IMG/VR virus record: IMGVR_UViG_3300045988_108242
Span: 1 to 50,729 of that record
Strand: one strand, 5' to 3'
DNA from: a virus
Length of the DNA stretch: 50,729 nt
Below the pieces are notes generated by a model that ran no database searches, had not been told where the DNA came from, and worked only from the letters and a program-made list of their open reading frames with translations. Within the stretch, counting starts at the first letter, position 1, and the number at the start of each line of letters is the position of its first letter. Positions 1-50,729 of the stretch are shown in pieces. Both the position numbers and the translations under genes were made by a program.

Positions 1-55
1 TAGCTTTGCTTTTTACTACTATCGGCAAACTTTTCATCAGCTCTTTGGTTTATCA
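1..55. repeat. 55-bp terminal direct repeat, copy 1 (identical to 50675..50729)
   Basis: tagctttgctttttactactatcggcaaacttttcatcagctctttggtttatca occurs at both window ends, and a CDS reads in frame through the join. This is typical of the overlap left by assembling a circular or circularly permuted molecule. Confidence 0.95.
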
Positions 56-935
56 ACCTTTCATATTCTGCACCAGTTTCATATTCATCTGAATCACTTT
101 GTATATCTCTTGCGTCTATCCATAACTCATTTCTGTTCCAACCTTTTTTGTTATAACCTTCATCTTGATATGATACAAACCACTTCCTTAGTGTTCCTTC
201 TCCCTCTCCTGCGATATAAGCCACGTTACAAAAGTCTTTTGTATTTAGTGTATAATCTGTTCTTGCTATGTTACTTAAACCTTGTGAAAATATAACTGCT
301 GCGTTTCCTTCAGCGTTTCCTCTTCTTCTATCATTTCCTGTTGATATAACAAGATTCCATTTTTGAATGTTTGTTTTTATTCCATCTACTTCTTTTTCTG
401 TTTCTACAACTGGCGTTAAAAACAATCCTAATTTGTCCTGTTCCATATGTTCTTCTATTGCATCCCATATATAACCACCAGTTATTTGTTTGTCTACGTT
501 GGAACATTTATTTTTTATCAATTCATCACTATTATAAGATATAGCAATGTTTATATATCTGTTACTTTCTTTATCACTTGTTATTTCACTTTCAACTAGA
601 CCTTTTATAAGTCCTGCTGTATTACCTTTGTAATTTATTGTACCAGATACCACTCTTTTTGTCAAGATGTAATTTGCAAGTCTACCAGATAATTCAACTG
701 TTCTTTCATATTCGCTATCACTTTCTTTTTTTATGTTTTCTATCTTTCCAAAAACTGTTCCATCAAACAAAATAAAAAAATCTTGTGATGCATCAAGCAA
801 ATATAGATTCTCTTCCGCAAGTCTTACATTTACTTTAAATGTTCCAACACCTCTGAATTTTTCTACATACTGTACAAATGTATATTTTCGTAATACGTCA
901 ATCTTTTTTAAATCACTGTTTAAAATCTCTATCAT
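1..935 (-). CDS. Tail-tip/baseplate structural protein, Sipho_Gp37-like; first 311 codons of a wrap-around CDS (continues 50674->50002, 535 aa in total)
   Basis: Absent from the ORF track because it crosses the contig end. The ATG at 935..933 lies 1 nt after the Dit stop (TGA 939..937). I checked the frame codon by codon: it is open to nt 1 and joins ORF 50002..50622 in frame. The junction peptide ...YTYGVDYMLGDFITVED resembles the conserved core of ReqiPepy6 Gp37-like tail proteins. The gene sits directly after Dit. Confidence 0.6.
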   Translation of the reverse strand, partial: MIEILNSDLKKIDVLRKYTFVQYVEKFRGVGTFKVNVRLAEENLYLLDASQDFFILFDGTVFGKIENIKKESDSEYERTVELSGRLANYILTKRVVSGTINYKGNTAGLIKGLVESEITSDKESNRYINIAISYNSDELIKNKCSNVDKQITGGYIWDAIEEHMEQDKLGLFLTPVVETEKEVDGIKTNIQKWNLVISTGNDRRRGNAEGNAAVIFSQGLSNIARTDYTLNTKDFCNVAYIAGEGEGTLRKWFVSYQDEGYNKKGWNRNELWIDARDIQSDSDEYETGAEYERLINQRADEKFADSSKKQS

Positions 936-936
936 A

Positions 937-1881
937 TCACATACCTCGCACATTAAAATATCTTTCTGTAAACTCTATAGATACCTCTATATTATTAACA
1001 TAATCTTCTGCTACAGAATATGCATAAAAGTTACTCCCTTGCTTTATTTGAAAGAATTTGCTTTTTGGTTTTAAATTACCAATTACGGAAATATCTGTTG
1101 CTGTAGATATATCATGTTTTACTGCATTTTCTTCACCGATATCTGTTGTTATTGTTATGTAGTCCCCAGTATCTAATGTTATGTCATAAAATTCTAAAAA
1201 CTCATTTGTGTTAACATTATATATTTTTGGGTTTTTTACTATACCACCATTGGCTTTTATTCTAATAATGCAACCAACATCTGCATCACCATTATTTTCT
1301 ATGCTTATTGATTGCCGCCTAAATATTTCTCCAAATATAACTTTTTCTGGTGGAATTACTAACGGAAAATGAAAACCACTAGAAATCATTGCAAGACTTA
1401 TAAATTTACTTCCTTTGTAGAATAGTGAATTGTAACATTCAAATTCCAAAGAAAAATAACATAACACCTCATTATTTTCTTTCATATCTGTAGAATATTT
1501 CGGTGATTGTGTTGGTCTTGCTTTAAGAAAATATTCACCAACTATAATCAAAACATCTTGATATACAGATATAAGTTTGTCCAGTTTCATTTTATTTTCC
1601 TGTATAGCTTTTTCCTGTTTCTCAAAGTATTCTTTCCATGTCATTCCTAGAATTTCTTCTTGCTCTAAATTAGCTGTAATATAACCAGTAACGGTAGGTT
1701 TTCTTGTTCCTACCGTTACACCAGATAATGTCGTACCAACTTGAAACGGTACTCTATATGAATCCATGGAAACAGATGGCATATCCCAGTCTATTGTATC
1801 AATAATAAAAGGTGGCTTATCTGCAACAAATTCTAAGATATCATTTGTTTTCATATTCTGTATACTTAACTGTTTTATCAA
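937..1881 (-). CDS. Distal tail protein (Dit, Sipho_tail-like)
   Basis: 314 aa, immediately downstream of the tape measure gene. The size and N-terminus (MIKQLSIQNMKTNDILEF..IDTIDWDMP) fit siphovirus Dit proteins, as does the TMP-Dit-tail tip synteny. Confidence 0.7.
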   Translation of the reverse strand: MIKQLSIQNMKTNDILEFVADKPPFIIDTIDWDMPSVSMDSYRVPFQVGTTLSGVTVGTRKPTVTGYITANLEQEEILGMTWKEYFEKQEKAIQENKMKLDKLISVYQDVLIIVGEYFLKARPTQSPKYSTDMKENNEVLCYFSLEFECYNSLFYKGSKFISLAMISSGFHFPLVIPPEKVIFGEIFRRQSISIENNGDADVGCIIRIKANGGIVKNPKIYNVNTNEFLEFYDITLDTGDYITITTDIGEENAVKHDISTATDISVIGNLKPKSKFFQIKQGSNFYAYSVAEDYVNNIEVSIEFTERYFNVRGM

Positions 1882-1895
1882 CTTTTATCACCTCT

Positions 1896-4556
1896 TTATA
1901 TTCCATATAAAAGCTCTTTTTTTGCTCTTTTCATCTGCCTTGCATACTCATATGCATCTGGCTTCGTGTTGTAGAAATTAAACGTATCACCACCCTGTCC
2001 TCTACGTCCTTCATTATACTCTTTGTTTTCCTGTGCTGTCAATACTCTTTCTCCTTTATGAAGTTCTGCAATATATCCATTATACGGAACATAGTCGAGT
2101 CCATTTGCGTGTCTGCCTTTTACGCTTGCGGCGGCACTCTTAGCACTGTTAGCACTTCCTACAACGCTGTTAAATCCTTCTACTATTCCAGATATAAAAG
2201 ATTTTATTGAGCTTGCAAAACCAGATACCCAACCGAGTATAGAATTTCCTACACTTCTTATGCCATCCCATAATGCATTAAAAGCCGCCGCACCTACACT
2301 TCTAAGCTGTGAACCTAATTGACTTACCTTTGCAGGAATTTGAGATAATATACCCCACACTTTTGATGGTAAGCTTGTAACAATTCCAACTACTGTAGAA
2401 ACAAAACTGGTAATTGCGGCACGTCCACTTGATACCATTTGTGAACCCCATGCAACAACTTTTTGAAATGTTTGTGCAAGAAAATTCCATATTCTACCGG
2501 GTAACTGTGAAAAAAATTCTCCAACTGTTTGTAAAAAGTTACTTCCAACTTCTATTCCCTTTTGTATCATATTAGAACCCCATTCAGTTACCTTGTTATA
2601 TGTGTTTACAAGCCACTCCCATACCCTGCTTGGTAATTCTTGGAAGAACGTCACAACACTGTTTATAAACTCTGGTATCGCTGTTGTCGCCCATTCTATT
2701 GCACTTGTCGCAAATAGATATAAATGCCCTAACATTTCTCCTACCATGATTCCTAAATTATTAGGTAACTCCTGTAAGAATGTTATTACATTTTGCACAA
2801 AACTTGGAATCGTTACTGTTGCGAATTGTTCTATTCCTTGTGGTAATGTTACGGTAAAAAATTCTATAACATTTTGCACTATCTCTTGACATTTATCCTT
2901 AAATTCCCCAATCTTTTGTTTTGCATTTTCAAACACTTCTGAAACTTTTTCTTTAAATATTTCAAAGGCTTGTGGTACTGTTTCTGTAAAAAATGTTTTT
3001 AAATCTTCTACAAGGTTGTTTATAAAATTTCTAAATGTTTCACTCTTCTTGTATGCTATAACAAATGCCGCTACAAGTGCTGTTATAGCCGCTATAACCA
3101 ATGTTATTGGACTTGTTAAAAATCCTATTGCACCAGCTAACATTGTCACACCAGTTGAAGCTCCTGCCGCACTCAATGCGGCGGTATTTAAACCAAATGC
3201 AAACACCGTAGATAAAGCACCACCAACTGTTGTTATTATTCCGATAATAGAACTAAGAAGGGAAAACACTTTAGAGCCTATCAACATTACTGGCGCAATT
3301 GCTGTAAGTATAAGTCCTATTTTTACAATTAAATCTTGTTGCGAATCTGATAAACTGTTAAACTTTTCTACAAGTCCTGTTATCCATTCTGCTAATTCTC
3401 TTATATATGGCGTTAACCTTTCTCCAATTGTTATTCCTGCACTTTCCAATGCACTTTTTAATAATGTTACCGCGCCACCCAAATTATCCTGCATTGTATC
3501 TGCCATTTCTTGTGATGCACCAGTACAATTCTGTATGCTTTCTGAAAGCTTTTGATAATCTTCGTCACTAGCATTAACTATCGCAAGTATCCCTGACATA
3601 CCTTCTTGCCCTGCTAACATAGCCGCATAACTAGCTTTTTGGTCTTCTGTTAAACCAGACATAGAACTTCTAACTTGTCTTAAAACATCGTCTAAACTTT
3701 TCATAGAGCCATCAGAATTTGTAACACTTATGCCTAATGCGTCCATTGCTGTTCCAGATTCTTTTGTAGGTTTTACAAGCCTTGTTATTGTACTTCTTAA
3801 TGCTGTTCCTGCTTGTTCACCTTTTATACCTGCATTTGCCATTAAACCTATAGCAACCGCTGTATCTTCTATACTGTAACCCATTGCACCTGCTATTGGT
3901 GCAACATACTTAAAAGTAGCACCCATTAACGAAACATTTGTATTACTTCGTGAACTTGCTTCTGCCAAAACATCTGAAAAATGTTCTGCATTGCTTACTT
4001 CTACATTGTAACCATTTTTTAAAACTTTTGTTGTACCATCAGCGGCAAGTCCAAATGCTGTCATTGCATCAGTTACGATATCTGATACAGTACCTAAATC
4101 TTCACCACTTGCGGCGGCAAGGTTCATAACACCAGAAATACTATTCAGCATATCTTTTGTATCCCAACCTGCCATTGCCATGTATTTGAAAGCTTCTGCG
4201 CTTTCTGTTGCGCTAAATTTTGTTTTAGCACCCATTTCTATTGCTTTATCTCTTAACTGTGTAAATTGTGTCCCTGTTGCTCCGCTTATTGCTTTTACTT
4301 CTGACATTGCACTGTCAAATGAGCTTGCTACTTTTACAGCCGCTGTTCCAACACCTAATAATGGTAATGTTACACCTTTGGCTAGTCCACTTCCAACGGT
4401 ATTTAAGGCACTTGAAAATCCTTTAAATTTTTGTCCTGCTGTTGCGCTTTTATCTCCAAATACCTTTAAATCATTATAGGCACTCGTAAAACCTTTAGAG
4501 AATTTAGAGGTATCTAATTCGAGGTAAGCTATAGCAGAACCCATGTTTATTGCCAT
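1896..4556 (-). CDS. Tail tape measure protein
   Basis: 886 aa, the largest structural ORF, following the chaperone pair. The N-terminal segment (AMSEVKAISGATG..AIEMGAKTKFSATESAEAFKYMAMAGW) looks like the TP901-family TMP core. It has a central hydrophobic Gly/Ala-rich stretch and helical repeats. Confidence 0.9.
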   Translation of the reverse strand: MAINMGSAIAYLELDTSKFSKGFTSAYNDLKVFGDKSATAGQKFKGFSSALNTVGSGLAKGVTLPLLGVGTAAVKVASSFDSAMSEVKAISGATGTQFTQLRDKAIEMGAKTKFSATESAEAFKYMAMAGWDTKDMLNSISGVMNLAAASGEDLGTVSDIVTDAMTAFGLAADGTTKVLKNGYNVEVSNAEHFSDVLAEASSRSNTNVSLMGATFKYVAPIAGAMGYSIEDTAVAIGLMANAGIKGEQAGTALRSTITRLVKPTKESGTAMDALGISVTNSDGSMKSLDDVLRQVRSSMSGLTEDQKASYAAMLAGQEGMSGILAIVNASDEDYQKLSESIQNCTGASQEMADTMQDNLGGAVTLLKSALESAGITIGERLTPYIRELAEWITGLVEKFNSLSDSQQDLIVKIGLILTAIAPVMLIGSKVFSLLSSIIGIITTVGGALSTVFAFGLNTAALSAAGASTGVTMLAGAIGFLTSPITLVIAAITALVAAFVIAYKKSETFRNFINNLVEDLKTFFTETVPQAFEIFKEKVSEVFENAKQKIGEFKDKCQEIVQNVIEFFTVTLPQGIEQFATVTIPSFVQNVITFLQELPNNLGIMVGEMLGHLYLFATSAIEWATTAIPEFINSVVTFFQELPSRVWEWLVNTYNKVTEWGSNMIQKGIEVGSNFLQTVGEFFSQLPGRIWNFLAQTFQKVVAWGSQMVSSGRAAITSFVSTVVGIVTSLPSKVWGILSQIPAKVSQLGSQLRSVGAAAFNALWDGIRSVGNSILGWVSGFASSIKSFISGIVEGFNSVVGSANSAKSAAASVKGRHANGLDYVPYNGYIAELHKGERVLTAQENKEYNEGRRGQGGDTFNFYNTKPDAYEYARQMKRAKKELLYGI

Positions 4557-4558
4557 GA

Positions 4559-4762
4559 TTATTTACCTCCAAATTTTTTATAAAATTCCGTAAAATTACT
4601 ATATTCTTCTTGTTCTTCTTCTCTTTGTTCTCTATATATCGGTTTCTCTTCATTCTGTAAACGTAACATTATTTCTGCACATGCTTCGTTAAAACAAAAA
4701 GCTGTATAAATGTCCTCTATGCCCATAATATCACTAGGCAGACAATTATACAGCTTTGACAT
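4559..4762 (-). CDS. Gp15-like small tail protein (gpT-position partner of the tail assembly chaperone)
   Basis: 67 aa (MSKLYNCLPSDIMGIEDIYTAF...) between the chaperone and TMP. It has its own ATG with a weak GAGAG upstream and lies in the +1 frame relative to the chaperone. Confidence 0.55.
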   Translation of the reverse strand: MSKLYNCLPSDIMGIEDIYTAFCFNEACAEIMLRLQNEEKPIYREQREEEQEEYSNFTEFYKKFGGK

Positions 4763-4784
4763 GGACAGTATACTCTCTATCTTT

Positions 4785-5195
4785 TTACTCTGTACGAAAT
4801 GATTCTAATGCTTTTACCCCCTGCTGAGAATAATTAAATAAGAACATCATTTGTTCATCTGTAAGCTCTAAACCTACACTTTTAATTTCTTCATATGTTG
4901 GTTCTACAAGCGTTTCCTTTGCAATAAGGTCTAATACATCATACAACTGTTTCATTGTATCTTCTTCCTCTGCATCAAGTCCTGCTCCATTTTGCAAGAA
5001 TAATTCATTTGCTTTTACAAGTAGTGAGTTAGGAATCTTTCCTTGTTTCGCCATTCCTAAGATAGATGGACGTTTTAATCTTGCAATAAGTGGTTGTCCT
5101 TCTGCAAAAGGCGGCATCTCCACAACTGTTCCATTTGCATAATTTTTTAAATCTTCAATACTTGTTACGTTTACTTCTCTCTTTTTTACTGCCAT
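4785..5195 (-). CDS. Tail assembly chaperone (gpG-like)
   Basis: 136 aa between the major tail protein and TMP. The acidic C-terminal half and overall pattern are typical of Firmicutes siphophage chaperones. Confidence 0.65.
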   Translation of the reverse strand: MAVKKREVNVTSIEDLKNYANGTVVEMPPFAEGQPLIARLKRPSILGMAKQGKIPNSLLVKANELFLQNGAGLDAEEEDTMKQLYDVLDLIAKETLVEPTYEEIKSVGLELTDEQMMFLFNYSQQGVKALESFRTE

Positions 5196-5217
5196 GTTAT
5201 ATTCTCCTTGTTTTTAT

Positions 5218-5865
5218 CTACATTGTTGTTAATGCACCGTTATCTACAACTGCAATACCATTATCATTTGTTTCAATACTTTGCTGTTCTGCGGTAAATT
5301 CTGTCAAGTTAGGTAATTGTTCTACATACTGTATCATATATGGCGCTTGACCTGTTTTTGGTGCGCTATTTATTGTATACTCTGGAACTCTGAATACGTC
5401 ATCCTCTGTATTTATTGTAACAGGCGTTCCTTGGCAATTCGGATATGTTATCTTTTCATACATTGTAATTTGCCCGGATGCATCATATACTGCCGAATAA
5501 CAATCAAGTTCAAATATTTCTCCTTTATCTGCACTACCTGCGACTGGTGGCGTATATTTAAGTGTTGTGCCACTTCCTTCTATTGTTCCACCTTGAAAAA
5601 TCTTTACAAGTTCTGGAATGAATACATTATCTGTTAATGTAATCTGGTGTCCTGTGATTGTTGTTGTGCTAGGTTTCTGCGATAATAACTTTCCTAGCTT
5701 TACAAGTTTGATCGCATCTACTGTATCTGTTTGCGGTTCTACCGCAATTTTATTAGCCGTATCAACTGCAATCTCCATTCCACTATCTTCTGTACCAGTT
5801 CTTACTATAACAAGTGCAACGTCTATAGTAGGAATACCTACAGCTTTCTTTTTTGTTCTAGGCAT
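5218..5865 (-). CDS. Major tail protein
   Basis: 215 aa, Thr/Gly-rich and predicted beta-rich, located between the neck genes and the chaperone pair. Confidence 0.7.
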   Translation of the reverse strand: MPRTKKKAVGIPTIDVALVIVRTGTEDSGMEIAVDTANKIAVEPQTDTVDAIKLVKLGKLLSQKPSTTTITGHQITLTDNVFIPELVKIFQGGTIEGSGTTLKYTPPVAGSADKGEIFELDCYSAVYDASGQITMYEKITYPNCQGTPVTINTEDDVFRVPEYTINSAPKTGQAPYMIQYVEQLPNLTEFTAEQQSIETNDNGIAVVDNGALTTM

Positions 5866-5879
5866 TATTTATTCTCCTT

Positions 5880-6236
5880 TCAATATTGTTCTATCTTTCT
5901 GCATCCTGCATATTGGAAACTCTTCATATGTCCTTTTACATCAGAATCATAAAAGCTTGCTGTTTCATTTCCTACATACATTATTGTTGGATACATTTTT
6001 TTTAACTTTTGTTTTGTTTCATATATTAGACTTTCAAGCCTACTGTAATTATTTTGCGGAACATAACACATTATGGTATATAATGGTCTTTCACTGGATA
6101 CAGTTAATGGAACTGTTATATCTTCCAATTTAACAACCACATATTCTTTTATACATTCTCCACTGTGCTGTGACGGAAAAAATGTTTCTGTCCCATCTTC
6201 CGCAATTGTATCATATATTTGTTTTAATATACTCAT
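5880..6236 (-). CDS. Tail terminator / tail-to-head joining protein (putative)
   Basis: The track ORF 5880..6335 is trimmed to the internal ATG at 6236 (MSILKQIYD...). That ATG forms an ATGA overlap with the upstream stop at 6233..6235. The longer N-terminal extension would overlap the upstream gene by 100 nt. The gene sits just before the major tail protein. Confidence 0.5.
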   Translation of the reverse strand: MSILKQIYDTIAEDGTETFFPSQHSGECIKEYVVVKLEDITVPLTVSSERPLYTIMCYVPQNNYSRLESLIYETKQKLKKMYPTIMYVGNETASFYDSDVKGHMKSFQYAGCRKIEQY

Positions 6237-6589
6237 GGTCTTAAATACTTTAATAACTCCTTGTATCCTTCTAATACTTCTTGACTTTCTGCATTTACAG
6301 TCTTTTGTAGTATTGCATATCTTTTTTCGTGGCACAATTCCAAATATACCCCATAATCAACGCCATGACCTATATAGACTCTTGTTTTATTGCTCAATGT
6401 TTCAACCCATCCTGTGAGCCTTTGTCTTGCGTGACCTGTTCTATCTGTCCATGGTCTATTTTGCTTTGCATAATTTTGAAATTTCTTTGCACCTTCATTT
6501 GCAAACATTTTAATAGCAATTTGCGACTTTGTTTCTGCACTCTGTAAATTCGCTAAAAGCTTTGAAGCATCTAGTCTAATTCCTGCCAT
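6233..6589 (-). CDS. HK97 gp10-like neck/tail completion protein
   Basis: 118 aa. The motif NRPWTDRTGHARQRL resembles the P.dTG.L motif of the HK97 gp10 family, and the gene sits in the neck module. Confidence 0.55.
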   Translation of the reverse strand: MAGIRLDASKLLANLQSAETKSQIAIKMFANEGAKKFQNYAKQNRPWTDRTGHARQRLTGWVETLSNKTRVYIGHGVDYGVYLELCHEKRYAILQKTVNAESQEVLEGYKELLKYLRP

Positions 6590-6956
6590 CTTGTACCAAC
6601 TCCAAAGATAAATCTACAACCATGTTATACTCTTGTATGTTATTCTTGTCTATAATGTTATATCTGTTATCATTTATTATAACAAACATTCCATTTTCAA
6701 TTTGTTCTGAGCCTTCCATGCATACCATTAACATCGGTTGTGACTTTGCTCTTACTTTTGTTCCATCACTTACTGTTTGTGTTGTGTATCCCTTTGTAAT
6801 GTGGAATAAACCACTAACCTTTTGAATCTCTTCAATATCGCTAGTGGTTTCTCCATATTTGTCTGTTTTCTGCTTGTACACGGTATATTCTTCACCATGC
6901 ATCTGAATCTCTCTTTTTACTTTGTAAAGCTCTGTAAAGAGCTTTCCACTTCTCAT
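6576..6956 (-). CDS. Head closure / head-tail adaptor protein (SPP1 gp16-like, putative)
   Basis: 126 aa in the neck module, overlapping its neighbours by 4 to 14 nt, which suggests translational coupling. Confidence 0.45.
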   Translation of the reverse strand: MRSGKLFTELYKVKREIQMHGEEYTVYKQKTDKYGETTSDIEEIQKVSGLFHITKGYTTQTVSDGTKVRAKSQPMLMVCMEGSEQIENGMFVIINDNRYNIIDKNNIQEYNMVVDLSLELVQDGRN

Positions 6957-7201
6957 ATCAACACCCCACTATTTGTTTCAATATACCTAGATGCCAACAT
7001 TTTAAAATAACTGGAACTATCTTTTGTGGTAAGTCCACTTACATTCAAGCCTGTAGTTTCTGCTTTTAATATCAACCCTTCATAGCTTGCTTTATTCACA
7101 TTCCCATTATTTTTTTCCAACAAATAGAGAAGTTCTTCGTTTGTAAAATACGGGGTTTGTTCTTCACGTAAATTAAATTTTAACTTTTCAAGATTGTCCA
7201 T
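6953..7201 (-). CDS. Head-tail connector (gp6/gp15-like, putative)
   Basis: 82 aa, the first small gene of the neck set after the capsid genes. Called on synteny only. Confidence 0.4.
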   Translation of the reverse strand: MDNLEKLKFNLREEQTPYFTNEELLYLLEKNNGNVNKASYEGLILKAETTGLNVSGLTTKDSSSYFKMLASRYIETNSGVLI

Positions 7202-7218
7202 GTTAGCACCTCCAATAT

Positions 7219-7527
7219 TTACATATTTTGTTCTCTAATGGCGTTTTGAATAATCTGTCTTGCTTCTCTTACATTCTTTGCAGAAGAGGTATCAATGTTA
7301 TGTTCTTCTGCATACTTCATAAGCTGTTCTTTATTCATCTCTGAAACAGGAACTTCTGTTTCTACAGCTTCATGTTCTATTTCTTCGGAAAAATCATCAA
7401 CAATTCCTTCTTTTGTTTTCTTTGTTTCTCCTACAAGTCTATATCCTTTTTTCTTAAAAATGCTATCATAAGCACTTTTAGAAACTTTAATATAATGTCT
7501 GTTTTTTACTGCTTCTACAAATGCCAT
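7219..7527 (-). CDS. Hypothetical protein with C-terminal HeH/SAP (Rho-N-like) motif
   Basis: 102 aa, directly after the major capsid gene. The motif EQLMKYAEEHNIDTSSAKNVREARQII is helix-extension-helix-like. Confidence 0.6.
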   Translation of the reverse strand: MAFVEAVKNRHYIKVSKSAYDSIFKKKGYRLVGETKKTKEGIVDDFSEEIEHEAVETEVPVSEMNKEQLMKYAEEHNIDTSSAKNVREARQIIQNAIREQNM

Positions 7528-7539
7528 ATTTTTCCCCTC

Positions 7540-8574
7540 CTAAACTGTTGTATCAATAATGTACACTTGGTCTGCTGTTGGGAAATCTGGCAAACAAATC
7601 ATTGTTACTTTTGTTTCTACGGTAACTGGGTCTGGAACTTTGATGGTAGTAACAGCAACACCAGTGTCGGTAATGTTTACATTTGCAACACTTCCAGCCA
7701 TAAGGTCAGATTCTTCTGGTGTTGTTCCAAACCATGTATTACCAAGTTTTCCAGATGGGAACATCACAAACACATCATCAGGAATATACTTCTGTGCTGT
7801 TCCATCTTCATCTTTATACCGTTTATCATTAACTGCAATTTCAAGTCCGAGTTCATCAGAAATGTATTGTTTAATTTTCTGGTCGGAAACAAATCCAACA
7901 CCATCTGTAAGTGTAAGGATAGATTTTTTAATTTCTGTATTGATTCTGAAATTTGCAAATACTTTTGAATTACAAACTGCTCTTTCTGGTGTAACTCCGG
8001 TATCTTCTACAATTTTATTGATACCATCTCTGATATCATCCATAATCGTTGCTGTTGGGTCACTCCATGACTTCTTAACTGTTACTTTGTGCGACTGTGG
8101 CATCTGATAATCATATTCATATGCCTGTCCATTGCCCTCCATAACAATAGTACCTGTAGTGAGTGCCATCATACGCATACGCTCTCTCTGTGCCGCCGCA
8201 CCTTCAAGAAGTTGTGTTTCGTCTGCAAAAATTCTATTTACAATTGCATCAATGTAAGCCTGATTTCCACTTTCGATAACCTTGTTAAGTTCCTGTCTTA
8301 ATTCTTCATCAATGTACAATGACTCTTTAAAAAATGGCATTTCTGCACTAAGCTTTTCAAAACCAATTCTGGCTCTCGGAATAGCCGCTACATCATATGC
8401 GCTTGGTTTTAAAACTACCGGAAGTCCATTAGAACCCTTTAACCATTTAAGGTCAAGTCCGATCTTTTTATCATCCGGGAAAAGTTCTTCCCCCATATAT
8501 GGTTCTCTATCTTGCTGTAAAAGTTCCCAATATGTTACTATTTCTTCACTGAGAATTAAATCATAAATAGTCAT
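7540..8574 (-). CDS. Major capsid protein (capsid protein E-like family)
   Basis: 344 aa. The N-terminus (MTIYDLI..VTYWELLQQDREPYMGEELFPDDKKIGLDLKWLKG) resembles the phage major capsid protein E family. It is preceded by scaffold and decoration-like genes. Confidence 0.85.
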   Translation of the reverse strand: MTIYDLILSEEIVTYWELLQQDREPYMGEELFPDDKKIGLDLKWLKGSNGLPVVLKPSAYDVAAIPRARIGFEKLSAEMPFFKESLYIDEELRQELNKVIESGNQAYIDAIVNRIFADETQLLEGAAAQRERMRMMALTTGTIVMEGNGQAYEYDYQMPQSHKVTVKKSWSDPTATIMDDIRDGINKIVEDTGVTPERAVCNSKVFANFRINTEIKKSILTLTDGVGFVSDQKIKQYISDELGLEIAVNDKRYKDEDGTAQKYIPDDVFVMFPSGKLGNTWFGTTPEESDLMAGSVANVNITDTGVAVTTIKVPDPVTVETKVTMICLPDFPTADQVYIIDTTV

Positions 8575-8600
8575 GTCTGTTTATTCCTCCTTATTTGTTA

Positions 8601-8990
8601 TTAACAAGCCACAAACTTAATCATTGGAAGTGCGGCTTTGACCTCTGTTGTGATTTTTGCTTTTGTTGTTTCGTCAATTCGGTTTGTATTAACAAATCCA
8701 AATAAAAGAACTGTTCCATTGTTATCATCGTCTGTTACATCAACATCATGTAAAAGAATACCAACTGCATTTGAAGCTCCTGTTGTTGTAGCGGCTGGCG
8801 TAAATGCTGTTGTTCTTTCATCAAGGTTTCCTGTTACTGGTGTTCCTGCTTTCGCAATTTTTCTTCCATTCTCTGCAACACCACAGGTAGTATCTACAAC
8901 AATACCCATTGATACCTGATGTTCTACTGCAAAAAGAATCTGATTTTTGTTTCCATATGTTTCTTTCATAATTCCTGTATTGTTAAACAT
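8601..8990 (-). CDS. Putative head decoration/auxiliary capsid protein
   Basis: 129 aa, Thr/Gly/Val-rich, between the scaffold and major capsid genes. Called on position only. Confidence 0.4.
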   Translation of the reverse strand: MFNNTGIMKETYGNKNQILFAVEHQVSMGIVVDTTCGVAENGRKIAKAGTPVTGNLDERTTAFTPAATTTGASNAVGILLHDVDVTDDDNNGTVLLFGFVNTNRIDETTKAKITTEVKAALPMIKFVAC

Positions 8991-9008
8991 TTATTTTCCT
9001 CCTTAATA

Positions 9009-9671
9009 TTATTTGCTGAAATAATGACTTTTTGGTTTTACTCTATTTGCAAGTAATCTTTCTGCCATTGTTCCTTTATGCTGGTTTTTCTGTTTTTCTG
9101 CACTCTTATTATCATCGGTGTTTGTTTCCGGCTTTTTGTTTACTCTTTTTCTTGTTACTGTTCCTTTTTGCTTTTCTTCTTCATCTTCATTTGAAAAATA
9201 AACCTTTCCACTTGTGCTGTCTTTAATTTCTGCAATGATAGCGTTAATATCTTTATCTTTTGTTACCTTCGCTTTTGCAATAATAACTAAATCATCTACA
9301 AGCTCTGGTTTTGCACCTAACTGAATTGCGGATAACTTTGCCTCTGCCATAATACGAGCTTCACGTTCTGCGACAAGCTCTTTTGTTGTAGCTGTAAGAG
9401 TATCATTAGACCTTTCTAAATCTGTTTTGTTCTTCTCTTCCTCTTCTTTTGCTTTTGTAACAATACCTTTAAGGGTATCACCATCTTCAACACCTAATTC
9501 TTTCAAATACTCTGCAATTGCATCATTTTTTACTTTCTCGGTGTCAACCGCATTTGTATTTGTGTTCTGTGAATTAGTATTTACATTTTGCTGTGTATTC
9601 TGGTTTCCATCTCCATTTTTATTTGTTACATTATCTCCATTTGTGTTTACATTTGTATTTGTTTCTGCCAT
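9009..9671 (-). CDS. Scaffolding protein (DUF4355/GP20-like)
   Basis: 220 aa with a low-complexity Asn/Thr N-terminus followed by a charged coiled-coil (KTDLERSNDTLTATTKELVAEREARIMAEAKL). Lies upstream of the capsid gene. Confidence 0.7.
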   Translation of the reverse strand: MAETNTNVNTNGDNVTNKNGDGNQNTQQNVNTNSQNTNTNAVDTEKVKNDAIAEYLKELGVEDGDTLKGIVTKAKEEEEKNKTDLERSNDTLTATTKELVAEREARIMAEAKLSAIQLGAKPELVDDLVIIAKAKVTKDKDINAIIAEIKDSTSGKVYFSNEDEEEKQKGTVTRKRVNKKPETNTDDNKSAEKQKNQHKGTMAERLLANRVKPKSHYFSK

Positions 9672-9686
9672 TTGCTTTTTCCCTTT

Positions 9687-9998
9687 CTAAAACTCTTTAC
9701 TATACTTTGCTTCAAGTATTCTTGTTTCTCTTTCTAATCGTTTTTGCTTCTTCTCTACTGCTTTCATTTCTCTTTTGTATTGGTGTTCATCTCTTATAGT
9801 TTGTAACTTTGCAACATGTTTTCTTATTTGCTTTTTTAATACAAGTGTACTTTGTGTATCATAATAAGCATCGAACTTCTCATTGCAAAACGGACATTCT
9901 ATAAATGTCTTTGTTACTTCTGTATTGCCTACAACTTTTTGTTCCTGTTTTAGCGTTAAATCAAATTCCTTGTGGCACTTATCACAAGTTACTTTCAA
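9687..9998 (-). CDS. Zinc-ribbon protein (CxxC...CxxC) with basic coiled-coil tail
   Basis: 103 aa containing CDKC...CPFC. Inserted between the head morphogenesis and scaffold genes. Confidence 0.6.
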   Translation of the reverse strand: MKVTCDKCHKEFDLTLKQEQKVVGNTEVTKTFIECPFCNEKFDAYYDTQSTLVLKKQIRKHVAKLQTIRDEHQYKREMKAVEKKQKRLERETRILEAKYSKEF

Positions 9999-10407
9999 TT
10001 ATATCACCAACCTTTTCAAATGTCAAGCACTCTGTAACAATTTTTTCATTTTCATCAAAATATTTTTTTCCTGCACAAATCTCTTTTAATTTCTCCCTAT
10101 CTTCTCTAACCTTCTTCATAAGTCTATCTTTTTTCTTAATATCTTTTGGGGATACAGTCTGCCCTTTTACATTCTTCTTTGCAACCTCAATAATTAGCTT
10201 TTTAAGACGTTTAAATTCTTTAAGGGTATTTTTATCATCTATCTGTACAAAATCCCTTGTATGGCATCTTACACAATCACAATACATAAGTTTGTAAAAA
10301 TTACCATATTCATCGTGTACGTCCTTTCTAATAAGGTTGCTAGAATCAACCTCAAAAACTTCTCCGCATTTTTTACATACTCTCTTAATTTCCATAGCTG
10401 TTCTCAC
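9982..10407 (-). CDS. Zinc-ribbon protein (CKKC...CDCVRC) with basic tail
   Basis: 141 aa with the same architecture as its downstream neighbour. Overlaps that neighbour by 17 nt. Confidence 0.6.
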   Translation of the reverse strand: MRTAMEIKRVCKKCGEVFEVDSSNLIRKDVHDEYGNFYKLMYCDCVRCHTRDFVQIDDKNTLKEFKRLKKLIIEVAKKNVKGQTVSPKDIKKKDRLMKKVREDREKLKEICAGKKYFDENEKIVTECLTFEKVGDIIESNL

Positions 10408-10415
10408 ATTCCTTT

Positions 10416-11423
10416 CTACTGTATAAAATCCAAAACATATCTATCTATATCTGGATAAGTTCCTGTAGGACTATTATACCACATTCCAATCTTTTGTGCA
10501 ATTGTTTTCATATCATCCGGCATTACTGCTTCAAATGTACACATTCCATTCGGATGGTCTAATGGCAACGCATCTTTAGGAAATACTCCTTCACCTAGTC
10601 CATATTGGTCTGTTTCTGCTCTTTCTCTGCATATATCACACACACGACCATGAAAGTTGCTTGTAAGCCATCTATAGCCAATAACAAATGGGTCGTTTCT
10701 ATTCACATTTTCAAAACTTTGTTGGTATGCATGGCTTATCATTGTTCTTGCTAAACGCTGTGCATTGTAGTCAACTTTTCCAAAATAGAATGTATCTTTT
10801 ATCTTTTCTCCAACATATTGCGCCCTTCCTGCTTCTACGTCACTTTGTCTTGCTATTCTCCAACTCTGTATTGTTCTGCTTTTCTTTTGTGCGCTTGGTT
10901 CTACATAACTTTCAAGCTCTTTTGCTATTTCTAATGCACTTTTTCCTTGTGCCGTTCCGATAGATATAATTCTGTCCAAACTATCTTGTGTTTTTTTGTT
11001 ATATCCCCATATTGCGGCACTAAGACTCCAATCATCTTGATATATATTACCGTTAATAATATTCCTTACAACCATATCTGGAACATATTGAAATGCATTG
11101 TGTATATCAGAATTTTTAAATCCGCATTGTTTTAAGAAATCTCGAATATCAACAACTACTTCATTGCAAACTGTATTCATACTTCGTATAACTCCACCTT
11201 TTATATCTCTGTTTAACTGTTCTATTCTTTGTTTAATATCACGTTTTAAGATTATAAGATTTTGTTTCTGGTAATTTGTATCATTCATATTTGCAACTTT
11301 TTTAGAAACATCTTTGTATAATTGCCTATACATTTTTTGTATTTCTCTTTGCATTTGCATTGTAGTTGTATTTCTTACTTCCTCTGCATTTTTTAGCCTA
11401 AACTTCTGTGCCATTCTGTTCAC
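10416..11423 (-). CDS. Head morphogenesis / minor capsid protein (SPP1 gp7, Mu F-like)
   Basis: 335 aa directly after the portal gene. The C-terminal motif HGRVCDICRERAE...LDHPNGMCTFEAV is typical of the gp7/F family. Confidence 0.8.
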   Translation of the reverse strand: MNRMAQKFRLKNAEEVRNTTTMQMQREIQKMYRQLYKDVSKKVANMNDTNYQKQNLIILKRDIKQRIEQLNRDIKGGVIRSMNTVCNEVVVDIRDFLKQCGFKNSDIHNAFQYVPDMVVRNIINGNIYQDDWSLSAAIWGYNKKTQDSLDRIISIGTAQGKSALEIAKELESYVEPSAQKKSRTIQSWRIARQSDVEAGRAQYVGEKIKDTFYFGKVDYNAQRLARTMISHAYQQSFENVNRNDPFVIGYRWLTSNFHGRVCDICRERAETDQYGLGEGVFPKDALPLDHPNGMCTFEAVMPDDMKTIAQKIGMWYNSPTGTYPDIDRYVLDFIQ

Positions 11424-12981
11424 CCAACTTTGTTTGTGTTTCTATATCATCAATATTGTTTTGAACTTCACCTTCTGTTGTTTGTTTATCCAGTTCACTT
11501 TGTACTTGTGTATTCATGCTCATACTGTCGAACATATTCAATTCAACTGCAATCTGCATAAGTTCCTTCTCAATCTGTTCATCTGTTTTAAACTCTTCTT
11601 TACGCCACTTTTTAATATAGGACTTTCTACTTCGTGCATTAGCGGCTATCTCAGCAAGGTCTGAGTCTTTTTCTGTTTCTTCATCTTCCATCAATGCATA
11701 ATTTTCTACTACCTGTATGTTGTACTGTATTTCTGCAAGTGTTGGAATAACATACAATGTTGAAACAATATCTTTATTCAATTTAGCAAGGTCTAATATT
11801 GTTTCAACAATAAACTCTAATGCAGGACGCCATGCTTTCATCTTTTCATCACATCTAACTTGTAACGGATAATACAACGCTTTCAATGCTTTACCGCTTG
11901 TTATTGTTCCTGCCATTGTTTCTTCACTTATGTTTGGAACATCCACTTCGTTATACATAGCTGTTTTAATTCTTGTGAGCGTTTCTTTTACTGCTTCTGT
12001 ATGGTTCATTTGTGGTGCTAATGTTCCAACCATAGGAGACTTGTTATCAATATTTTGATTCGTTTGTAAATCCCAGTAAGCACCAGCACCACTTGGAAGA
12101 TTTTTTGTCGTGTTTGGACTCATATCTACAGTATATCGAATAGGGTTCATACCTTTTCTTTCACTGTCAATGTCACCGTTACTTAGTCTGCTATATCCTT
12201 CCTCATAGTATGCTAAACTTTCCATTTCAGACACACCACGTTTATCTTGCAATGTCCCATCGTTAAAAATAACAATTGCCGGAATATACTCTAATTCTGT
12301 TTTTATTTCTGCAATAAGCTCCTCTACTGGTTTACCAGAACCATTGTATAGTATAGAACTCATATATATTGCGTTTTCTCTTTCTTCATACCTGTTTACA
12401 AGGTATAATCTTTCACTGGTTGTTTTGCTTTCACTCACATTTTCAAAACTTATAAACTTTGTTAATCTATCAGAACCATATTCTGTTTCATAATAGAATT
12501 GCAAACTGTTATAAAAATGTGTTTGTATTCCATCTTCTTCCGAAAAATCAACTAAACACGCAACACGCTTACCGATAAAACAATCTTTTGCACTCTGTAA
12601 TAATGCTCTTGAAAAATTATTGTTTTTATTATTTAAAACCTTATCAACTAACTTTTGATACTCTTGTGCTTCTGCATTTGCTTGTTCTGTTACATCTATT
12701 GGTTGTACATAGAAATCTGGTGTTTGTGAAAACATAAATCTTGCTTCTTTGTCTATCAATGTTTTCGCAATCTTGAATTTAATGTTTGATGGAACATAAT
12801 CTCCGGCACTACCTTCTGTATAAAATTTAGCACCTTCTTTATAATCTATATAGTTCTGTTGTATTTGTAACAATTCTCTTGTATATATATTATATCCTGT
12901 TTTTATCTCATTTCTTAAAACAAAATAAGGAAAATTACATAACGCTGTAGTTACTTCTACTCCATATTGTTTACCTTTCAC
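11398..12981 (-). CDS. Portal protein (SPP1 gp6-like)
   Basis: 527 aa. The motif YKEGAKFYTEGSAGDYVPSNIKFKIAKTLIDKEARFMFSQTPDF is portal-like. It uses a GTG start 7 nt after AAAGGAG. Confidence 0.9.
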   Translation of the reverse strand: MKGKQYGVEVTTALCNFPYFVLRNEIKTGYNIYTRELLQIQQNYIDYKEGAKFYTEGSAGDYVPSNIKFKIAKTLIDKEARFMFSQTPDFYVQPIDVTEQANAEAQEYQKLVDKVLNNKNNNFSRALLQSAKDCFIGKRVACLVDFSEEDGIQTHFYNSLQFYYETEYGSDRLTKFISFENVSESKTTSERLYLVNRYEERENAIYMSSILYNGSGKPVEELIAEIKTELEYIPAIVIFNDGTLQDKRGVSEMESLAYYEEGYSRLSNGDIDSERKGMNPIRYTVDMSPNTTKNLPSGAGAYWDLQTNQNIDNKSPMVGTLAPQMNHTEAVKETLTRIKTAMYNEVDVPNISEETMAGTITSGKALKALYYPLQVRCDEKMKAWRPALEFIVETILDLAKLNKDIVSTLYVIPTLAEIQYNIQVVENYALMEDEETEKDSDLAEIAANARSRKSYIKKWRKEEFKTDEQIEKELMQIAVELNMFDSMSMNTQVQSELDKQTTEGEVQNNIDDIETQTKLGEQNGTEV

Positions 12982-13012
12982 TGTTATACTCCTTTCTTTT
13001 GTTGTTAATATT

Positions 13013-13041
13013 ATTATATATTGTTATTTTATGTTTGTCAA
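13013..13041 (-). promoter_or_regulatory. Sigma-A-type promoter upstream of the portal gene (TTGACA-17-TATAAT)
   Basis: -35 at 13041..13036, -10 at 13018..13013, 17-nt spacer. Followed by the leader ...AACAACAAAAGAAAGGAG. Confidence 0.75.
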
Positions 13042-13083
13042 TATATATTATATATAATATTCTTTTTATTTATTTCTTTTATA

Positions 13084-13115
13084 CTTTTACAAGCTTCTAT
13101 TTTACGATTTAAGGC
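13084..13115 (-). repeat. Conserved junction element, copy A
   Basis: Minus strand reads CCTTAAATCGTAAAATAGAAGCTTGTAAAAG. It shares CTTAAATCGT with copies B and C, and AAATAGAAGCTT with copy E. Confidence 0.7.
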
Positions 13116-13120
13116 TGTTT

Positions 13121-13149
13121 ATAATAATAGGGCGGTATTTCTACCACCC
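13121..13149 (-). terminator. Possible intrinsic terminator after the endolysin gene
   Basis: Stem GGGTGGT/ACCGCCC with one mismatch and a 6-nt loop, followed on the minus strand by TATTATTAT. A weak candidate. Confidence 0.35.
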
Positions 13150-13184
13150 CACTAATAAAAATGCTTATATGCCTTAAATAAACG

Positions 13185-14189
13185 CTACTGAATGTATAAC
13201 TGGAACTTATCTATTGCTATTCCAAATTCTCCTGCATATCCATCCATACCACCACTTGTAAAGTTGTCTATCTGTTCACTGTAATATGCTTTACTTGCTA
13301 TCGGAGAAACTCTATAACGTGCCTGTTGGTATTCATACCCATCTGGTGTTATATAATATACTTCTACTGCATCTATTGTTCTTCCATCCCCTGCATATCC
13401 ATTGTTGAAATCATTTATATTACATCCTGTTACATATGGCAACCACCCAACACCTAGGACATGCACCCTGTATTTAACAGAGCCTTTATCTACTTTTATT
13501 GCAACACCTGTTATAGGTACTCCATCTCCTGCGCCTGCAAAACCATTGCAATTTACATCATTTTTGTTTGTTATAAAATCCCACCATCTGTTTCCATTTG
13601 TTTGTACTGCATATGTAGCATTTACTTGTCCTAGACTTTTGTTACGTGCTGTATTTGTTTCTACACTGTAGTTTGTTTTTATACTACTTACTGTACCGTT
13701 TATAATATCCCTTTTGAATGTATTCCAGATACTAGAATCTTTTCCACCAGTACCCCAACCATTCCATCCCGGGCACTGTTTTGTGCATACATCCCAATGC
13801 CGTACTACATTACTTGCCGGAATATTATATTTGTTCATAAGGTACTTTGTAAGTTCTACTACGTTCTTGTAAGTTGCTTCTGCAATAACTCCATTTGTAC
13901 TACACATTTCTATGTTAATACAATTATAGTTTGTTACTTTTCCAAAAAGATTATTGCTACCATAATTTACACCAACACCCCATGAGATGTTGTTATCTTC
14001 TACACACTGGTATATGCTGTTTTCATCAACAAAATAATGTGCGCTACCTCCTCTATATACATCACGGAAATAGTTCGCATTATTTTTAGCCGTATCTGTA
14101 TAATTGCCTGTGTAATGAATTACAATGTATCTTTTTGTATTTCCACCATTTTCAAAATTAACTTTTGTTAAGTCCCGTATGATATTCAT
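13185..14189 (-). CDS. Endolysin: N-acetylmuramoyl-L-alanine amidase (Amidase_2/PGRP) with C-terminal ChW-like wall-binding repeats
   Basis: 334 aa. The N-terminal pattern YIVIHYTGN..SAHYFVD..NIEMC..VVRHWDV..KQCP is the amidase_2 pattern. The C-terminal G.GW..YV...G..G.G..I.A repeats resemble clostridial ChW repeats. AAGGAGG lies upstream. Confidence 0.85.
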   Translation of the reverse strand: MNIIRDLTKVNFENGGNTKRYIVIHYTGNYTDTAKNNANYFRDVYRGGSAHYFVDENSIYQCVEDNNISWGVGVNYGSNNLFGKVTNYNCINIEMCSTNGVIAEATYKNVVELTKYLMNKYNIPASNVVRHWDVCTKQCPGWNGWGTGGKDSSIWNTFKRDIINGTVSSIKTNYSVETNTARNKSLGQVNATYAVQTNGNRWWDFITNKNDVNCNGFAGAGDGVPITGVAIKVDKGSVKYRVHVLGVGWLPYVTGCNINDFNNGYAGDGRTIDAVEVYYITPDGYEYQQARYRVSPIASKAYYSEQIDNFTSGGMDGYAGEFGIAIDKFQLYIQ

Positions 14190-14243
14190 TTGCCTTTAGA
14201 CCTCCTTATTTGCCAATTTAAGACATTTTAATTATTAGAACAA

Positions 14244-14477
14244 CTATTCCTCTGCTTCTACCTCTGAAATCCCTGCAATAGACGTAAGAACACTTACAAC
14301 ACCAGATATTACACTTGCAGAAAGCACCATTTTCCAGTCTACAGAACTAACTAATGTCGCAGAACTAATAACTCCTACAGCGGTTTGCGCCATTGTTTTA
14401 ATGGCTCTTATTCCTGCCGCTTTACACCACTTTACTGTATTCACATTCGGTTTAAATACACAATTCTTAAACATCAT
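14244..14477 (-). CDS. Holin (two TM segments, charged C-terminus)
   Basis: The track ORF 14244..14495 is trimmed to the ATG at 14477, which lies 5 nt after GGAGG. The pattern AAGIRAIKTMAQTAVGVI...VLSASVISGVVSVLTSIAG is holin-like, and the gene sits directly upstream of the amidase. Confidence 0.7.
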   Translation of the reverse strand: MMFKNCVFKPNVNTVKWCKAAGIRAIKTMAQTAVGVISSATLVSSVDWKMVLSASVISGVVSVLTSIAGISEVEAEE

Positions 14478-14799
14478 TTTTTCCTCCATTTCCATTTTGA
14501 ATCTTACATAATTTTAAATCATTTTTCACTTTCACAATTTCTAATTCGTGCCTGTCTAATACTTCCCACTGTTCTCTTTGCCCTTTCTTAACATGTTCTT
14601 TGTATTCTTCAATTTCTCTATTCTGTTTCTCTAATTTATCGTTCTGGTCTTTTATTTCTTTTGCAAGTTGTTCCACTTTTAATGTTAACTCTGTCATTGC
14701 TTTTGTGTTTTGGTTCAATGGTCTGTATATTGCTGTGAATATTCCGATTAAAGAACTTAACCCTATTACCACAATACCAATCATTTCCGCAGTTGTCAC
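14467..14799 (-). CDS. Membrane-anchored coiled-coil protein in the lysis cassette (XhlA-like position)
   Basis: 110 aa with an N-terminal TM segment (IGIVVIGLSSLIGIFTAI) followed by a coiled coil. Precedes the holin. Confidence 0.5.
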   Translation of the reverse strand: MTTAEMIGIVVIGLSSLIGIFTAIYRPLNQNTKAMTELTLKVEQLAKEIKDQNDKLEKQNREIEEYKEHVKKGQREQWEVLDRHELEIVKVKNDLKLCKIQNGNGGKNDV

Positions 14800-14814
14800 A
14801 TTGTTATACCTCCT

Positions 14815-15366
14815 TTAATTTCCAATCGCAATCCAATTGTATGTCGTGCTAGTCATGAATTTGTATTCATCCATTGTTTCTGTCCAATTAAATATTCCTC
14901 CAGACACGCTAAAACCAGACCTATCTGTGATTCCGCAAGATTTTGAGTACACGCTGTAATCACCACAGAATGTCACCTTTGCTTCTTCTACATCTTCGGA
15001 ATACACAGCAGTAACAACACCTACTGATGTGATTTTATCGGCATAGATTATCAGCTTATCAATCTTAGACAAGCCAGTATTGATAGTATGAGATGATGTT
15101 GTTCCTGTTACCACCTTTGTGCCATCACCACTAGATGCTTCCATCGTTCCAACAATTCGCTGTCCACTACTATCATGAGCTGTGACACCAGCCAGCAGAT
15201 TTTCTGGTGCTACAGTGTCTTCTGCAAGATTTATCAGCGCACCAACTATTTGTTTTCCTGTTTTATCATGAGCCAAAGCATCCTCTAAAAGCTGGTCTTC
15301 TGTTACTGTATCCTCCGTCAAATCAAGTAATACCTTGCCTGCATATTCTACTTTATTTACTGCCAT
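14815..15366 (-). CDS. Fibre-like repeat protein (paralogue of 15379..15954)
   Basis: 183 aa with two copies of the DLTEDTVT..LL.G.TAHD..G..IVG repeat. The N-terminus MAVNKVEYAGKVLLDL parallels MSINKVVYGGKTLIDL in its paralogue. Confidence 0.55.
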   Translation of the reverse strand: MAVNKVEYAGKVLLDLTEDTVTEDQLLEDALAHDKTGKQIVGALINLAEDTVAPENLLAGVTAHDSSGQRIVGTMEASSGDGTKVVTGTTSSHTINTGLSKIDKLIIYADKITSVGVVTAVYSEDVEEAKVTFCGDYSVYSKSCGITDRSGFSVSGGIFNWTETMDEYKFMTSTTYNWIAIGN

Positions 15367-15378
15367 GTTTAATCACTC

Positions 15379-15954
15379 CTATCCAATCGTTACCGTAGTT
15401 CCACCAGCAGAATTTTCGGATTCCACATAAGGAATCTTTTCAACTGTAACCTGTGACAGATGCGTATATCCGGTATCCGGAAGAATGGTCTGTTGTACGC
15501 TTGACGGAATGACTGTCTTAGCCTGTGCTTTTACACCCTCACTTCCTGACATACTACCTTTAACACCAAGAATTGTTACACCCTCACGAATGTTCTGTGC
15601 AAGAATCTTTGCTTGCTCTGTCGCATCAATTCCAACCTTTCCAGAACCATCATGATATCCCTGTGGGATTGTATATGAACCATCTTTTGTGATGATTTTA
15701 CCTGTAACAGCTCCATTGTTTGGCATTGTTCCAACAAGCTTTGTACCTCTTGCATAAGCTGTTTTGCCTTTTAAAATCTCTGCAACTGCGGCAGTTGCAT
15801 CATTAGAATCTACGTCAAACGTACACACTCCTGTGACAAATTCTCCGTCTTTTCCATGTGCCGTGATACCGCTCAACAGCTTATCCTCAGTAACAGTATC
15901 GCCAGTCAGATCAATCAATGTCTTTCCACCATATACTACTTTGTTAATACTCAT
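15379..15954 (-). CDS. Fibre-like repeat protein
   Basis: 191 aa with the same N-terminal repeats, then KTVIPSSVQQTILPDTGYTHLSQVTVEKIPYVESENSAGGTTVTIG at the C-terminus. Confidence 0.55.
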   Translation of the reverse strand: MSINKVVYGGKTLIDLTGDTVTEDKLLSGITAHGKDGEFVTGVCTFDVDSNDATAAVAEILKGKTAYARGTKLVGTMPNNGAVTGKIITKDGSYTIPQGYHDGSGKVGIDATEQAKILAQNIREGVTILGVKGSMSGSEGVKAQAKTVIPSSVQQTILPDTGYTHLSQVTVEKIPYVESENSAGGTTVTIG

Positions 15955-15957
15955 ATT

Positions 15958-16248
15958 TTACAATTCCTTTCCAATAAATACAGTCTGCCCACCTTCAAGA
16001 TTTGACACCTCGAAGAATGGAATTTCTTTGATTTTTACGTTTTCTGTCAGAAACTTTTGACGTGTCGCAAGCTCTTGTTTTTCCACTTTTGGTGTAACCG
16101 TATAGTTTCCTTTGTAGTAATCCACTCCAACATTATCTGATACAACCTGTAAGTGTTCAAAGTCAACTTTAATCTTCTCATTTCTTGTTCGAAAATCCAC
16201 GTTCAGTTTTTTGTCAAGCTCTTGAAATGTTACGTCAAATCGCATCAA
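15958..16248 (-). CDS. Small protein sharing the C-terminal IP(Y/F).E..N..GG.TV.IG motif
   Basis: 96 aa. Its C-terminus TVTPKVEKQELATRQKFLTENVKIKEIPFFEVSNLEGGQTVFIG aligns with the C-terminus of 15379..15954. Confidence 0.55.
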   Translation of the reverse strand: MMRFDVTFQELDKKLNVDFRTRNEKIKVDFEHLQVVSDNVGVDYYKGNYTVTPKVEKQELATRQKFLTENVKIKEIPFFEVSNLEGGQTVFIGKEL

Positions 16249-16568
16249 ATCACCCCATCTTTCAAGATTCTACCAACAGATATACTCATGATGTTTGATG
16301 CAAGAGCCTCCCCAGCTACAGTCCGCACTCTTATCTGCATCTCACCATCCGTATGCGGCTTCTGTTCTAATCTTAGTGTGTCCTCTTGTGTTAGAGCAAG
16401 TGAAACGAGTGTACCAGAACAATTACAATCTGATAAGTTTTTTTCCAACATTGTGACGCCATTCTGCGTTATCGTGATGTACATTTCCGCAATCAATGAT
16501 GTATCGAACGGAAGTGTAAACTCTAACATAGGTGTTGTTCCTCTTATCATTCTATCACCTCCAAACAC
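16245..16568 (-). CDS. Small beta-sandwich-like structural protein (putative)
   Basis: 107 aa. The pattern RGTTPMLEFTLPFD...LTQEDTLRL..G.MQIRV resembles small Ig-like phage structural proteins. Has an ATGA-type overlap with its neighbour. Confidence 0.45.
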   Translation of the reverse strand: MFGGDRMIRGTTPMLEFTLPFDTSLIAEMYITITQNGVTMLEKNLSDCNCSGTLVSLALTQEDTLRLEQKPHTDGEMQIRVRTVAGEALASNIMSISVGRILKDGVI

Positions 16569-16577
16569 TTTGTACCG

Positions 16578-16835
16578 TTATAATCCTGTACCTCTTCTAA
16601 TTATTCCATTTGCTATTGTTCTTCCTGTTCCCTGTTCTTCTTTTGTTTCAATACTTACTGGTTCTTTTTCATATGTTTTAAACTCTGGCTCTCTATCCTC
16701 TACAACTGCAAGTGCTAGTTCCAATCCATTATGCAAACCACAGCTATAATCATCTGTTATGTTCTGTACTTGCATTTCTTTTAACATTCCTATTGTTTCA
16801 TGTATTCTCCTGTATTCTTTCCAATATTTAAACAT
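16578..16835 (-). CDS. Hypothetical protein
   Basis: 85 aa, the first gene after terL. Junction element copy E supplies its upstream region. Confidence 0.55.
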   Translation of the reverse strand: MFKYWKEYRRIHETIGMLKEMQVQNITDDYSCGLHNGLELALAVVEDREPEFKTYEKEPVSIETKEEQGTGRTIANGIIRRGTGL

Positions 16836-16844
16836 TCTCTTATA

Positions 16845-16877
16845 CCTCTCTAAGCTTCTATTTGCCGTTTTAAAGCG
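16845..16877 (-). repeat. Conserved junction element, copy E
   Basis: Minus strand reads CGCTTTAAAACGGCAAATAGAAGCTTAGAGAGG. Located between the terL stop and the next ATG. Confidence 0.65.
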
Positions 16878-16903
16878 ATTTCTTTTAGTAGGTTTGCAAT
16901 TCC

Positions 16904-18262
16904 TTATCCTACCTTTGTATTTGCCTTATAATCCTTTAAATCGGCTACTGTATAATTGTTCAATGCATACCACAGGGCTGAAAGTACGTGGCTATCGATG
17001 TTAAATTCATCATATATTATATTACCTTGTTTATCTTTTGCATATGTTAAATCTTTTAACTCCCTTATAGAATTCTTACATTTTGGTGAACATACAATTT
17101 TGTGAAATCTCTTGACTTTCTTTGTCCCTGCAAGCCTACTACCGGGGAACTTTTTACAAGCATACATTGTAAATCCTTCCTGTCGATAATACTGTATATC
17201 TTTTGGAGATGCACTATCGGCAAATATTGGTTGGTTACATCTTTCTGCTCTTTCCTTTACTTTCTGCACACTGTCAAGCTTGCTGAATTTATCATCTGTT
17301 ATATGGTTTCTATACACTTCATCATAGATATATAATATTTTGTTTGTATCATCTACCGCACAACTTATCAATGCATTATAACTTGTTTCAAATCCAAAAT
17401 CCAAACCAAAGAAATGATAATGTGCTGGTATGCTGTTTACCGCATTTGCAAACTCTTTTGCGTTCTTTGCAACTGTAAATTTTGGTAGCACTCTCAAACC
17501 ACTTGCTCCAAACCTTCCCCACCTTGCGACAAGCCATAAATGCATATCGCTATTCTTTAGACTATCCAAACGTTTTATATAACTATCTGGCAAAAATGGA
17601 TTATCGTCCGGCAAACTATGATGATAATACACACCATTCTTTTTATTTACAAGTGTGCGCTTTTTGTATACCTCTTTTTCACTTTGTATTATATGTTCTT
17701 TTCCCTTTTCATCTGTATGTACAAAAAATGTATCATACACCCAGTTCTCTTTCCCGATAGGGTTTGTTGTCATTATGAAATGTAATGTTTTATTCGGTTC
17801 ACGAACACGCCCTAAAAGCTCTGTATATGCCGCAAATGTTATCTCACTACATTCTTCCATCCATACAATACTAACACCATGTACAGACTTAATCTTTTCT
17901 ACATTGTCCAATCCTTTGAATATTATCCTACTGCCATTAGGAAAACGTATCTCCATCGGACTTGCTATTGCTATTACTTCACCATTTGTACTGCTTGTGT
18001 ATCGTGCTTCTCTGGAAGATAAAATTCCTAAACCAGTTAGGATTTCTTTGAATAATGCAAAACAACTTTCACGTATTGTATCCTTTACCTGTCTTACTAC
18101 GAGTGCTGTTCTTTTCTCTTCCAACAATTTAAGTATAATCTTTAACGCTACATGATATGACTTACCAGAACCATACCCACCAAATAATAAATATTGTTCA
18201 TACTCCCAGTCTGTCAAAAAATTTGCAAAACGATTAGAAACATCAATGTTCAATTCTGACAT
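16904..18262 (-). CDS. terL: Terminase large subunit (PBSX/XtmB-like)
   Basis: 452 aa with Walker A (LLFGGYGSGKS) and a C-terminal nuclease region carrying conserved acidic residues. Confidence 0.9.
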   Translation of the reverse strand: MSELNIDVSNRFANFLTDWEYEQYLLFGGYGSGKSYHVALKIILKLLEEKRTALVVRQVKDTIRESCFALFKEILTGLGILSSREARYTSSTNGEVIAIASPMEIRFPNGSRIIFKGLDNVEKIKSVHGVSIVWMEECSEITFAAYTELLGRVREPNKTLHFIMTTNPIGKENWVYDTFFVHTDEKGKEHIIQSEKEVYKKRTLVNKKNGVYYHHSLPDDNPFLPDSYIKRLDSLKNSDMHLWLVARWGRFGASGLRVLPKFTVAKNAKEFANAVNSIPAHYHFFGLDFGFETSYNALISCAVDDTNKILYIYDEVYRNHITDDKFSKLDSVQKVKERAERCNQPIFADSASPKDIQYYRQEGFTMYACKKFPGSRLAGTKKVKRFHKIVCSPKCKNSIRELKDLTYAKDKQGNIIYDEFNIDSHVLSALWYALNNYTVADLKDYKANTKVG

Positions 18263-18331
18263 TTGTTTCCTCTCCTTTTATACAACTATAAGCAAGACAT
18301 AGCTTTTATCTACTACACCTTGCTTATAATT

Positions 18332-18360
18332 ATTATACCATATTTATTTTTGTTATGCAA
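18332..18360 (-). promoter_or_regulatory. Sigma-A-type promoter upstream of terL (TTGCAT-17-TGGTATAAT)
   Basis: -35 at 18360..18355, -10 at 18337..18332. A perfect 10-bp inverted repeat, TATAAGCAAG/CTTGCTTATA (18287..18296 / 18319..18328), begins around the predicted +1. Confidence 0.65.
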
Positions 18361-18363
18361 TAA

Positions 18364-18657
18364 TTATTTTAAAATATTTTCTAAGATATCATTTAATATG
18401 TCTACTGCCATTTCTTTGGTTGATTCATTCATATGCTTTTTGTATTTCTCACCATGAACCAACTCCATACATTCATCCCTATAAATCAATAACACTTGCA
18501 TCTTACGTTGCATCTCTTTTTCTTCGTTTTCATCTTTTGGTTCTTTTTGAATAGTTTCGGATAATAGATAATTCAAAATAACTGACATACTTTCTAAAAG
18601 TGTATCCTGTTTCTTTTCCATTCTTTCTAATGTTTTAATCACTTTATTTTCTTCCAT
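18364..18657 (-). CDS. Hypothetical acidic protein
   Basis: The track ORF 18364..18672 is trimmed to the ATG at 18657, which lies 7 nt after GGAGG. The first ATG at 18672 has no SD. Confidence 0.55.
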   Translation of the reverse strand: MEENKVIKTLERMEKKQDTLLESMSVILNYLLSETIQKEPKDENEEKEMQRKMQVLLIYRDECMELVHGEKYKKHMNESTKEMAVDILNDILENILK

Positions 18658-18708
18658 TTCTTTTCCCTCCATATTGGTTTATTTGTTTTCTATAGGCTTA
18701 TGCCTAAA

Positions 18709-18782
18709 TGGGTCATGTAGGACTCGAACCTACGACCGTTCGGTTATGAGCCGAATGTTCTAACCAACTGAACTAATGACCC
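18709..18782 (-). tRNA. tRNA-Met: tRNA-Met (anticodon CAT), elongator-type or possibly Ile2-type
   Basis: Hand-folded cloverleaf: acceptor GGGTCAT/ATGACCC; D arm GTTC-AGTTGGTTA-GAAC; anticodon arm TTCGG-CTCATAA-CCGAA; T arm GTAGG-TTCGAGT-CCTAC; discriminator A. The G1:C72 pair and the lack of a 3xGC anticodon stem argue against an initiator. Confidence 0.9.
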
Positions 18783-18868
18783 TTGTGCGGCTTTTCGCAG
18801 ATGCATGACTACTCAACCGCACTAATCAATGAAGAACTATATATCTTGTGTGCATTATTCATGCACAG

Positions 18869-18940
18869 CTACCCTAACTGGAATCGAACCAATATTACAA
18901 GAGTCAAATTCTTGTGTGCTAACCTTTACACTATAGGGCA
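18869..18940 (-). tRNA. tRNA-Gln: tRNA-Gln (anticodon TTG)
   Basis: Hand-folded cloverleaf: acceptor TGCCCTA/TAGGGTA (U1:A72); D arm GTGT-AAAGGTTA-GCAC; anticodon arm CAAGA-ATTTGAC-TCTTG; T arm ATTGG-TTCGATT-CCAGT; discriminator G. 72 nt. Confidence 0.9.
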
Positions 18941-19025
18941 TTGTTTTGGTGGCTACTTTATTCACCACCATGTATCGGTTATAAGCAAACGTGTGTTTTA
19001 ATGACTTTAACACCTGTCTATCCTT

Positions 19026-19220
19026 TTAAAAGAAAATATGTATCCTTCCATCTAATGCTGTTATCATGTCTATTTTGTTTACGTCGTAACTCTTCAACTG
19101 TTTTATTGTCATCTTGTCTGCTTCATATTTTTCTCTATCGCTTGAATCAACAATAACAATATCTTCATAGTTATCATCAAACAACTTTTTAATTAAATCC
19201 ATCAAATTATTAATTACCAT
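19026..19220 (-). CDS. Hypothetical protein
   Basis: 64 aa, with GGAGG at 19235..19231 upstream of the ATG. Confidence 0.55.
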   Translation of the reverse strand: MVINNLMDLIKKLFDDNYEDIVIVDSSDREKYEADKMTIKQLKSYDVNKIDMITALDGRIHIFF

Positions 19221-19242
19221 ATTTTCACATCCTCCTATTTGT

Positions 19243-19386
19243 TTATAGTTCTATATCATCAATAGAGCCTTTATAGAATCTTTTTACCAACTCTGTAAAA
19301 TCAAAATAATTTATTCTACGTCTAAATGCTTCTCTTTCAGCTCTCTTATACTGACCTCTTCTTAACAATGATGCAACCTGTACCAT
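19243..19386 (-). CDS. Hypothetical small basic protein (47 aa, below the track cut-off)
   Basis: Hand-translated as MVQVASLLRRGQYKRAEREAFRRRINYFDFTELVKRFYKGSIDDIEL. GGAG lies 8 nt upstream of the ATG, and the ORF fills an otherwise empty gap. Confidence 0.5.
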   Translation of the reverse strand: MVQVASLLRRGQYKRAEREAFRRRINYFDFTELVKRFYKGSIDDIEL

Positions 19387-19441
19387 AACTTCCACTCCTT
19401 CTCTGCTGTGTTTGTTTCCTTTGTTTCTTTCTGATTATATA

Positions 19442-19759
19442 TCAACATAAGTTCTCATAAATGTCAATATGTTTTTGTAAATTTCTTTTTAATTCTTCAT
19501 GTTCATATTGTTCTGCAATTTCCTTTGATACTTTACAACCGCTATGTTTATAGCATTTGTCTATATCGTCATAGTATGTTCTACCTTTACACCATCTTGT
19601 GTATGTGTATTCTGACATAAATAATATTATATCTCCATTTGAATCCATTGCTTGCTTTATAATTCCAGTGTATATTATATGCGCTCTATTTACAGTTACA
19701 TACTCAATATAATCTTGTTTTGCAAGACAATACGTGCTTGATACTCTAACTTTAACCAT
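19442..19759 (-). CDS. Hypothetical protein
   Basis: 105 aa, overlapping the upstream gene by 8 nt. Confidence 0.55.
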   Translation of the reverse strand: MVKVRVSSTYCLAKQDYIEYVTVNRAHIIYTGIIKQAMDSNGDIILFMSEYTYTRWCKGRTYYDDIDKCYKHSGCKVSKEIAEQYEHEELKRNLQKHIDIYENLC

Positions 19760-20204
19760 ACTCTTCTACTACCTCCAACTTCTTCAAATCCTCAATAAGC
19801 CAAGGTTCTTTGTCTGACCATTTTACCATCGGTAAATTCAAATTAAAAAATTCTAAGCTTTTGTTTGATTCAATCCCTCCACTTTCCCAACAGTCAATAA
19901 GTTTATGTGGTCTTATGCAATAAATGAACAAAAATCCATCCATATCTCTGGCTATATATTTTATTCCTTCGCCAATACACTCCAAAAATGTTCTATCCTT
20001 CTTGCTTATAACTACCTTTTCAATGTACTCTGATTCTGCCCATTCTCTTAGTTTCTTTCTACAACTACCATCTCGAAACAAACAAAGATTGCATTCAGTA
20101 TTAACACAAGTAGTGATGCGACCACTTTTCTTTATTACCGCAATATGACCTCCCTCACAAACAATATCAACAATCTCTTTTGCGTACTTCTCTTTGTTCT
20201 TCAT
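19752..20204 (-). CDS. Hypothetical Cys-containing protein
   Basis: The track ORF starts at a TTG (20237). The ATG at 20204 lies 8 nt after GGAG, and a promoter lies just upstream. Confidence 0.6.
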   Translation of the reverse strand: MKNKEKYAKEIVDIVCEGGHIAVIKKSGRITTCVNTECNLCLFRDGSCRKKLREWAESEYIEKVVISKKDRTFLECIGEGIKYIARDMDGFLFIYCIRPHKLIDCWESGGIESNKSLEFFNLNLPMVKWSDKEPWLIEDLKKLEVVEEYG

Positions 20205-20249
20205 ATTTATATCTCCTTCATTTTTGCTCTCTATCAACTTTGTAACTTT

Positions 20250-20277
20250 ATTATAACATATATCTTTGTTTTATCAA
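20250..20277 (-). promoter_or_regulatory. Sigma-A-type promoter (TTGATA-16-TGTTATAAT)
   Basis: -35 at 20277..20272, -10 at 20255..20250. Confidence 0.6.
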
Positions 20278-20299
20278 TAATTATTTTAAGCTATTTTGT

Positions 20300-20452
20300 T
20301 TATTTCTTACACTTTACAACCTTTGCTTTTATATTTGGTGTCAAAAATTTTTTAAAATCCTCAATCCACTCACATGCATCTTTCTTGTTCTTAAATTTTA
20401 CAGTTTCAACATTTGCTTTTACTTTCCCATTATTTAATTCTATTGTATACAT
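20300..20452 (-). CDS. Hypothetical small protein (50 aa, below the track cut-off)
   Basis: Hand-translated as MYTIELNNGKVKANVETVKFKNKKDACEWIEDFKKFLTPNIKAKVVKCKK, with AAAAGGAG upstream. Confidence 0.5.
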   Translation of the reverse strand: MYTIELNNGKVKANVETVKFKNKKDACEWIEDFKKFLTPNIKAKVVKCKK

Positions 20453-20474
20453 ATTATTCTCCTTTTCATTTTGT

Positions 20475-20618
20475 TTATTTCAATGTGTCAACTACTGGTT
20501 TAATAATATCATATTCAATAAATACACTTGCCATAACTTCTGCTGTTTCTTTATCAATACCTTGTTTGATTAAATCTTGTTTATATGCTCTCTTTGCTTC
20601 TCTCTGCCCTTTTGTCAT
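20475..20618 (-). CDS. Hypothetical small protein (47 aa, below the track cut-off)
   Basis: Hand-translated as MTKGQREAKRAYKQDLIKQGIDKETAEVMASVFIEYDIIKPVVDTLK. GGAGAGGA lies upstream and a consensus promoter at 20662..20690. Confidence 0.5.
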   Translation of the reverse strand: MTKGQREAKRAYKQDLIKQGIDKETAEVMASVFIEYDIIKPVVDTLK

Positions 20619-20661
20619 TATTTTATTTCCTCTCCTTTTGTTTTCTTTAACTTATGTATTT

Positions 20662-20690
20662 ATTATAACATCTATGTTTTGTTTTGTCAA
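20662..20690 (-). promoter_or_regulatory. Sigma-A-type promoter (TTGACA-17-TGTTATAAT)
   Basis: -35 at 20690..20685, -10 at 20667..20662. Confidence 0.75.
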
Positions 20691-20693
20691 CAG

Positions 20694-20846
20694 TTATTTT
20701 AAATATTTTTTAGCAAACTCTTCATTGCTCATTGTTTTCATATCATAAACATATTCAATAACATCTACACTATTCATTCCCAATCCTTCTACAAGTTCTC
20801 TAACCATTCCTGTTAAATTATTGTTTTTAATAAACTCTTTCTTCAT
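20694..20846 (-). CDS. Hypothetical small protein
   Basis: The track ORF 20694..20903 is trimmed to the ATG at 20846, which lies 8 nt after GGAG. The longer form would include its own promoter. Confidence 0.55.
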   Translation of the reverse strand: MKKEFIKNNNLTGMVRELVEGLGMNSVDVIEYVYDMKTMSNEEFAKKYLK

Positions 20847-20888
20847 GTTCTTAACTCCTTCTCGTTTTGTTTTCTTCTTTATGATTCT

Positions 20889-20916
20889 ATTATAACATAA
20901 CATAGCAGAAAGTCAA
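20889..20916 (-). promoter_or_regulatory. Sigma-A-type promoter (TTGACT-16-TGTTATAAT)
   Basis: -35 at 20916..20911, -10 at 20894..20889. Confidence 0.65.
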
Positions 20917-20937
20917 CAGTTATTTGTAAATATTTTA

Positions 20938-20973
20938 TAATAAAATAAAAAGGACAGAAACAATGTTCTGTCC
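20938..20973 (-). terminator. Rho-independent terminator after the GT-A-like gene
   Basis: Perfect 8-bp stem GGACAGAA/TTCTGTCC (20952..20959 / 20966..20973) with a 6-nt loop, followed on the minus strand by TTTTTATTTTATT. Confidence 0.8.
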
Positions 20974-20981
20974 CCTTCCCT

Positions 20982-21791
20982 TTAGATTCCCTTAATAGGT
21001 ATCTTGATAATCGGATTGTAGTCAATGTACTTTCTGTTCTTTCTTGACCTTCCTTTGTTTGATGTATCCAACCTTACAATATTACTACCCCACTTCTGTC
21101 TTAACAATTCAAACTGTTCTTTCTCACGTTCCATATTACGATACATAACACAACCGCCCTTTTGTTCTGACTGTCTACAAACATAATGGTATTTGTTTAA
21201 CCTCAATGCCCCTCTATACAGGTTCATGTTCTGTAAGGTCATGTCATAATCTTCTTTTAACGGAAGTCTTTCATCATATCGAAGTTCATTCCCTTTCAAG
21301 AAACACTGAAAAGGTCCACCTATGTAGGATGTAGTGCTAAATGGAGAATACTGCCGATATGACATTGTATCACTGTTACAATTCAATCCCCAGAATTTAA
21401 AACCCCAATCATTGCACAATAAGGAATAACGATATAAGAAGTCTAGTAGTTCGTCTGATTTTACTTTTACTTTCTCATACGCATAGGTTCCATCCTCTGA
21501 CATTTCAAAGTGTTCTATGGCTCGTAAATCATCATCAATCAATAACACAATGTCTGCACCGTTTTCAAACTCTGTATCAAGGATATAATTACGAACTCTG
21601 CACAGATTTCCCTGTACACCTTTCGGACACTTCACAATATTTTCTGTATGTTTCGGGTTGAAATCCAGATATGCTTCGTACTCTTCTGGTGCAACATAAA
21701 CTTTACAGAAAGGAATATAACTTAATGTCTCCACCTTATAACGCTTATAAGACGGACAAGCAACAATGATTTCTTTTCCCTTATACTTCAT
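20982..21791 (-). CDS. Putative GT-A-fold glycosyltransferase-like protein (DxD motif)
   Basis: 269 aa. The N-terminal strand IIVACPSYKR and the motif ADIVLLIDDDL are GT-A-like. Overlaps the ParB-like gene by 11 nt. The family assignment is unverified. Confidence 0.4.
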   Translation of the reverse strand: MKYKGKEIIVACPSYKRYKVETLSYIPFCKVYVAPEEYEAYLDFNPKHTENIVKCPKGVQGNLCRVRNYILDTEFENGADIVLLIDDDLRAIEHFEMSEDGTYAYEKVKVKSDELLDFLYRYSLLCNDWGFKFWGLNCNSDTMSYRQYSPFSTTSYIGGPFQCFLKGNELRYDERLPLKEDYDMTLQNMNLYRGALRLNKYHYVCRQSEQKGGCVMYRNMEREKEQFELLRQKWGSNIVRLDTSNKGRSRKNRKYIDYNPIIKIPIKGI

Positions 21792-22425
21792 TACCCTGCA
21801 CCCTTTCTAACGCTTTCTGTCCGTCTAGCACCCTTCCCACTCCTGCTCGCATACCGAATGACTTCTTGTTCCCTTCCTTCTTTGTTGGATACGCCTTTGC
21901 TTTCTCGATTCCAAACAATCCCATAGCATTGAACCAATCAATCTTATTGTTGAACTTCAACACAATGTAATTGTTCTCTTCATTCAATATTTCTGTGAAT
22001 GGTACATCTGGTTCAACTTCTATTGTTTCATCTTCCAATGCATCAATACTAAATCCAAACACTTCCATGTCAATGTCTGATTTCAGAAGTTCACTGATTT
22101 CTTCGTTAATCAATGTTTCATCATAACTGGATTCTGCTGTTTTGTTTTCAATCAATCGCCAAGCCTTGATTTGTTCATCTGTCATATCATCCAGACAGAT
22201 TGTAGGCACTTGTGTCAGTCCTGCTTTCTTTGCCGCAAGGATTCTTCCATGACCTTCAACCACATAACCATCTTTATCAATTGCTACTGCTCTGTGTTCA
22301 AAGAATCCAAACTGCTTAATACTGTTCATAATTCTTTCAACCTGTTCTTTCGGATGTTTCTTTGCATTCTTCTTATAGGGTTTTAAATCCTTTATCTGCC
22401 TATATACTATGTTTAGTTTCTGCAT
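21781..22425 (-). CDS. ParB/Srx-fold (ParB-like nuclease domain) protein
   Basis: 214 aa. The pattern LKPYKKNAKKHPKEQVERIMNSIKQFGF...VVEGHGRILAAKKAGLTQVP matches the ParB N-terminal domain often fused to phage DNA methyltransferases. No methyltransferase part is present here. Confidence 0.75.
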   Translation of the reverse strand: MQKLNIVYRQIKDLKPYKKNAKKHPKEQVERIMNSIKQFGFFEHRAVAIDKDGYVVEGHGRILAAKKAGLTQVPTICLDDMTDEQIKAWRLIENKTAESSYDETLINEEISELLKSDIDMEVFGFSIDALEDETIEVEPDVPFTEILNEENNYIVLKFNNKIDWFNAMGLFGIEKAKAYPTKKEGNKKSFGMRAGVGRVLDGQKALERVQGNEV

Positions 22426-22492
22426 TTGTTTCTCCTTCCTGTTTTGTTCTATGTTTTGTTAATGGTAAACTATAATATATTTATATACTTTT

Positions 22493-22678
22493 TTAGCACA
22501 TATAATATCCTTTTTCTTTTACCATATTATAATCTCGTTCTGTTAATAATATTGTTACTTGTTTTCTTATATCTCCACAGCAATCTGTATCACATATAAG
22601 CTGATATACTAACATATCTTTATATTTTATACGCTTTACACATGTTATGTTATATACATACTTTTCTACAAGGTTCAT
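22493..22678 (-). CDS. Hypothetical Cys-rich small protein
   Basis: 61 aa. Confidence 0.5.
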   Translation of the reverse strand: MNLVEKYVYNITCVKRIKYKDMLVYQLICDTDCCGDIRKQVTILLTERDYNMVKEKGYYMC

Positions 22679-22696
22679 ACTCTACACTCCTTTTGT

Positions 22697-23041
22697 TTAT
22701 TCTTGTATTAACCTTCGTTCTGTCCTTTTATATTTCTCTTGCTTTATTTGTTCTATCTGATTTTGCCTTTCCACACCTAACAGATACTTTATTTGTTCCA
22801 GACATATTTCTACGTCTGCAATTTCTTCTGTTATACTGTACATTACTGTTGGTTCTTTTGTTTTGCAAGTTTTATCTTTTGATTTTATTCTCTGGTATTT
22901 GCAGAACGCCTGTGTAAGCTCTGCCATCTCTTCTGTACATTGTACCATTCTATTTTCCAGTGTAAACTTTTCTGCCTGTTTTTGAATATCATATAATATT
23001 CCCATATTTATTTCTGTCCTCTCCTTCTTAGATTCATCCAT
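22697..23041 (-). CDS. MazG-like all-alpha NTP pyrophosphohydrolase (putative)
   Basis: 114 aa. The EEMAELTQA...ITEEIADVEICLEQI pattern fits EExxE...ExxD. The alternative start ATG at 23005 avoids the overlap with micro-ORF 23008..23160. Confidence 0.55.
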   Translation of the reverse strand: MDESKKERTEINMGILYDIQKQAEKFTLENRMVQCTEEMAELTQAFCKYQRIKSKDKTCKTKEPTVMYSITEEIADVEICLEQIKYLLGVERQNQIEQIKQEKYKRTERRLIQE

Positions 23042-23160
23042 GTTATCACATTTTGAACTATCTTGTGTTGTAATGCTTGTTCATATGTTATGTTATGCTT
23101 TGTTGCATATTTAGTAACATAATCATGGATTGCTTCTTGGTCTTGTTTCATTGTTCCCAT
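23008..23160 (-). CDS. Hypothetical small protein (50 aa, below the track cut-off)
   Basis: Hand-translated as MGTMKQDQEAIHDYVTKYATKHNITYEQALQHKIVQNVITWMNLRRRGQK. Its ATG abuts the upstream stop (TAAATG). Confidence 0.4.
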   Translation of the reverse strand: MGTMKQDQEAIHDYVTKYATKHNITYEQALQHKIVQNVITWMNLRRRGQK

Positions 23161-23463
23161 TTATTCACCACTTTCTGTATCTACTATTATTTCTAAACCA
23201 TTATTGTTTTGTTTTAACTTTACAACTCCATATGCTTCTAATATTGTTTCTTTTGTATTACTGTTTGGCTTATATCCTAGCACTTTTACATTTGCTTTTC
23301 TTTGATTCTGTATATGTATTGTAAAAGTATTTTCTTTTGTATTTTTGTTTGTTTGTGTTTTATATTTATTTACTTGGTATATATTTCCTATACATCCAAC
23401 ACCTATAAATATAATTCCTAACAGAATCAACATAAGAGATATTCTATTTAATTTCCTGTCCAT
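23161..23463 (-). CDS. Membrane-anchored small protein
   Basis: 100 aa with an N-terminal TM segment (ISLMLILLGIIFIGVGCIG). It has its own consensus promoter and an AAGGAG. Confidence 0.6.
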   Translation of the reverse strand: MDRKLNRISLMLILLGIIFIGVGCIGNIYQVNKYKTQTNKNTKENTFTIHIQNQRKANVKVLGYKPNSNTKETILEAYGVVKLKQNNNGLEIIVDTESGE

Positions 23464-23484
23464 TTTATCTCCTTTATAATATAT

Positions 23485-23513
23485 ATTATATAATATAACA
23501 AAATATATGTCAA
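23485..23513 (-). promoter_or_regulatory. Sigma-A-type promoter (TTGACA-17-TATAAT)
   Basis: -35 at 23513..23508, -10 at 23490..23485. Confidence 0.75.
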
Positions 23514-23586
23514 GTATTATTTTAAAATATTATATAAAAAATTTAGTTTCTTTTATGTGTTCACTTATCCACTGTAATTCTGACTT

Positions 23587-23619
23587 GCTTTCTAATGCCC
23601 CTAATTTACGATTTAAGCC
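23587..23619 (-). repeat. Conserved junction element, copy B
   Basis: Minus strand reads GGCTTAAATCGTAAATTAGGGGCATTAGAAAGC (25 of 33 positions identical to copy C). It is preceded by the hairpin CTAGGATAAATCCTAG. Confidence 0.7.
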
Positions 23620-23698
23620 ATTTTTATTATTTATGCTAGGATTTATCCTAGTTATTGAATTTAATCGCTTATTTTCCCTAGAAAACACATCTAGGATA

Positions 23699-24211
23699 TT
23701 ACTCATAGATTTCACCGCCCCACTCTTCATCTTCGCTTTCTTCCATCCATTCTTCTGCATTTTCTGCTTTCCATATTTCCTCTTCATCTTGCGCTGTAGG
23801 TGTATAACTTTCTCCCTGCGTTACAAGGTTTATAGTTACATTGTTCTGTATCTTTCCTGTTTTCTTGAACATATCCAGTTTATCCATCATTTGCGTTATC
23901 TCTTTTATAGCACCAACGTCCCCTGTTAAACCTTTTTGGAATAATGCAACCATAAGTAAGCTCTGGTTTGTTAATTCTTCATCTGTAAAACCAAAATTTT
24001 TTAAAATCTGTTTTTTCTTATCACTGTTTGTTTTCATTTCCAATAACTGCCGCATACAGTTTTGTAAAGCCATGTTACGTTCTTTCTTTTTTCTTCTTGC
24101 TTCTACACCTTTCATTGCTATCTCATGACGTTCTTCCGGTGTTCTGTCACGCATATTTATAAGCATACCATCTTCATACGGCTTTGGCACTTGTCCTTTT
24201 TTTAATCCCAT
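23699..24211 (-). CDS. Putative terminase small subunit (DUF5681-like)
   Basis: 170 aa. The N-terminal GLKKGQ, the basic helix region and LFQKGLTGDVGAIKEI resemble small proteins found next to terminases. It has an acidic-Trp tail. It lies 5.4 kb from terL, so the assignment is tentative. Confidence 0.45.
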   Translation of the reverse strand: MGLKKGQVPKPYEDGMLINMRDRTPEERHEIAMKGVEARRKKKERNMALQNCMRQLLEMKTNSDKKKQILKNFGFTDEELTNQSLLMVALFQKGLTGDVGAIKEITQMMDKLDMFKKTGKIQNNVTINLVTQGESYTPTAQDEEEIWKAENAEEWMEESEDEEWGGEIYE

Positions 24212-24439
24212 GCTTTGCTCTCTCCTATTCTTTTTATTTGTAATACTAAAATAAGCAGGGGCGAACCCCTGCTATATATTAAACCTTATTGTCTTAGAGC
24301 GATTGAACTCTTAATATATTTTTTTAAAAGTTTCTTACCAATTACGAAGGGGGCAAACAATAAGGTTTATTCCTTTCACTGGCTGACATTATCCGGCTGT
24401 CACTTATTTATAACTATCCTCTTTATAACTCCTATGATT
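24212..24439 (-). promoter_or_regulatory. Structured untranslated leader with internal intrinsic terminator upstream of the terS-like gene
   Basis: Lies between the promoter at 24440..24468 and the ATG at 24211. It contains a 13-bp long-range helix (24280..24292 / 24357..24369), a CCCCC run (24353..24349) and a terminator hairpin at 24254..24273. There is no credible ORF. Confidence 0.6.
24241..24273 (-). terminator. Rho-independent terminator inside the terS leader
   Basis: Perfect 8-bp GC-rich stem AGCAGGGG/CCCCTGCT with a 4-nt loop, followed on the minus strand by TATTTTAGTATT. Confidence 0.8.
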
Positions 24440-24468
24440 ATATTATCATAAAAGTTACTGCTTGTCAA
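24440..24468 (-). promoter_or_regulatory. Sigma-A-type promoter (TTGACA-17-TGATAATAT) driving the terS leader
   Basis: -35 at 24468..24463, -10 TAATAT at 24445..24440. Confidence 0.7.
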
Positions 24469-24665
24469 CGCTTTTTATTTATTTTTTTCAAGTTTTCTTT
24501 TACCATTGTATAGTATGCACTTCCAAAACTACAGCTTTCTTTTTGCTTTTGTTTTATACGCTCTTTTCTTACCCTTTTAACAACCTTTTGAAACTCCTTA
24601 TATTTCTTGCAATTTATGTGGCACTCTGCACTTCTGTCCACACAACCCTTACATGGTATCGTCAT
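24465..24665 (-). CDS. Small Cys-rich basic protein (CxxC-x6-CH-x2-C)
   Basis: 66 aa (MTIPCKGCVDRSAECHINCKKY...), a probable zinc binder with a Lys/Arg-rich tail. Sits immediately upstream of the terS-leader promoter. Confidence 0.6.
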   Translation of the reverse strand: MTIPCKGCVDRSAECHINCKKYKEFQKVVKRVRKERIKQKQKESCSFGSAYYTMVKENLKKINKKR

Positions 24666-25062
24666 CTTTTATCAGACCTTTACTCCTTAAATAATTTTCC
24701 ACATCACATAAATATAATATTGCTTCTTGCATATCTTCATCCTTAACCATTATAAATCCATTATTGTCCATCTTTGTGAACCTATGCCCCGGAAGCGGAA
24801 ATCCCCTTTCACTCACATTATTTAATTTATATCCCACCTCTTTAATATATTTAACTATAACAGTTAACAGCACTATTACAAAAACAAATGTTTTCATATC
24901 CACTCCTGCATAAAAACAGATTATTGGAATTATTATTTGTATTACTATGGCTATCTTTCCTAACTCTTCAATGACTGCATATTTAAACGCAATCAACAAT
25001 TCTATAAATGTTTCTATCATTGTTTTAAAAACACTTTTTTTTACCTTTTGCATTTTTTTCAT
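24649..25062 (-). CDS. Membrane protein (2-3 TM segments) with a soluble C-terminal domain
   Basis: 137 aa with hydrophobic segments IAIVIQIIIPIICFYAG and FVFVIVLLTVIV. Confidence 0.6.
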   Translation of the reverse strand: MKKMQKVKKSVFKTMIETFIELLIAFKYAVIEELGKIAIVIQIIIPIICFYAGVDMKTFVFVIVLLTVIVKYIKEVGYKLNNVSERGFPLPGHRFTKMDNNGFIMVKDEDMQEAILYLCDVENYLRSKGLIKDDDTM

Positions 25063-25424
25063 AATACTGTTCCTTTCAATCCTTCTTTTAACAATTTTAA
25101 TTTTTCTCCTAATCTCTTTCTATATGGATTTAATTTGCATCCCTCACACATATGTTTGTTTTCTTCCATGAATAAATTGTGTCTTACTTCTTTGCATATT
25201 TCACAATGCTTTTCTTTTGTTTCCTGTTCATCTGCAAAAACATACACTTTTAATAATACTACATATGTGTCTTGTGTTTTCTTTTTCTGAATTGAGTATG
25301 TAATATTTTCACTGTTGTTTACTGCTATAATGTTTGTACTAACCCATTTACAGCATTTTAAATATGCTTCTTTCATATTCTTTCCAGAAAATTCTCTCTC
25401 TATTATTTTCTCACTTATATACAT
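25059..25424 (-). CDS. Hypothetical protein with a C-terminal Cys cluster
   Basis: 121 aa containing HCEIC...HMCEGC. Confidence 0.55.
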   Translation of the reverse strand: MYISEKIIEREFSGKNMKEAYLKCCKWVSTNIIAVNNSENITYSIQKKKTQDTYVVLLKVYVFADEQETKEKHCEICKEVRHNLFMEENKHMCEGCKLNPYRKRLGEKLKLLKEGLKGTVL

Positions 25425-25429
25425 TTTGT

Positions 25430-25903
25430 TTAACCCTCCAACTCTTCACGAGCCTTTACTGCACATTTATCGGCTAATTCATTTAATGGATCGCCTTTAT
25501 GTCCTGCGACCTTTACCATTTTAATTGTAAGCTTTTTTGTATATACAAGTTTAAACATTTTTTCCCATATATTTTTGTTCTTTACTGGTTTATCTTCTGC
25601 TGTTCTCCAATCATTGTTATACCAGTTTAAAAGCCATCCTTTTGTTATAGCGTTCACAACATACGCACTATCACTGAATATTGTCACCTTTTTGTATCCC
25701 TCTTTTAAGGCTTTTACTAACGCCATATATACCGCTGTAAGCTCCATTTCATTGTTGGTTGTGCTTTCTTTAGAACCCTTTTTAATTCTTACATCTACAG
25801 ACTCATTAGCCACCTTTACGGCTACATACGCCCAACCGCCTTTTGCATCTTTACTTCCATTATTAGAACACGCTCCATCGGTGTAAAAGTATATATCATT
25901 CAT
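25430..25903 (-). CDS. rnhA: Ribonuclease HI
   Basis: 157 aa with the DEDD motifs YTDGAC, NNEMELTA, FSDSAYV and NELADKCA. Confidence 0.9.
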   Translation of the reverse strand: MNDIYFYTDGACSNNGSKDAKGGWAYVAVKVANESVDVRIKKGSKESTTNNEMELTAVYMALVKALKEGYKKVTIFSDSAYVVNAITKGWLLNWYNNDWRTAEDKPVKNKNIWEKMFKLVYTKKLTIKMVKVAGHKGDPLNELADKCAVKAREELEG

Positions 25904-26255
25904 TTTCTTTTTTCTCCTTCATGATCTCTGCATAAATCTTGATAAGCAACTTTGCTTCTAATTCCCACAAAGTTTTCCCATATACATAACCAACCCATTC
26001 CCGTTTAGAATTTAGTACAGAACAATTATAATACACAAATTCACCATTTTCCCAATATTCTTTTATACCTTGCTGACTGTATCCATATCTTTTGCATATA
26101 CCATGTATGATGTATTCTAAATCATCAATTTTTAACATACTTCCTTTTGGTATTTTTAATTTCTGCACTGGTTTTACTTTCCACAAGAATTTGTTTAATA
26201 TGTTTTTGTTTTCTTCAATTCTGCAATCAATGTCCAATATTTGTTTTGCGTTCAT
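25896..26255 (-). CDS. Hypothetical protein
   Basis: 119 aa, with AGGAG upstream. Confidence 0.55.
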   Translation of the reverse strand: MNAKQILDIDCRIEENKNILNKFLWKVKPVQKLKIPKGSMLKIDDLEYIIHGICKRYGYSQQGIKEYWENGEFVYYNCSVLNSKREWVGYVYGKTLWELEAKLLIKIYAEIMKEKKENE

Positions 26256-26269
26256 TTTTTATTTCTCCT

Positions 26270-26313
26270 AAAATAAATGGCAGGATAAATAGTTTTGTTC
26301 CTACCATCCTGCC
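26270..26313 (-). terminator. Possible terminator or attenuator hairpin
   Basis: 8-bp stem GGCAGGAT/ATCCTGCC (26279..26286 / 26306..26313) with a 19-nt loop, followed on the minus strand by TTTATTTTA and then the SD of the next gene. Confidence 0.4.
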
Positions 26314-26476
26314 AATTGTGATTTACTATTCAATTAGAGTATTCATTTTTCAATAACTTTTGCATTGTATGATTATTTAGCTCAATTTTGAAATTTTAAA
26401 AAACGTTCAGATATATTTTATTGTAGTTTTTTTAACACATTATCAGAATATTTGTTTACGTGTTACATTTTAACGA

Positions 26477-27226
26477 TTAGATTTCCCAATCATCATCGTC
26501 CTCTTCTTCTGTATCTTCCTCGCCTTTTGCATCATCAGCTTTCAGCATATCTGCATATACATCTGGCTTCTGTTTTGGTTTTACTTTCAGACCTCTTTCT
26601 TTGCACATTTTGAAAAGCTCCATTGCGGTTTTTCCTACATACGGGTCTGTTTCTTCTTCGTCATCTTCTCCCCAGTCATCGTCCTCTTCTTCTACTGGTT
26701 CTTCTTTTTTAACAGTTTTCTTTGATGTTGTTTTCTTTTCTTCCTTTGCTTTTCCTTTTCCCTTAGATGGTTCAATCTCACCGTTATCAAGTTTCTCTAA
26801 CAGCTTGATAAGTTCATCTTTCTTGCGGCTCTTGCAAAGTGACGAAATACCACGTTTACAACATAATGCATAAAGGTCTTTTGCTGTCATAGACTCATAG
26901 GTGCTTTCTTCCTCTTCATCATCTGACCATTCATCTTCCTGTTCTTCTGCATCCTGTTTTTTTGCTTTACCTTTCTTTGGTACTTCCTCTTCCTGTGGAA
27001 TTTCCATTTCAGGTTCTTCTGTTTCCATCTCTTTAAGTCCTGTTTCAACAACCCTTGCTGTTACTTTAGCAGGAAGTGCTTTTAAAATGTCTAACAGATA
27101 AACACTATCTGCAAGTGCTACTGTTCTTGCAAAAAGCGGAAATCTACTTCCAATCTCTGCAATGTTTTCCTTGTTGTTTCCATAAATTTCTTTTGCCGCT
27201 TCATATGCGCTCCAATTTTTTGCCAT
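26477..27226 (-). CDS. Acidic protein with two HeH/SAP motifs and an acidic-Trp C-terminus
   Basis: 249 aa. Motifs: MTAKDLYALCCKRGISSLCKSRKKDELIKLLEK and TAMELFKMCKERGLKVKPKQKPDVYADMLK. Ends in DDDDWEI. Confidence 0.65.
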   Translation of the reverse strand: MAKNWSAYEAAKEIYGNNKENIAEIGSRFPLFARTVALADSVYLLDILKALPAKVTARVVETGLKEMETEEPEMEIPQEEEVPKKGKAKKQDAEEQEDEWSDDEEEESTYESMTAKDLYALCCKRGISSLCKSRKKDELIKLLEKLDNGEIEPSKGKGKAKEEKKTTSKKTVKKEEPVEEEDDDWGEDDEEETDPYVGKTAMELFKMCKERGLKVKPKQKPDVYADMLKADDAKGEEDTEEEDDDDWEI

Positions 27227-27278
27227 AACATTATTCTCCTTTTCTTCTCTTATTGTTTCTCTTTGTTATGTTGTCTTT

Positions 27279-27307
27279 ATACTAACACATTTATTTAGTT
27301 GTGTCAA
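27279..27307 (-). promoter_or_regulatory. Sigma-A-type promoter (TTGACA-17-TGTTAGTAT)
   Basis: -35 at 27307..27302, -10 TAGTAT at 27284..27279. Confidence 0.6.
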
Positions 27308-27314
27308 TACCTTT

Positions 27315-27575
27315 TTAACAAGAACTTGGATTTGTTTTTTCAATTGCTTCATTCAAACAATCTCTTAATTGTATAAGTCCCTCTTTGTCGACTAAACCGA
27401 GTCCACCTTTTAGGAAAATTCTTACTTCTTTTCCATTTTCTTCTGTTACAAGTTGCTCTGTTACTGCATAGCCTTCTAAATCATTTGTTTTAACGTTTCT
27501 TGCTTCTGAAATAACAATATTTCTTTGCTCTTTAAAACGCCTTTTAGAAAGTTCATTATAATTTAATCGTCCCAT
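27315..27575 (-). CDS. Hypothetical protein
   Basis: 86 aa. Confidence 0.55.
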   Translation of the reverse strand: MGRLNYNELSKRRFKEQRNIVISEARNVKTNDLEGYAVTEQLVTEENGKEVRIFLKGGLGLVDKEGLIQLRDCLNEAIEKTNPSSC

Positions 27576-27958
27576 TCTCCTGCACCCCCCTCACTTTCTT
27601 CTACACTTGTGTCGGGAAGTTCAATAATGGCTTGGAATCTTAACTGTATCAATTCTTCATCGACCAAACTGCAAATACTTTCTACATTTACATTATCTGT
27701 CAATGACTTAAAGGGAATTGTTGCATTGCCATCCTTATCGAAGTTAATTGCACCTATTGTAAAAATACCTAAATTCATAGGTTTTTTATCTGGCACTTTT
27801 GCATGAAGTGTAATATCATTGTTCAGACCTTGTAACAATTCAACACTTGTCAGAATTTCATCGTATCGCAATTTGAACTTTACTTGAATTGTTTTATTCT
27901 TTCCAATGCTCAACCCTTCAAATGAAGCAATACCTTGCTGTTTTAATTTTCTCTCCAT
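27563..27958 (-). CDS. Hypothetical protein with an acidic-Trp C-terminus (..GEWDD)
   Basis: 131 aa. Confidence 0.55.
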   Translation of the reverse strand: MERKLKQQGIASFEGLSIGKNKTIQVKFKLRYDEILTSVELLQGLNNDITLHAKVPDKKPMNLGIFTIGAINFDKDGNATIPFKSLTDNVNVESICSLVDEELIQLRFQAIIELPDTSVEESEGGAGEWDD

Positions 27959-28470
27959 CTGCTTTCCTTCCTCCTTTCTTTGTTTTTCTTTTTGAACTCC
28001 TGTTCTCTTTCTGCTCTCTCCAATTCTTTCTGTTTCATGTAAGCCATTCTTGCTTTTAAATTTTCTTTTGTGTTACCCTGCTTACAAATACTATTATACT
28101 TCTTTTCTTCTGGTTCGTCAAGTGATAATTCAAAATTGTTTTGAATTTCTTTCCCTTGTATAAGTGCTTTAAATGCCGCTATATCACTTTCTTTTATTGC
28201 AACCCATACTTCATCGGTGTTAATGAATTGGAAAGCAAATACGGGTAATTTATGAGCTTCTATAGCTTGTGCTTCTAATTGATGCAGTACGCTTTGTTTT
28301 ACACTAAAACTTTCATGGTCTGTACTTTTTAACTCACACAAACAATGTTCGTTTTGTCCATCACCTTTATCAATCCATGTTGCTCCACTGTTTCTTGTCG
28401 ACTCAAAGCCTAATCTGTGCATCACTTCTACTTCATTCTTCCTGTACCATTTTGTGCTACGTTTATTCAT
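27943..28470 (-). CDS. PD-(D/E)xK nuclease, Hjc-like Holliday junction resolvase (putative)
   Basis: 175 aa. The pattern E..V...L....STRNSGATWIDKGD......CELKST fits a GD...E.K catalytic core. Confidence 0.5.
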   Translation of the reverse strand: MNKRSTKWYRKNEVEVMHRLGFESTRNSGATWIDKGDGQNEHCLCELKSTDHESFSVKQSVLHQLEAQAIEAHKLPVFAFQFINTDEVWVAIKESDIAAFKALIQGKEIQNNFELSLDEPEEKKYNSICKQGNTKENLKARMAYMKQKELERAEREQEFKKKNKERRKESRWREN

Positions 28471-28954
28471 GTTTTGTCAACACCTCACACCGTTTTGCAT
28501 ATTTACAAGTCCCACATATAATGATAGGTCTTTTACCATAAGATTTTCCAAAACATCTTTCTCTTTCTTTTGTCTCATTCACACATTCTTTTTCATATAC
28601 GCATAGATTGCATTTTCCATTCCCATCAATATGACAGCCAAAACAATCTAGTCTCTCTTTTCTTTTTTTGCATTCCTTTTTACTGTCACAACATTGGCAT
28701 TCTATATCGTCATCGTCATACATTCCAAAACAATTTTGTTCTGACACTTCTTTCTCTGCATCTCTTGACTTTGTTCTTTTATTTGTTTCGTTCAAAACAT
28801 CCAGAATATCATTTGCTGTTAAAATGTCCAATTTTACAACCCTATTATATTTTTTTGAGTTCTCAATTTCATTCTGTAATTGTTCTGTTAACTGCTCAAT
28901 ATTATATTCCTTTCTAATCACCATTTTTGTTTTACTCCTTCCAAATACCATCAT
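28463..28954 (-). CDS. Cys-rich protein with three CFG-x(n)-C-x2-C-x(5-6)-C repeats
   Basis: 163 aa. Repeats: NCFGMYDDDDIECQCCDSKKEC, DCFGCHIDGNGKCNLCVYEKEC and RCFGKSYGKRPIIICGTCKYAKRC. Confidence 0.6.
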   Translation of the reverse strand: MMVFGRSKTKMVIRKEYNIEQLTEQLQNEIENSKKYNRVVKLDILTANDILDVLNETNKRTKSRDAEKEVSEQNCFGMYDDDDIECQCCDSKKECKKRKERLDCFGCHIDGNGKCNLCVYEKECVNETKERERCFGKSYGKRPIIICGTCKYAKRCEVLTKHE

Positions 28955-29540
28955 TTACTGTCCAGTGTCTTATTTCACCTTTCCACCATTTTGTTATGTA
29001 TCTTTTTTCTCCATTTGTAGAGTAATACACATTATTTTTTAACATTTCCTCTAAATCAAAATCAAATAAAAAATGTTCTGATGGCTGTACTCTTGCAATA
29101 TATCCTCTAATCGCACAATACTTTTGTCGCATATATTCTTTGTCCATTATCCTCTTGTACTCTTTTTGATCTATATCATTTAATAAATTACTATACCAAA
29201 TAAGAATACCTTGCGCGTTTATTATTATTTTACGTTTGTTGCATCTCTGATATTCTCTTCTTGCTAATTGTTCTTTTGTCAACTCATAATCCCTCTTCAA
29301 CATACCATGGTTACCACGCAAACAACCACTTCTTCCAAATGTGTTTTGTTTTTTGTCATAATATTTTTTTACCTTTATTTTATTTTTATCTCGATATTCT
29401 TTTGTCAATAAATTATGACATTTATTACAATAATAATACAATCCATCTGGGTTATTTTTATCTTCAAAGAACATTTCTATTGGTAATTCCCTTTTGCATT
29501 TACTACAAACTTTTGTTCCTTTTTCAAAATCAGCTTTCAT
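28932..29540 (-). CDS. Hypothetical protein with an N-terminal CxxC...CxxC zinc ribbon
   Basis: 202 aa containing KVCSKCKRELPIEMF...DGLYYYCNKCH. No HNH catalytic motif is recognisable. Confidence 0.55.
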   Translation of the reverse strand: MKADFEKGTKVCSKCKRELPIEMFFEDKNNPDGLYYYCNKCHNLLTKEYRDKNKIKVKKYYDKKQNTFGRSGCLRGNHGMLKRDYELTKEQLARREYQRCNKRKIIINAQGILIWYSNLLNDIDQKEYKRIMDKEYMRQKYCAIRGYIARVQPSEHFLFDFDLEEMLKNNVYYSTNGEKRYITKWWKGEIRHWTVNDGIWKE

Positions 29541-29541
29541 T

Positions 29542-29853
29542 TTATTCCTTTCCTAAACTCAACGCTATCATTTGTATATAGTATTTATCATTTTGTTTTA
29601 ATCTGTGCCATAAATCAAAACCTGTTGTTCCATCAAAATCATAGAACACATAATAATAATTTGTTTCCTGTAAAATATATAAACAAACACCCTTTTGTAA
29701 TTCTACTAACTGTTTTGCAAGTTCATCGTAGCTCTTGTCTGTTATAAGGTTTGTATTCTGTTCATAATACAAATAACTATGTATTAGAACTGTTCTTTGT
29801 AAAAACTCTATTCTTTCACGCATTGTCCAATATGTAGGGAATTTAATCCTCAT
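29542..29853 (-). CDS. Hypothetical protein resembling the LigA domain Ia motif
   Basis: 103 aa. FLQRTVLIHSYLYYEQNTNLITDKSYDELAKQLVELQ parallels the N-terminal H.Y.YY....P.I.D.EYD.L...L..LE motif of NAD-dependent ligases. Confidence 0.35.
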   Translation of the reverse strand: MRIKFPTYWTMRERIEFLQRTVLIHSYLYYEQNTNLITDKSYDELAKQLVELQKGVCLYILQETNYYYVFYDFDGTTGFDLWHRLKQNDKYYIQMIALSLGKE

Positions 29854-30394
29854 ATGTTTCTTTCCTTTCTGGTAACTGTGATATTTTGTATGCTAGCTTT
29901 GCACATTTTCTTCTTTGCTTCATTGCTTCTTTTGCCAACATATAATATCTTTTTGGCATAAAATATGAAGATTTTAGAAACTCTTCAATATTTTCTGGAA
30001 TTGGATTATTACATAAAATATTCGATTTACCAATTATCTGTGTATACTCCGAACTATTTTTCGTACTACAATAACCATCTTTCCATAATATTGGACATTT
30101 TAAACATGATGACCAACATTCTTCACTTTCTGAATACTCACAACAAAAACAATAATTTAGAACAGCCGCATTAAAACAATACTCTTTTATATATTCTCTT
30201 TTTAAATTTGCTACTTCTGTTTTTCTTCCTTTTGCATATTGCTGTGCTATCCATATCCACATTTTTCTATGCTGTAATACTGCAAAATCTTTATTGTTTC
30301 TTACTTGACTTAAAAACATCTTTTGTTTTTCTTCTAATGTTGCACACCTTAAAGTATCTAAATGATACTGTTTAATAACTTTTGTTATTTCCAT
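29843..30394 (-). CDS. Hypothetical Cys-rich protein
   Basis: The track ORF 29843..30445 is trimmed to the ATG at 30394, which lies 6 nt after GGAGG and clears the upstream stop at 30406. Confidence 0.6.
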   Translation of the reverse strand: MEITKVIKQYHLDTLRCATLEEKQKMFLSQVRNNKDFAVLQHRKMWIWIAQQYAKGRKTEVANLKREYIKEYCFNAAVLNYCFCCEYSESEECWSSCLKCPILWKDGYCSTKNSSEYTQIIGKSNILCNNPIPENIEEFLKSSYFMPKRYYMLAKEAMKQRRKCAKLAYKISQLPERKETYED

Positions 30395-30405
30395 TTGTTT
30401 ACCTC

Positions 30406-30666
30406 CTATTTTGCAATCACTGATTTTGGAATCCATGTTTTCCAACCTTTTACGTTTCCAACAACTGAACCGCTATCAAGAATAACCTGAATGGCTTTTT
30501 CTGTTTCATTTAAAACTTCTCTTACAATAACTTCTACATATCCGTCTTTATCTGCTGTTAAAACTCCATCAACTCTGCTATATTCTGTTACATCAATGAA
30601 AGTATTATAGCCTTCTGCAACCTCACTTGTTTTATAATAAAACCATTCTTTTATTCTCAATAACAT
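30406..30666 (-). CDS. Hypothetical protein
   Basis: 86 aa, with GGAGG 9 nt upstream. Confidence 0.6.
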   Translation of the reverse strand: MLLRIKEWFYYKTSEVAEGYNTFIDVTEYSRVDGVLTADKDGYVEVIVREVLNETEKAIQVILDSGSVVGNVKGWKTWIPKSVIAK

Positions 30667-30711
30667 TTTGCTTTTCCTCCAAAACTTTTGTTTTTCCTTA
30701 ACTCTATAATT

Positions 30712-30740
30712 ATAATAACATATGTTTTAGTATTTGTCAA
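30712..30740 (-). promoter_or_regulatory. Sigma-A-type promoter (TTGACA-17-TGTTATTAT)
   Basis: -35 at 30740..30735, -10 at 30717..30712. Confidence 0.7.
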
Positions 30741-30744
30741 CACT

Positions 30745-30936
30745 TTAATAATAAATATCTACTGTTTCATTATTTACAAGATGTAAACAATATAACTTCA
30801 TTCCAATATAATAACCAGATGCACCACAATTTTCTAATTCTTCTACAAACTCATTTTCTTCAAGTTCTTGCAATTCTTCTAATGTAACAAATGCTCCATT
30901 AAGTTCCATTAACTGTTCTACTGTATAATTCTCCAT
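30745..30936 (-). CDS. Hypothetical acidic small protein
   Basis: The track ORF starts at a TTG (30951). The ATG at 30936 lies 8 nt after GGAGG. Confidence 0.6.
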   Translation of the reverse strand: MENYTVEQLMELNGAFVTLEELQELEENEFVEELENCGASGYYIGMKLYCLHLVNNETVDIYY

Positions 30937-30977
30937 TTTGTATACCTCCAAATTTTGTTTGCTTTGTTTATGCTTTA

Positions 30978-31013
30978 ATTATATACTATAGGGTTGAACT
31001 TGTCAACCCTATA
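30978..31013 (-). promoter_or_regulatory. Sigma-A-type promoter (TTGACA-17-TATAAT) with the -35 inside an 11-bp perfect hairpin
   Basis: -35 at 31006..31001, -10 at 30983..30978. Inverted repeat TATAGGGTTGA/TCAACCCTATA at 30987..30997 / 31003..31013. Confidence 0.7.
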
Positions 31014-31015
31014 TT

Positions 31016-31318
31016 TTAAATTTTTCCATTATGTCTAAAAACATATGCTTCAATAATATTTCGCATCTTTTTGTAATCTTCATAATATGCATATACAATA
31101 CCATTTATTCTTGGATTGTGTTCAAAATACCACTGTAAATGCTCTGCTTCATCTAATTTCTTTTCACTTTCATCTGTATGTGTTTCCATCATGTTATTAA
31201 AACATTTATCACAATGATTATAAAACACATGTGAATATTTTTCCCATTTTCCTACTGGATACATTTTCTTTCCATTTTCACCAATAATTGTTGTAACTCT
31301 CTTTCTGTAATTTACCAT
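31016..31318 (-). CDS. Hypothetical protein
   Basis: 100 aa. Confidence 0.6.
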   Translation of the reverse strand: MVNYRKRVTTIIGENGKKMYPVGKWEKYSHVFYNHCDKCFNNMMETHTDESEKKLDEAEHLQWYFEHNPRINGIVYAYYEDYKKMRNIIEAYVFRHNGKI

Positions 31319-31371
31319 AACCTATACCAACCTTTCTGTATTCAATCTTTTGTTTTCTTGTTTGTAACTAT

Positions 31372-31400
31372 ATATTAACACAATAATACATAACTGTCAA
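31372..31400 (-). promoter_or_regulatory. Sigma-A-type promoter (TTGACA-17-TGTTAATAT)
   Basis: -35 at 31400..31395, -10 at 31377..31372. Confidence 0.7.
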
Positions 31401-31533
31401 TAACTATTTATAAAATATTTTAATTTATTTGTTATATAAATCAGACTAACGTCTGTTATATATTATTATGTTCTTTTAATCCCCTTTAATAAAGAAATAT
31501 ATAAAGAAAGAAAATTCCCCTTTATTTAACATT

Positions 31534-31818
31534 TTAAAAGTTTATTTGTTTTATTCCACGTTGTTTACAATATTGTTTTAAAGATTTTATATTATTTCTT
31601 TTAAAGATTTCTCTTGTTCTATAAATAACATCATCTAAATTTACTAATGCTTTTTGTTTTGAAACATATCTAGTATATTCAATTGCAACCCCTGTTTGAT
31701 AATGTGTTATAGAATAGCACCTGTCTGCTAACTTTACAATAACAATGTTTTTATATTTTGTTTTATAACATGGTTTCTTTATAACCTTTTTACCGAACGC
31801 AAGTATATTACATTCCAT
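31534..31818 (-). CDS. Hypothetical basic protein
   Basis: The track ORF 31534..31848 is trimmed to the ATG at 31818 (MECNILAFGKK...), which lies 5 nt after AGGAGGG. The longer form would translate junction element copy C. Confidence 0.6.
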   Translation of the reverse strand: MECNILAFGKKVIKKPCYKTKYKNIVIVKLADRCYSITHYQTGVAIEYTRYVSKQKALVNLDDVIYRTREIFKRNNIKSLKQYCKQRGIKQINF

Positions 31819-31847
31819 TCTAACCCTCCTATTTAACGATTTAAGCA
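31815..31847 (-). repeat. Conserved junction element, copy C
   Basis: Minus strand reads TGCTTAAATCGTTAAATAGGAGGGTTAGAATGG. Its 3' part supplies the SD and start codon of the downstream gene. Confidence 0.7.
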
Positions 31848-31907
31848 ATTTTTATTTATAATGCGATAATTTATACATTTATAAACATAATTCCTTTAAA
31901 AAGCATT

Positions 31908-32150
31908 TTACAGCTTTGTTCTATGTTTCCTGCACCTTTTATTTTTACCGCTTTTGTTATAATATTTCGCTTTCTGTTCAAATGCCTTTTCACTATATTT
32001 TTCTAAATGTATACAATTCTTTAGTATACATTGTCTTTGTTTTACAAGTTCTTTATTCAGTTCCCCTTTATGCTCTTTATAATGGCAGTAACCTATACTA
32101 TTATTTATTATGTTTCCTTCTATAGATATTCCTTTCCTGTACATATCCAT
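31908..32150 (-). CDS. Hypothetical basic Cys/His-containing protein
   Basis: 80 aa, with TAGGAGGA upstream. Confidence 0.6.
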   Translation of the reverse strand: MDMYRKGISIEGNIINNSIGYCHYKEHKGELNKELVKQRQCILKNCIHLEKYSEKAFEQKAKYYNKSGKNKRCRKHRTKL

Positions 32151-32171
32151 TCCTCCTATAACTTTAATATG

Positions 32172-32204
32172 CCATATAATGTCCCTATTTAAACGAATAA
32201 GACA
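32172..32204 (-). repeat. Conserved junction element, copy D (most diverged)
   Basis: Minus strand reads TGTCTTATTCGTTTAAATAGGGACATTATATGG. Starts right after the -10 of the promoter at 32212..32240. Confidence 0.55.
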
Positions 32205-32211
32205 CTTTTAT

Positions 32212-32240
32212 ATTATAACCCTATAAATATATAATAGCAA
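32212..32240 (-). promoter_or_regulatory. Sigma-A-type promoter (TTGCTA-17-TATAAT)
   Basis: -35 at 32240..32235, -10 at 32217..32212. Confidence 0.6.
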
Positions 32241-32260
32241 GTATAAATGCTTTAAAATGG

Positions 32261-32290
32261 CAAATAAAAAGGAGCGTATAAAAACGCTCC
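32261..32290 (-). terminator. Rho-independent terminator
   Basis: 6-bp stem GGAGCG/CGCTCC (32271..32276 / 32285..32290) with an 8-nt loop, followed on the minus strand by TTTTTATTTG. Begins 3 nt after the stop of 32293..32481. Confidence 0.75.
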
Positions 32291-32292
32291 TG

Positions 32293-32481
32293 TCAATTTA
32301 ACAATCCTTCTTCTATACACTCTTCAAAATGGTTACAACCCCTACAACCATGTAATCTGCAATTGTTACAAGAATCTTTAATACAATATCCTGTTCCTGC
32401 AAATTTACATATAAAATCATTACAATAATATTTTTCAGAATTTGTAGCTTCATCATTCAATTTATCAACAATATTAAACAT
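32293..32481 (-). CDS. Small Cys-rich protein
   Basis: 62 aa with 10 Cys residues. Has a TAATG overlap with the upstream gene. Confidence 0.6.
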   Translation of the reverse strand: MFNIVDKLNDEATNSEKYYCNDFICKFAGTGYCIKDSCNNCRLHGCRGCNHFEECIEEGLLN

Positions 32482-33569
32482 TAGAAATTTTCCTCCTTTA
32501 GCTTCTGCATACTAGGATGTATAAAACCATAACAAGCTATACAGTATGCATCTGCTATATCATCGTTTATTTTACAACGTGTTTTGACTCCATTTATTTT
32601 TACATTAACTACACCCTTTGTTCCCCTACCTTTATATGGAATAACAATTTTTTTTAGCAGACCTTTTGTTTTAAGATATTGTATTGTAAGATATTTATTT
32701 GGATTTATTCCATAACTATTCTCCTGTGCTTTTGTTGTTCCAACTATTTGTGTTTTCCATGAATTTGTATTAACACTATACATCTTTATATTATACTGTG
32801 ATAATACATCATTTATGCTTGCCAACAATCCTGCTGTTGACATTATATAATTTTCACTTAAATGTCCTTGTGAAAATAACCTGATTCTTTCAACAATACA
32901 CTTTGTATTTCTTTTATCTAATCTATATTCTCTAACAATTCTATGTATTGTTTTTCTCATTTCTTTTCGTTTATCACTATTATTATAACAGTTTTTAAAA
33001 TCAACGCTTATAAATTCTATCGGAATTTTATCACACATTAAACAAATGCCTGTTCTGTTATAACTCTCGTCAATACCTAAAATATATAGTTCATCTGTTA
33101 CATATTTAAATATACAATTTTTATGATGTTTCTCTTCACCTCTACAGCAAGCTGCAACATGACCTTTATTAAAACCATCATAAACTGTGCTATTAACACT
33201 ATTATAGAATGTTCTCTTATGAGTTATCTCATTTTCACATATTAAATGCTTTTCCATAGAATAGCAGGTATTATTCCACGCCGTACACCATTCAAGATTA
33301 TTAACATTATTATTTTTTGGGTTTTCATCTATATGATTTACTGTATCATAAAAATATGGATTGTCTATAAACGTTTCTGCAACTAATCTATGTACTTGAT
33401 ATTTCTTTGTTTTTCCTTCTTTGCTCAACTTTACTAACAATCTTCCTTTTTTAGTTTCTTCCGGTTTCAATAATTTATTTTTTTTAATATTTCTTACATT
33501 TCCAAATGTACTAACATCATAAATACCTTCGTATCCTTTTATATCTTTCCATCTTTCATTTTCTACCAT
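32481..33569 (-). CDS. HNH homing endonuclease (NUMOD4 + HNH_3 + HTH) fused in frame to a RuvC-like Holliday junction resolvase
   Basis: 362 aa. Residues 1-165 (ERWKDIKGYEGIYDVSTFGNVRN...HRLVAETFIDNP...VNHIDENPKNNNVNNLEW) form a complete HNH_3-type endonuclease. From residue ~170 (YILGIDESYNRTG...IVERIR...NDDIADAYCIA) the sequence has the RuvC-fold D/E/D motifs. There is no stop and no ATG/GTG/TTG at the junction. Confidence 0.75.
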   Translation of the reverse strand: MVENERWKDIKGYEGIYDVSTFGNVRNIKKNKLLKPEETKKGRLLVKLSKEGKTKKYQVHRLVAETFIDNPYFYDTVNHIDENPKNNNVNNLEWCTAWNNTCYSMEKHLICENEITHKRTFYNSVNSTVYDGFNKGHVAACCRGEEKHHKNCIFKYVTDELYILGIDESYNRTGICLMCDKIPIEFISVDFKNCYNNSDKRKEMRKTIHRIVREYRLDKRNTKCIVERIRLFSQGHLSENYIMSTAGLLASINDVLSQYNIKMYSVNTNSWKTQIVGTTKAQENSYGINPNKYLTIQYLKTKGLLKKIVIPYKGRGTKGVVNVKINGVKTRCKINDDIADAYCIACYGFIHPSMQKLKEENF

Positions 33570-33573
33570 TGTT

Positions 33574-34350
33574 TTATCTCCTTCCTAAAATGTCTTGATT
33601 ATGAAAAAATCTTCTTAACGTCCATACTTCTGAAAACCACATTGGGGTAAACCAAATGCTTTCAATATCTTCTGGTAATACTGGCTCTGGTTTCGTTAGT
33701 GTATTTCCATGTATCACATATCCTGCAAGTCCATGTAAAGATAGCTGAACATAACACATATGTACACAAGTTATATCTATGTCCTGCCCTACAAACATTA
33801 CATGGTTTTGGTAGTTATATTTTTTGAACATACTTTTGCATATCTCACTTGCGCTTATAAGTGTTGCACCTGCACCACAAGTCGGGTCATATATACTTGT
33901 ATAGCCTTTTTTATGAACTGTTTTTCCTAATTGTTTACGTTCAATCAAAACATTTGCCATTGCTTCACATACACTATACGGTGTAAAGAACTGCCCTGCG
34001 TGTTTATTTGATATTTCAAGCTCCATAAACAAACTGCCTAATAAATCTTGGTTAGGATGTGATTCTAATTCTTCCATAAGTAATGCGAACATCTGTGGGA
34101 ATAGCTTTCGCTCTTTCTTTTCATAACTGTTTATAATCCGTAAATATTCTTTTTCTCGCCCCGTATATACGCTTTTAAAGGGTTCTTCTTTTGCTAATGG
34201 TAAAATACTTGTATTGGCTAATGTAATTGCAAATAAAGCCATACAATCACCCCACACGGTATAAGGAGATTTACTGTTGCATAACATTTTAAAACCATTC
34301 ATAAACCTTTTCTTATAATCACTGTTTATATCTTTTTTCACGTTCTTCAA
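33574..34350 (-). CDS. HsdM/N6-adenine methyltransferase-like SAM-binding protein lacking catalytic motif IV
   Basis: 258 aa with motif X (GQFFTPYSV), motif I (IYDPTCGAGATLI) and VGQDID...HGNTL. No (D/N/S)PP(Y/F/W) motif is present (there is no PP dipeptide at all). The start is uncertain: TTG 34350, GTG 34341 or ATG 34302. Confidence 0.6.
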   Translation of the reverse strand: MKNVKKDINSDYKKRFMNGFKMLCNSKSPYTVWGDCMALFAITLANTSILPLAKEEPFKSVYTGREKEYLRIINSYEKKERKLFPQMFALLMEELESHPNQDLLGSLFMELEISNKHAGQFFTPYSVCEAMANVLIERKQLGKTVHKKGYTSIYDPTCGAGATLISASEICKSMFKKYNYQNHVMFVGQDIDITCVHMCYVQLSLHGLAGYVIHGNTLTKPEPVLPEDIESIWFTPMWFSEVWTLRRFFHNQDILGRR

Positions 34351-34768
34351 TCCTTTTCTTATAATACCTTGCTGTTTGTTTTATTGCTTCAATTTGTTCT
34401 TGTGTTTGATATTCAATAACAATCTCTTTTATATGTTCAGAAAACCAATTCTGTTCTACCATATCGACATAAAAACCATTTTGAACATAAGTTGATGCAT
34501 TATATATTAAATATCTTCTTCCACATTTTGTTTGTATACTTCCACAATAAAAGCATTTTGTTTTATTAAGTGTAAAGCTTGTTCCAACTTTTATTCTATT
34601 GCAATCACTACAACCCATTTTTGTAAGTTCACTGTCTTTTCTAATACATCCAATAATATATTCCCTCCTGCTAGACATACATTTGTATTTGTAGCAATTT
34701 ACTATACTTTCTTCTATTTTTTCATTCTTGTTTAAATAACAACATTCTGCACAACTTATTTTCCTCAT
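34319..34768 (-). CDS. Hypothetical Cys-rich protein
   Basis: The track ORF 34319..34789 is trimmed to the ATG at 34768, which forms an ATGA overlap with the upstream stop. Confidence 0.55.
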   Translation of the reverse strand: MRKISCAECCYLNKNEKIEESIVNCYKYKCMSSRREYIIGCIRKDSELTKMGCSDCNRIKVGTSFTLNKTKCFYCGSIQTKCGRRYLIYNASTYVQNGFYVDMVEQNWFSEHIKEIVIEYQTQEQIEAIKQTARYYKKRIEEREKRYKQ

Positions 34769-35157
34769 GCTTTCAACCACTCCAAACATTTTTCTTTTGT
34801 TGTAAACACCGGGTATTTATCTATCTGTAATCCTCTATATCCAGTATCAATGTTTGCATTACTGCATAAGAACCTTGTTTTTGTTTCACTTAAATTATCC
34901 TTACCTAGCACCACTCTTTCTTTATCTAAGAAATAAAGTATTTTGTTTTTTCTTACAAGACATTCAAATACATTACAACGTATTATTATATTTTCTTTGC
35001 TTCCTTCTTTCTTACTCTTATAAACAAGAAAGACTTTTTGTTCTGGCTCTAATTCAAGGTACACTTTTTTCACTGTTTGCTTACACTCCTTTGTTTCACA
35101 TTCTAAACAATCTAAATATGTTACTTTTAATTTATATGCTTTACAATATTTAGACAT
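34765..35157 (-). CDS. Hypothetical protein
   Basis: 130 aa. Confidence 0.55.
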   Translation of the reverse strand: MSKYCKAYKLKVTYLDCLECETKECKQTVKKVYLELEPEQKVFLVYKSKKEGSKENIIIRCNVFECLVRKNKILYFLDKERVVLGKDNLSETKTRFLCSNANIDTGYRGLQIDKYPVFTTKEKCLEWLKA

Positions 35158-35160
35158 TTA

Positions 35161-35343
35161 TTATATAACCTTTCCTATTTTTGCATAACACCTGTCAATG
35201 AATCGTTTTTCTCTCTCATTGATTTCATAAACAACCTTTGTATGTGATTTATCAATTCTTTGTTTCTCCACAATTTTATCAACTGGTGTCATTCTCATTC
35301 TTGAACCTAACTGATAGTTGTTAATAATATACATTACTTTCAT
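35161..35343 (-). CDS. Hypothetical small protein
   Basis: The track ORF starts at a GTG (35361). The ATG at 35343 lies 9 nt after GGAG. Confidence 0.55.
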   Translation of the reverse strand: MKVMYIINNYQLGSRMRMTPVDKIVEKQRIDKSHTKVVYEINEREKRFIDRCYAKIGKVI

Positions 35344-35386
35344 TATTTTGTTCTCCTTCACACTTTGTTCTCTTGTTTATGTCTAT

Positions 35387-35420
35387 ATAATAACATAGAG
35401 GTTGAACAAAGTCAACCTCT
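35387..35420 (-). promoter_or_regulatory. Sigma-A-type promoter (TTGACT-17-TGTTATTAT) with the -35 inside a 9-bp perfect hairpin
   Basis: -35 at 35415..35410, -10 at 35392..35387. Inverted repeat AGAGGTTGA/TCAACCTCT at 35397..35405 / 35412..35420. Confidence 0.65.
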
Positions 35421-35424
35421 AATT

Positions 35425-35556
35425 TTACTTTTTCTTTAATTCTTCTTTTATTGTTCTAATTAGTGTCGGTACAAATACACTTAATGCCGCTATGCATCCT
35501 AACAGAAGTACACATAATACCATAAAGGACAAAAGATTTAGAACCATTTCTACCAT
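35425..35556 (-). CDS. Small hydrophobic membrane peptide (43 aa, below the track cut-off)
   Basis: Hand-translated as MVEMVLNLLSFMVLCVLLLGCIAALSVFVPTLIRTIKEELKKK: one TM segment with a basic tail. The SD is weak (GGGTGA). Confidence 0.4.
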   Translation of the reverse strand: MVEMVLNLLSFMVLCVLLLGCIAALSVFVPTLIRTIKEELKKK

Positions 35557-35572
35557 AAAAATCACCCACATA

Positions 35573-35797
35573 TTACACCTTCACAAACTTTTCATTTTTC
35601 CATCTCACAACTGTATCAAAATCATAACTTGCATAACCTATATTATAATCTTTTGCTCCTACCTCTTTGTATAATAACGCAAAATAAGGTTTTTCCTTCG
35701 TACTAATAAGTTCGTCTACAACAATACAAATCGTCTCTACATGTATTTTTGGTTTATCTTCTATTTTGTGTCTTTTTGTCATTTCATAATCAGCCAT
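35573..35797 (-). CDS. Hypothetical protein
   Basis: 74 aa, with a TAATG overlap with the nuclease gene. Confidence 0.55.
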   Translation of the reverse strand: MADYEMTKRHKIEDKPKIHVETICIVVDELISTKEKPYFALLYKEVGAKDYNIGYASYDFDTVVRWKNEKFVKV

Positions 35798-36648
35798 TAT
35801 ATTCGCTCCTTTGACTTACCATAACATACTTCTCGCATCGGACAACCCTGTGCCATTTTGCAACCATAACCAATACATTTACTGTGACGTGCTACCATTT
35901 TATGTTTGTTTATAAGCCTTTCCTTACATTCCTGTATTTGTTCCAACCTTCGTATATATGGTGCTATCTCACTTGGGTTATATTCATATTTATACACCTT
36001 AAATTCCTGTGTGTTTTTATCATCACATAGAACGATACCTTTATGAATCCCTGTTAGGTACATATATAACTGGCACTGTTTTCTACCACTTGCATGATAC
36101 TTTTGTTTTTTAAATGTAAATGTATTAACGCTTTTTATTTCTACAATGTAATCGTCCTTTGGTACACTATCATCATATACCCCTGTAAGCTTCATATTAC
36201 GTGGTAAATGGCAAATTATATCAGGGGTATAAGATAAATCATATTCCTCTGCAAAACGGCTATAATCACATTCTAGCGGCTTACATAATCCACCACGTAT
36301 AAATAACCTTTGCCACTTCTCATGTATTGCATCACCCTCAGAAAAGATACGCTTCAATCCTACTGGTGTTTGCTCTCCTTGCAACTGTTTATAATATAAG
36401 CTTAATAACTGTTGTCTGTAACAAAACTTATCATCTGACACAATAACTGCACTTGCATGTAAGCCTTTTCTTTCCTGTGTTTCTGCGCCCCTTGTCATAA
36501 CAGACTTTAGAAATTTGAGTTCTTCTGGAATATTTTTGTCTAAGTAAAAAAGGTTGTTTAATAACTCTTCAATGTCACGTTCTTCTGACGTTTGTAACTT
36601 TGTTCCCGTTTGTATCGCATCTTTCTTTATATCTTCTAAGATTCCCAT
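35797..36648 (-). CDS. Cas4/RecB-family PD-(D/E)xK exonuclease with Cys cluster
   Basis: 283 aa. Features: an N-terminal Cys (KFCYRQ), D...EIK (YTPDIICH...YIVEIKSVN), the QxxxY motif (QCQLYMY) and C-terminal Cys residues (CIGYGCKMAQGCPMREVC), consistent with an Fe-S Cas4-like nuclease. Confidence 0.7.
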   Translation of the reverse strand: MGILEDIKKDAIQTGTKLQTSEERDIEELLNNLFYLDKNIPEELKFLKSVMTRGAETQERKGLHASAVIVSDDKFCYRQQLLSLYYKQLQGEQTPVGLKRIFSEGDAIHEKWQRLFIRGGLCKPLECDYSRFAEEYDLSYTPDIICHLPRNMKLTGVYDDSVPKDDYIVEIKSVNTFTFKKQKYHASGRKQCQLYMYLTGIHKGIVLCDDKNTQEFKVYKYEYNPSEIAPYIRRLEQIQECKERLINKHKMVARHSKCIGYGCKMAQGCPMREVCYGKSKERI

Positions 36649-36821
36649 TTTGTTCCACCTTCTTCCTGTTCTACTATATGTATCGAGATAATGTCTTTTT
36701 CTTCATGTCCAGTATCACAAAACCTTTTTATACATTCCTGTTTATTTAATGCATAACAGAAAAATCTATGTTCTGTGATACTTTCTATTTTTCGTTTAAA
36801 AACAATACAATAAAATATCAC
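36636..36821 (-). CDS. Hypothetical small protein
   Basis: 61 aa, with a GTG start in a GTGA overlap with the recA-like stop. Confidence 0.45.
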   Translation of the reverse strand: MIFYCIVFKRKIESITEHRFFCYALNKQECIKRFCDTGHEEKDIISIHIVEQEEGGTKWES

Positions 36822-37741
36822 TGTAGCATTTCCTTATATAACTTTTTATGTTCTTCCATTATCTCTTTTCTTACAATATCAAGGTCTGCAAAATCAACAA
36901 AACCACGTTCATAGAAAAGTGGGATTTCACAGCTTTGCATTGGTGGCGATACTTTGCTTTTTACAACCTTTACTTTCATAATCATTCCGATACGTTCTTT
37001 TGTTTCGGTGTTAAACGGATTATGGTTTGGTATCTCAATATAACCTTTCCTTGCTACCTGTATTCTCAATGAACAACTATGTTTTAACTTATGTCCTCCC
37101 GGTGTTTGTATATTATCTCCAAAAGGTAACGCGTTCATTTTATCACGTATCTGGTTGATAAATATAACTGTTGTTCCTGTTTGTTCAATAACGTCCTCTA
37201 ATGTTGGTAAATACTTATCCATAAGCCTTGCTACACCACCAATACGCATTTCCTGTTCGCTGTCTGTATTTACTGCTTTTCTGATTTTTTCAATATCATC
37301 TTTCGGCTGTAATGATGGTACACTATCAATCACGATAAGCGGTATTCCTTCTTCTGCAAAACGTATTGCCCTGTTAAAAGCTTTCTCACCATACTGTGCA
37401 TTGTATATAAGCATTTGTTTTGGTCTGTTTCCAAAAAGCTTTGCACGTTCACTGTCAAAAGTTCGTTCAATCGGAATGTTAAGACACATTTCATGCTGGG
37501 CGCATAGCTGATATGCTAGTGTTGTTTTTCCTGCACCTTCTGCACCAAATATCTCTATCGTTCTTCCACATGGTACACCACCACCAATGATATTATCCAA
37601 ATCTACAAGTCCCGTACTCCACCTAGGGATTTCTAGGTTTTTACTTTTACTTCCTAAACTGTAAACACTTCCGCTTTCCTTTTTGTCTATCTCATTACAT
37701 AACCGGAGAATACCTTCTTTGTTAAATCCTTTACTCTTCAT
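36818..37741 (-). CDS. recA: RecA-family recombinase
   Basis: 307 aa with Walker A (FGAEGAGKTTL), IVIDSVPSL, VIFINQIRDK and KVKVVKSKVSPP, collinear with bacterial RecA core motifs. Confidence 0.85.
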   Translation of the reverse strand: MKSKGFNKEGILRLCNEIDKKESGSVYSLGSKSKNLEIPRWSTGLVDLDNIIGGGVPCGRTIEIFGAEGAGKTTLAYQLCAQHEMCLNIPIERTFDSERAKLFGNRPKQMLIYNAQYGEKAFNRAIRFAEEGIPLIVIDSVPSLQPKDDIEKIRKAVNTDSEQEMRIGGVARLMDKYLPTLEDVIEQTGTTVIFINQIRDKMNALPFGDNIQTPGGHKLKHSCSLRIQVARKGYIEIPNHNPFNTETKERIGMIMKVKVVKSKVSPPMQSCEIPLFYERGFVDFADLDIVRKEIMEEHKKLYKEMLQ

Positions 37742-38369
37742 TTACTGTATCCCCTCCTAACGCCGTATTTGCCATTTTAAGCCACTTTCTAAGAGTTATG
37801 CATACATTTACATACCTGCTAGAAATTTGTTCTGAATAAGGCTTATTATCGCTCTCTTCTAACAATTCATCAAACTTGTTTAAATACCATTCTGCTTTGT
37901 TTAAATCTTCTTTCCCGTTCTTGTTTTTATATCTCCATAAATATTTATATGCATTTATCACACAATACTTTGCTAAATCCTTTATCCCAAATGTTGCTTG
38001 CATTGCATCTATACATTCAATGGAACAACTGTTTGCATAATGTTTTGGGTGGTTTACATTGTCTGTATTATATTTTTCTGTTATTGCTTTTACTTTCTTA
38101 TATTCTTTTTCTCTCTTATCTTCTTGTGTCTGTTCATATGTTCTTGCCATTTCTGCCGCCTTCTCCATTCGTTTATTATATTCATCTAAGAAATATTCAT
38201 ATTTGACACACCCTATATCATCATTTAACACTTTTTTCATCGTATCATTTGTACATTGTAATTCTACTGCTATAATTTCATTTCCTTTTCTTAATGCCAC
38301 TTCTTTACAATATCTACAACTTTTACATCTTGTATAGCCTTTTTCATATTTTGTTTCCATATTTATCAC
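37731..38369 (-). CDS. DUF3310 (SaV-like) domain protein with an N-terminal Cys-rich region
   Basis: 212 aa. The pattern HPKHYANSCSIECIDAM...NAYKYLWRYKNKNGKEDLNKAEWYL fits the DUF3310 pattern. Confidence 0.55.
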   Translation of the reverse strand: MINMETKYEKGYTRCKSCRYCKEVALRKGNEIIAVELQCTNDTMKKVLNDDIGCVKYEYFLDEYNKRMEKAAEMARTYEQTQEDKREKEYKKVKAITEKYNTDNVNHPKHYANSCSIECIDAMQATFGIKDLAKYCVINAYKYLWRYKNKNGKEDLNKAEWYLNKFDELLEESDNKPYSEQISSRYVNVCITLRKWLKMANTALGGDTVNEE

Positions 38370-41092
38370 CTCGCCATTAAACTGCTGTTATATTTAACAA
38401 CTCTTGATAGATACCGCTTTTTGTCAAACTCAAGCGCACCCTGTTCTTTTAAAATATCAATAACTCTACTTGTTACTGCTCTACCTTTACAACGGTCATA
38501 AAAATCATCATAGTTTTTAAATGCTCCTTTTTTACGTTCGTGTTCTATTGCTTCTGCCGCCTTTTCTCCTACACCTTTTATAGTGCTTATTCCTTGCTGT
38601 ATTACATTTTCTCCGTCATATGTTCTAAGACTTGTTAATGCACTATAATTTACATGTGGTAACATTACTACAACTCCGTCCTTTACAGCACATTCAGAAT
38701 ACTTGTATACTTCTGAATCATTCTGTGCGAACTTAACTTTTGTAAACCAAAACTCTGTTGGATAGTAAACCTTGTACCACATCTGGTCTATAGGGATAAG
38801 CGCATATGCGGTTGAATGTCCTTTGTTAAAACCATAGATTAGCATACTCGCCCATAAGCTATCGGTTGCTTCTTTGCTCATTCCTTCCTTTTTACAACCA
38901 TTATAAAAGTCTTTTCGCATCTGTTCAATAACTGGTATATATTCTGGTTTATGTAAGTTTTCTTCTTTCTTCATAATCTTTAACATATCAAAACTCTGTT
39001 GTGCTGTTAAATGTCCTACTTTTTGTGCTACTTCAACTGTTTGCTCCTGATATAGCATCGTGCCATATGTTTCTTTTGTATATTTGTAATATGGTGTACT
39101 TGTATCAATCTTTCCAGACATTTTGTTTTTTGCAAACTGTTCATGCATTTTTAACTGTAATGGTGCAGGACGATTTAAAGCATTTACCGCAATAATATCT
39201 TCCACGCAATCTGCATGGATTGTTCTAAGAATCTTTTTTGGTGTGCTTTTTTCAAACTGGAAAATTCCTTCTGTTTTTTCATCTCTGAAATTCTTTAAAA
39301 CTTTACTATCATTTTCTTCCTCTTCTGTTACTTTATGACCTGTAAGCTGTTCTAACTCTTTTAATTCTCCCATAGTGGAAAGACCTAACATATCAAATTT
39401 TGTGCAATTGATATGTTCCAAATCATCTTTATCAAAACAACTACTTAACGCTCCTGTTTTTCTGTCACGCATTATGATACAAGTATAATCACTTATATCT
39501 GTTCCGACTACTGCTACTCCTGCGGCGTGTTTTCCTAGATATCTTATCTTTCCATACATCTTGCAGAAATGCTTTATAATGTTGTCGTACTGTTCATTAT
39601 ACTCTTTTGTTTGTTCTGTTTTTTTAAGTTGCTGTAAATCAAGCTCTCCATCATGTTCAAATGTTTTTATAAAACTCTTAATTTCTGCAACTTTCTTTTT
39701 GTTTTCACTTGCTTCATAATAATCTACTTCTTTAGTTGTTTTCAAACCACATACGCCTGCAAGGTCATTTATAAGGTTATCAACTCCATACATACCATAG
39801 GAACATATCTGTATAGCTTTGTTTGGATATTTTTTTATAACATAATCAATAACTTCTTGCCTGCGTGGTGTTTCAAAATCGCTGTCCACATCAGGGAGAG
39901 CTTTCTTTTCCTTTCTCATAAATCGGCTAAAGTCAAGTTTATACTTAATACTGTCTACATCAGTGATTCCTACCGCATATGCTACCAAACAATTGCAAGC
40001 AGAGCCTCTTCCTTTTCCTACTGCAATTCCTTGTTCTTTTGCCCAATTGATATAATCACGGACTATCAAGAAATAATCAGCAAAACCATGATAATTTATA
40101 ACTTCCAATTCTTCTTTACATCTGTTTATATATTCTTTTGTATATTTTCCTCTATCTTTTAGACCTTGTTTCGTAAGTTGTAAAAGCTCTTTCTTTCCAT
40201 TTTCTGTTTTTGGTAATTCAAGCTTCAAGCCATCAAGAATGCTGTCCTCAACCTTGCTATAAATTTCTTTCATATTGTCTACAAACATTTCTGCGACTTG
40301 CATACTGTTTTTAAATTTCTTTTTATACATCTTTGCAAATCTTTCTGTTATCTCATATTCACTTGGCATATAGCGTTCTCCATATGTGTTCTTTACATCA
40401 AGTGTTGTTTTCCCTATTTCATGCATTTTACAATATGTATCAAAATCCTCTTTTCTACCAAAATGGCTATCACTTGTTAGAATACATTTTATCTTTCTTT
40501 CTCTTGCTAAATGCATCAATGTATAATCTACTTTCTGTTGCGTATATTTGTTATCTATCTTATAAGGCTGTATTTCAACGTATAAATCATTTTTAAACAT
40601 GGACTTAAATTTATCCAGTAATTTTCCTGCCATTGCTGTATGACCGTTTAAAATAGCTTGTGAAGTTGCTGATGCAATGCAAGCTGTGGTACATATCAAT
40701 CCATCGTGGTACTGTTCCAACAATTTGAAATCTACAATCGGTTTATAATGGAATTGCTCTGTATTCGCTTTTGTCATAATGTGACATAAATTTTTGTACC
40801 CTTGCAAATTCTTTACGAACAAATTTAAATGGTAGTACCTTTTACTTTGCTCATTCTTTTTGTTATAATCTGGTAAGAAATACACTTCGCAACCCATCAC
40901 TGGTTTAATTCCAACTTCATTACACGCTTGGTAATGTTTAATCAATCCACTGATACTTCCATGGTCGCTGATTCCTAGTGCTTTATAACCTAATTCTTTT
41001 GCTATGTTTGCTAAATCTTTTGGATTTCCAAATCCATCGAATAGGCTGTATTCTGTATGCCTGTGCAAATCAAAAAAATTACCCATATTCAA
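38366..41092 (-). CDS. dnaE: DNA polymerase III alpha subunit (DnaE-type, short form) with N-terminal PHP domain
   Basis: 908 aa. The PHP motif is FDLHRHTEYSLFDGFG...GISDHGS, followed by the palm, fingers and HhH region (GVGEKAAEAI). It is shorter than cellular DnaE, and no C-terminal OB/tau-binding part is apparent. Confidence 0.9.
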   Translation of the reverse strand: MNMGNFFDLHRHTEYSLFDGFGNPKDLANIAKELGYKALGISDHGSISGLIKHYQACNEVGIKPVMGCEVYFLPDYNKKNEQSKRYYHLNLFVKNLQGYKNLCHIMTKANTEQFHYKPIVDFKLLEQYHDGLICTTACIASATSQAILNGHTAMAGKLLDKFKSMFKNDLYVEIQPYKIDNKYTQQKVDYTLMHLARERKIKCILTSDSHFGRKEDFDTYCKMHEIGKTTLDVKNTYGERYMPSEYEITERFAKMYKKKFKNSMQVAEMFVDNMKEIYSKVEDSILDGLKLELPKTENGKKELLQLTKQGLKDRGKYTKEYINRCKEELEVINYHGFADYFLIVRDYINWAKEQGIAVGKGRGSACNCLVAYAVGITDVDSIKYKLDFSRFMRKEKKALPDVDSDFETPRRQEVIDYVIKKYPNKAIQICSYGMYGVDNLINDLAGVCGLKTTKEVDYYEASENKKKVAEIKSFIKTFEHDGELDLQQLKKTEQTKEYNEQYDNIIKHFCKMYGKIRYLGKHAAGVAVVGTDISDYTCIIMRDRKTGALSSCFDKDDLEHINCTKFDMLGLSTMGELKELEQLTGHKVTEEEENDSKVLKNFRDEKTEGIFQFEKSTPKKILRTIHADCVEDIIAVNALNRPAPLQLKMHEQFAKNKMSGKIDTSTPYYKYTKETYGTMLYQEQTVEVAQKVGHLTAQQSFDMLKIMKKEENLHKPEYIPVIEQMRKDFYNGCKKEGMSKEATDSLWASMLIYGFNKGHSTAYALIPIDQMWYKVYYPTEFWFTKVKFAQNDSEVYKYSECAVKDGVVVMLPHVNYSALTSLRTYDGENVIQQGISTIKGVGEKAAEAIEHERKKGAFKNYDDFYDRCKGRAVTSRVIDILKEQGALEFDKKRYLSRVVKYNSSLMAR

Positions 41093-41125
41093 TTTCCTTT
41101 CCTTTTGTTTTCCCTTTTCACTTAT

Positions 41126-41158
41126 ATTATAACAAAAGGCTTGAACTATGTCAAGCCT
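41126..41158 (-). promoter_or_regulatory. Sigma-A-type promoter (TTGACA-17-TGTTATAAT) with the -35 inside an 8-bp perfect hairpin, upstream of dnaE
   Basis: -35 at 41154..41149, -10 at 41131..41126. Inverted repeat AGGCTTGA/TCAAGCCT at 41137..41144 / 41151..41158. Confidence 0.7.
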
Positions 41159-41173
41159 AAATTATTCTTTATT

Positions 41174-41398
41174 CTATTGTTTCTTTTCATTTCTTGTATT
41201 TTGCAATTTGTTTTCCAATTTATCAAGTCGAATAAGAATCTTGTCAAGTTCCATGTGTACTCTATCTACATTGTCATACATATTACGACTAACAGAATCA
41301 AGATTATTTTGTACTGAACATTTTTCGTATGCTTCTTTTGCACCACGTTTCTTTGCTTTCTTAATTTGCCTTTCAAATTCTTTTCTTGTTATAAACAT
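41174..41398 (-). CDS. Hypothetical coiled-coil protein
   Basis: 74 aa. Confidence 0.55.
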   Translation of the reverse strand: MFITRKEFERQIKKAKKRGAKEAYEKCSVQNNLDSVSRNMYDNVDRVHMELDKILIRLDKLENKLQNTRNEKKQ

Positions 41399-41402
41399 TT
41401 AT

Positions 41403-42197
41403 TTAGTCCTCCCATTCGTCCTCTTCTTCGTCCCATTCATCATCTTCTGATTCTTCGTCCGCTTCTTCCAAAAGGTCAATATAATATTCTTTTGACTTCT
41501 TTGGTTTACAATCAATATCCCTTTCTTTACAGAGTTTATAAAGTTCTTGTGGTTTCATGCTTTCATAATCCTCTGCTTCTTCTTCGTCCCATTCATCCTC
41601 AACTTCTTCTGTTTCTTTTTTAGGTTTTGATTTTGATTTCTTCTTTTTAGATTTTTTGTCCTCTTCCTCAAAATCTTCGTTGTTATCAGATGGGTATGCT
41701 TTATCAATTGCTTTCATAATTGCACTATCAGACATTTGTTTTGCTTTAATACGGAATTTAAGAGGATTTTCACCAACAACTGTAAATGATTTATTTGTTG
41801 ATTTTCCACTTTGAATAATCGTATAGTCTCTATCTAACAATGTCCCATTGTTTTCATACAGTACCGCAAGCGTAGGAACTGGACTACAATTATTAGCAGC
41901 AAACATAAGTAACTTAACTTCTTTGCTTTCATAATCATACACGCTCCATGCATACAACTTTCTTGTTTTAATGTTTTCCATATCACAGTATGGACAATTC
42001 CTTCCGAACTGTTCTTGGCATGGTACATTTATTCCCTGTTCAAAACTGTTATGAAATTCTACTTCAATACCATCTTCAAAATCTGTTAAGAATCTGATAC
42101 GTGCTTTTGTTCCTTCTTTAAAAAACATGAACTTGCCTTTGCTACTTCCACTTTTTGCAATTTCACTTTTAATTGCACTTAATGTAATTTTTCCCAT
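41403..42197 (-). CDS. Putative ssDNA-binding protein (Zn-containing OB-like N-domain) with a HeH motif and acidic-Trp tail
   Basis: 264 aa. Features: CQEQFGRNCPYC, a beta-rich core, a basic linker, MKPQELYKLCKERDIDCKPKKSKEYYIDLLEE, and a C-terminus ending in DEWDEEEDEWED. It sits next to the primase and polymerase genes. Confidence 0.45.
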   Translation of the reverse strand: MGKITLSAIKSEIAKSGSSKGKFMFFKEGTKARIRFLTDFEDGIEVEFHNSFEQGINVPCQEQFGRNCPYCDMENIKTRKLYAWSVYDYESKEVKLLMFAANNCSPVPTLAVLYENNGTLLDRDYTIIQSGKSTNKSFTVVGENPLKFRIKAKQMSDSAIMKAIDKAYPSDNNEDFEEEDKKSKKKKSKSKPKKETEEVEDEWDEEEAEDYESMKPQELYKLCKERDIDCKPKKSKEYYIDLLEEADEESEDDEWDEEEDEWED

Positions 42198-42216
42198 TTA
42201 TTTTTGTTCCTTTCTG

Positions 42217-42600
42217 CTAATGTTTTGAAAAGTTAGATTCAAATTTGTTTATGCATACACCGCTAAAATCTTCTATGTTTAGAACATAACCTCCGAACTC
42301 AATCCAACCATGCTTTCCTGTTCTATACACTTCTTTTACTACTTTCATAATATTGTCAATCGTTTCCATAACTTCTTTCTTTGCATCTGCTGTGATAATA
42401 CTTAAAAGTTCTTTGTCGAATTTGTCTTTGTTTTCTGTCCTTTCAAAACCTATTCTTTCAGTATATGTTTCCACAAGCTCTTTATACTTTTCACTATTTT
42501 CATCATACTCCTGTTTTATACACTTGTCAAGATTAAATTCTTTTCCTGTGTTCTTTTGTATCAGTGAAATTCCTATTACTATTTCTACCGCTAATTTCAT
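42217..42600 (-). CDS. Hypothetical protein
   Basis: 127 aa, overlapping the primase 3' end by 68 nt. The start is uncertain. Confidence 0.45.
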   Translation of the reverse strand: MKLAVEIVIGISLIQKNTGKEFNLDKCIKQEYDENSEKYKELVETYTERIGFERTENKDKFDKELLSIITADAKKEVMETIDNIMKVVKEVYRTGKHGWIEFGGYVLNIEDFSGVCINKFESNFSKH

Positions 42601-43540
42601 ACAATTTCCTCGTTTCTCTTATACATTTTTTTATTTGTTTCTCGTTCATTTCTCCGCAATCTTTTATATTCTCTGGATATTGAAACCTTACTACATTAAA
42701 AAACCTTTCTAAATATTTTGTTCCCTTTATTCCGCATTCATCATTATCAAGTGCGCTAACTACAGTTGTTATACCTTTATCTTTTAACTTCTTTGTTTGT
42801 TCATCCGATATGTGCCACCCTAAAATAGCAACCACATTTTTTATATGTCCTCTTGTTCTTATTGCTAAATAGTCCATGAAACCTTCACAAATATATACCA
42901 CACTGTTTTCAGAATAGTTACCACACAATGTATCACGTTTTCTGAAACCATCGTTATACAGATATTTTCGTTTTTTTTCTACCTGCTTGTTCATTGTTCT
43001 TCCAACCCATCCTCTAAATTCTCCATTATCCAATATGGGGAATAATATTGGATAGCTCAAACTGTAGCTTGCCTTACAACGCCCTATATTCAACGCTCTT
43101 GCGTTAAATCCACGTTTATGCATATATTCTACTACTTGCTTTTCTTCTGTCGTTCTAGGCGTATTCCAGTCTGTTTCATGCAAACCATAATAATATGTAT
43201 ATGCTTCACGAATAGAATTTTTACTATGTTTCTTTCTTCTGTTTCGTATTTTAACTTGTATATTTTTTACTTCATTGCTTCTTACTATTTTTTCGAGTAA
43301 AACACAACACTGTAAGTCATTTAATTTTGGGTTTGCAAACTTTACAAAATCATATGCGTTTCCTTTTGCTCCACATCCAAAACAATAAAAACTTCCTTCC
43401 GCTAAATTTACAACCATACTTGGGTTTGCATCATCGTGGAATGGACAAACAATTTTTATTTGTGTACTTTCTGTTTCATAGATTAGTCCATAATAGATTA
43501 GAACTCTTGCTAAATCGTTTCCGTTATATTTCCTCTGCAT
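42533..43540 (-). CDS. dnaG: DNA primase (DnaG-like: CHC2 zinc finger + Toprim)
   Basis: 335 aa. The zinc finger is CPFHDDANPSMVVNLAEGSFYCFGCGAKG. Toprim-like motifs are VYICEGFMDYLA and SALDNDECG. Confidence 0.85.
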   Translation of the reverse strand: MQRKYNGNDLARVLIYYGLIYETESTQIKIVCPFHDDANPSMVVNLAEGSFYCFGCGAKGNAYDFVKFANPKLNDLQCCVLLEKIVRSNEVKNIQVKIRNRRKKHSKNSIREAYTYYYGLHETDWNTPRTTEEKQVVEYMHKRGFNARALNIGRCKASYSLSYPILFPILDNGEFRGWVGRTMNKQVEKKRKYLYNDGFRKRDTLCGNYSENSVVYICEGFMDYLAIRTRGHIKNVVAILGWHISDEQTKKLKDKGITTVVSALDNDECGIKGTKYLERFFNVVRFQYPENIKDCGEMNEKQIKKCIRETRKLYEISGRNSNRNFTDTKEHRKRI

Positions 43541-44057
43541 CCTGCTTCATTTCCGTTATTTTAATGTATGGTTCTCCTAACTGTAATTCATAACAACCCT
43601 TTAAGTCTTTTGCTTTAATTTCTCCGAGTTCGCTAAGATTGTTTAATTTATCATTGTCAACCTCTTCCATTACGTCAATGAATTTCTTGAACTTCTTAGC
43701 ATCAACTCCACATTGTTTCAAATACTCAATCAATCCTTGCATATTGTTTATTGTGTATGTTTTATTTACAAATTGTTTTATTAAACTTTTAGGAATCCTT
43801 TGTTTTAACTTTTCTATATCCCATATAATCTTTTTTGTTCTTACTTTTGTTACTTTTATGCTTTTATCTCCAACACCAATGTCAAAAGTATTTACATTAT
43901 CTTTTAAATTGCTAAACATGAAATTGGAAATTGCAAGCTGTTCTTTTTTTCTTGTTTCATTATAATACTTGTCAAAGTCCTTCTTTTGCTGTTGGAGATT
44001 GTAAAGAGCTTTTACACTCTTACTTATTTCTTTCATGTTCACTTTCATACTTTTCAC
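43524..44057 (-). CDS. Hypothetical protein
   Basis: 177 aa. The track start is a GTG. ATGs at 44048 and 44036 are alternatives that shorten the overlap with the upstream gene. Confidence 0.55.
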   Translation of the reverse strand: MKSMKVNMKEISKSVKALYNLQQQKKDFDKYYNETRKKEQLAISNFMFSNLKDNVNTFDIGVGDKSIKVTKVRTKKIIWDIEKLKQRIPKSLIKQFVNKTYTINNMQGLIEYLKQCGVDAKKFKKFIDVMEEVDNDKLNNLSELGEIKAKDLKGCYELQLGEPYIKITEMKQDAEEI

Positions 44058-44706
44058 TTATAACCTTTCTGCCATATTCTGTTCTCTGTTTTTTAAGATA
44101 CTTGTTAATATCCATTGGATAAAATCCATCTGCTTCTCTAATGAAAAGTAATTCTTCAAAAGGTAATTCAAATGTATTACCAAAAAAACTTTCTGCCCTC
44201 ACAAGCTTTTTCTTTCTGTTTACGGCGGTTACTTTTGCTGTTCTAAGCTTTCTATATACATTTCCATCTTTTGCTTCTACATAATGAATAAACACCACAA
44301 AAGAACCAACTTTCAATGCATTTTCAAAAACGCTTTCATGTTTTGGTCTTGAATATTTATCAATGATTTCTTCCAACGTTCTTGCGAACGGCAATGGGTA
44401 AAGTCTGTTTTCTTCATGCTGTACAATCTTCTTTTCCTGTTTTGGTTTTTCAATTTCTTCTTTATGTTCCTGTAATACTGGTGCATCCCACTTTTCTTCT
44501 TCTGTTTCAACTTCCTGTTTTACTGGTTCTGCACTTTCTTCAATCTTTTTGTCAATATCTTTTTTATCATCTTCATACCACATAAGTCTGTCAATAAGTT
44601 CTCCTTTATTAAATTTGTGTCCTTTGCTTTCAAGCGGCATCTTTCTTTCTCTGCACATCTGTTTTAATTCTGCTACTTTCATTACTTCTAATTCTGTTTT
44701 ATTCAT
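44020..44706 (-). CDS. HeH/SAP-motif protein
   Basis: The track ORF 44020..44766 is trimmed to the ATG at 44706, which lies 9 nt after GGAG. The longer form would include its own promoter. Motif: MKVAELKQMCRERKMPLESKGHKFNKGELIDRLM. Confidence 0.6.
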   Translation of the reverse strand: MNKTELEVMKVAELKQMCRERKMPLESKGHKFNKGELIDRLMWYEDDKKDIDKKIEESAEPVKQEVETEEEKWDAPVLQEHKEEIEKPKQEKKIVQHEENRLYPLPFARTLEEIIDKYSRPKHESVFENALKVGSFVVFIHYVEAKDGNVYRKLRTAKVTAVNRKKKLVRAESFFGNTFELPFEELLFIREADGFYPMDINKYLKKQRTEYGRKVISEKYESEHERNK

Positions 44707-44737
44707 GTTTTTGTTCTCCTTATTTTTGTTTTTCTTT

Positions 44738-44766
44738 ATTATAACATATATATTTAGTTTTGTCAA
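44738..44766 (-). promoter_or_regulatory. Sigma-A-type promoter (TTGACA-17-TGTTATAAT)
   Basis: -35 at 44766..44761, -10 at 44743..44738. Confidence 0.75.
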
Positions 44767-44767
44767 C

Positions 44768-44866
44768 CTACCAATTTAAAAATTTTAAAACATATCCTAT
44801 AACTATAATACTTGGAATTGGTAGCCAAATAGGTGCTGTCCCTAACAATAAATTTTTTAACTTCAT
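44768..44866 (-). CDS. Small hydrophobic membrane peptide (32 aa, below the track cut-off)
   Basis: Hand-translated as MKLKNLLLGTAPIWLPIPSIIVIGYVLKFLNW. GGAG lies 8 nt upstream, and the stop abuts the next -35 box. Confidence 0.4.
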   Translation of the reverse strand: MKLKNLLLGTAPIWLPIPSIIVIGYVLKFLNW

Positions 44867-44877
44867 GTTTCATTCTC

Positions 44878-45087
44878 CTATCTATGTAAACTTGTTTTCT
44901 GCATATTTAAAAATCTATAAGACATATTATTTACCTCATGTGTTTTCTGTTCTTCATTTAATAAACCAAAGTCTTTCATAGCTGTTAAATATCCATAACA
45001 GTTTGCCATTGCTTCACTGTATGTCATTAAACTTCTTTTCACAGCTACCATTTGTGTATTCTCAAATTCTTTATATTTTTGCATCAT
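44878..45087 (-). CDS. Hypothetical protein
   Basis: 69 aa, with AAGGA upstream. Confidence 0.55.
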   Translation of the reverse strand: MMQKYKEFENTQMVAVKRSLMTYSEAMANCYGYLTAMKDFGLLNEEQKTHEVNNMSYRFLNMQKTSLHR

Positions 45088-45128
45088 TTTGTTTTCCTTT
45101 CTTTTGCTTACCTTTTGTTTACATCTTC

Positions 45129-45157
45129 ATTATACTACTTACATTTTTGTTTGTCAA
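45129..45157 (-). promoter_or_regulatory. Sigma-A-type promoter (TTGACA-17-TATAAT)
   Basis: -35 at 45157..45152, -10 at 45134..45129. Confidence 0.75.
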
Positions 45158-45180
45158 TAATATAATTGAAACTTGTTTTT

Positions 45181-45435
45181 TTATATTTCTCTTTTCAATT
45201 CTAACACATCAAAGTTAAATTGATTTATGATTTGCTCTCGTTCTTCATCTGTTAAAACTTCAATATCCCAAAAGGCTCTCACATATCCTCTGAACTGTGT
45301 TTCATAATCCTTTTTATAATCAAGAAATTCTTCAAAAGAAATTTCTCCATTATTATATTGAATTGCTCTATGCTTAATTCTTTTAAGTAAGAAGTTTTTT
45401 CTTTCTTTAATTTTCTTCAATGCTAATGTTTTCAT
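45181..45435 (-). CDS. Hypothetical protein
   Basis: The track ORF starts at a TTG (45450). The ATG at 45435 lies 8 nt after GGAGG. Confidence 0.55.
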   Translation of the reverse strand: MKTLALKKIKERKNFLLKRIKHRAIQYNNGEISFEEFLDYKKDYETQFRGYVRAFWDIEVLTDEEREQIINQFNFDVLELKREI

Positions 45436-45488
45436 GTTCATTTCCTCCAACCTTTTGTTTTATTTTGTTTTCCTTACCTTGTAACTAT

Positions 45489-45524
45489 ATTATATATCAC
45501 AAGGGGTTGTTTTGTCAACCCCTT
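45489..45524 (-). promoter_or_regulatory. Sigma-A-type promoter (TTGACA-18-TATAAT) with the -35 inside a 9-bp perfect hairpin
   Basis: -35 at 45518..45513, -10 at 45494..45489. Inverted repeat AAGGGGTTG/CAACCCCTT at 45501..45509 / 45516..45524. Confidence 0.65.
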
Positions 45525-45536
45525 TTTGATATTTTT

Positions 45537-46004
45537 TTATGCAATACAAAACCTTTTTGCTGATTCTTTTACAATCTGTGAACCATATTTTGTTCTTATA
45601 TCTGTCATCGTTGTTTTACCATAACTTCTTGTCACTTCTTCTGGATTGTGCCAATACCACATCTTCTTTTTACTCGCCCATCTAAAGCCATTTGCTTTCA
45701 ACTCTGTTTTACATCCATATGTATTTCCGCTTACCCAAATCCATGAACCACAAATTTCTATGTCAATATTCAGATTGATAATACTGTTAATAGCATTTCT
45801 TAACATTTCATCTTCTGCCATGTTATATTTACTTTTGTTTTCTGTATCGCTGTTTTTAAGGACTTTGAAAAGTTCCTCATATTCTACATTGATAATTTTG
45901 ATTGCTTCATCAGAGCCACCGTTATCTGGATGATTCTCCTTTACAAGTCTTTTGTATTCTTTTCTTAACTGCTCTAATGTTTCAATGTTTTTAAAATATT
46001 TCAT
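45537..46004 (-). CDS. J-domain (DnaJ-like, HPD motif) protein with a Trp-rich C-terminal domain
   Basis: 155 aa. LEQLRKEYKRLVKENHPDNGGSDEAIKIINVEYEEL is a canonical J-domain helix II-HPD-helix III. The C-terminal pattern is GSWIWVSG...GFRWASKKKMWYW. Confidence 0.8.
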   Translation of the reverse strand: MKYFKNIETLEQLRKEYKRLVKENHPDNGGSDEAIKIINVEYEELFKVLKNSDTENKSKYNMAEDEMLRNAINSIINLNIDIEICGSWIWVSGNTYGCKTELKANGFRWASKKKMWYWHNPEEVTRSYGKTTMTDIRTKYGSQIVKESAKRFCIA

Positions 46005-46049
46005 AACTTTTTGTCCTCCAAAACTTTTGTATTACCTTGTTTATGATTA

Positions 46050-46078
46050 TATTATAACATCACTTTTGTTTTATGTCA
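46050..46078 (-). promoter_or_regulatory. Sigma-A-type promoter (TTGACA-17-TGTTATAAT)
   Basis: -35 at 46078..46073, -10 at 46055..46050. Confidence 0.75.
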
Positions 46079-46087
46079 AGAACTATT

Positions 46088-46372
46088 TTAAATTTCTTCA
46101 CTTGCACAAATTGCTTTCCAATTTTTCCAATCTTTATTTGCAAGCTCTACATCTACTCCAAAATATTCATGTACTGTTCTTCCATCAACAATAACTTCAA
46201 CATTATAAATTTTTTCAGCATTTTTAACATACGCACAATTATATTTATTTTTATCATGTTTCATCTTGTACGTTCTTGCAATCAGAACAATACTTTCAAA
46301 ACAAAAAGTATTTGTTTTCTCTGAAATTATTTCTCCTAAATGTTCCTTTAATATTCTTTGTTCTGCTTTCAT
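46088..46372 (-). CDS. Hypothetical protein (first gene of the early region)
   Basis: The track ORF starts at a TTG (46402). The ATG at 46372 lies 8 nt after GGAGGA. Confidence 0.55.
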   Translation of the reverse strand: MKAEQRILKEHLGEIISEKTNTFCFESIVLIARTYKMKHDKNKYNCAYVKNAEKIYNVEVIVDGRTVHEYFGVDVELANKDWKNWKAICASEEI

Positions 46373-46432
46373 TGTTTTGTTCCTCCAACTTTTGTTTAAC
46401 AACTTTTTGTTTTCTATCTTTAACTTGATTAT

Positions 46433-46460
46433 ATTATAACATATACAAAATAAATGTCAA
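46433..46460 (-). promoter_or_regulatory. Sigma-A-type promoter (TTGACA-16-TGTTATAAT)
   Basis: -35 at 46460..46455, -10 at 46438..46433. Confidence 0.7.
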
Positions 46461-46494
46461 TACTTTTATACAAAATATTTTTAAAAAGTTTTAT

Positions 46495-46550
46495 AACATA
46501 AAATAAGCTATACACTACTATAATAAATATTATAATAATATATAGCTTAT
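46495..46550 (-). terminator. Possible AT-rich terminator hairpin after the cargo genes
   Basis: Perfect 10-bp inverted repeat ATAAGCTATA/TATAGCTTAT (46503..46512 / 46541..46550) with a 28-nt loop, followed on the minus strand by TTTTATG. A weak candidate. Confidence 0.3.
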
Positions 46551-46557
46551 ATAAATA

Positions 46558-47304
46558 TTACTTATTCTTTTTATGTTCTTTCATTTGTTTTATTTCTTTG
46601 TTTGTATATTCTTCATTGTATTTCTTTTTATATTTTTCGTGGTATTTATCTTGCATACTGTGAATACTTACTGCATTGTAGCCTGTTCCATTAAGCTGTT
46701 CATGCATCCTGTTTATCTTTTTGAGTTCTTTTGTTACATCTTCTACAAGTGTACTAATGTATTCAGCATCCGCAATTAAGCCAATGTTTATGCATTTTTG
46801 CCACATTTCCTCATAAAGTTCTTTTGTTTCTTCTTCCCATTCTTTGTACTGTTCTATTGCACTTTTTACAAATTTTGGTAAAACATTGTCGTTTACATCT
46901 TCTGTTGTATATTTACTCCATTCCCTTGGAATAAACTGTATCACTTCTACTTGGTGTACCGGAATAAGCTTTTTATGAATGTTGATATATTTGTGGTGTA
47001 GCTTTCTTCCTTCTGCTACTTCACACATATACTGATATTCTAACTTACGCTTAAAACCTTGCAATCCGAGGAAACAAAAGTAATCTGCAAGCTGTTCATG
47101 AAAACATAATGCTTTTTTCATATGTTCATCAAGTTCTAAATAAATCTGTTCAGCACTTTGTTCTTTTTCACGCTTGTTTACATTCATTCCTGTATATGTT
47201 CTTTGCATACTTTGTTCATTCTTTCTACTCCATGGCTGTTCTTCTTGCGTTCCTGTTTGTTCCTGTTCTGTTACTCCATATTTTACGCCGTTTCTTTCAT
47301 ACAT
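46558..47304 (-). CDS. Hypothetical protein with a ferritin-like helical-bundle signature (degenerate)
   Basis: 248 aa. The N-terminus looks disordered. LCFHEQLADYFCFLGLQGFKRKLEYQYMCEVAEGRKLHHKYI loosely parallels ferritin/Dps helices A-B but has no clean ExxH motif. Confidence 0.35.
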   Translation of the reverse strand: MYERNGVKYGVTEQEQTGTQEEQPWSRKNEQSMQRTYTGMNVNKREKEQSAEQIYLELDEHMKKALCFHEQLADYFCFLGLQGFKRKLEYQYMCEVAEGRKLHHKYINIHKKLIPVHQVEVIQFIPREWSKYTTEDVNDNVLPKFVKSAIEQYKEWEEETKELYEEMWQKCINIGLIADAEYISTLVEDVTKELKKINRMHEQLNGTGYNAVSIHSMQDKYHEKYKKKYNEEYTNKEIKQMKEHKKNK

Positions 47305-47316
47305 AACTTACACCTC

Positions 47317-47697
47317 CTACGCTGGTATTGTCGGAAAATTAAATCCTGTCTTGCACAATTCACACGGATTTACAACAAATGCATTTGTATCCGTTGCTAC
47401 ATTTGTGTGATATACTCTTCTGCTTCGTATCTGGTCTGCATGAACATTGTTACCGCATTTTGTTCTAAGAATATACTGCGCTGTTCCTATTCCAAATGTT
47501 ATCGCTACAGTATTTGCACTTGTTATGTCTGGAATACTTTGTGCAATACAAATACATACTTTTTCTTTGTTGCTATACGTTGCCTGTGGTATATTTAATA
47601 CCAGAACATTATCAACTAATGTTACGCTATTTGTTTTTACAAAATGTATACAACCACCACAGCCATAACCATTATTATTATATAAATTACATGGCAT
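47317..47697 (-). CDS. Cys-rich hypothetical protein (N-terminal CNLYNNNGYGCGGC)
   Basis: 126 aa, with AAAGGTAGG upstream. It is the first gene after the terminator at 47728..47758. Confidence 0.55.
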   Translation of the reverse strand: MPCNLYNNNGYGCGGCIHFVKTNSVTLVDNVLVLNIPQATYSNKEKVCICIAQSIPDITSANTVAITFGIGTAQYILRTKCGNNVHADQIRSRRVYHTNVATDTNAFVVNPCELCKTGFNFPTIPA

Positions 47698-47727
47698 ATA
47701 TATTACCTACCTTTCTAAACGTTCTAA

Positions 47728-47758
47728 TTAAACAAATAAGGGCGGTTATTCACCGCCC
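47728..47758 (-). terminator. Rho-independent terminator closing the structural operon
   Basis: Perfect 7-bp stem GGGCGGT/ACCGCCC (47740..47746 / 47752..47758) with a 5-nt loop, followed on the minus strand by TTATTTGTTT. Confidence 0.8.
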
Positions 47759-47824
47759 CTACAAATTCATCACGCATAAGCGGAAAACCTCTTAAATCTT
47801 AAAATACAAGCTCCTAGCCGTATC

Positions 47825-48256
47825 CTAGCATCCACAGCCATTATTGCAGGCTGTTCCATAATGTGAAAACATCTGTGCGCTTTCATACGGACTGCAAGTT
47901 TGATAAGCCGGAATAGGCGTAGGTCTGAGAGTTGCAATCAGTGTTGCGTTTTGTGCCTGCTGGCTCAACTGGAAGTTTGCTGTCTGTAACTGGTCACGTA
48001 AACTCTGAATTTCATTCTGTGTCATCAATGCTCTTGTTGCATCACCATCGGCTTTAATTGCATTTACGATATCACCTTTCGTATCAATATCAACATCTTT
48101 TGTCGTGTCATATGTTTCCACATAATCGAATTGACTTTCATAGTACACAAATCCTGTATAGCATACGATTGCTTCTAAGAACATTAAAACGATTAAAAGT
48201 ACAATTATTTTATCTTTTTTTTCTATTTGAATTTGCATATTCCTTTTGTACATCAA
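47825..48256 (-). CDS. Membrane-anchored protein with a coiled coil and Cys-rich C-terminus (..CNNGCGC)
   Basis: 143 aa with an N-terminal TM segment (IIVLLIVLMFLEAIVCYTGFVYY) and the helix EIQSLRDQLQTANFQLSQQAQ. It is the last gene before the terminator. Confidence 0.55.
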   Translation of the reverse strand: MMYKRNMQIQIEKKDKIIVLLIVLMFLEAIVCYTGFVYYESQFDYVETYDTTKDVDIDTKGDIVNAIKADGDATRALMTQNEIQSLRDQLQTANFQLSQQAQNATLIATLRPTPIPAYQTCSPYESAQMFSHYGTACNNGCGC

Positions 48257-48295
48257 TCAATATTTTTTCTGTTTCGTTTTCCATTTCTATTCCTC

Positions 48296-49270
48296 TTAAA
48301 TTGTAGCTTGTTTATATTCTCCATTCACTTTTATGTATAGCGTTCCTGTTATATATTTACCATCTACTTTTAAATACATCATAGCTGTTTTTTGTTTTCC
48401 GCTATCTTTTGTATAACAGTTTGCTTTTAACTTATAAATAGCATACACTATAACATTAGACTTTAATATAAGGTCTGAATCTATATAACTTCCAGTTCCA
48501 TCTGTTTTCGTATTCCATCCCAAAAATTCATAGTTTGCTTTTTCCGCAACTGGCATAGAGCCAACCTTTTCGCCATAATAAGTATTTTTTGTATAAGTGT
48601 TTCCGCCATTTACAGAGCCACCATTATATACGGCATTATATATTATTGAAACCTCTACTCTTTTCCATACCGCATACAACGTTGTGTTTCTATTTGTCCC
48701 TCCCCAATTCTGGTTTGGTTGATAACTGGCTGTAGTTGCTGTATCAGACTTGCTCCAACCTAAAAATGTATAGCCTTCTCTTGTCGGTTTTACAGAGGAA
48801 AGCGTCATATCATATCCATAATAATGATATTGTGCGCTTGGTGCGCCTGTTCCACCATTAGCATTGTAGAATACACCGTATCTTGGTCTTGCAGGAACAT
48901 TGAACGATAATTGCGCTCTTGTGCTTCCTCCGGCACTTCCATAATAACCTACTTGCGTACCATATGCGTTACAATATATTGTATGTGTTTTATCATATGT
49001 TTCTCTGTTAATCGTAAAACTTCCAGAAACTTCGGCAACTTTCCACCAATTATGTCCCGGGTCTGATGTTAACACACCTGTTGCACTGTTTCCACCATCT
49101 ACAGATATTCCAACGCCCCACTCATAAGCCTGTGTCATTTCTACTCTCGCATAATAATCTATACGATATTGAGAATCATTTATAGAATATCCGTTTGCTT
49201 CAAAGTACCCTCTGTATCGCATATATTGATTTCCAGCGATAATGACATCACCTGTATATGTGCTTGCCAT
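48296..49270 (-). CDS. Receptor-binding/adhesion protein with Listeria-Bacteroides (InlB B-type, Flg_new) repeats
   Basis: 324 aa. The segments FYNANGGTGAPSAQ...TREGYTFLGWS...TLYAVW and ANYEFLGWNTKTDGTG...VYAIY are Flg_new-like repeats. Lies in the tail-end module. Confidence 0.65.
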   Translation of the reverse strand: MASTYTGDVIIAGNQYMRYRGYFEANGYSINDSQYRIDYYARVEMTQAYEWGVGISVDGGNSATGVLTSDPGHNWWKVAEVSGSFTINRETYDKTHTIYCNAYGTQVGYYGSAGGSTRAQLSFNVPARPRYGVFYNANGGTGAPSAQYHYYGYDMTLSSVKPTREGYTFLGWSKSDTATTASYQPNQNWGGTNRNTTLYAVWKRVEVSIIYNAVYNGGSVNGGNTYTKNTYYGEKVGSMPVAEKANYEFLGWNTKTDGTGSYIDSDLILKSNVIVYAIYKLKANCYTKDSGKQKTAMMYLKVDGKYITGTLYIKVNGEYKQATI

Positions 49271-49282
49271 TTATTTCACCTC

Positions 49283-49990
49283 CTATGATACGATACGGAT
49301 ATAGATATCCCCATCTTTTCCGAGCGAATTGTCTGGTACATCTGTTCCGCTTCTAATTGTTGGTAAACTGTTTTTCAAATCTGTTATCTGGTTTTGTAAA
49401 CTTCCTGCAACATCTGTTCCCAATTGTCCTTTTATCGAATTAAACCAATTGTTAAACATCGAAGTAAATTGTAAAAACAAATTTGATTCGTCAATTTGCT
49501 GTACCACACCTTCAACAAAGCCACAATATGTTTTATCTGGTCTGCGGTCTGTTATGTTTGCATTTGTTATTGTAGCAACACCAACTCCAACATCTATAGA
49601 AGCTAGCACCAATTCATGCACTGTTCCATCGTTTACTGGTGTTATATTAGATACTGCTTCTTTTTTGTTTACTTTGATTTCTCTAGTTGAAAGGTTTAAT
49701 GTACAACAAATCAAATCTACAATTGAATAAGATGTACTATTTGGACTTAGTGTTATGTCCATATCCTCTGTAAGCTCGTAATAATACCCATCTATATAAG
49801 CCTTTCCTGTTTTTACTGTTACTGTTAACCCGTCTTTTGCAATTACTTTTAATTGGTCTGTTGGTGTTACATATACACCATCACCGATAAACTGCGAAAA
49901 ATAGCTTGCAAAGTCTGATGCGTCATATACTCTGTCATATACACCACCAGACTCCAATGCATTAAAAAATCCATTTCTTTCTGCCATCAT
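49283..49990 (-). CDS. Tail fibre / upper baseplate protein (putative)
   Basis: 235 aa. The N-terminus NGFFNALESGGVYDRVYDASDFASYFSQFIGDGVY is a motif I associate with Firmicutes siphophage fibre N-termini. Follows the Gp37-like gene. Confidence 0.5.
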   Translation of the reverse strand: MMAERNGFFNALESGGVYDRVYDASDFASYFSQFIGDGVYVTPTDQLKVIAKDGLTVTVKTGKAYIDGYYYELTEDMDITLSPNSTSYSIVDLICCTLNLSTREIKVNKKEAVSNITPVNDGTVHELVLASIDVGVGVATITNANITDRRPDKTYCGFVEGVVQQIDESNLFLQFTSMFNNWFNSIKGQLGTDVAGSLQNQITDLKNSLPTIRSGTDVPDNSLGKDGDIYIRIVS

Positions 49991-50001
49991 TACACTCCTT
50001 T

Positions 50002-50729
50002 CTATTGTTGATATGTTCCTCTCATATAAATTTCTACTGATAAGTTGTATGTATTATTTCCATTTGCAACAACAACAAATTTAATTACTGGAACACCATC
50101 AACTATCTCTGTATTCACAACATTTATAAATGGAAGTCCTGCGTTTCCTTTTCTATCACCCGATACCATAACTTGTTCTATATAATTTACCTTAAATGGT
50201 AAATCCCTTGGATACCAGACTGATTCATCAGAATAATACCAGCCATTTGCAGAGGAATGATTTGTTGCAAATGAGTCTGTTTTTGCAAATATACGCCATA
50301 ACTCAAAATCTCCATTGCTCCACATTCTATACTTCCAATGAAACCTACCTTCAACTTCTTGACATTTACCAACATTTGTCACATATGCAGAAATTTTTTT
50401 TCCAATTTTATTTTCAAGATATTTAATATTGTTTGTATTATTCTCAATTATATTTGTATTTTGTTCTATTTTTTCTACAATATTCTTTTCTACAGAACCA
50501 TATGTAAAATCAACGTCTACAATTTTACGAACACCTTCTATTGTTGTCGTTACTTCTGTAATTTGCGCATCAACTGTTATGTCAAGTTCATTATCTTCAA
50601 CTGTAATAAAATCACCTAGCATATAATCAACACCATAAGTATATTGTTTATTCGCTTCTGTTAACGTTGCTGTATAGCTTTGCTTTTTACTACTATCGGC
50701 AAACTTTTCATCAGCTCTTTGGTTTATCA
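50002..50729 (-). CDS. Tail-tip/baseplate structural protein, Sipho_Gp37-like; C-terminal part of the wrap-around CDS that starts at 935
   Basis: The track ORF 50002..50622 stays open upstream to the window end in the same frame, and 50675..50729 duplicates 1..55. See feature 1..935. Confidence 0.6.
   Translation of the reverse strand, partial: INQRADEKFADSSKKQSYTATLTEANKQYTYGVDYMLGDFITVEDNELDITVDAQITEVTTTIEGVRKIVDVDFTYGSVEKNIVEKIEQNTNIIENNTNNIKYLENKIGKKISAYVTNVGKCQEVEGRFHWKYRMWSNGDFELWRIFAKTDSFATNHSSANGWYYSDESVWYPRDLPFKVNYIEQVMVSGDRKGNAGLPFINVVNTEIVDGVPVIKFVVVANGNNTYNLSVEIYMRGTYQQ
50675..50729. repeat. 55-bp terminal direct repeat, copy 2 (identical to 1..55)
   Basis: Exact duplicate of the window start. 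Confidence 0.95.

Follow-up and report, generated by a model that had tools for sequence, protein, structure and literature searches.

Related repeats in other phages

The closest analogues of the repeated element described here appear to be the SAS and stoperator repeats of mycobacteriophages. SAS/ESAS repeats were reported for Cluster K mycobacteriophages by Pope et al. 2011 (PMC3203893), where the function of SAS is still unknown; SAS comprises 13 bp (GGGATAGGAGCCC), is located 3-7 bp from the start codon and includes the SD core (PMC3203893). The stoperators of Cluster A phages (L5 gp71 sites) are 13-mers to which the HTH repressor of a temperate phage is known to bind, and some of them double as operators (PMC9283540). 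Like SAS, the element is a short asymmetric multi-copy repeat with an orientation tied to genes, is found at gene starts where it overlaps SD-like sequence, has single inverted copies unlinked to gene starts, is kept across subgroups though the downstream genes differ, and is missing from the structural half of the genome (PMC3203893). In contrast to SAS, the element has an A/T-rich core of 26 bp lying 9-36 nt from the start codon, and two of its copy types stand away from gene starts; sequence and host phylum are unrelated. With stoperators it shares asymmetry, dispersal in short intergenic spaces and promoters, and an orientation that is strikingly correlated with the direction of transcription (PMC9283540). 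However, the element is longer and consists of several blocks, it occurs in 6-10 copies compared to more than 20 stoperators, and this phage yielded no repressor, HTH protein or integrase.

In promoters of the T7/SP6 type, an asymmetric conserved stretch of roughly 23 bp ends in (T/A)ATA and leads directly into a purine-rich start. A likeness to promoters of single-subunit polymerases was pointed out in the first-pass annotation and is borne out by the conserved block ending in AAATA with a subsequent purine run; as in T7/SP6 systems, the element is intergenic, co-oriented with genes and diverges past +1. Unlike in these systems, a single-subunit RNA polymerase gene is not recognisable in this genome, as already stated there, and perfect host-type promoters are found throughout; similarity to the T7, T3 and SP6 consensus does not extend beyond ATA followed by GR. 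T4-type PeSLs and lambdoid boundary sequences are short regulatory stretches, conserved at gene borders, that have differing genes on one side, and the element likewise stands at gene borders with different genes on one side between genomes. A PeSL combines an early sigma-70 promoter with a stem-loop. This description fits four perfect sigma-70 promoters of the window, which have their -35 box inside a GC hairpin, but not the element.

Detection of the element and its conservation

The window is the whole analysed stretch of 50,729 nucleotides. The decisive test was a profile built from the copies of distant relatives alone, with the window sequence and close relatives left out. This distant-only profile recovers six copies in the window (G, C, F, E, A and B) with 18.5 to 25.8 bits and E-values of 5e-7 to 1e-4, compared to a maximum of 12.5 bits in 100 dinucleotide-preserving shuffles of the window. 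Copies and neighbouring signals are located as follows (bits and E-values from the distant-only model):

13013..13041, minus strand: sigma-70 promoter downstream of copy A, perfect TTGACA-N17-TATAAT
13083..13125, minus strand: copy A, C1 of CTTAAA at 13113 (19.3 bits, E 5.7e-5)
14192..14233, minus strand: copy F, C1 at 14222 (23.1 bits, E 3.6e-6)
16844..16887, minus strand: copy E, anchor 16874 (20.7 bits, E 2e-5)
23485..23513, minus strand: sigma-70 promoter downstream of copy B, perfect TTGACA-N17-TATAAT
23587..23628, minus strand: copy B, C1 at 23617 (18.5 bits, E 1e-4)
31815..31857, minus strand: copy C, C1 at 31845 (24.7 bits, E 1.1e-6)
32171..32213, minus strand: copy D, CTTATTCGTTTAAATAG, C1 at 32201
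32246..32280, plus strand: anti-2, partial inverted copy, TGCTTTAAAATGGCAAATA (10.4 bits, E 0.035, with another model)
37751..37794, minus strand: copy G, C1 at 37781 (25.8 bits, E 5.1e-7)
47701..47745, minus strand: copy H, D-like, doubtful, CCCTTATTTGTTTAATTAGAACGTTTAGAAAGG
47736..47762, minus strand: strong intrinsic terminator of the late operon, between anti-1 and H
47782..47812, plus strand: anti-1, inverted copy (13.1 bits, E 0.005)

The five sequences quoted in the first-pass annotation (A to E) were all found on the minus strand where it had placed them. As a full count, five falls short, since F, G and the two inverted copies had been missed, and D is only a weak, divergent member (PWM log-odds 6.6; partial nhmmer match with E about 4 in a model without D-type copies). 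Copy H scores below background with the PWM and is thus a candidate only. The score of anti-2 lies below the shuffle maximum, which comes from a different model, so that the evidence for this copy is moderate only. The 10-mer CTTAAATCGT, reported as common to A, B and C, occurs exactly three times in the window, each time on the minus strand, and at one mismatch yields 11 matches compared to 4.5 +/- 1.9 in shuffles, none of 100 reaching 11. The 12-mer AAATAGAAGCTT is indeed shared exactly by A and E, whereas at two mismatches it is not enriched over chance.

A profile-based scan of relatives, as proposed earlier, revealed that the element is conserved in related phages. The reported co-orientation with genes holds for each of the 74 significant hits obtained across 92 related loci. 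Between distant phages, the identity of the element is 0.65-0.91 and exceeds that of the adjacent flanks in most comparisons. The sequences indicate that this stretch of about 26-40 bases, with at least six co-oriented copies in the gut phage and further ones in its relatives, is a real, conserved control signal, which is orientation-dependent and under selection.

Anatomy of the element

The common core is AAAnTGnCTTAAAnCGnnAAATA, 26 bp in length and followed by purines. It contains the conserved blocks AAA, TG, CTTAAA, CG and AAATA, which are spaced about 11 bp apart by unconstrained sequence and lead into RRRGS. When copies from different sites are compared, their homology mostly breaks off at +16, directly after AAATA and before the purine run, as expected if the downstream part belongs to a gene-specific transcript; its extent varies from pair to pair. 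Variation at positions 7 and 10 resembles that of third codon positions when the sequence is read in the frame of the copy B ORF. No conserved RNA structure was found across the copies, and a search of the element in Rfam gave no match. The earlier statement that sigma-70 promoters do not explain the element is correct: upstream of the copies, no sigma-A promoter rises above background except at D. The hexamer CTTAAA would be a poor -10 box for any known sigma factor, which speaks against reading the element as a promoter.

Placement relative to genes, promoters and terminators

Copy A comes 14 nt after the terminator hairpin of the endolysin, with the -35 box of the promoter at 13041..13013 lying 72 nt further downstream; the copy heads the structural (portal to tail) operon and lacks a downstream start codon. 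Copy F separates a holin-like ORF (14495..14244) from the start of the endolysin gene (14189), and its AAATA abuts AGGAGG, the SD. It is kept in L001, L002 and L053, its spacer varying freely, while its site in L036/L039 stands before a different gene. Copy E begins 27 nt past the terL stop codon, and its 3' part TTAGAGAGG is the SD of an 85-aa ORF (16835..16578). The L034 group has an orthologous copy, the L005 group a degenerate one, and the L012-L027 group none. The loss of copy E in one relative group that nevertheless retained the downstream gene counts against a promoter. Copy B is located within a small ORF of 58 aa (about 23706..23530), which overlaps the stop codon of ORF 24211..23699 and is conserved at the amino acid level in all lineages, and lies 104 nt upstream of the promoter at 23513..23485. 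Copy C is the best-conserved one in the phage family as a whole; its AAATA runs into GGAGG and then the ATG (31818) of a highly conserved Cys-containing protein of 94 aa. Copy D, the sole copy with a sigma-70 promoter above background, starts about 4 nt past the predicted start point of that promoter (TTGCTA-N17-TATAAT, 32240..32212), upstream of an 80-aa ORF (32150..31908). Copy G, in the 3' end of the DUF3310 ORF (38369..37731), supplies the SD of RecA (start 37741) and occurs solely in genomes with a DUF3310 insertion between PolIII-alpha and RecA. Copy H overlaps the 3' side of the late-operon terminator and precedes ORF 47697..47317. The positions relative to terL, lysin and portal genes, as well as the SD overlap in C and E, had thus been annotated properly, whereas a placement "exactly at module junctions" is too loose a description for B, inside a conserved small ORF, and for G, in the end of an ORF.

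Among 66 distinct copies, 43 are followed by an SD and a start codon at a variable distance of 9-36 nt past AAATA. Copies of the A and B type have no downstream start codon, yet they are conserved; A and B lie 70-105 nt upstream of perfect sigma-70 promoters and, together with the copy of L088, form tandem-promoter-like arrangements with strong promoters of this class. A terminator was found at most 130 nt before 12 of 45 distinct cores, compared to at most 150 nt before 8 of 72 gene starts of the window. By-eye inspection of the L044 and L071 groups showed no good sigma-70 promoter between the terminator and the C-type copy. Neither the 16-kb structural block nor the early promoter cluster contains robust copies. 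Copies E, F, G and C stand within runs of genes transcribed in the same direction, which need no promoter at these points, and in C and F the SD would fall at the extreme 5' end of the RNA; both observations speak against a promoter. The same element precedes non-homologous genes, with two different ones after F and MECNI- or MEKFT-type genes after C.

The inverted copy anti-1 is placed between the last late gene (48256..47825), whose stop codon precedes it by 12 nt, and the terminator at 47762..47736. Read as gene-strand RNA it is AGCUUGUAUUUUAAGAUUUAAG, the reverse complement of copy A with two mismatches in 23. Three sequence variants occur at this locus in relatives, and the conserved blocks are kept in all of them, which fits a recognition of duplex DNA. 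Anti-2 is located between a terminator (32291..32270) and the copy D promoter, head-to-head with D and with a distance of 50 bp between the C1 positions; for anti-1 and H the distance is 51 bp. As promoters, inverted copies would fire into gene-free antisense DNA, which does not favour such a role.

Among the approximately 75 proteins, no RNA polymerase, sigma factor, HTH protein or other DNA-binding regulator was recognised, an absence that counts against a promoter. The only ORFs over 530 aa encode PolIII-alpha and the tape-measure protein. Neither repressor nor integrase was found, and the phage looks lytic. For the 94-aa protein after copy C no structural relative was found, and no candidate binding protein emerged.

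Possible functions of the element

A role at the level of transcription is suggested by the distribution of the element outside the early cluster, with one copy heading the structural operon, none inside it and several after terminators. The best, although tentative, reading is a promoter-like transcription signal specific to the phage family and read with a putative factor. Of the options offered in the first-pass annotation, a phage-specific promoter or activator site agrees with this role; the sequences show the existence, conservation, orientation, anatomy and placement of the element, whereas its promoter identity, the position of the transcription start and what reads it are inferred. 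A second promoter class is not obviously needed, since late genes, the portal gene among them, already have perfect sigma-70 promoters upstream.

Alternatively, though with a rather low probability, the element could be a polar DNA site at which a phage protein binds the asymmetric core as an operator or stoperator-like roadblock; its orientation would decide whether RNA polymerase passing between units is blocked or modulated, and those copies that adjoin sigma-70 promoters (A, B, anti-2/D) would serve as operators. Asymmetric blocks about one helical turn apart with unconstrained spacers, their retention in inverted copies, and the dispersed intergenic placement with an orientation tied to transcription are consistent with this, as are the head-to-head pair anti-2/D flanking a promoter, the close spacing of anti-1 and H, the position of A, B and the L088 copy upstream of strong promoters, and the L5 stoperators as a precedent with the same placement and orientation rule (PMC9283540). 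However, a lytic-looking phage in which neither an HTH protein, repressor or integrase nor a candidate binding protein (including the 94-aa protein) was found argues against it, and behind efficient terminators there is little to block. Less likely is an RNA-level leader, either an enhancer of translation or stability just 5' of the SD in the mRNA or a site for an RNA-binding protein or endoribonuclease with a cut near the border of AAAUA and G. The strict sense orientation and the many copies shortly before an SD and start codon, with the SD abutting AAATA in C and F, speak in favour, and the start-associated sequences of Cluster K are distributed similarly, rare inverted copies included, which led their authors to suspect a role in translation (PMC3203893). 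But the distance from core to SD or AUG has no fixed register, A- and B-type copies are conserved in places where no start codon follows, inverted copies with the same blocks are left unexplained, and the 16-kb structural block lacks the element despite its many translation start regions. Neither this leader nor the RNA-processing site considered earlier gains support from a conserved RNA structure.

The element might also be nothing but a relic, left over from one gene-start region or from the copy B ORF and spread by recombination, whose only present function would be homology for module exchange. We consider this improbable: its occurrence before non-homologous genes after F and C, the variable extent of homology between pairs, the resemblance of A to a decayed copy E that lost its gene, the arrival of G with the inserted DUF3310 gene and the codon-like variation at positions 7 and 10 are what a relic would leave, but it would hardly show block-wise conservation with free spacers across lineages in non-coding and inverted copies as well, better conservation than neighbouring sequence, strict orientation and non-random placement. 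As an evolutionary consequence, in contrast, the recombination boundary proposed earlier is supported by the non-homologous downstream genes and by the stop of homology at +16. The least probable explanation, and a very doubtful one, is an antisense regulon, in which a stable RNA from anti-1, which directly precedes the terminator in the untranslated 3' end of the late operon, would pair with sense copies in several mRNAs and alter translation or direct cleavage. Anti-1 complements copy A at 21 of 23 positions, occupies the same place in three relative groups, and lies in a conserved non-coding stretch with the invariant UCCGCUUAUGCGUGA and a strong terminator, which folds better than shuffles (z = -3.7). 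However, the duplexes predicted with element-bearing leaders have energies of -18 to -26 kcal/mol, not better than those of shuffled seeds, whose best value averages -23.7, and a shared target of 26-40 nt far exceeds the need of seed pairing. The close relative L078 has a different anti-1 variant at the same locus while its sense copies, by eye, are nearly those of the window, so that seed and targets appear not to covary. Moreover, anti-2 and the inverted copies of a second relative group are located after terminators instead of before them, and Rfam gave no match.

The preferred reading is thus a cis-acting signal that would be read as duplex DNA in one orientation, most likely as a promoter of the middle/late type, with the 26-bp core as recognition part. 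Transcription may start in the purine run right after AAATA (position +17), resembling the T7 layout, or within AAATA at its A's, in an extended -10-like layout with TGn and the hexamer CTTAAA; either start would keep every downstream SD within the transcript. Since perfect-consensus sigma-A promoters coexist with an element lacking a -35/-10 pair, and since a polymerase gene of the phage was not recognised, the reader would be host RNA polymerase, redirected by a putative small phage protein. As the same sequence heads many expression units, it may have the secondary effect of a homology patch for swapping the downstream genes.

A conserved family of repeated elements

The five sequences listed in the first-pass annotation as copies of a repeated element are all present in their places: A at the head of the structural operon, B inside a small ORF, C before a 94-aa gene, D, and E after terL. 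The count of five proved too low, since a profile built from these copies gave two further sites, F before the endolysin gene and G before the RecA gene. The shared 10-mer is enriched above the shuffled expectation; the sharing of a 12-mer is without enrichment once mismatches are allowed. For comparison, terL and PolIII-alpha served as anchors to collect 92 related loci from IMG/VR, and the element core as DNA pattern yielded 51 further loci. A profile built from distant relatives only retrieves G, C, F, E, A and B in the window with 18.5-25.8 bits, the top score over 100 dinucleotide shuffles of the window being 12.5 bits. The proposed scan of related phage genomes, done with an iterated profile, delivered 74 matches at E < 0.01, every one on the gene strand. 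D scores poorly when the model omits D-type copies and is thus a divergent member, and H, a D-like sequence after the late terminator, is doubtful as a copy. Inverted copies were detected on the plus strand, anti-1 with 13 bits and an E-value of 0.005 and anti-2 with an E-value of 0.035. In IMG/VR, matches to the exact core of 16 specified bases come mostly from the same phage family, many of them from contigs of one IMG dataset; those outside the family appear compatible with chance. The element is therefore a real, conserved family of cis elements, so that the original observation is confirmed and extended, and its interpretation is upheld in part only.

Anatomy of the element

The anatomy was deduced from an ungapped, weighted alignment of 53 distinct copies, in which the C of CTTAAA is counted as +1 (C1). 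The weighted consensus is AAAnTGnCTTAAAnCGnnAAATA, followed by RRRGS. Conserved upstream of C1 are AAA at -7 to -5 and T and G at -3 and -2; from C1 onwards CTTAAA at 1-6, (C)G at 8-9 and AAATA at 12-16 are conserved, and beyond these R R R G S at 17-21, T at 23, A at 27 and G at 30. The A/T blocks are spaced by about 11 bp. The spacers drift even among near-identical phages, and F copies read TTGG, TAGG, TGGA or TGTA at positions 8-11. Local alignments of copies from different genomic sites extend from about -10 to -30 up to +16 to +34, and many end exactly at +16. Beyond this position the copies split into subtypes with GAAGCTTAGAGAGG, GGGGCATTAGAAAGC or directly GGAGG.

A peptide motif as common basis was rejected, as the copies fall in three reading frames or are untranslated and only B is truly coding. 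Since copies lie in differing frames or outside ORFs (B coding, G in another frame, E after the terL stop codon), the common denominator is nucleic acid and not peptide. A mini-ORF (ATG-NCT-TAA) over block 1 was likewise rejected, its start codon not being kept among the copies.

The phage and its gene order

The phage is a member of a large uncultivated gut family. Its genome of 50.7 kb has 32% G+C, and every plausible gene is located on the minus strand. Among GenBank phages there is no annotated close relative, the best match being distant (Clostridium phages CS266P1-4, 76% over 900 bp). Tail genes cross the window ends, which marks the sequence as that of a complete, circularly permuted genome.

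Gene order in the direction of transcription (minus strand)
46460-44738 and 41154, minus strand: small early genes behind perfect sigma-70 promoters
Next, minus strand: DnaG-type primase, PolIII-alpha (908-aa ORF), DUF3310 protein, RecA, exonuclease, N6-methyltransferase, HNH/NUMOD4 endonuclease, in that order
Next, minus strand: small Cys-rich genes, then RNase H
Next, minus strand: 170-aa ORF, termed terS-like in the first-pass annotation
Next, minus strand: ParB-like protein with TET-associated glycosyltransferase, then two tRNAs
Next, minus strand: terL, then a block of tail-fibre-like fragments, a holin-like ORF and the amidase endolysin
Last, minus strand: portal, head and tail genes and tape-measure protein (886-aa ORF), the tail genes continuing across the window ends up to 48256..47825
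47762..47736: strong terminator closing the late operon

For the terS-like ORF Pfam gives no match and PHROGs a single one, whose function is unknown. Between terL and the portal gene (18262..11398) are found the lysis cassette, made up of the holin-like ORF and the amidase, and the tail-fibre-like fragments. This order of terL, lysis and portal genes is kept in most relatives examined; L050 differs in having the portal gene directly after terL. In some close relatives the terL match ends at residue 427 or 351 (L004 4868..7198; L030 and L042 10001..12213) and the element that follows terL is found about 1 kb further on than expected, which suggests an intron, intein or homing-endonuclease insertion. 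The ParB-N-domain protein adjoins the TET-associated glycosyltransferase (22425..20982), and the N6 DNA methyltransferase is encoded elsewhere (34350..33574); taken together, these genes may point to a module for DNA hypermodification. A free-standing HNH endonuclease with NUMOD4 motif, of the homing-endonuclease type (33569..32481), is located directly upstream of a region that comprises a terminator, the inverted copy anti-2, a promoter and copy D.

Placement of the copies

An SD sequence and a start codon follow A16, the last base of AAATA, at 9-36 nt in 43 of the 66 distinct sense copies from oriented loci, with type-specific distances; the copies lacking such a start codon are mainly of the A and B types. 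Copy A lies 14 nt past the lysin terminator, and 72 nt separate it from the perfect promoter at 13041 further downstream. Copy B precedes a perfect promoter by 95-104 nt, in the window and in relatives alike, and in the more distant locus L088 a copy in a long non-coding stretch is followed, some 150 nt on, by a sigma-70-like promoter. The small ORF around B (23706..23530, minus strand) is unannotated, encodes about 58 aa and starts with an ATG overlapping the stop codon of the ORF 24211..23699. Its protein is conserved at the amino-acid level in every lineage (...ESGLKGQINGLQRLSVLEWI..EHTEQDELF...). The C-terminal part of this ORF is shortened in the window, and in relatives its 3′ end overlaps a perfect promoter. 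Copy G lies within the 3′ end of the DUF3310 ORF (38369..37731), in another frame, and copy E past the terL stop codon, which it overlaps in the L034 group. A terminator-like hairpin was found at most 130 nt before 12 of 45 distinct cores, compared to at most 150 nt before 8 of 72 gene starts in the window. Robust copies are present neither in the early promoter cluster nor in the 16-kb structural block.

Conservation and gene exchange

In comparisons of distant phages the identity of the element is 0.65-0.91 versus 0.29-0.83 for the flanks, the element being higher in most comparisons. At the E site the element is canonical in two groups, has a degenerate block 1 in the L005 group and is replaced by a hairpin in L012-L027, where the downstream gene is retained. 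G is present solely where a DUF3310 gene separates PolIII-alpha from RecA; this gene occurs there only in the close group of the window, and RecA directly follows PolIII-alpha in the L069-L077 group. The genes after the F site and after the C site are non-homologous between genomes, and the identity downstream of F falls to 0.47-0.59. As sites appear and vanish and precede non-homologous genes, the element also marks exchange points.

Promoters and known site classes

The window contains 12 perfect TTGACA-N16-18-TATAAT sites; each of them is on the strand of the genes, the opposite strand having none.

Perfect sigma-70 promoters in the window
46460..46433, minus strand, early region
46079..46051, minus strand, early region
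45518..45489, minus strand, early region
45157..45129, minus strand, early region
44766..44738, minus strand, early region
41154..41126, minus strand, early region
31006..30978, minus strand, remainder of the genome
23513..23485, minus strand, remainder of the genome
20690..20662, minus strand, remainder of the genome
13041..13013, minus strand, remainder of the genome
10026..9998, minus strand, inside coding sequence, may be due to chance
2042..2013, minus strand, inside coding sequence, may be due to chance

The host sigma-A polymerase is accordingly clearly used throughout. An A/T-rich upstream region with a recurring ATTTAAAATA-like stretch accompanies 10 of the 12. In four promoters (45522..45503, 41158..41137, 35421..35396 and 31013..30987) a GC-rich hairpin with T's behind it, e.g. 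GGGGTTGACAAAACAACCCC, encloses the -35 box; these are combined terminators and promoters, reminiscent of the PeSL (promoter-early stem-loops) of T4-type phages. A promoter TTGACA-17-TAATAT with a subsequent ORF-free leader of about 190 nt was observed at 24468..24212 (minus strand). Within this leader a long-range inverted repeat (AAACCTTATTG ... CAATAAGGTTT) matches perfectly over 11 bp, and a strong terminator (24273..24254) stands just before the terS-like gene; the leader has no Rfam match at gathering score. Its sequence is suggestive of an attenuator or a small RNA that would govern the entry into the packaging genes.

That sigma-70 promoters do not explain the element, as had been argued before, was borne out: the best upstream score per copy is at the level of the genome background (median 7.5), and D alone stands out with 10.5. 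If block 3 were the -10 box, transcription from copy C would, by inspection, begin only after its SD or AUG. To our knowledge, and judged by eye, promoters of sigma-54, sigma-B, sigma-D, sigma-H and ECF factors, the T4 MotA box and SPO1 gp28/gp34 promoters have no correctly spaced counterpart in the element, nor do IHF, cre (CcpA) or LexA boxes fit. A promoter for a clostridial sigma factor of the TcdR type (group 5) was rejected, since none of the aligned copies has TTTACA at the distance it would need. The consensus for this type is a -35 box TTTACA with a -10 box GTTATA or GTTAAT (PMC4031146).

The likeness to T7 and SP6 promoters, which had been noted from the core, holds for the layout: such promoters have an asymmetric block of about 20-23 bp that ends in TATA or AATA directly before a purine-rich start, and the conserved blocks of the element likewise end in AAATA with a purine run next to it. 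The difference to T7-type promoters is that no cognate single-subunit RNA polymerase is recognised in this phage, in line with the first-pass annotation. Searches of about 75 ORFs against Pfam, PHROGs and NCBIfam revealed no RNA polymerase, sigma factor, HTH protein, repressor or integrase. The protein encoded after copy C (31818..31534) is highly conserved, comprises 94 aa with invariant Cys and His residues and has more than 300 homologues, of which the 120 listed are 77-90% identical to it and derive mostly from contigs no longer than about 50 kb. AlphaFold models this protein confidently (pLDDT 89) with four strands and two helices, with no PDB fold match at E <= 0.001 and no Pfam, PHROG or NCBIfam match. 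It was considered as element-binding factor and set aside, as a confident model without fold or family match is uninformative in this respect.

Inverted copies and RNA structure

The inverted copy anti-1 (47812..47782) lies 12 nt past the last late gene, ahead of the late terminator, and 21 of its 23 compared positions agree with copy A in reverse complement. In relatives three variants of this locus occur, in all of which blocks 0-2 are kept and the spacers differ. Between the inverted copy and the late terminator lies an invariant UCCGCUUAUGCGUGA (47790..47763 in the window; L070-L086 among the relatives), which is conserved in three groups of relatives with differing flanks and could form a small CGC/GCG hairpin. 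Head-to-head pairs are formed by anti-1 and H (51 bp from C1 to C1) and by anti-2 and D (50 bp), and in a second group of relatives an inverted copy stands after a terminator, about 58 bp from the C-type copy. The conservation of the same blocks in both orientations favours recognition as duplex DNA; selection for RNA complementarity is an alternative explanation.

On the RNA level, RNAalifold predicted 0 pairs for the copies, and Rfam scans with gathering and E-value thresholds gave only tRNAs and chance-level matches. One compensatory change in D-type copies prompted a hairpin of GYCTT with RRGRC, for which the family-wide test was weak: 67% of cells pair, compared with 61% after shuffling and 58-60% after a shift by one column. 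A conserved hairpin of this kind is thus unsupported.

Discussion

Among the readings, an orientation-dependent DNA signal that would act at the level of transcription accounts for the largest number of features. Such a signal is favoured by the block structure, the strict orientation, the variable SD distance and the sharp end of homology before the purine run, by the exclusion from the early cluster and the interior of the structural operon together with a copy at the operon head and copies after terminators, and by the tandem placement upstream of strong promoters and the functional-looking inverted copies. Tentatively, and well short of even confidence, we read the element as a possible promoter used with a phage factor. 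Transcription would then start at +17, in a T7-like manner, or at A12-A14, with TGn and CTTAAA acting as an extended -10-like element; with either start point every SD would stay in the RNA. The main rival is a polar roadblock or operator, somewhat unlikely in our estimation, for which the stoperators of phage L5 are a direct precedent. Like the Cluster A stoperators, the copies are asymmetric sites in short intergenic regions with an orientation tied to transcription; unlike here, stoperators have a cognate HTH immunity repressor of a temperate phage. A pure RNA leader or processing site appears unlikely. Rather improbable is also a T7-like promoter class without recognisable phage polymerase or sigma factor, in which a new small protein would retarget the host RNA polymerase to a promoter other than -35/-10, or a polymerase would have escaped recognition, and an antisense or 3′-end RNA, arising from the conserved inverted copy that closes the late operon, would link late transcription back to the same signal.

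A recombination boundary had also been offered in the first-pass annotation, and it agrees with the finding of the same element beside non-homologous genes with homology breaking at its edge, where many alignments between types end at +16; a recombination relic is very unlikely in our view. An antisense regulon is the most doubtful reading. Anti-1 does provide a sequence complementary to the element in a conserved non-coding stretch that closes with a terminator, and the region folds well, mainly through this terminator. However, the predicted energies of its duplexes with element-bearing leaders are not stronger than those of shuffled seeds, and the close relative L078 carries a different anti-1 variant while its sense copies are, by eye, near-unchanged.

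The closest described phenomenon to the element, here favoured as a transcription signal, is the SAS/ESAS of Cluster K mycobacteriophages. Both are asymmetric and near-uniform in orientation (74 of 74 significant matches are sense), with rare inverted copies (two in the window). The distribution is the same down to single inverted copies and the absence from structural genes, and the role of SAS/ESAS is likewise unexplained. However, SAS lie 3-7 bp from the start codon, contain the SD core and have the sequence GGGATAGGAGCCC, to which that of the element is unrelated; here the distance from core to start is variable, and A and B types are without start codon.

A signal of 26-40 bp delimits candidate expression units of this phage, namely the recombination genes, the packaging genes, the lysis cassette and the head of the structural operon, and flags places where related phages swap genes. 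The family is abundant in human-gut metagenomes, as seen from hundreds of near-identical homologues of one of its small proteins on contigs of about 50 kb. The element offers a short and specific bait for the factor that reads it. Should this factor redirect the host RNA polymerase, it would provide a new handle on transcription in Clostridia; should the element instead be a polar roadblock or act in RNA, the SAS and stoperator repeats of mycobacteriophages, themselves still unexplained, would have a counterpart in Firmicutes.

What the first reader, a model, noticed from the sequence alone, without database searches (positions are those of the whole stretch)
20938..23513. A self-contained unit (promoter to terminator) encoding MazG-like, ParB/Srx-like and GT-A-like proteins: a candidate nucleic-acid or surface modification module
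Seen in sequence. The consensus promoter at 23513..23485 and the strong terminator at 20973..20938 bracket six genes. In order they are: a membrane protein; a 50-aa ORF; a MazG-like NTP-PPase (EEMAEL...EEIADVE); a 61-aa Cys protein; a ParB-fold protein (PYKKNAKKHP...EGHGRILAAKKAG) without the usual methyltransferase partner domain; and a 269-aa protein with a GT-A-like DxD signature (IIVACPSYKR...VLLIDDDL) that overlaps the ParB-like gene by 11 nt.
Established knowledge: all-alpha NTP-PPases (such as T4 dCTPase) and glycosyltransferases cooperate in phage DNA hypermodification. ParB-like domains are recurrent partners of DNA-modifying enzymes in comparative-genomic surveys.
Inference: this could be a non-canonical DNA modification or anti-restriction module.
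Caveat: I see no hydroxymethylase/thymidylate-synthase homologue, so the GT-like protein may instead target virion proteins or wall polymers, or may not be a glycosyltransferase at all.
Basis: partly seen in the sequence, partly recalled or inferred. Interest (0 to 1): 0.65.

Follow-up and report, generated by a model that had tools for sequence, protein, structure and literature searches.

The report
ParB-coupled orphan phage DNA glycosyltransferase cassette
This phage carries a tightly coupled gene pair, a ParB-like nucleotide-binding protein with a previously undescribed tail domain and a sugar-transferring enzyme of the family that decorates phage DNA. The pair occupies a slot where related phages carry DNA methylases, yet the genome has no recognisable enzyme to make the hydroxylated base such sugar transferases normally need.

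Summary
A 12/12 sigma-70 promoter (23513..23485) and an intrinsic terminator (20978..20947) bracket six minus-strand ORFs, and the ParB-like and GT genes overlap by 11 nt.

The six genes are not one functional module. Only the last two are conserved together.
- The 269-aa protein is a TAGT/JGT-family GT-A glycosyltransferase. It scores above the Pfam PF20691 cut-off, gives an AF2 model with pLDDT 87, and has invariant R..DDD..EDY motifs.
- Its partner is a ParB N-domain plus a ~75-aa C-terminal domain (CTD) with no sequence or fold match. The CTD is better conserved than the N-domain.
- Every GT-selected locus with upstream sequence has ParB-CTD (58 loci). All 80 CTD-selected loci have the GT.
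- Split three-gene versions exist.
- The pair sits just upstream of terminase genes of several types.

In close relatives the same slot holds ParB_N followed by a variable effector gene, or fused to one: N6/N4 DNA methylases, a second TAGT subfamily, an ABC-type ATPase, or a possible radical-SAM protein. MazG and the small ORFs are local passengers.

The complete 50.7-kb genome has no recognisable thymidylate-synthase homologue, TET/JBP dioxygenase or C5-methylase.

Best reading: a ParB-assisted DNA glycosyltransferase whose acceptor is unknown. I rate it a new variant of a known kind. It is testable in cultured Clostridium phages and, for a related version, Microbacterium phages.

The parts
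23485..23513 (-). Sigma-70-type consensus promoter (TTGACA-17-TATAAT) that starts the local six-gene transcription unit.
   Evidence: 12/12 match; 13 near-perfect sites, all on the minus strand, against 1.13 expected. (sequence).
23161..23463 (-). 100-aa protein with an N-terminal hydrophobic (transmembrane-like) segment. Local passenger, not part of the conserved module.
   Evidence: A homologue was found only in L019 among GT-selected loci. It is 70% identical in the nearest relatives.
23008..23160 (-). 50-aa ORF of unknown function. Conserved in close relatives only.
22697..23041 (-). MazG-like all-alpha NTP pyrophosphohydrolase (EEMAEL / EEIADVE motifs). The real start is probably Met13 at 23005. 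Variable neighbour, not a conserved partner of the GT.
   Evidence: phrog_2245, 2.4e-18. No Pfam hit above threshold. Present in about a third of close loci and in no distant locus.
22493..22678 (-). 61-aa Cys-rich ORF of unknown function.
   Evidence: phrog_3458, 1.6e-4. Sporadic in relatives.
22111..22425 (-). ParB/Srx-fold N-terminal nucleotide-binding domain (aa 1 to about 105) of the 214-aa partner protein. It keeps the box motifs KNAKK (N20), GHGR (G58, R61) and ENK (N94). There is no HTH.
   Evidence: PF02195 at residues 11-94. PADLOC MTase_II N-terminus, 4.7e-22. phrog_498, 2.4e-36. Conservation. The same domain is joined to other effectors in relatives.
21784..22020 (-). Previously undescribed C-terminal domain (CTD, aa about 136-214; FTE(I/V)LxEExNYIVLxFxNxxDW...GVGRVLxG). 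It is the best-conserved part of the partner protein and the likely GT-binding adaptor.
   Evidence: invariant columns. (no PDB sequence match). (pLDDT 68 when modelled alone, no fold match); 771 clusters, always C-terminal in the 150 listed; encoded as a separate gene overlapping the GT; the GT is always downstream.
20982..21791 (-). 269-aa TAGT/JGT-family GT-A glycosyltransferase with invariant R65/R67, D86-D88, E180-D181-Y182. It has a basic C-terminal tail ending in the conserved peptide DYNPIIKIPIKG. It overlaps the ParB gene by 11 nt.
20947..20978 (-). Intrinsic terminator (13-pair stem plus T-run) that ends the unit.
19000..22430 (-). Hypervariable cassette island between the 170-aa TerS-like gene region and TerL. 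It is replaced wholesale in the nearest relatives.
   Evidence: flanks are 95-100% identical in L218/L154/L180, while the ParB C-terminus, the effector and the downstream small ORFs are unrelated; only 20868-22390 is shared at 90% nt identity with the Clostridium phages CS266P2/P4.

Best explanation
The functional unit is the last two genes of the transcript. Together they form a two-component DNA glycosyltransferase.

Shown:
- The genes are co-transcribed from a host-type promoter.
- They are probably translationally coupled, through overlapping stop and start codons that are conserved in relatives.
- The GT is an intact member of the TAGT/JGT family.
- The partner is a ParB N-domain plus a family-specific CTD.
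- The two are obligately linked, and the pair lies next to the packaging genes.
- In sister phages the same ParB N-domain is attached to DNA methylases or followed by them.

Inferred:
- The CTD docks the GT.
- The ParB N-domain binds a nucleotide triphosphate and gives the enzyme productive access to double-stranded phage DNA. ParB176 does this for the thymine dioxygenase 5mYOX176, and the ParB domain presumably does the same in ParB-methylase fusions.
- The GT transfers a sugar from a nucleotide-sugar, using the DDD metal site, onto phage DNA late in infection, before or during packaging. This would protect the DNA from host nucleases.

Open: the acceptor. It is either a hydroxylated base made by an enzyme that current profiles do not recognise, or a canonical DNA position.
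For: GT identity:
- PF20691 above its cut-off and phrog_842, 3.4e-15.
- AF2 pLDDT 87.2.
- GT-A hits in the PDB.
- TM 0.65-0.78 to viral TAGT-domain proteins, including a T-even beta-glucosyl-HMC-alpha-glucosyltransferase.
- R..DDD..EDY motifs invariant in 48 homologues. These are the motifs the NEB group describes for phage GT-A DNA glycosyltransferases and JGT.

Obligate pairing:
- ParB is upstream in all 58 GT-selected loci that include upstream sequence, with overlaps of -4, -11 or -17 nt.
- The GT is downstream in all 80 CTD-selected loci.
- Split ParB_N / CTD / GT versions exist.
- No long fusions or other architectures appear among the top 150 of 771 CTD clusters.

DNA context:
- The ParB N-domain is most similar to that of ParB-methylase fusions.
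- The same slot in close relatives carries ParB_N fused to N6_N4 methylases or followed by them, or followed by a second TAGT subfamily.
- In L055 the pair is followed by two DNA methylases and then the terminase.
- The pair lies directly upstream of at least three terminase types.

Precedent:
- ParB-like proteins activate a phage DNA dioxygenase on dsDNA. GTs, ParBs and terminases are the commonest neighbours of 5mYOX.
- Aravind's proposal that ParB directs modification during packaging.
Against: - No known source of an acceptor hydroxyl. The complete genome (55-bp terminal overlap) has no ThyS homologue, TET/JBP or C5-methylase at Pfam/PHROG sensitivity. No such family was listed among genes neighbouring related loci.
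- The NEB survey itself considered GT contigs without 5mYOX or ThyS less likely to modify DNA.
- One TAGT-family member, GREB1, glycosylates a protein.
- The CTD-GT interaction is not shown. The CTD model is poor, and the mirror-tree analysis gave no signal among divergent pairs.
- ParB nucleotide binding is inferred from conserved motifs only. In ParB176, mutating those residues did not abolish activation.
- There is no experimental DNA-composition data for any phage carrying the module.
Confidence: 0.55

Rival explanations
1. Classical pathway with a hidden first step. The GT glycosylates 5hmU, 5hmC or 5hoC as other TAGT enzymes do. The hydroxylated base would be made by a phage protein too divergent for Pfam/PHROG, or by a host enzyme. 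This is a sub-case of the DNA-glycosylation reading and differs only in the acceptor.
For: - All characterised DNA glycosyltransferases use a pre-existing hydroxyl.
- The 5mYOX paper reports thousands of 5mYOX-like contigs that lack the PF12851 annotation.
- The window has many unannotated ORFs, a DUF3310 nucleotide-kinase-like protein and its own Pol III alpha.
Against: - No unannotated window ORF of 200-300 aa gives even a weak dioxygenase or ThyS signal.
- No such family was listed among about 240 neighbour gene clusters of related loci. Those lists are truncated, so single weak hits could be hidden.
- The module moves as a two-gene cassette between otherwise near-identical phages. That is hard to reconcile with dependence on a second phage gene elsewhere.
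- The other identified effectors at the slot, the methylases, act on canonical DNA.
Confidence: 0.3
2. Protein glycosylation. The GT modifies a phage or host protein, for example the ParB partner, a packaging or virion protein, or a host defence protein. The ParB protein would serve as a nucleotide-regulated adaptor.
For: - GREB1, a TAGT-family member, O-GlcNAcylates a protein.
- From my own knowledge, not tested here: mycobacteriophage glycosyltransferases glycosylate capsid and tail proteins.
- Microbacterium cluster EC phages combine the ParB-GT pair with a UDP-glucose dehydrogenase and a second annotated glycosyltransferase.
- The module lies next to morphogenesis genes.
Against: - Allelic replacement by DNA methylases at the same slot, with the same ParB N-domain.
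- The closest structural relatives are phage TAGT proteins, including the T-even DNA enzyme.
- No conserved candidate acceptor protein travels with the pair.
Confidence: 0.1
3. Cell-envelope glycosylation of the TarP type. The GT would decorate wall teichoic acid or another polymer to block superinfection.
For: - In the NEB paper the top PDB matches of phage GT-A enzymes were to TarP.
- The fold matches generic GT-A enzymes.
- A small membrane protein is encoded in the same transcript.
Against: - Obligate coupling to a ParB-fold protein and the terminase-proximal position have no rationale in this model.
- The membrane protein is not conserved with the pair.
- No integrase or other Pfam sign of lysogeny in the window.
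- The module is nearly absent from bacterial genomes: 6 hits in 185,579 species representatives.
Confidence: 0.03
4. Small-molecule or nucleotide glycosylation. The GT would act on a free nucleoside, nucleotide or signalling molecule, for example as a counter-defence.
For: - The best PDB match is AvpGT, solved with the nucleoside Ara-A.
- ParB folds bind NTPs.
- MazG-like and nucleotide-kinase-like genes are in the genome.
Against: - TM is only about 0.5 to AvpGT, against 0.7-0.78 to phage TAGT proteins.
- MazG and the kinase are not conserved with the pair.
- The slot logic argues against it.
Confidence: 0.02

Closest known systems
TAGT / JGT family of GT-A DNA glycosyltransferases (Pfam PF20691): phage 5mYOX-associated GT-A enzymes, the T2/T6 beta-glucosyl-HMC-alpha-glucosyltransferase, and the trypanosome base-J glucosyltransferase
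   Same: - Pfam and PHROG membership.
- GT-A fold.
- Invariant R..DDD..EDY active-site motifs.
- Size of about 250-290 aa.
- Phage origin.
   Different: - A divergent branch: 5e-9 to PF20691, against 7e-37 for the second TAGT type found at the same slot. The two types are barely alignable to each other.
- No TET/JBP, ThyS homologue or C5-methylase in the genome or listed among neighbouring genes.
- Obligately paired with a ParB-CTD protein.
- Has a basic, conserved C-terminal peptide.
ParB-dependent phage thymine dioxygenases (5mYOX176 / ParB176; O'Toole et al., PNAS 2026, PMC13229309)
   Same: - A short ParB homologue with a nucleotide-binding N-domain and a C-terminal domain, no HTH, encoded next to a post-replicative DNA-modifying enzyme.
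- GTs and terminases are frequent neighbours.
   Different: - The partner enzyme here is a glycosyltransferase, not a dioxygenase, and no dioxygenase is present.
- The CTD has no detectable relation to the ParB dimerisation domain.
- Sequences of the published ParBs were not available, so they could not be compared.
ParB-N6/N4 DNA methyltransferase fusions of phages and prophages
   Same: - Best sequence matches of the window ParB N-domain (PADLOC MTase_II 4.7e-22, phrog_498 2.4e-36).
- They occupy the same genomic slot in sister phages, with 60-75% identical N-domains.
- Terminase-proximal position.
   Different: - The methylase domain is replaced by the CTD plus a separate GT gene.
- The chemistry is glycosyl transfer, not methyl transfer.
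Canonical ParB/Spo0J/Noc partition proteins
   Same: The ParB/Srx N-terminal fold and box motifs.
   Different: - Below the TIGR00180 cut-off (29.6 against 58.45 bits).
- No HTH and no ParB dimerisation domain.
- Box II is G-H/N-x-R rather than GERR.
- No ParA detected in the window's Pfam/PHROG scans.
T4-type pre-replicative hypermodification (dCTPase + dCMP hydroxymethylase + dNMP kinase + GTs)
   Same: A MazG-like NTP pyrophosphohydrolase and a GT lie in one transcript. A nucleotide-kinase-like protein is encoded elsewhere.
   Different: - No ThyS-family hydroxymethylase or hydroxylase.
- MazG is not conserved with the GT.
- The GT is GT-A/TAGT with a ParB partner, which points to a post-replicative mode.

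Membership tests
TAGT (PF20691) / JGT-like DNA glycosyltransferases | Match to the family profile above the curated threshold | tested here: met
   36.8 bits against a cut-off of 27.5, residues 32-213 covering profile positions 33-205 of 205. phrog_842, 3.4e-15. Precomputed PF20691 on most homologues.
TAGT (PF20691) / JGT-like DNA glycosyltransferases | GT-A fold | tested here: met
   AF2 pLDDT 87.2, pTM 0.87. Foldseek PDB hits are GT-A enzymes at E of about 1e-6. BFVD TAGT-domain proteins at TM 0.65-0.78, E down to 9e-19.
TAGT (PF20691) / JGT-like DNA glycosyltransferases | R...DDD...EDY/F active-site motifs (as defined in bioRxiv 10.1101/2023.12.21.572611) | tested here: met
   R65/R67, D86-D87-D88 and E180/Y182 are invariant and D181 nearly invariant in 48 homologues. 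Motif definition.
TAGT (PF20691) / JGT-like DNA glycosyltransferases | Genomic association with an enzyme that makes a hydroxylated pyrimidine (TET/JBP 5mYOX or a ThyS homologue) | tested here: not met
   None in the complete 50.7-kb genome. None listed among neighbour genes of related loci. Sensitivity is limited to Pfam/PHROG profiles, and the family lists are truncated.
TAGT (PF20691) / JGT-like DNA glycosyltransferases | Sugar transfer to a base in DNA | not testable with these tools
   Needs nucleoside LC-MS or an in vitro assay.
5mYOX-associated ParB activators | ParB nucleotide-binding N-domain, no HTH DNA-binding domain | tested here: met
   The only significant Pfam match is PF02195, at residues 11-94. 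No HTH or ParB dimerisation-domain hit. N20, G58, R61 and N94 are conserved.
5mYOX-associated ParB activators | C-terminal dimerisation domain related to that of partition ParBs | tested here: inconclusive
   The CTD has no Pfam, PDB-sequence or fold match. The model is poor.
5mYOX-associated ParB activators | Cognate 5mYOX gene in the neighbourhood | tested here: not met
ParB-DNA methyltransferase fusions | ParB N-domain of the methylase-associated type | tested here: met
   PADLOC PDLC03229, 4.7e-22, over profile positions 14-144 of 436. phrog_498, 2.4e-36.
ParB-DNA methyltransferase fusions | SAM-dependent N6/N4 methyltransferase domain | tested here: not met
   No methylase domain in the 214-aa protein. 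It is present in the sister-phage alleles.
Canonical ParB/Spo0J partition proteins | TIGR00180 equivalence, an HTH, and a ParA partner | tested here: not met
   29.6 bits against a cut-off of 58.45. No HTH. No ParA found in the window's Pfam/PHROG scans.
MazG / all-alpha NTP pyrophosphohydrolase (the 114-aa ORF) | Profile match and EExxE / ExxD metal-binding motifs | tested here: met
   phrog_2245, 2.4e-18. EEMAEL and EEIADVE are in the sequence. No Pfam MazG hit.

The most novel reading that the evidence does not exclude
The ParB-CTD/GT pair glycosylates canonical DNA directly, without any hydroxymethyl or hydroxy precursor. Possible targets are an exocyclic or ring nitrogen or oxygen of a normal base, or the backbone. 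That would be a new chemical class of DNA modification. ParB_N-plus-X would then be a general plug-in system in which one NTP-binding adaptor serves interchangeable DNA-modifying effectors: methylases, two GT types, an ABC ATPase, a possible radical-SAM protein and an unassigned protein.
Probability: 0.15. Interest if true: 0.9.

Novelty: new variant of a known kind. Interest (0 to 1): 0.62.

Why it matters
About two thirds of phage GT-A/GT-B contigs found by the NEB survey lack any known base-hydroxylating partner and were set aside as unlikely DNA modifiers. This locus shows that one large branch of those orphans is obligately tied to a ParB-fold partner. That branch comprises at least 1,500 GT clusters at 90% identity and 771 CTD clusters at 50% identity. 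It is also interchangeable with ParB-methylases at a fixed slot next to the terminase.

Two consequences follow.
- It turns the question of what orphan phage glycosyltransferases do into a concrete two-gene experiment, and cultured phages are available. Clostridium phages CS266P2/P4 carry the module, and so does Streptococcus prophage Javan291. Microbacterium cluster EC phages such as Jayden and Quhwah carry a related version.
- It extends the recently shown ParB dependence of a DNA dioxygenase to a second enzyme class. This supports ParB_N as a general loader or activator for post-replicative DNA modification.

If the acceptor proves to be a canonical base, it would be a new kind of DNA modification, relevant to restriction and CRISPR evasion and to enzyme tools.

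Tried and rejected
- Six-gene module with MazG: rejected. MazG and the small ORFs are not conserved with the pair.
- Search for a hidden hydroxylase: rejected at profile sensitivity. I ran Pfam on all window ORFs as concatenated pseudo-proteins, PHROGs on the replication region, and a permissive Pfam pass on ten unannotated mid-size ORFs. Nothing resembled ThyS or a 2OG dioxygenase.
- Neighbourhood Pfam surveys of related loci listed no TET_JBP or thymidylate synthase. Only the 25 most frequent families are shown, so single weak hits could be hidden.
- CTD identity: no result from Pfam, a PDB profile search, AF2 of the CTD alone (pLDDT 68) or Foldseek (no hit below E=1).
- Mirror-tree co-variation of GT, CTD and ParB_N: correlations reflect shared phylogeny and there is no signal among divergent pairs. 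Not used as evidence.
- CTD homology in Microbacterium ParBs: the full-length hhalign probability is 99.2%, but CTD-only is not significant (E=0.056; hmmsearch E=0.02). Left as inconclusive.
- A ParB+GT complex prediction was not attempted. The tool returns no inter-chain confidence and would refuse chimeric sequences.
- My guess that the 251-aa effector in L183 is DpdA-like rests on a remembered motif only. It has no Pfam or PDB hit.
- No literature on the Clostridium phages was found.
- Sequences of the published 5mYOX-associated ParBs were not held.

Full report
**1. The window**

The 50,729-base window starts and ends with the same 55 bases. It is therefore a complete circular assembly of about 50.67 kb. 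It is AT-rich, with strongly negative GC skew throughout. All credible genes lie on the minus strand.

Pfam and PHROG scans give a siphovirus-like layout:
- TerL at 16904-18262.
- Holin and amidase at 13185-14495.
- Portal-sized ORF at 11398-12981.
- Major capsid at 7540-8574.
- Tape measure at 1896-4556.
- A tail-fibre-like protein carrying Listeria-Bacteroides repeat domains (48296-49270) near the other end of the window.
- A replication block with primase, Pol III alpha, RecA, a Cas4-like exonuclease, RNase H, resolvases and HNH enzymes.

**2. The observation**

- The promoter at 23513..23485 matches TTGACA-17-TATAAT 12/12.
- Such sites are not chance. There are 13 with at most one mismatch, all on the coding strand, against 1.13 expected.
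- The terminator at 20978..20947 has a 13-pair stem and a T-run.
- The six ORFs, their lengths, the quoted motifs and the 11-nt ParB/GT overlap are correct.

**3. What the proteins are**

The 269-aa protein:
- It scores above the curated threshold of Pfam PF20691, the TET-associated glycosyltransferase family.
- It matches phrog_842, annotated beta-glucosyl-HMC-alpha-glucosyltransferase.
- An AF2 model built on 48 homologues is confident, with pLDDT 87.2.
- The model is a GT-A fold. The best solved matches are AvpGT and GnT-I.
- Against predicted viral structures it matches TAGT-domain phage proteins at TM 0.65-0.78, including a T-even second glucosyltransferase.
- R65/R67, D86-88 and E180/Y182 are invariant and D181 nearly so. 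These are the R..DDD..EDY motifs reported for phage GT-A DNA glycosyltransferases and the trypanosome base-J enzyme.

The 214-aa protein:
- It has a ParB N-terminal domain.
- The best matches of that domain are the N-termini of ParB-methylase fusions.
- It falls below the partition-ParB threshold.

The 114-aa protein is MazG-like by PHROG and by motif.

**4. What is conserved**

Only window 20868-22390 (ParB+GT) is shared at 90% nucleotide identity with cultured phages, namely Clostridium phages CS266P2 and CS266P4.

In 62 GT-centred loci (58 from the viral scan), a ParB homologue lies directly upstream in every case with upstream sequence. Stop and start codons overlap by 4, 11 or 17 nt.
- MazG is present in about a third of the close relatives and in no distant one.
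- The 61-aa ORF, 50-aa ORF and membrane protein are rarer still.
- Gene clustering shows only ParB and GT as universal.

The alignment of the partners shows that the most conserved part is not the ParB domain. It is a C-terminal stretch of about 75 residues, FTEVLxEEHNYIVLYFDNxVDWLQA...GVGRVLxG. Identity to the window ranks GT > CTD > ParB_N.

This CTD:
- Has no Pfam or PDB sequence match.
- Folds poorly on its own and has no fold match.
- Defines 771 clusters at 50% identity among 1.84 billion representatives. In the 150 best hits listed it always sits at the C-terminus, the proteins are mostly about 200-235 aa, and none is a long fusion.

Searching viral contigs with the CTD returns 80 loci. 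All have the GT immediately downstream and ParB_N upstream.

In some phages ParB_N, CTD and GT are three separate genes, with the CTD gene overlapping the GT. The conserved unit is therefore ParB_N + CTD + GT.

**5. Position and the cassette slot**

The pair lies directly upstream of the terminase genes in phages with Terminase_3, Terminase_6N and GpA-type large subunits. In one case it lies between TerL and the portal.

Among phages selected by TerL similarity, 21 carry ParB-CTD-GT. About 20 others carry the same ParB N-domain at the same position with a different C-terminus and a different overlapping effector:
- N6_N4 DNA methylases, either fused or separate.
- A second, more canonical TAGT (PF20691, 7e-37) with a 246-aa ParB.
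- An ABC-type ATPase.
- A weak radical-SAM match.
- An unassigned 251-aa protein.

The nearest relative has TerL 98-100%, the 170-aa protein 99% and MazG 96% identical. It carries the ABC-ATPase cassette instead. The swap is therefore recent, and the variable island is about 19,000-22,430 in the window. In L055 the pair is followed by two DNA methylases.

**6. The missing partner**

I found no thymidylate-synthase homologue, TET/JBP dioxygenase or C5-methylase in the complete genome. None was listed in surveys of neighbours of related loci.

All characterised routes to glycosylated phage DNA need such an enzyme.

One caveat applies. The 5mYOX authors report many 5mYOX-like sequences that Pfam misses.

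**7. Interpretation**

Four lines of evidence make a ParB-assisted DNA glycosyltransferase the best reading:
- The family membership of the GT.
- The methylase-type ParB domain.
- The allelic series with DNA methylases.
- The terminase-proximal position.

This parallels the demonstrated ParB activation of a phage thymine dioxygenase on dsDNA. It also fits the older proposal that ParB directs modification during packaging.

The CTD is inferred to be the GT-specific adaptor. Supporting observations:
- It is the best-conserved segment of the partner.
- Its gene always abuts the GT.
- Each alternative effector comes with its own C-terminal extension.
- The GT ends in a basic tail (pI 11.1) with a conserved terminal peptide.

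The acceptor is unknown. It may be a hidden hydroxylated base. Alternatively, since the methylases at the slot act on canonical DNA and the two-gene cassette moves on its own, it may be a canonical position.

Protein, wall-polymer and small-molecule targets are less likely but not excluded.

**8. Distribution and test systems**

- The GT branch has at least 1,500 clusters at 90% identity, mostly on gut-metagenome phage contigs of 45-53 kb.
- It is almost absent from bacterial genomes: 6 of 185,579 species representatives, in Bacillota and one Bacteroides.
- The cultured phages that carry it are CS266P2/P4 and Streptococcus prophage Javan291. In Javan291 the partner is annotated 'DNA modification methylase'.
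- Microbacterium cluster EC phages carry a related form:
  - The GT has hhalign probability 98.2% to the window family.
  - The ParB aligns at full length with 99.2% probability, but the CTD part is not significant on its own.
  - The ParB and GT genes overlap by 4 nt in phage Jayden.
  - A UDP-glucose dehydrogenase gene follows the pair.
- No study of these genes was found.

**9. Verdict**

The real entity is a two-gene (three-domain) ParB-CTD/TAGT cassette in a hypervariable ParB-plus-effector slot. It is a new variant of known kinds, namely TAGT DNA glycosyltransferases and ParB-dependent DNA modification. The open question of its acceptor can be tested directly.

Noticed in passing
window 33574-34350 (-): A 258-aa protein matches only the N-terminal half of gamma-class N6-adenine methylases (PF02384 positions 21-140; HsdM-like; motif I DPTCGAGAT). 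It ends before the NPPY/F catalytic motif. It belongs to a well-populated PHROG of unknown function (phrog_5696, 1e-79). It could be a SAM-binding or HsdM-mimicking protein rather than a methylase.
   Followed up: partly
window 32481-33569 (-): A 362-aa protein combines an N-terminal NUMOD4+HNH_3 homing-endonuclease module with a C-terminal RuvC-like resolvase region (phrog_159). It lies directly downstream of the truncated methylase-like gene.
   Followed up: no
window, whole (e.g. 9998-10026, 13013-13041, 20662-20690, 30978-31006, 41126-41154, 44738-44766, 45129-45157, 46051-46079): There are nine perfect and four one-mismatch TTGACA-N17-TATAAT promoters, all on the coding strand, against 1.13 expected. 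The phage seems to rely on host sigma-A promoters throughout, including inside the structural region.
   Followed up: partly
window 1-55 and 50675-50729: Exact 55-bp terminal repeat. The window is a complete circular assembly, cut inside the tail module.
   Followed up: yes
window 23699-24211 (-): A 170-aa protein (phrog_2412; weak DUF5681). In distant phages its homologue sits between the GT and TerL, the place of a small terminase subunit. Here it is separated from TerL by about 5.4 kb of cassettes with their own promoters and terminators.
   Followed up: partly
L154:1919-3111, L218:3081-4273, L195, L159:3981-5569, L183:4717-6014: In sister phages the ParB N-domain is paired, with overlapping stop and start codons, with an ABC-type ATPase (226 aa), a possible radical-SAM protein (345 aa, CxxxCxxC) or an unassigned 251-aa protein with a DSGAFTF motif. 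Each ParB has its own short C-terminal extension. These are uncharacterised ParB-plus-effector pairs.
   Followed up: partly
window 13185-14495 (-): The lysis cassette (r1t-type holin and Amidase_2 endolysin) lies between the terminase and the portal-sized ORF rather than after the tail genes. L154 shows the same order, with the holin and amidase homologues following TerL.
   Followed up: no
window 26477-27226, 41403-42197, 44020-44766 (-): Three otherwise unrelated early proteins carry similar short SAP-like helices (e.g. ELYKLCKERDI / DLYALCCKRGI / ELKQMCRERKM). In two of the three (26477-27226 and 41403-42197) these are embedded in highly acidic D/E-W repeats. One of the three looks like an SSB-type protein with an acidic tail.
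   Followed up: no
L149:2353-7054 (Microbacterium phage Quhwah gp86-gp92), L219 (phage Jayden): Cluster EC Microbacterium phages place a ParB-like gene and a GT of the window's subfamily next to a UDP-glucose-dehydrogenase-like gene, a second annotated glycosyltransferase, a sigma factor and an AAA-ATPase. This cluster lies about 2.4 kb from the genome end that joins the small terminase gene.
   Followed up: partly
window 37731-38369 and 38366-41092 (-): A DUF3310 protein, matching PHROG families annotated 'nucleotide kinase', overlaps the start of a phage-encoded Pol III alpha (PHP + NTPase + finger + HHH) gene. An own replicative polymerase together with a nucleotide-kinase-like gene is compatible with non-canonical nucleotide metabolism, but it is no evidence for it.
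   Followed up: no

Follow-up and report, generated by a model that had tools for sequence, protein, structure and literature searches.

The window, by which the whole analysed stretch of 50,729 nucleotides is meant, carries on its minus strand a gene for a terS-like protein that is preceded by a leader of ~190 nt. Read in the direction of transcription, a strong promoter is followed by a two-hairpin core RNA, a long-range helix (P3), an intrinsic terminator, a ribosome binding site and finally the terS-like gene, and directly upstream of the promoter a gene for a small Cys-rich protein is located (Table 1). An earlier note on this DNA had described a near-consensus promoter, an ORF-free stretch following it, and AGGAGAG with the start codon beyond the terminator, and all three were found again at the positions given in Table 1; at a cut-off of at least 30 aa, the minus strand contains no ORF between 24212 and 24464. 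The only ORF listed for the leader region is a mechanical one on the plus strand (24215..24451). A leader peptide was considered as well and was rejected upon inspection, as the short ORFs of the core differ between lineages. Likewise, a replication origin near the leader was discarded, since the GC skew is uniform and shows no break near 24 kb.

Table 1. Features of the leader region and its surroundings. Coordinates are those of the window.
Feature	Position	Strand	Description	Basis
66-aa Cys-rich basic protein	24465..24665	minus	motif PCxxCxxRxxxCHxxCxxYxxF	ORF
sigmaA/sigma70-type promoter	24440..24468	minus	TTGACA (24468..24463), 17-nt spacer, TG (24448..24447), TAATAT (24445..24440); predicted transcription start near 24433	
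Two-hairpin core	24376..24434	minus	purine-rich GGAG (24432..24429), P1, linker AUAA, P2	comparative
P1 hairpin	24408..24428	minus	arms 24428..24423 and 24413..24408; loop with conserved GGAU (24419..24416)	
P2 hairpin	24382..24403	minus	5' arm 24403..24398, 3' arm 24388..24382, bulged A24384	RNAalifold
P3 domain	24280..24369	minus	closing helix 24369..24355 with 24294..24280; 60-nt variable insert with CCCCC (24353..24349)	
Intrinsic terminator	24245..24273	minus	AGCAGGGG-UUCG-CCCCUGCU (24273..24254), then U-rich UAUUUUAGU	
terS-like gene	23699..24226	minus	170 aa, ATG 24211, ribosome binding site AGGAGAG (24226..24220)	
Downstream promoter	23485..23513	minus	perfect consensus TTGACA-17-TATAAT directly after the terS-like gene	

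The leader promoter agrees with the consensus in 10 of 12 positions and has in addition the extended -10 TG. Because ~25 promoters of equal quality are present within the window, this match is unremarkable by itself. In all related leaders, TTGACA-17-TAnnAT, mostly with the TG, occupies a constant position, and the spacer and the flanks vary. At the other end of the leader, the 8-bp GC-rich hairpin with U-tract, which the earlier note had seen behind the long-range helix, is indeed a predicted intrinsic terminator. Its hairpin of 8 pairs, six of which are GC, reaches a free energy of -14.6 kcal/mol at a pair probability of ~1.0, and the terminator is located ~40 nt before the start codon of the terS-like gene. 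No promoter-like site was found between the terminator and ATG 24211, and therefore the terS-like protein can be assumed to be made only via predicted read-through. Moreover, no terminator could be detected in the stretch from 32291 to 24273, so that upstream operons may also read into the leader unit.

The most conserved part of the leader is the two-hairpin core, which represents the 5' end of the transcript and had been overlooked in the earlier note. It begins within ~8-15 nt of the predicted transcription start and comprises 55-65 nt across the leaders. The core of the window is recognized by the covariance model R1 with a score of 61 bits (E = 5e-15) and is present as a single copy, as is the case for the full genome of Dulem virus 36; even with filters off, a second copy that would make up a nut- or put-like pair was found in neither of the two. 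Some related leaders, such as L072, escape detection by the present model. Among 26 sequences, 95.8% of the cells of the core pair, compared to 27-46% in controls with slid partners, and none of 500 shuffles matched this level. All six pairs of P1 show compensatory changes on both sides across the lineages, with arms such as UUAUAA, UUGUGC, GUACA, AUCCU, CGGUG or AGUCAA. In P2, 98.7% of the cells pair and two pairs have undergone compensatory changes from G-C to A-U. The bulged P2 consensus obtained with RNAalifold covers both the window type (GUGACA) and the GUGGUA type, and it replaced a first register (UGGUAG/CUACCA), which was rejected for its two mismatches in the window type. Furthermore, bases of the loops and the linker are kept beyond what pairing needs (GGAU, UAAG, and GCC...AAA, the conserved GCC starting the P2 loop), and the loop lengths vary from 9 to 20 nt. 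The GG of P1 and the CC of the P2 loop are candidates for a two-pair loop-loop contact, for which one compensatory event was found. Considered alone, both hairpins of the window are weak, as P1 consists exclusively of A-U pairs and is unstable on its own, with a pair probability of 0.04-0.07, and P2 reaches -3.9 kcal/mol and a pair probability of 0.3. It is thus the relatives, and not the folding energy, on which the case for the core is built. The same is true for the leader as a whole, the folding free energy of which is ordinary (z = -0.22), so that structure cannot be supported by energy alone.

Downstream of the core, the closing helix of P3 spans 15 bp with one G.U and has a pair probability of ~0.94, and a helix of 15 bp was reached by none of 300 shuffles. 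The earlier note had described it as a perfect 13-bp helix; the helix is real and lies where it had been seen, only its length and its perfection had to be corrected, and the CCCCC run inside the enclosed loop is present. The P3 helices of the relatives have 11-24 bp and are built from at least 10 unrelated sequences with inserts of 23-132 nt, and in 12 lineages the start of the 5' arm is nearly fixed, 71-85 nt after the -10. G.U pairs in the helices occur on the sense strand only, where 14 would be A.C mismatches on the opposite strand or in duplex DNA, which argues for an element acting as RNA rather than as DNA site. The earlier note had proposed to look for covariation in related phages and had counted a lack of conservation and covariation against itself. 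Since the helices covary in the relatives and their conservation is clear, this objection falls away.

About 18 related leader types share the layout, and the sequences of P1, P3 and the terminator are swapped wholesale between them. A GC hairpin with a U-rich tail, differing in sequence, is located at the same place in all leader types except the minimal leaders L031-33, and several of these terminators have poor U-tracts. In the leader L071, the module of P3 and terminator is present twice in tandem behind a single core. Only one clade of gut Clostridia phages carries the leader motif, and the core occurs in the cultured phages CS266P1-4, the host of which is Clostridium_AP sp000509125 DA266. 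In scans of metagenomes and viral genomes, every true core match with enough flank has a terS-like gene downstream. Dulem virus 36, of which the complete genome (53.8 kb) is available, has retained the promoter, the core and a strong terminator, which with -15.3 kcal/mol is the strongest of the set. Promoter, structured leader and intrinsic terminator before the terS-like gene are therefore one unit that is conserved in relatives, which is in agreement with the earlier note. When the leader and seven related loci were compared to Rfam with permissive E-values, no match reached half of the gathering score of its family, the best leader scores in the window being 22-23 bits versus cut-offs of 65-102, and a scan of the whole window at gathering cut-offs returned two tRNAs only. 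A match to RAGATH-17 at 23 bits corresponds to the terminator hairpin only. The core is thus a candidate for an RNA family that is new relative to Rfam, although it may be among the 8,495 unnamed candidates of a published catalogue of phage structured RNAs (PMC10690425).

The terS-like protein matches phrog_2412, which is unannotated. A homolog with 37% identity over 92 aa is encoded by Streptococcus phage Javan213, directly upstream of and overlapping the large terminase gene terL, and the designation "terS-like" that had been given to the gene in the earlier note is therefore reasonable. No match to the Pfam TerS family was obtained, all 26 members giving weak, sub-threshold matches to DUF5681; a sequence search against the PDB found nothing, and the AF2 model is of low confidence (pLDDT 57.7). 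In the window, terL (16904..18262) is not adjacent to the terS-like gene but located 5.4 kb away from it. As the terS-like gene is directly followed by the consensus promoter at 23513, the downstream genes can start independently of the leader, and three more strong promoters (20916, 20690 and 20277) as well as a terminator at 20973 precede terL. The same pattern of promoters between leader and terL is present in Dulem virus 36, in which the equivalent of the 23513 promoter is located at 47749, and in CS266P3. Because these promoters and the terminator intervene, the gate most likely covers the terS-like gene or a short unit, and a late-operon switch in the style of lambda PR'-tR', as which the locus had originally been interpreted, does not agree with this arrangement. 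From that interpretation, the conserved unit and the terS-like label stand, whereas the late operon, the antiterminator function of the 66-aa protein and a switch formed by CCCCU and AGGGG, the latter two of which are treated below, are not supported.

Promoter, core, P3 and terminator are conserved in their layout, the helices covary, and the element is linked exclusively to the terS-like gene. With a probability of roughly 0.45, we tentatively favor the reading that the leader is an RNA element specific to this clade and acting in cis, which controls via its own terminator whether transcription proceeds into the terS-like gene, probably with the help of a bound factor. Host RNA polymerase would start at the strong sigmaA-type promoter and would transcribe in turn the two-hairpin core, possibly docked by its loops, the variable P3 and then the intrinsic terminator. 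The control element would be the conserved core. By binding a factor supplied in trans, or else the polymerase directly, it would render the polymerase terminator-resistant during elongation, similar to N/nut, HK022 put or conAn, and this mechanism would not work via a competing antiterminator helix. We infer that read-through is under regulation and not just a leak, with the core as sensor and the polymerase as the component that is modified. A modified polymerase would fit the leader L071, since a local switch could not control its second terminator. However, the P3 fold-back keeps core and terminator close, which suits a local mechanism at least as well as a processive one, and a constitutive leak could suffice, as several terminators have poor U-tracts. 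Further points go against the favored gating by a leader RNA. P1 and P2 of the window are thermodynamically marginal, no antiterminator, NusG paralog or sigma factor is recognizable from sequence among the window ORFs, and the only candidate partner, the 66-aa Cys protein, is dispensable in Dulem virus 36. In addition, the complementarity of P2 and terminator in L034 would be a classic local switch, in that lineage only, and a put-like RNA acting alone would leave the directly following terminator without obvious purpose. A narrower proposal, according to which the core represents a new antitermination RNA in Gram-positive phages and either acts alone like put or docks an unrecognized small factor, we consider fairly unlikely.

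One of the alternatives concerns the 66-aa protein, which the earlier note had proposed as antiterminator. If it acted in this way on the leader promoter, the locus would be a lambda Q-like (or N-like) switch, and the order of regulator gene, constitutive promoter, ~190-nt leader and terminator would correspond to lambda Q-PR'-tR'. Similar to lambda PR'-qut-6S RNA-tR', a small gene reaches up to a constitutive sigma70-type promoter, here with its TGA stop codon inside the -35 hexamer, and the genes beyond the strong terminator of the non-coding leader depend on predicted read-through. The 66-aa gene is located upstream of the promoter in 17 of the 18 leader types, the alignment of its family reveals invariant C5, C8, R11, C15, H16, C19 and Y22, and the AF2 model (pLDDT 87.6) predicts a Zn-knuckle-like N-terminal part and one long basic helix (residues 20-65), which would be plausible for binding of nucleic acids or polymerase. 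However, the synteny is found among related genomes and is therefore not independent evidence. Moreover, Dulem virus 36 keeps promoter, core and the strongest terminator although its complete genome encodes no homolog of the protein (best six-frame HMM match E = 1.5), and distant family members in other phages are directly followed by other genes, with neither leader nor core motif. The protein has no Pfam match and only one weak PHROG match of unknown function, none of 110 homologs carries a name or a domain, and a fold search of the PDB with the AF2 model gave no match, so that no match to Q, N, any other annotated family or any solved fold was obtained. Also among 38 small or unknown and 30 other ORFs of the window, no Q, N, NusG-like, sigma or ANTAR protein was found with Pfam and PHROG. 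Lambda Q acts via a DNA site and a sigma-dependent pause, whereas the conserved features here are RNA hairpins; leader spacer and early transcribed sequence vary across the lineages, and inspection of the aligned promoters revealed no shared -10-like hexamer that could serve as a pause element. Finally, the unit is not at the head of a late operon, and what it gates is the terS-like gene or a short unit rather than a whole operon. None of the family, context, Dulem virus 36 HMM, AF2 and PDB fold analyses revealed a function, and the idea of the protein as an obligate partner is weakened. Judged from sequence, it is a syntenic neighbor of the leader and at most a putative antiterminator, and we regard the Q-like switch as quite unlikely.

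Equally, the control could be exerted locally, by a metabolite or an RNA-binding protein, for example the terS-like protein in a feedback, that binds the core and shifts a competition over the terminator hairpin. For such a competition, the earlier note had suggested that the CCCCU run pairs with AGGGG in the 5' arm of the terminator. This duplex reaches -8.4 to -9.0 kcal/mol compared to -14.6 kcal/mol for the terminator, is matched by 8% of the shuffles and has no equivalent in any other lineage, and the proposed antiterminator was therefore dismissed. A search for the best duplex between the terminator 5' arm and the upstream leader in 15 lineages, with 200 shuffles each, yielded no conserved helix competing with the terminator, the shuffle fractions of the non-significant lineages being 0.08-0.96. 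Significant competing helices are present in L034 and L071 only, and the match in L071 is its own duplicated copy. In L034, P2 can pair through its 3' arm with the 5' arm of the terminator at -13.2 kcal/mol (0 of 200 shuffles), which would be a textbook three-way competition between P2, antiterminator and terminator. Furthermore, a local attenuator would fit the compact core, its invariant loop bases and the possible loop-loop contact; P3 would hold core and terminator adjacent at any insert length, P2 of the minimal leaders L031-33, which is followed by a U-run, may itself be a terminator, and the strict tie to one gene family would suit autoregulation. Against this stand the lack of any better-than-chance competing helix outside L034, the tandem terminators of L071, which are beyond a single aptamer, the restriction of the motif to one phage clade, the missing match to any Rfam riboswitch class and the non-metabolic nature of the gated gene. 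As in Firmicutes riboswitches, T-boxes and protein-dependent attenuators, a covarying 5' leader domain is followed by a terminator before the regulated gene, but here the regulated gene is of packaging type and no competition of terminator and antiterminator is conserved. The riboswitch that the earlier note had offered as an alternative survives as one form of local attenuation, which on the whole is improbable.

The segment from promoter to terminator might also be a small RNA gene, giving a trans-acting or stable RNA of ~190 nt in the window and of 85-300 nt in the relatives, in which the core is the functional module, e.g., as a protein-binding or target-pairing surface, and the terS-like gene is expressed by constitutive leak. 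The unit has its own strong promoter and terminator, is ORF-free in between and present as single copy, and its loop and linker bases are conserved beyond the needs of pairing. The weak U-tracts of several terminators are compatible with leak, to which transcription from the upstream operons could be added. Yet the element never occurs without the terS-like gene, and its position is always just 5' of the ribosome binding site of this gene, which is the pattern of a cis-acting element, the targets of a conserved 11-mer in the minus-strand transcripts of the window are at chance level, and the duplicated terminators of L071 would be no help to a small RNA. This explanation can be assumed to be rather unlikely. 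For a DNA-level element, i.e., a cruciform or a pac region to which the terS-like protein would bind, speaks its position adjoining the terS-like gene, as pac sites are located near terS and, in SPP1-type phages, upstream of it, and there are repeats in the leaders (GGTAGCC twice in the CS266 type, CAGCC twice in the window type). However, G.U is tolerated on the sense strand only, the variable loops and inserts are unfit for a spaced operator, and promoter and terminator exactly bracket the element, which makes a DNA element highly improbable.

With regard to a leader RNA that gates transcription via its own terminator, a close comparison is the put RNA of phage HK022. It suppresses termination independently of proteins via the zinc-binding domain of the RNA polymerase beta' subunit. 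The put RNAs (putL and putR) are factor-independent processive antiterminators, and putL, which is located immediately behind PL, has ~70 nt and two stem-loops (PMC9378689). The core resembles put in its gross anatomy only, in that both are RNAs of similar size that form two stem-loops, directly follow a strong promoter and have terminators downstream. An RNA-centered mechanism of this kind would explain the absence of a recognizable antiterminator protein. In contrast to put, however, the core shows no homology in sequence or structure and no match to a curated RNA family, its stems are much shorter (5-6 bp), it is present once instead of twice per genome, its leader also contains a terminator, its host is Gram-positive, and antitermination is here predicted from sequence alone. 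As in lambda N/nut, a small basic protein could be recruited by a promoter-proximal hairpin whose loop bases are conserved, and, similar to the structured PL leader of lambda N, a large hairpin domain lies between this site and the first gene. The differences are that no boxA-like sequence was seen upon inspection of the leaders, that there is a single site, that the terminator precedes the first gene and that the candidate basic protein has a Cys/His knuckle instead of an arginine-rich peptide and is not universal. The bipartite conAn system of Gram-positive conjugative plasmids consists of a ConAn1-family protein and the conAn2 RNA. Here, an RNA with a long flanking inverted repeat antiterminates together with a small protein, and the flanking repeat is dispensable (PMC8191782). 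The likeness is restricted to the architecture, with a small protein gene, then a large non-coding RNA with a long inverted repeat around a variable center and essential stem-loops, and both belong to Firmicutes. Different from the leader described here, conAn heads conjugation operons and has no promoter between protein gene and RNA, whereas our leader occurs in a phage context, with a leader terminator and in a virulent-type genome that has its own DNA polymerase and primase.

To our knowledge, very few RNA-based antitermination or attenuation systems have been described in Gram-positive phages and none in gut Clostridia phages, and we know of only put, EAR and conAn as polymerase-modifying RNA classes. 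A core that modifies RNA polymerase would be a new class beside these three. It would then be the first put/nut-type system described for Clostridia phages, with an RNA fold that has no known relatives, and the packaging protein would be licensed only when the signal is present. Should the core rather respond to a ligand or to the TerS-like protein, it would represent a new phage checkpoint on DNA packaging. In either case the core is a candidate for addition to Rfam as a new family, and a compact core of ~60 nt with mapped compensatory pairs before a packaging-type gene is accessible to mutational tests. Such a leader could allow gene-specific control in phages whose genomes abound in consensus host promoters.

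Two further sequence similarities are presumably without meaning. GGTAGC resembles the core of the RfaH ops element, and AGUGGUAG resembles a tRNA D-loop, but both extend over 6-8 nt only and no NusG paralog was found, so that we consider them as coincidence. Motifs of the type GGA/GGNG recur in the P1 loop and 5' of P1, at which latter place GGUG is frequent, and one may speculate about CsrA-type sites or a Shine-Dalgarno-like stabilizer of the 5' end.

The leader ahead of the 170-aa terS-like gene is best described, as judged from comparison of related phages, as a leader RNA family that is new, restricted to one clade and built on known regulatory logic. Of the earlier note's reading, the promoter-leader-terminator gate stood, being conserved and having helices that covary, but the antiterminator pairing, the Q-like role of the 66-aa Cys-rich protein and the late-operon scope were wrong or unsupported. 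All genes of the window lie on the minus strand. Promoter and terminator scans together with the ORF listing confirmed the proposed promoter, ORF-free leader, terminator and RBS, followed by the ATG at 24211, and no minus-strand ORF of at least 30 aa is present between the leader promoter and this ATG. The long-range helix is real as well and extends to 15 bp, a length that was reached by 0 of 300 shuffles (pair probability ~0.94), and the terminator folds at -14.6 kcal/mol with a probability near 1. As the complete leader folds with unremarkable energy (z = -0.22) and promoters of this quality are common (~25 on the minus strand), the window sequence alone would not carry the case.

Features of the leader and of the region towards the large terminase gene in the window
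Feature	Position	Strand	Remark
66-aa Cys-rich ORF	24665..24465	-	TGA stop inside -35 hexamer of leader promoter
Leader promoter	TTGACA 24468..24463, 17 nt, TG, TAATAT 24445..24440	-	promoter scan
P3 closing helix	24369..24355 with 24294..24280	-	15 bp, one G.U
Terminator AGCAGGGG-UUCG-CCCCUGCU + U-rich tail	24273..24245	-	terminator scan
RBS AGGAGAG	24226..24220	-	followed by 170-aa ORF
Perfect consensus promoter	23513	-	directly after terS-like gene
MazG-like NTP pyrophosphohydrolase	22697-23041	-	between terS-like gene and terL
ParB_N-like protein	21781-22425	-	between terS-like gene and terL
TET-associated glycosyltransferase (TAGT)	20982-21791	-	between terS-like gene and terL
Terminator	20973	-	between terS-like gene and terL
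Three strong promoters	20916, 20690, 20277	-	each ahead of a small ORF of ~45-50 aa
terL	16904..18262		5.4 kb beyond terS-like gene

Related loci were collected by anchoring on homologues of the 170-aa protein and comprise the four cultured Clostridium phages CS266P1-4, Dulem virus 36, IMG/VR contigs and one MAG, as well as assemblies with more distant homologues. Their ~18 distinct leader types share one plan apart from two exceptions: promoter, purine-rich GGNG and two hairpins at the transcript start, A-rich linker, the long-range helix domain P3, terminator, RBS and gene. The promoter TTGACA-17-TAnnAT, nearly always with TG, is retained despite varying spacer and flanks, and in 12 lineages the 5' arm of P3 starts 71-85 nt past the -10. 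The closing helix of P3 (11-24 bp) is formed by at least 10 unrelated sequences around an unconserved insert of 23-132 nt; three loci (L002, L034, L054) have a short hairpin only. The terminators are GC-rich hairpins with a U-rich tail, the sequence of which differs lineage by lineage. One exception is the minimal leader of loci L031-33 (127 nt), which has neither P3 nor a separate terminator, and where the second hairpin, P2, followed by a U-run may act as terminator. The other is locus L071, in which the P3-plus-terminator module is present twice in tandem behind a single two-hairpin core (2140-2500; ~150 nt each, ~85-90% similar sequence). Locus L001 (3185-3215) and its relatives of the CS266 and L024 types carry a second UGGUAGCC copy in the P3 insert directly after the 5' arm, with a conserved stretch CAU[A/U]UAU..UC[G/A]UGGUACAAGA after it; either an additional binding site or the remnant of a duplication is conceivable here.

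The core (P1, linker, P2) was overlooked when the sequence was first read. A covariance model built from the leader 5' region finds exactly one copy in the window (24434..24376, 61 bits, E = 5e-15; next match 12 bits) and one in the complete genome of Dulem virus 36. RNAalifold on 26 distinct sequences yielded P1 together with a P2 bulged by one base, which unites the window type GUGACA...UGUC[A]GC with the common type GUGGUA...UGCC[U]AC. With this structure, standard pairs occupy 95.8% of the cells, compared with 27-46% in slid-partner controls, and 0 of 500 shuffles equal the pairing score. Changes on both sides are seen in each of the six pairs of P1 and in two pairs of P2, so that the covariation in related phages proposed as a check in the earlier note is indeed found. 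Among the unpaired bases, GGAU of the P1 loop, (R)UAAG of the linker and GCC...AAA at the two ends of the loop of P2 are invariant. L071 alone has A for G in the P1-loop GG, together with U for C in the P2-loop CC, and locus L072, read by eye, has a G.U at this contact position. The two loops could pair through GG and CC, one compensatory event being a lead rather than a result. The covariance model missed L072, whose sequence, on visual inspection, accommodates P2 with three pairs compensated. P1 of the window consists of six A-U pairs and is unstable alone (probability 0.04-0.07), and its P2 is weak; the corresponding hairpins of the CS266 phages fold at -8.6 and -6.9 kcal/mol. Since G.U pairs are confined to the sense strand (14 of those in the long helices would read A.C on the opposite one) and no lineage folds better in antisense, the conserved object is RNA transcribed in gene direction.

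No Rfam family matched the leader of the window or of seven related loci. Exact-pattern core scans of IMG/VR and a metagenome collection returned true leaders from this phage clade only, and every true match with enough flank has a terS-like gene at most 1.1 kb downstream; the remaining matches (six in IMG/VR and three, GC-rich, in the metagenomes) are chance hits outside a leader context. Therefore, the leader is tied in cis to a single gene family of a single phage clade. Contig NFZD01003831.1 (99,679 bp; L086, L102) contains the same core sequence at two places and may be a dimer or concatemer assembled from a ~50 kb genome.

A riboswitch-type local switch presupposes a helix in competition with the terminator. 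When the 5' arm of each terminator was compared with its own upstream leader in 15 lineages, only L034 stood out (-13.2 kcal/mol, 0 of 200 shuffles), the 3' arm of its P2 being identical to that of its terminator. The CCCCU/AGGGG antiterminator proposed for the window (-8.4 kcal/mol) is at chance level, as it is equalled by 8% of shuffles, and has no counterpart in other lineages. In L071, a single core precedes both tandem terminators, the second of which could not be controlled by a local switch. Taken together, this favours a core that would change the polymerase, directly or via a bound factor, in a way that would resemble put, N/nut or conAn (PMC8191782); the core can be likened to put RNA, which has ~70 nt with two stem-loops and is located directly past PL (PMC9378689). 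Against such a polymerase change count the resemblance of L034 to a local switch, the fact that P3 always folds back on itself and thereby keeps core and terminator close, and that none of the window ORFs is recognisable as a known antiterminator, NusG paralogue or sigma factor. A small RNA with a leaky terminator is also conceivable; no target of the conserved 11-mer above chance was found within the window.

The 66-aa protein had been suggested as Q-like antiterminator. Its family is real, with the invariant residues C5, C8, R11, C15, H16, C19 and Y22, and its confident model (pLDDT 87.6) shows a short Cys/His knuckle followed by a single long basic helix. The model yielded no PDB fold match, and neither a Pfam domain nor a name was found in the 110 homologues. 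Its gene lies ahead of the promoter in 17 of 18 leader types, and by this synteny among relatives the protein is a candidate partner. The Q-like role is unsupported, as Dulem virus 36 retains the core, and its terminator is the strongest of all, while a homologue is absent (best six-frame HMM match E = 1.5 in all 53.8 kb), and distant family members in other phages are followed by neither an intergenic leader nor the core motif. This one lineage, Dulem virus 36, also speaks against an obligate role. There, the membrane-protein gene ahead of the promoter ends with a stop codon that overlaps the -35. In the window (24649-25062, minus strand) and all relatives, a predicted membrane protein of 125-140 aa with a conserved C-terminal LYL..VE.YL..KG motif is encoded before the Cys-protein gene, and directly before the promoter in Dulem virus 36; it could be assigned to no family.

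For the 170-aa protein that the leader would gate, no curated family was found; it matched phrog_2412, which carries no annotation, and all 26 tested members show a weak DUF5681 match. Since a homologue in Streptococcus phage Javan213 sits immediately ahead of the large terminase gene and overlaps it, the label terS-like is fair with moderate confidence. The promoter scan gave no promoter-like site between the leader terminator and the ATG, and the terS-like gene would thus depend on read-through. The remaining late genes need not do so, judging from the promoters and the terminator that precede terL (table); Dulem virus 36 likewise has a consensus promoter (47749) just after its terS-like gene, and CS266P3 has several ahead of terL. 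This argues for a gene-specific gate and not for a lambda-style late-operon switch.

Several minor observations concern the surrounding region. The genes at 20982-23041 form a DNA-modification-type cluster, and L071, L072, L074 and L077 encode ParB_N plus TAGT, QueT or a radical SAM protein in the matching position, suggesting that the DNA of this clade is hypermodified. The three promoters past the terminator at 20973 are near-identical (CTGTTGAC[T/A]...TGTTATAAT) and lie within a 750-nt stretch (20250-20930). Two tRNA genes (18709-18782 and 18868-18940, minus strand; Met-CAT and Gln-TTG) are located just upstream of the terL region, and L031 and L034 also have tRNAs a few kb downstream of the terS-like gene. 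In CS266P3 (L106, 42931-45959) and Dulem virus 36 (L075, 1-2190) the annotation of the large terminase gene is broken up, with I-HmuI or other endonuclease genes between the pieces, which suggests intron or homing-endonuclease insertions. Finally, terminator-like hairpins at 41137-41158 and 35396-35421 (minus strand) carry the -35 of the next promoter in stem or loop (AGGCTTGACATAGTTCAAGCCT and TAGAGGTTGACTTTGTTCAACCTCTA), so that termination and re-initiation signals overlap, in the reverse order of that in the leader studied here.
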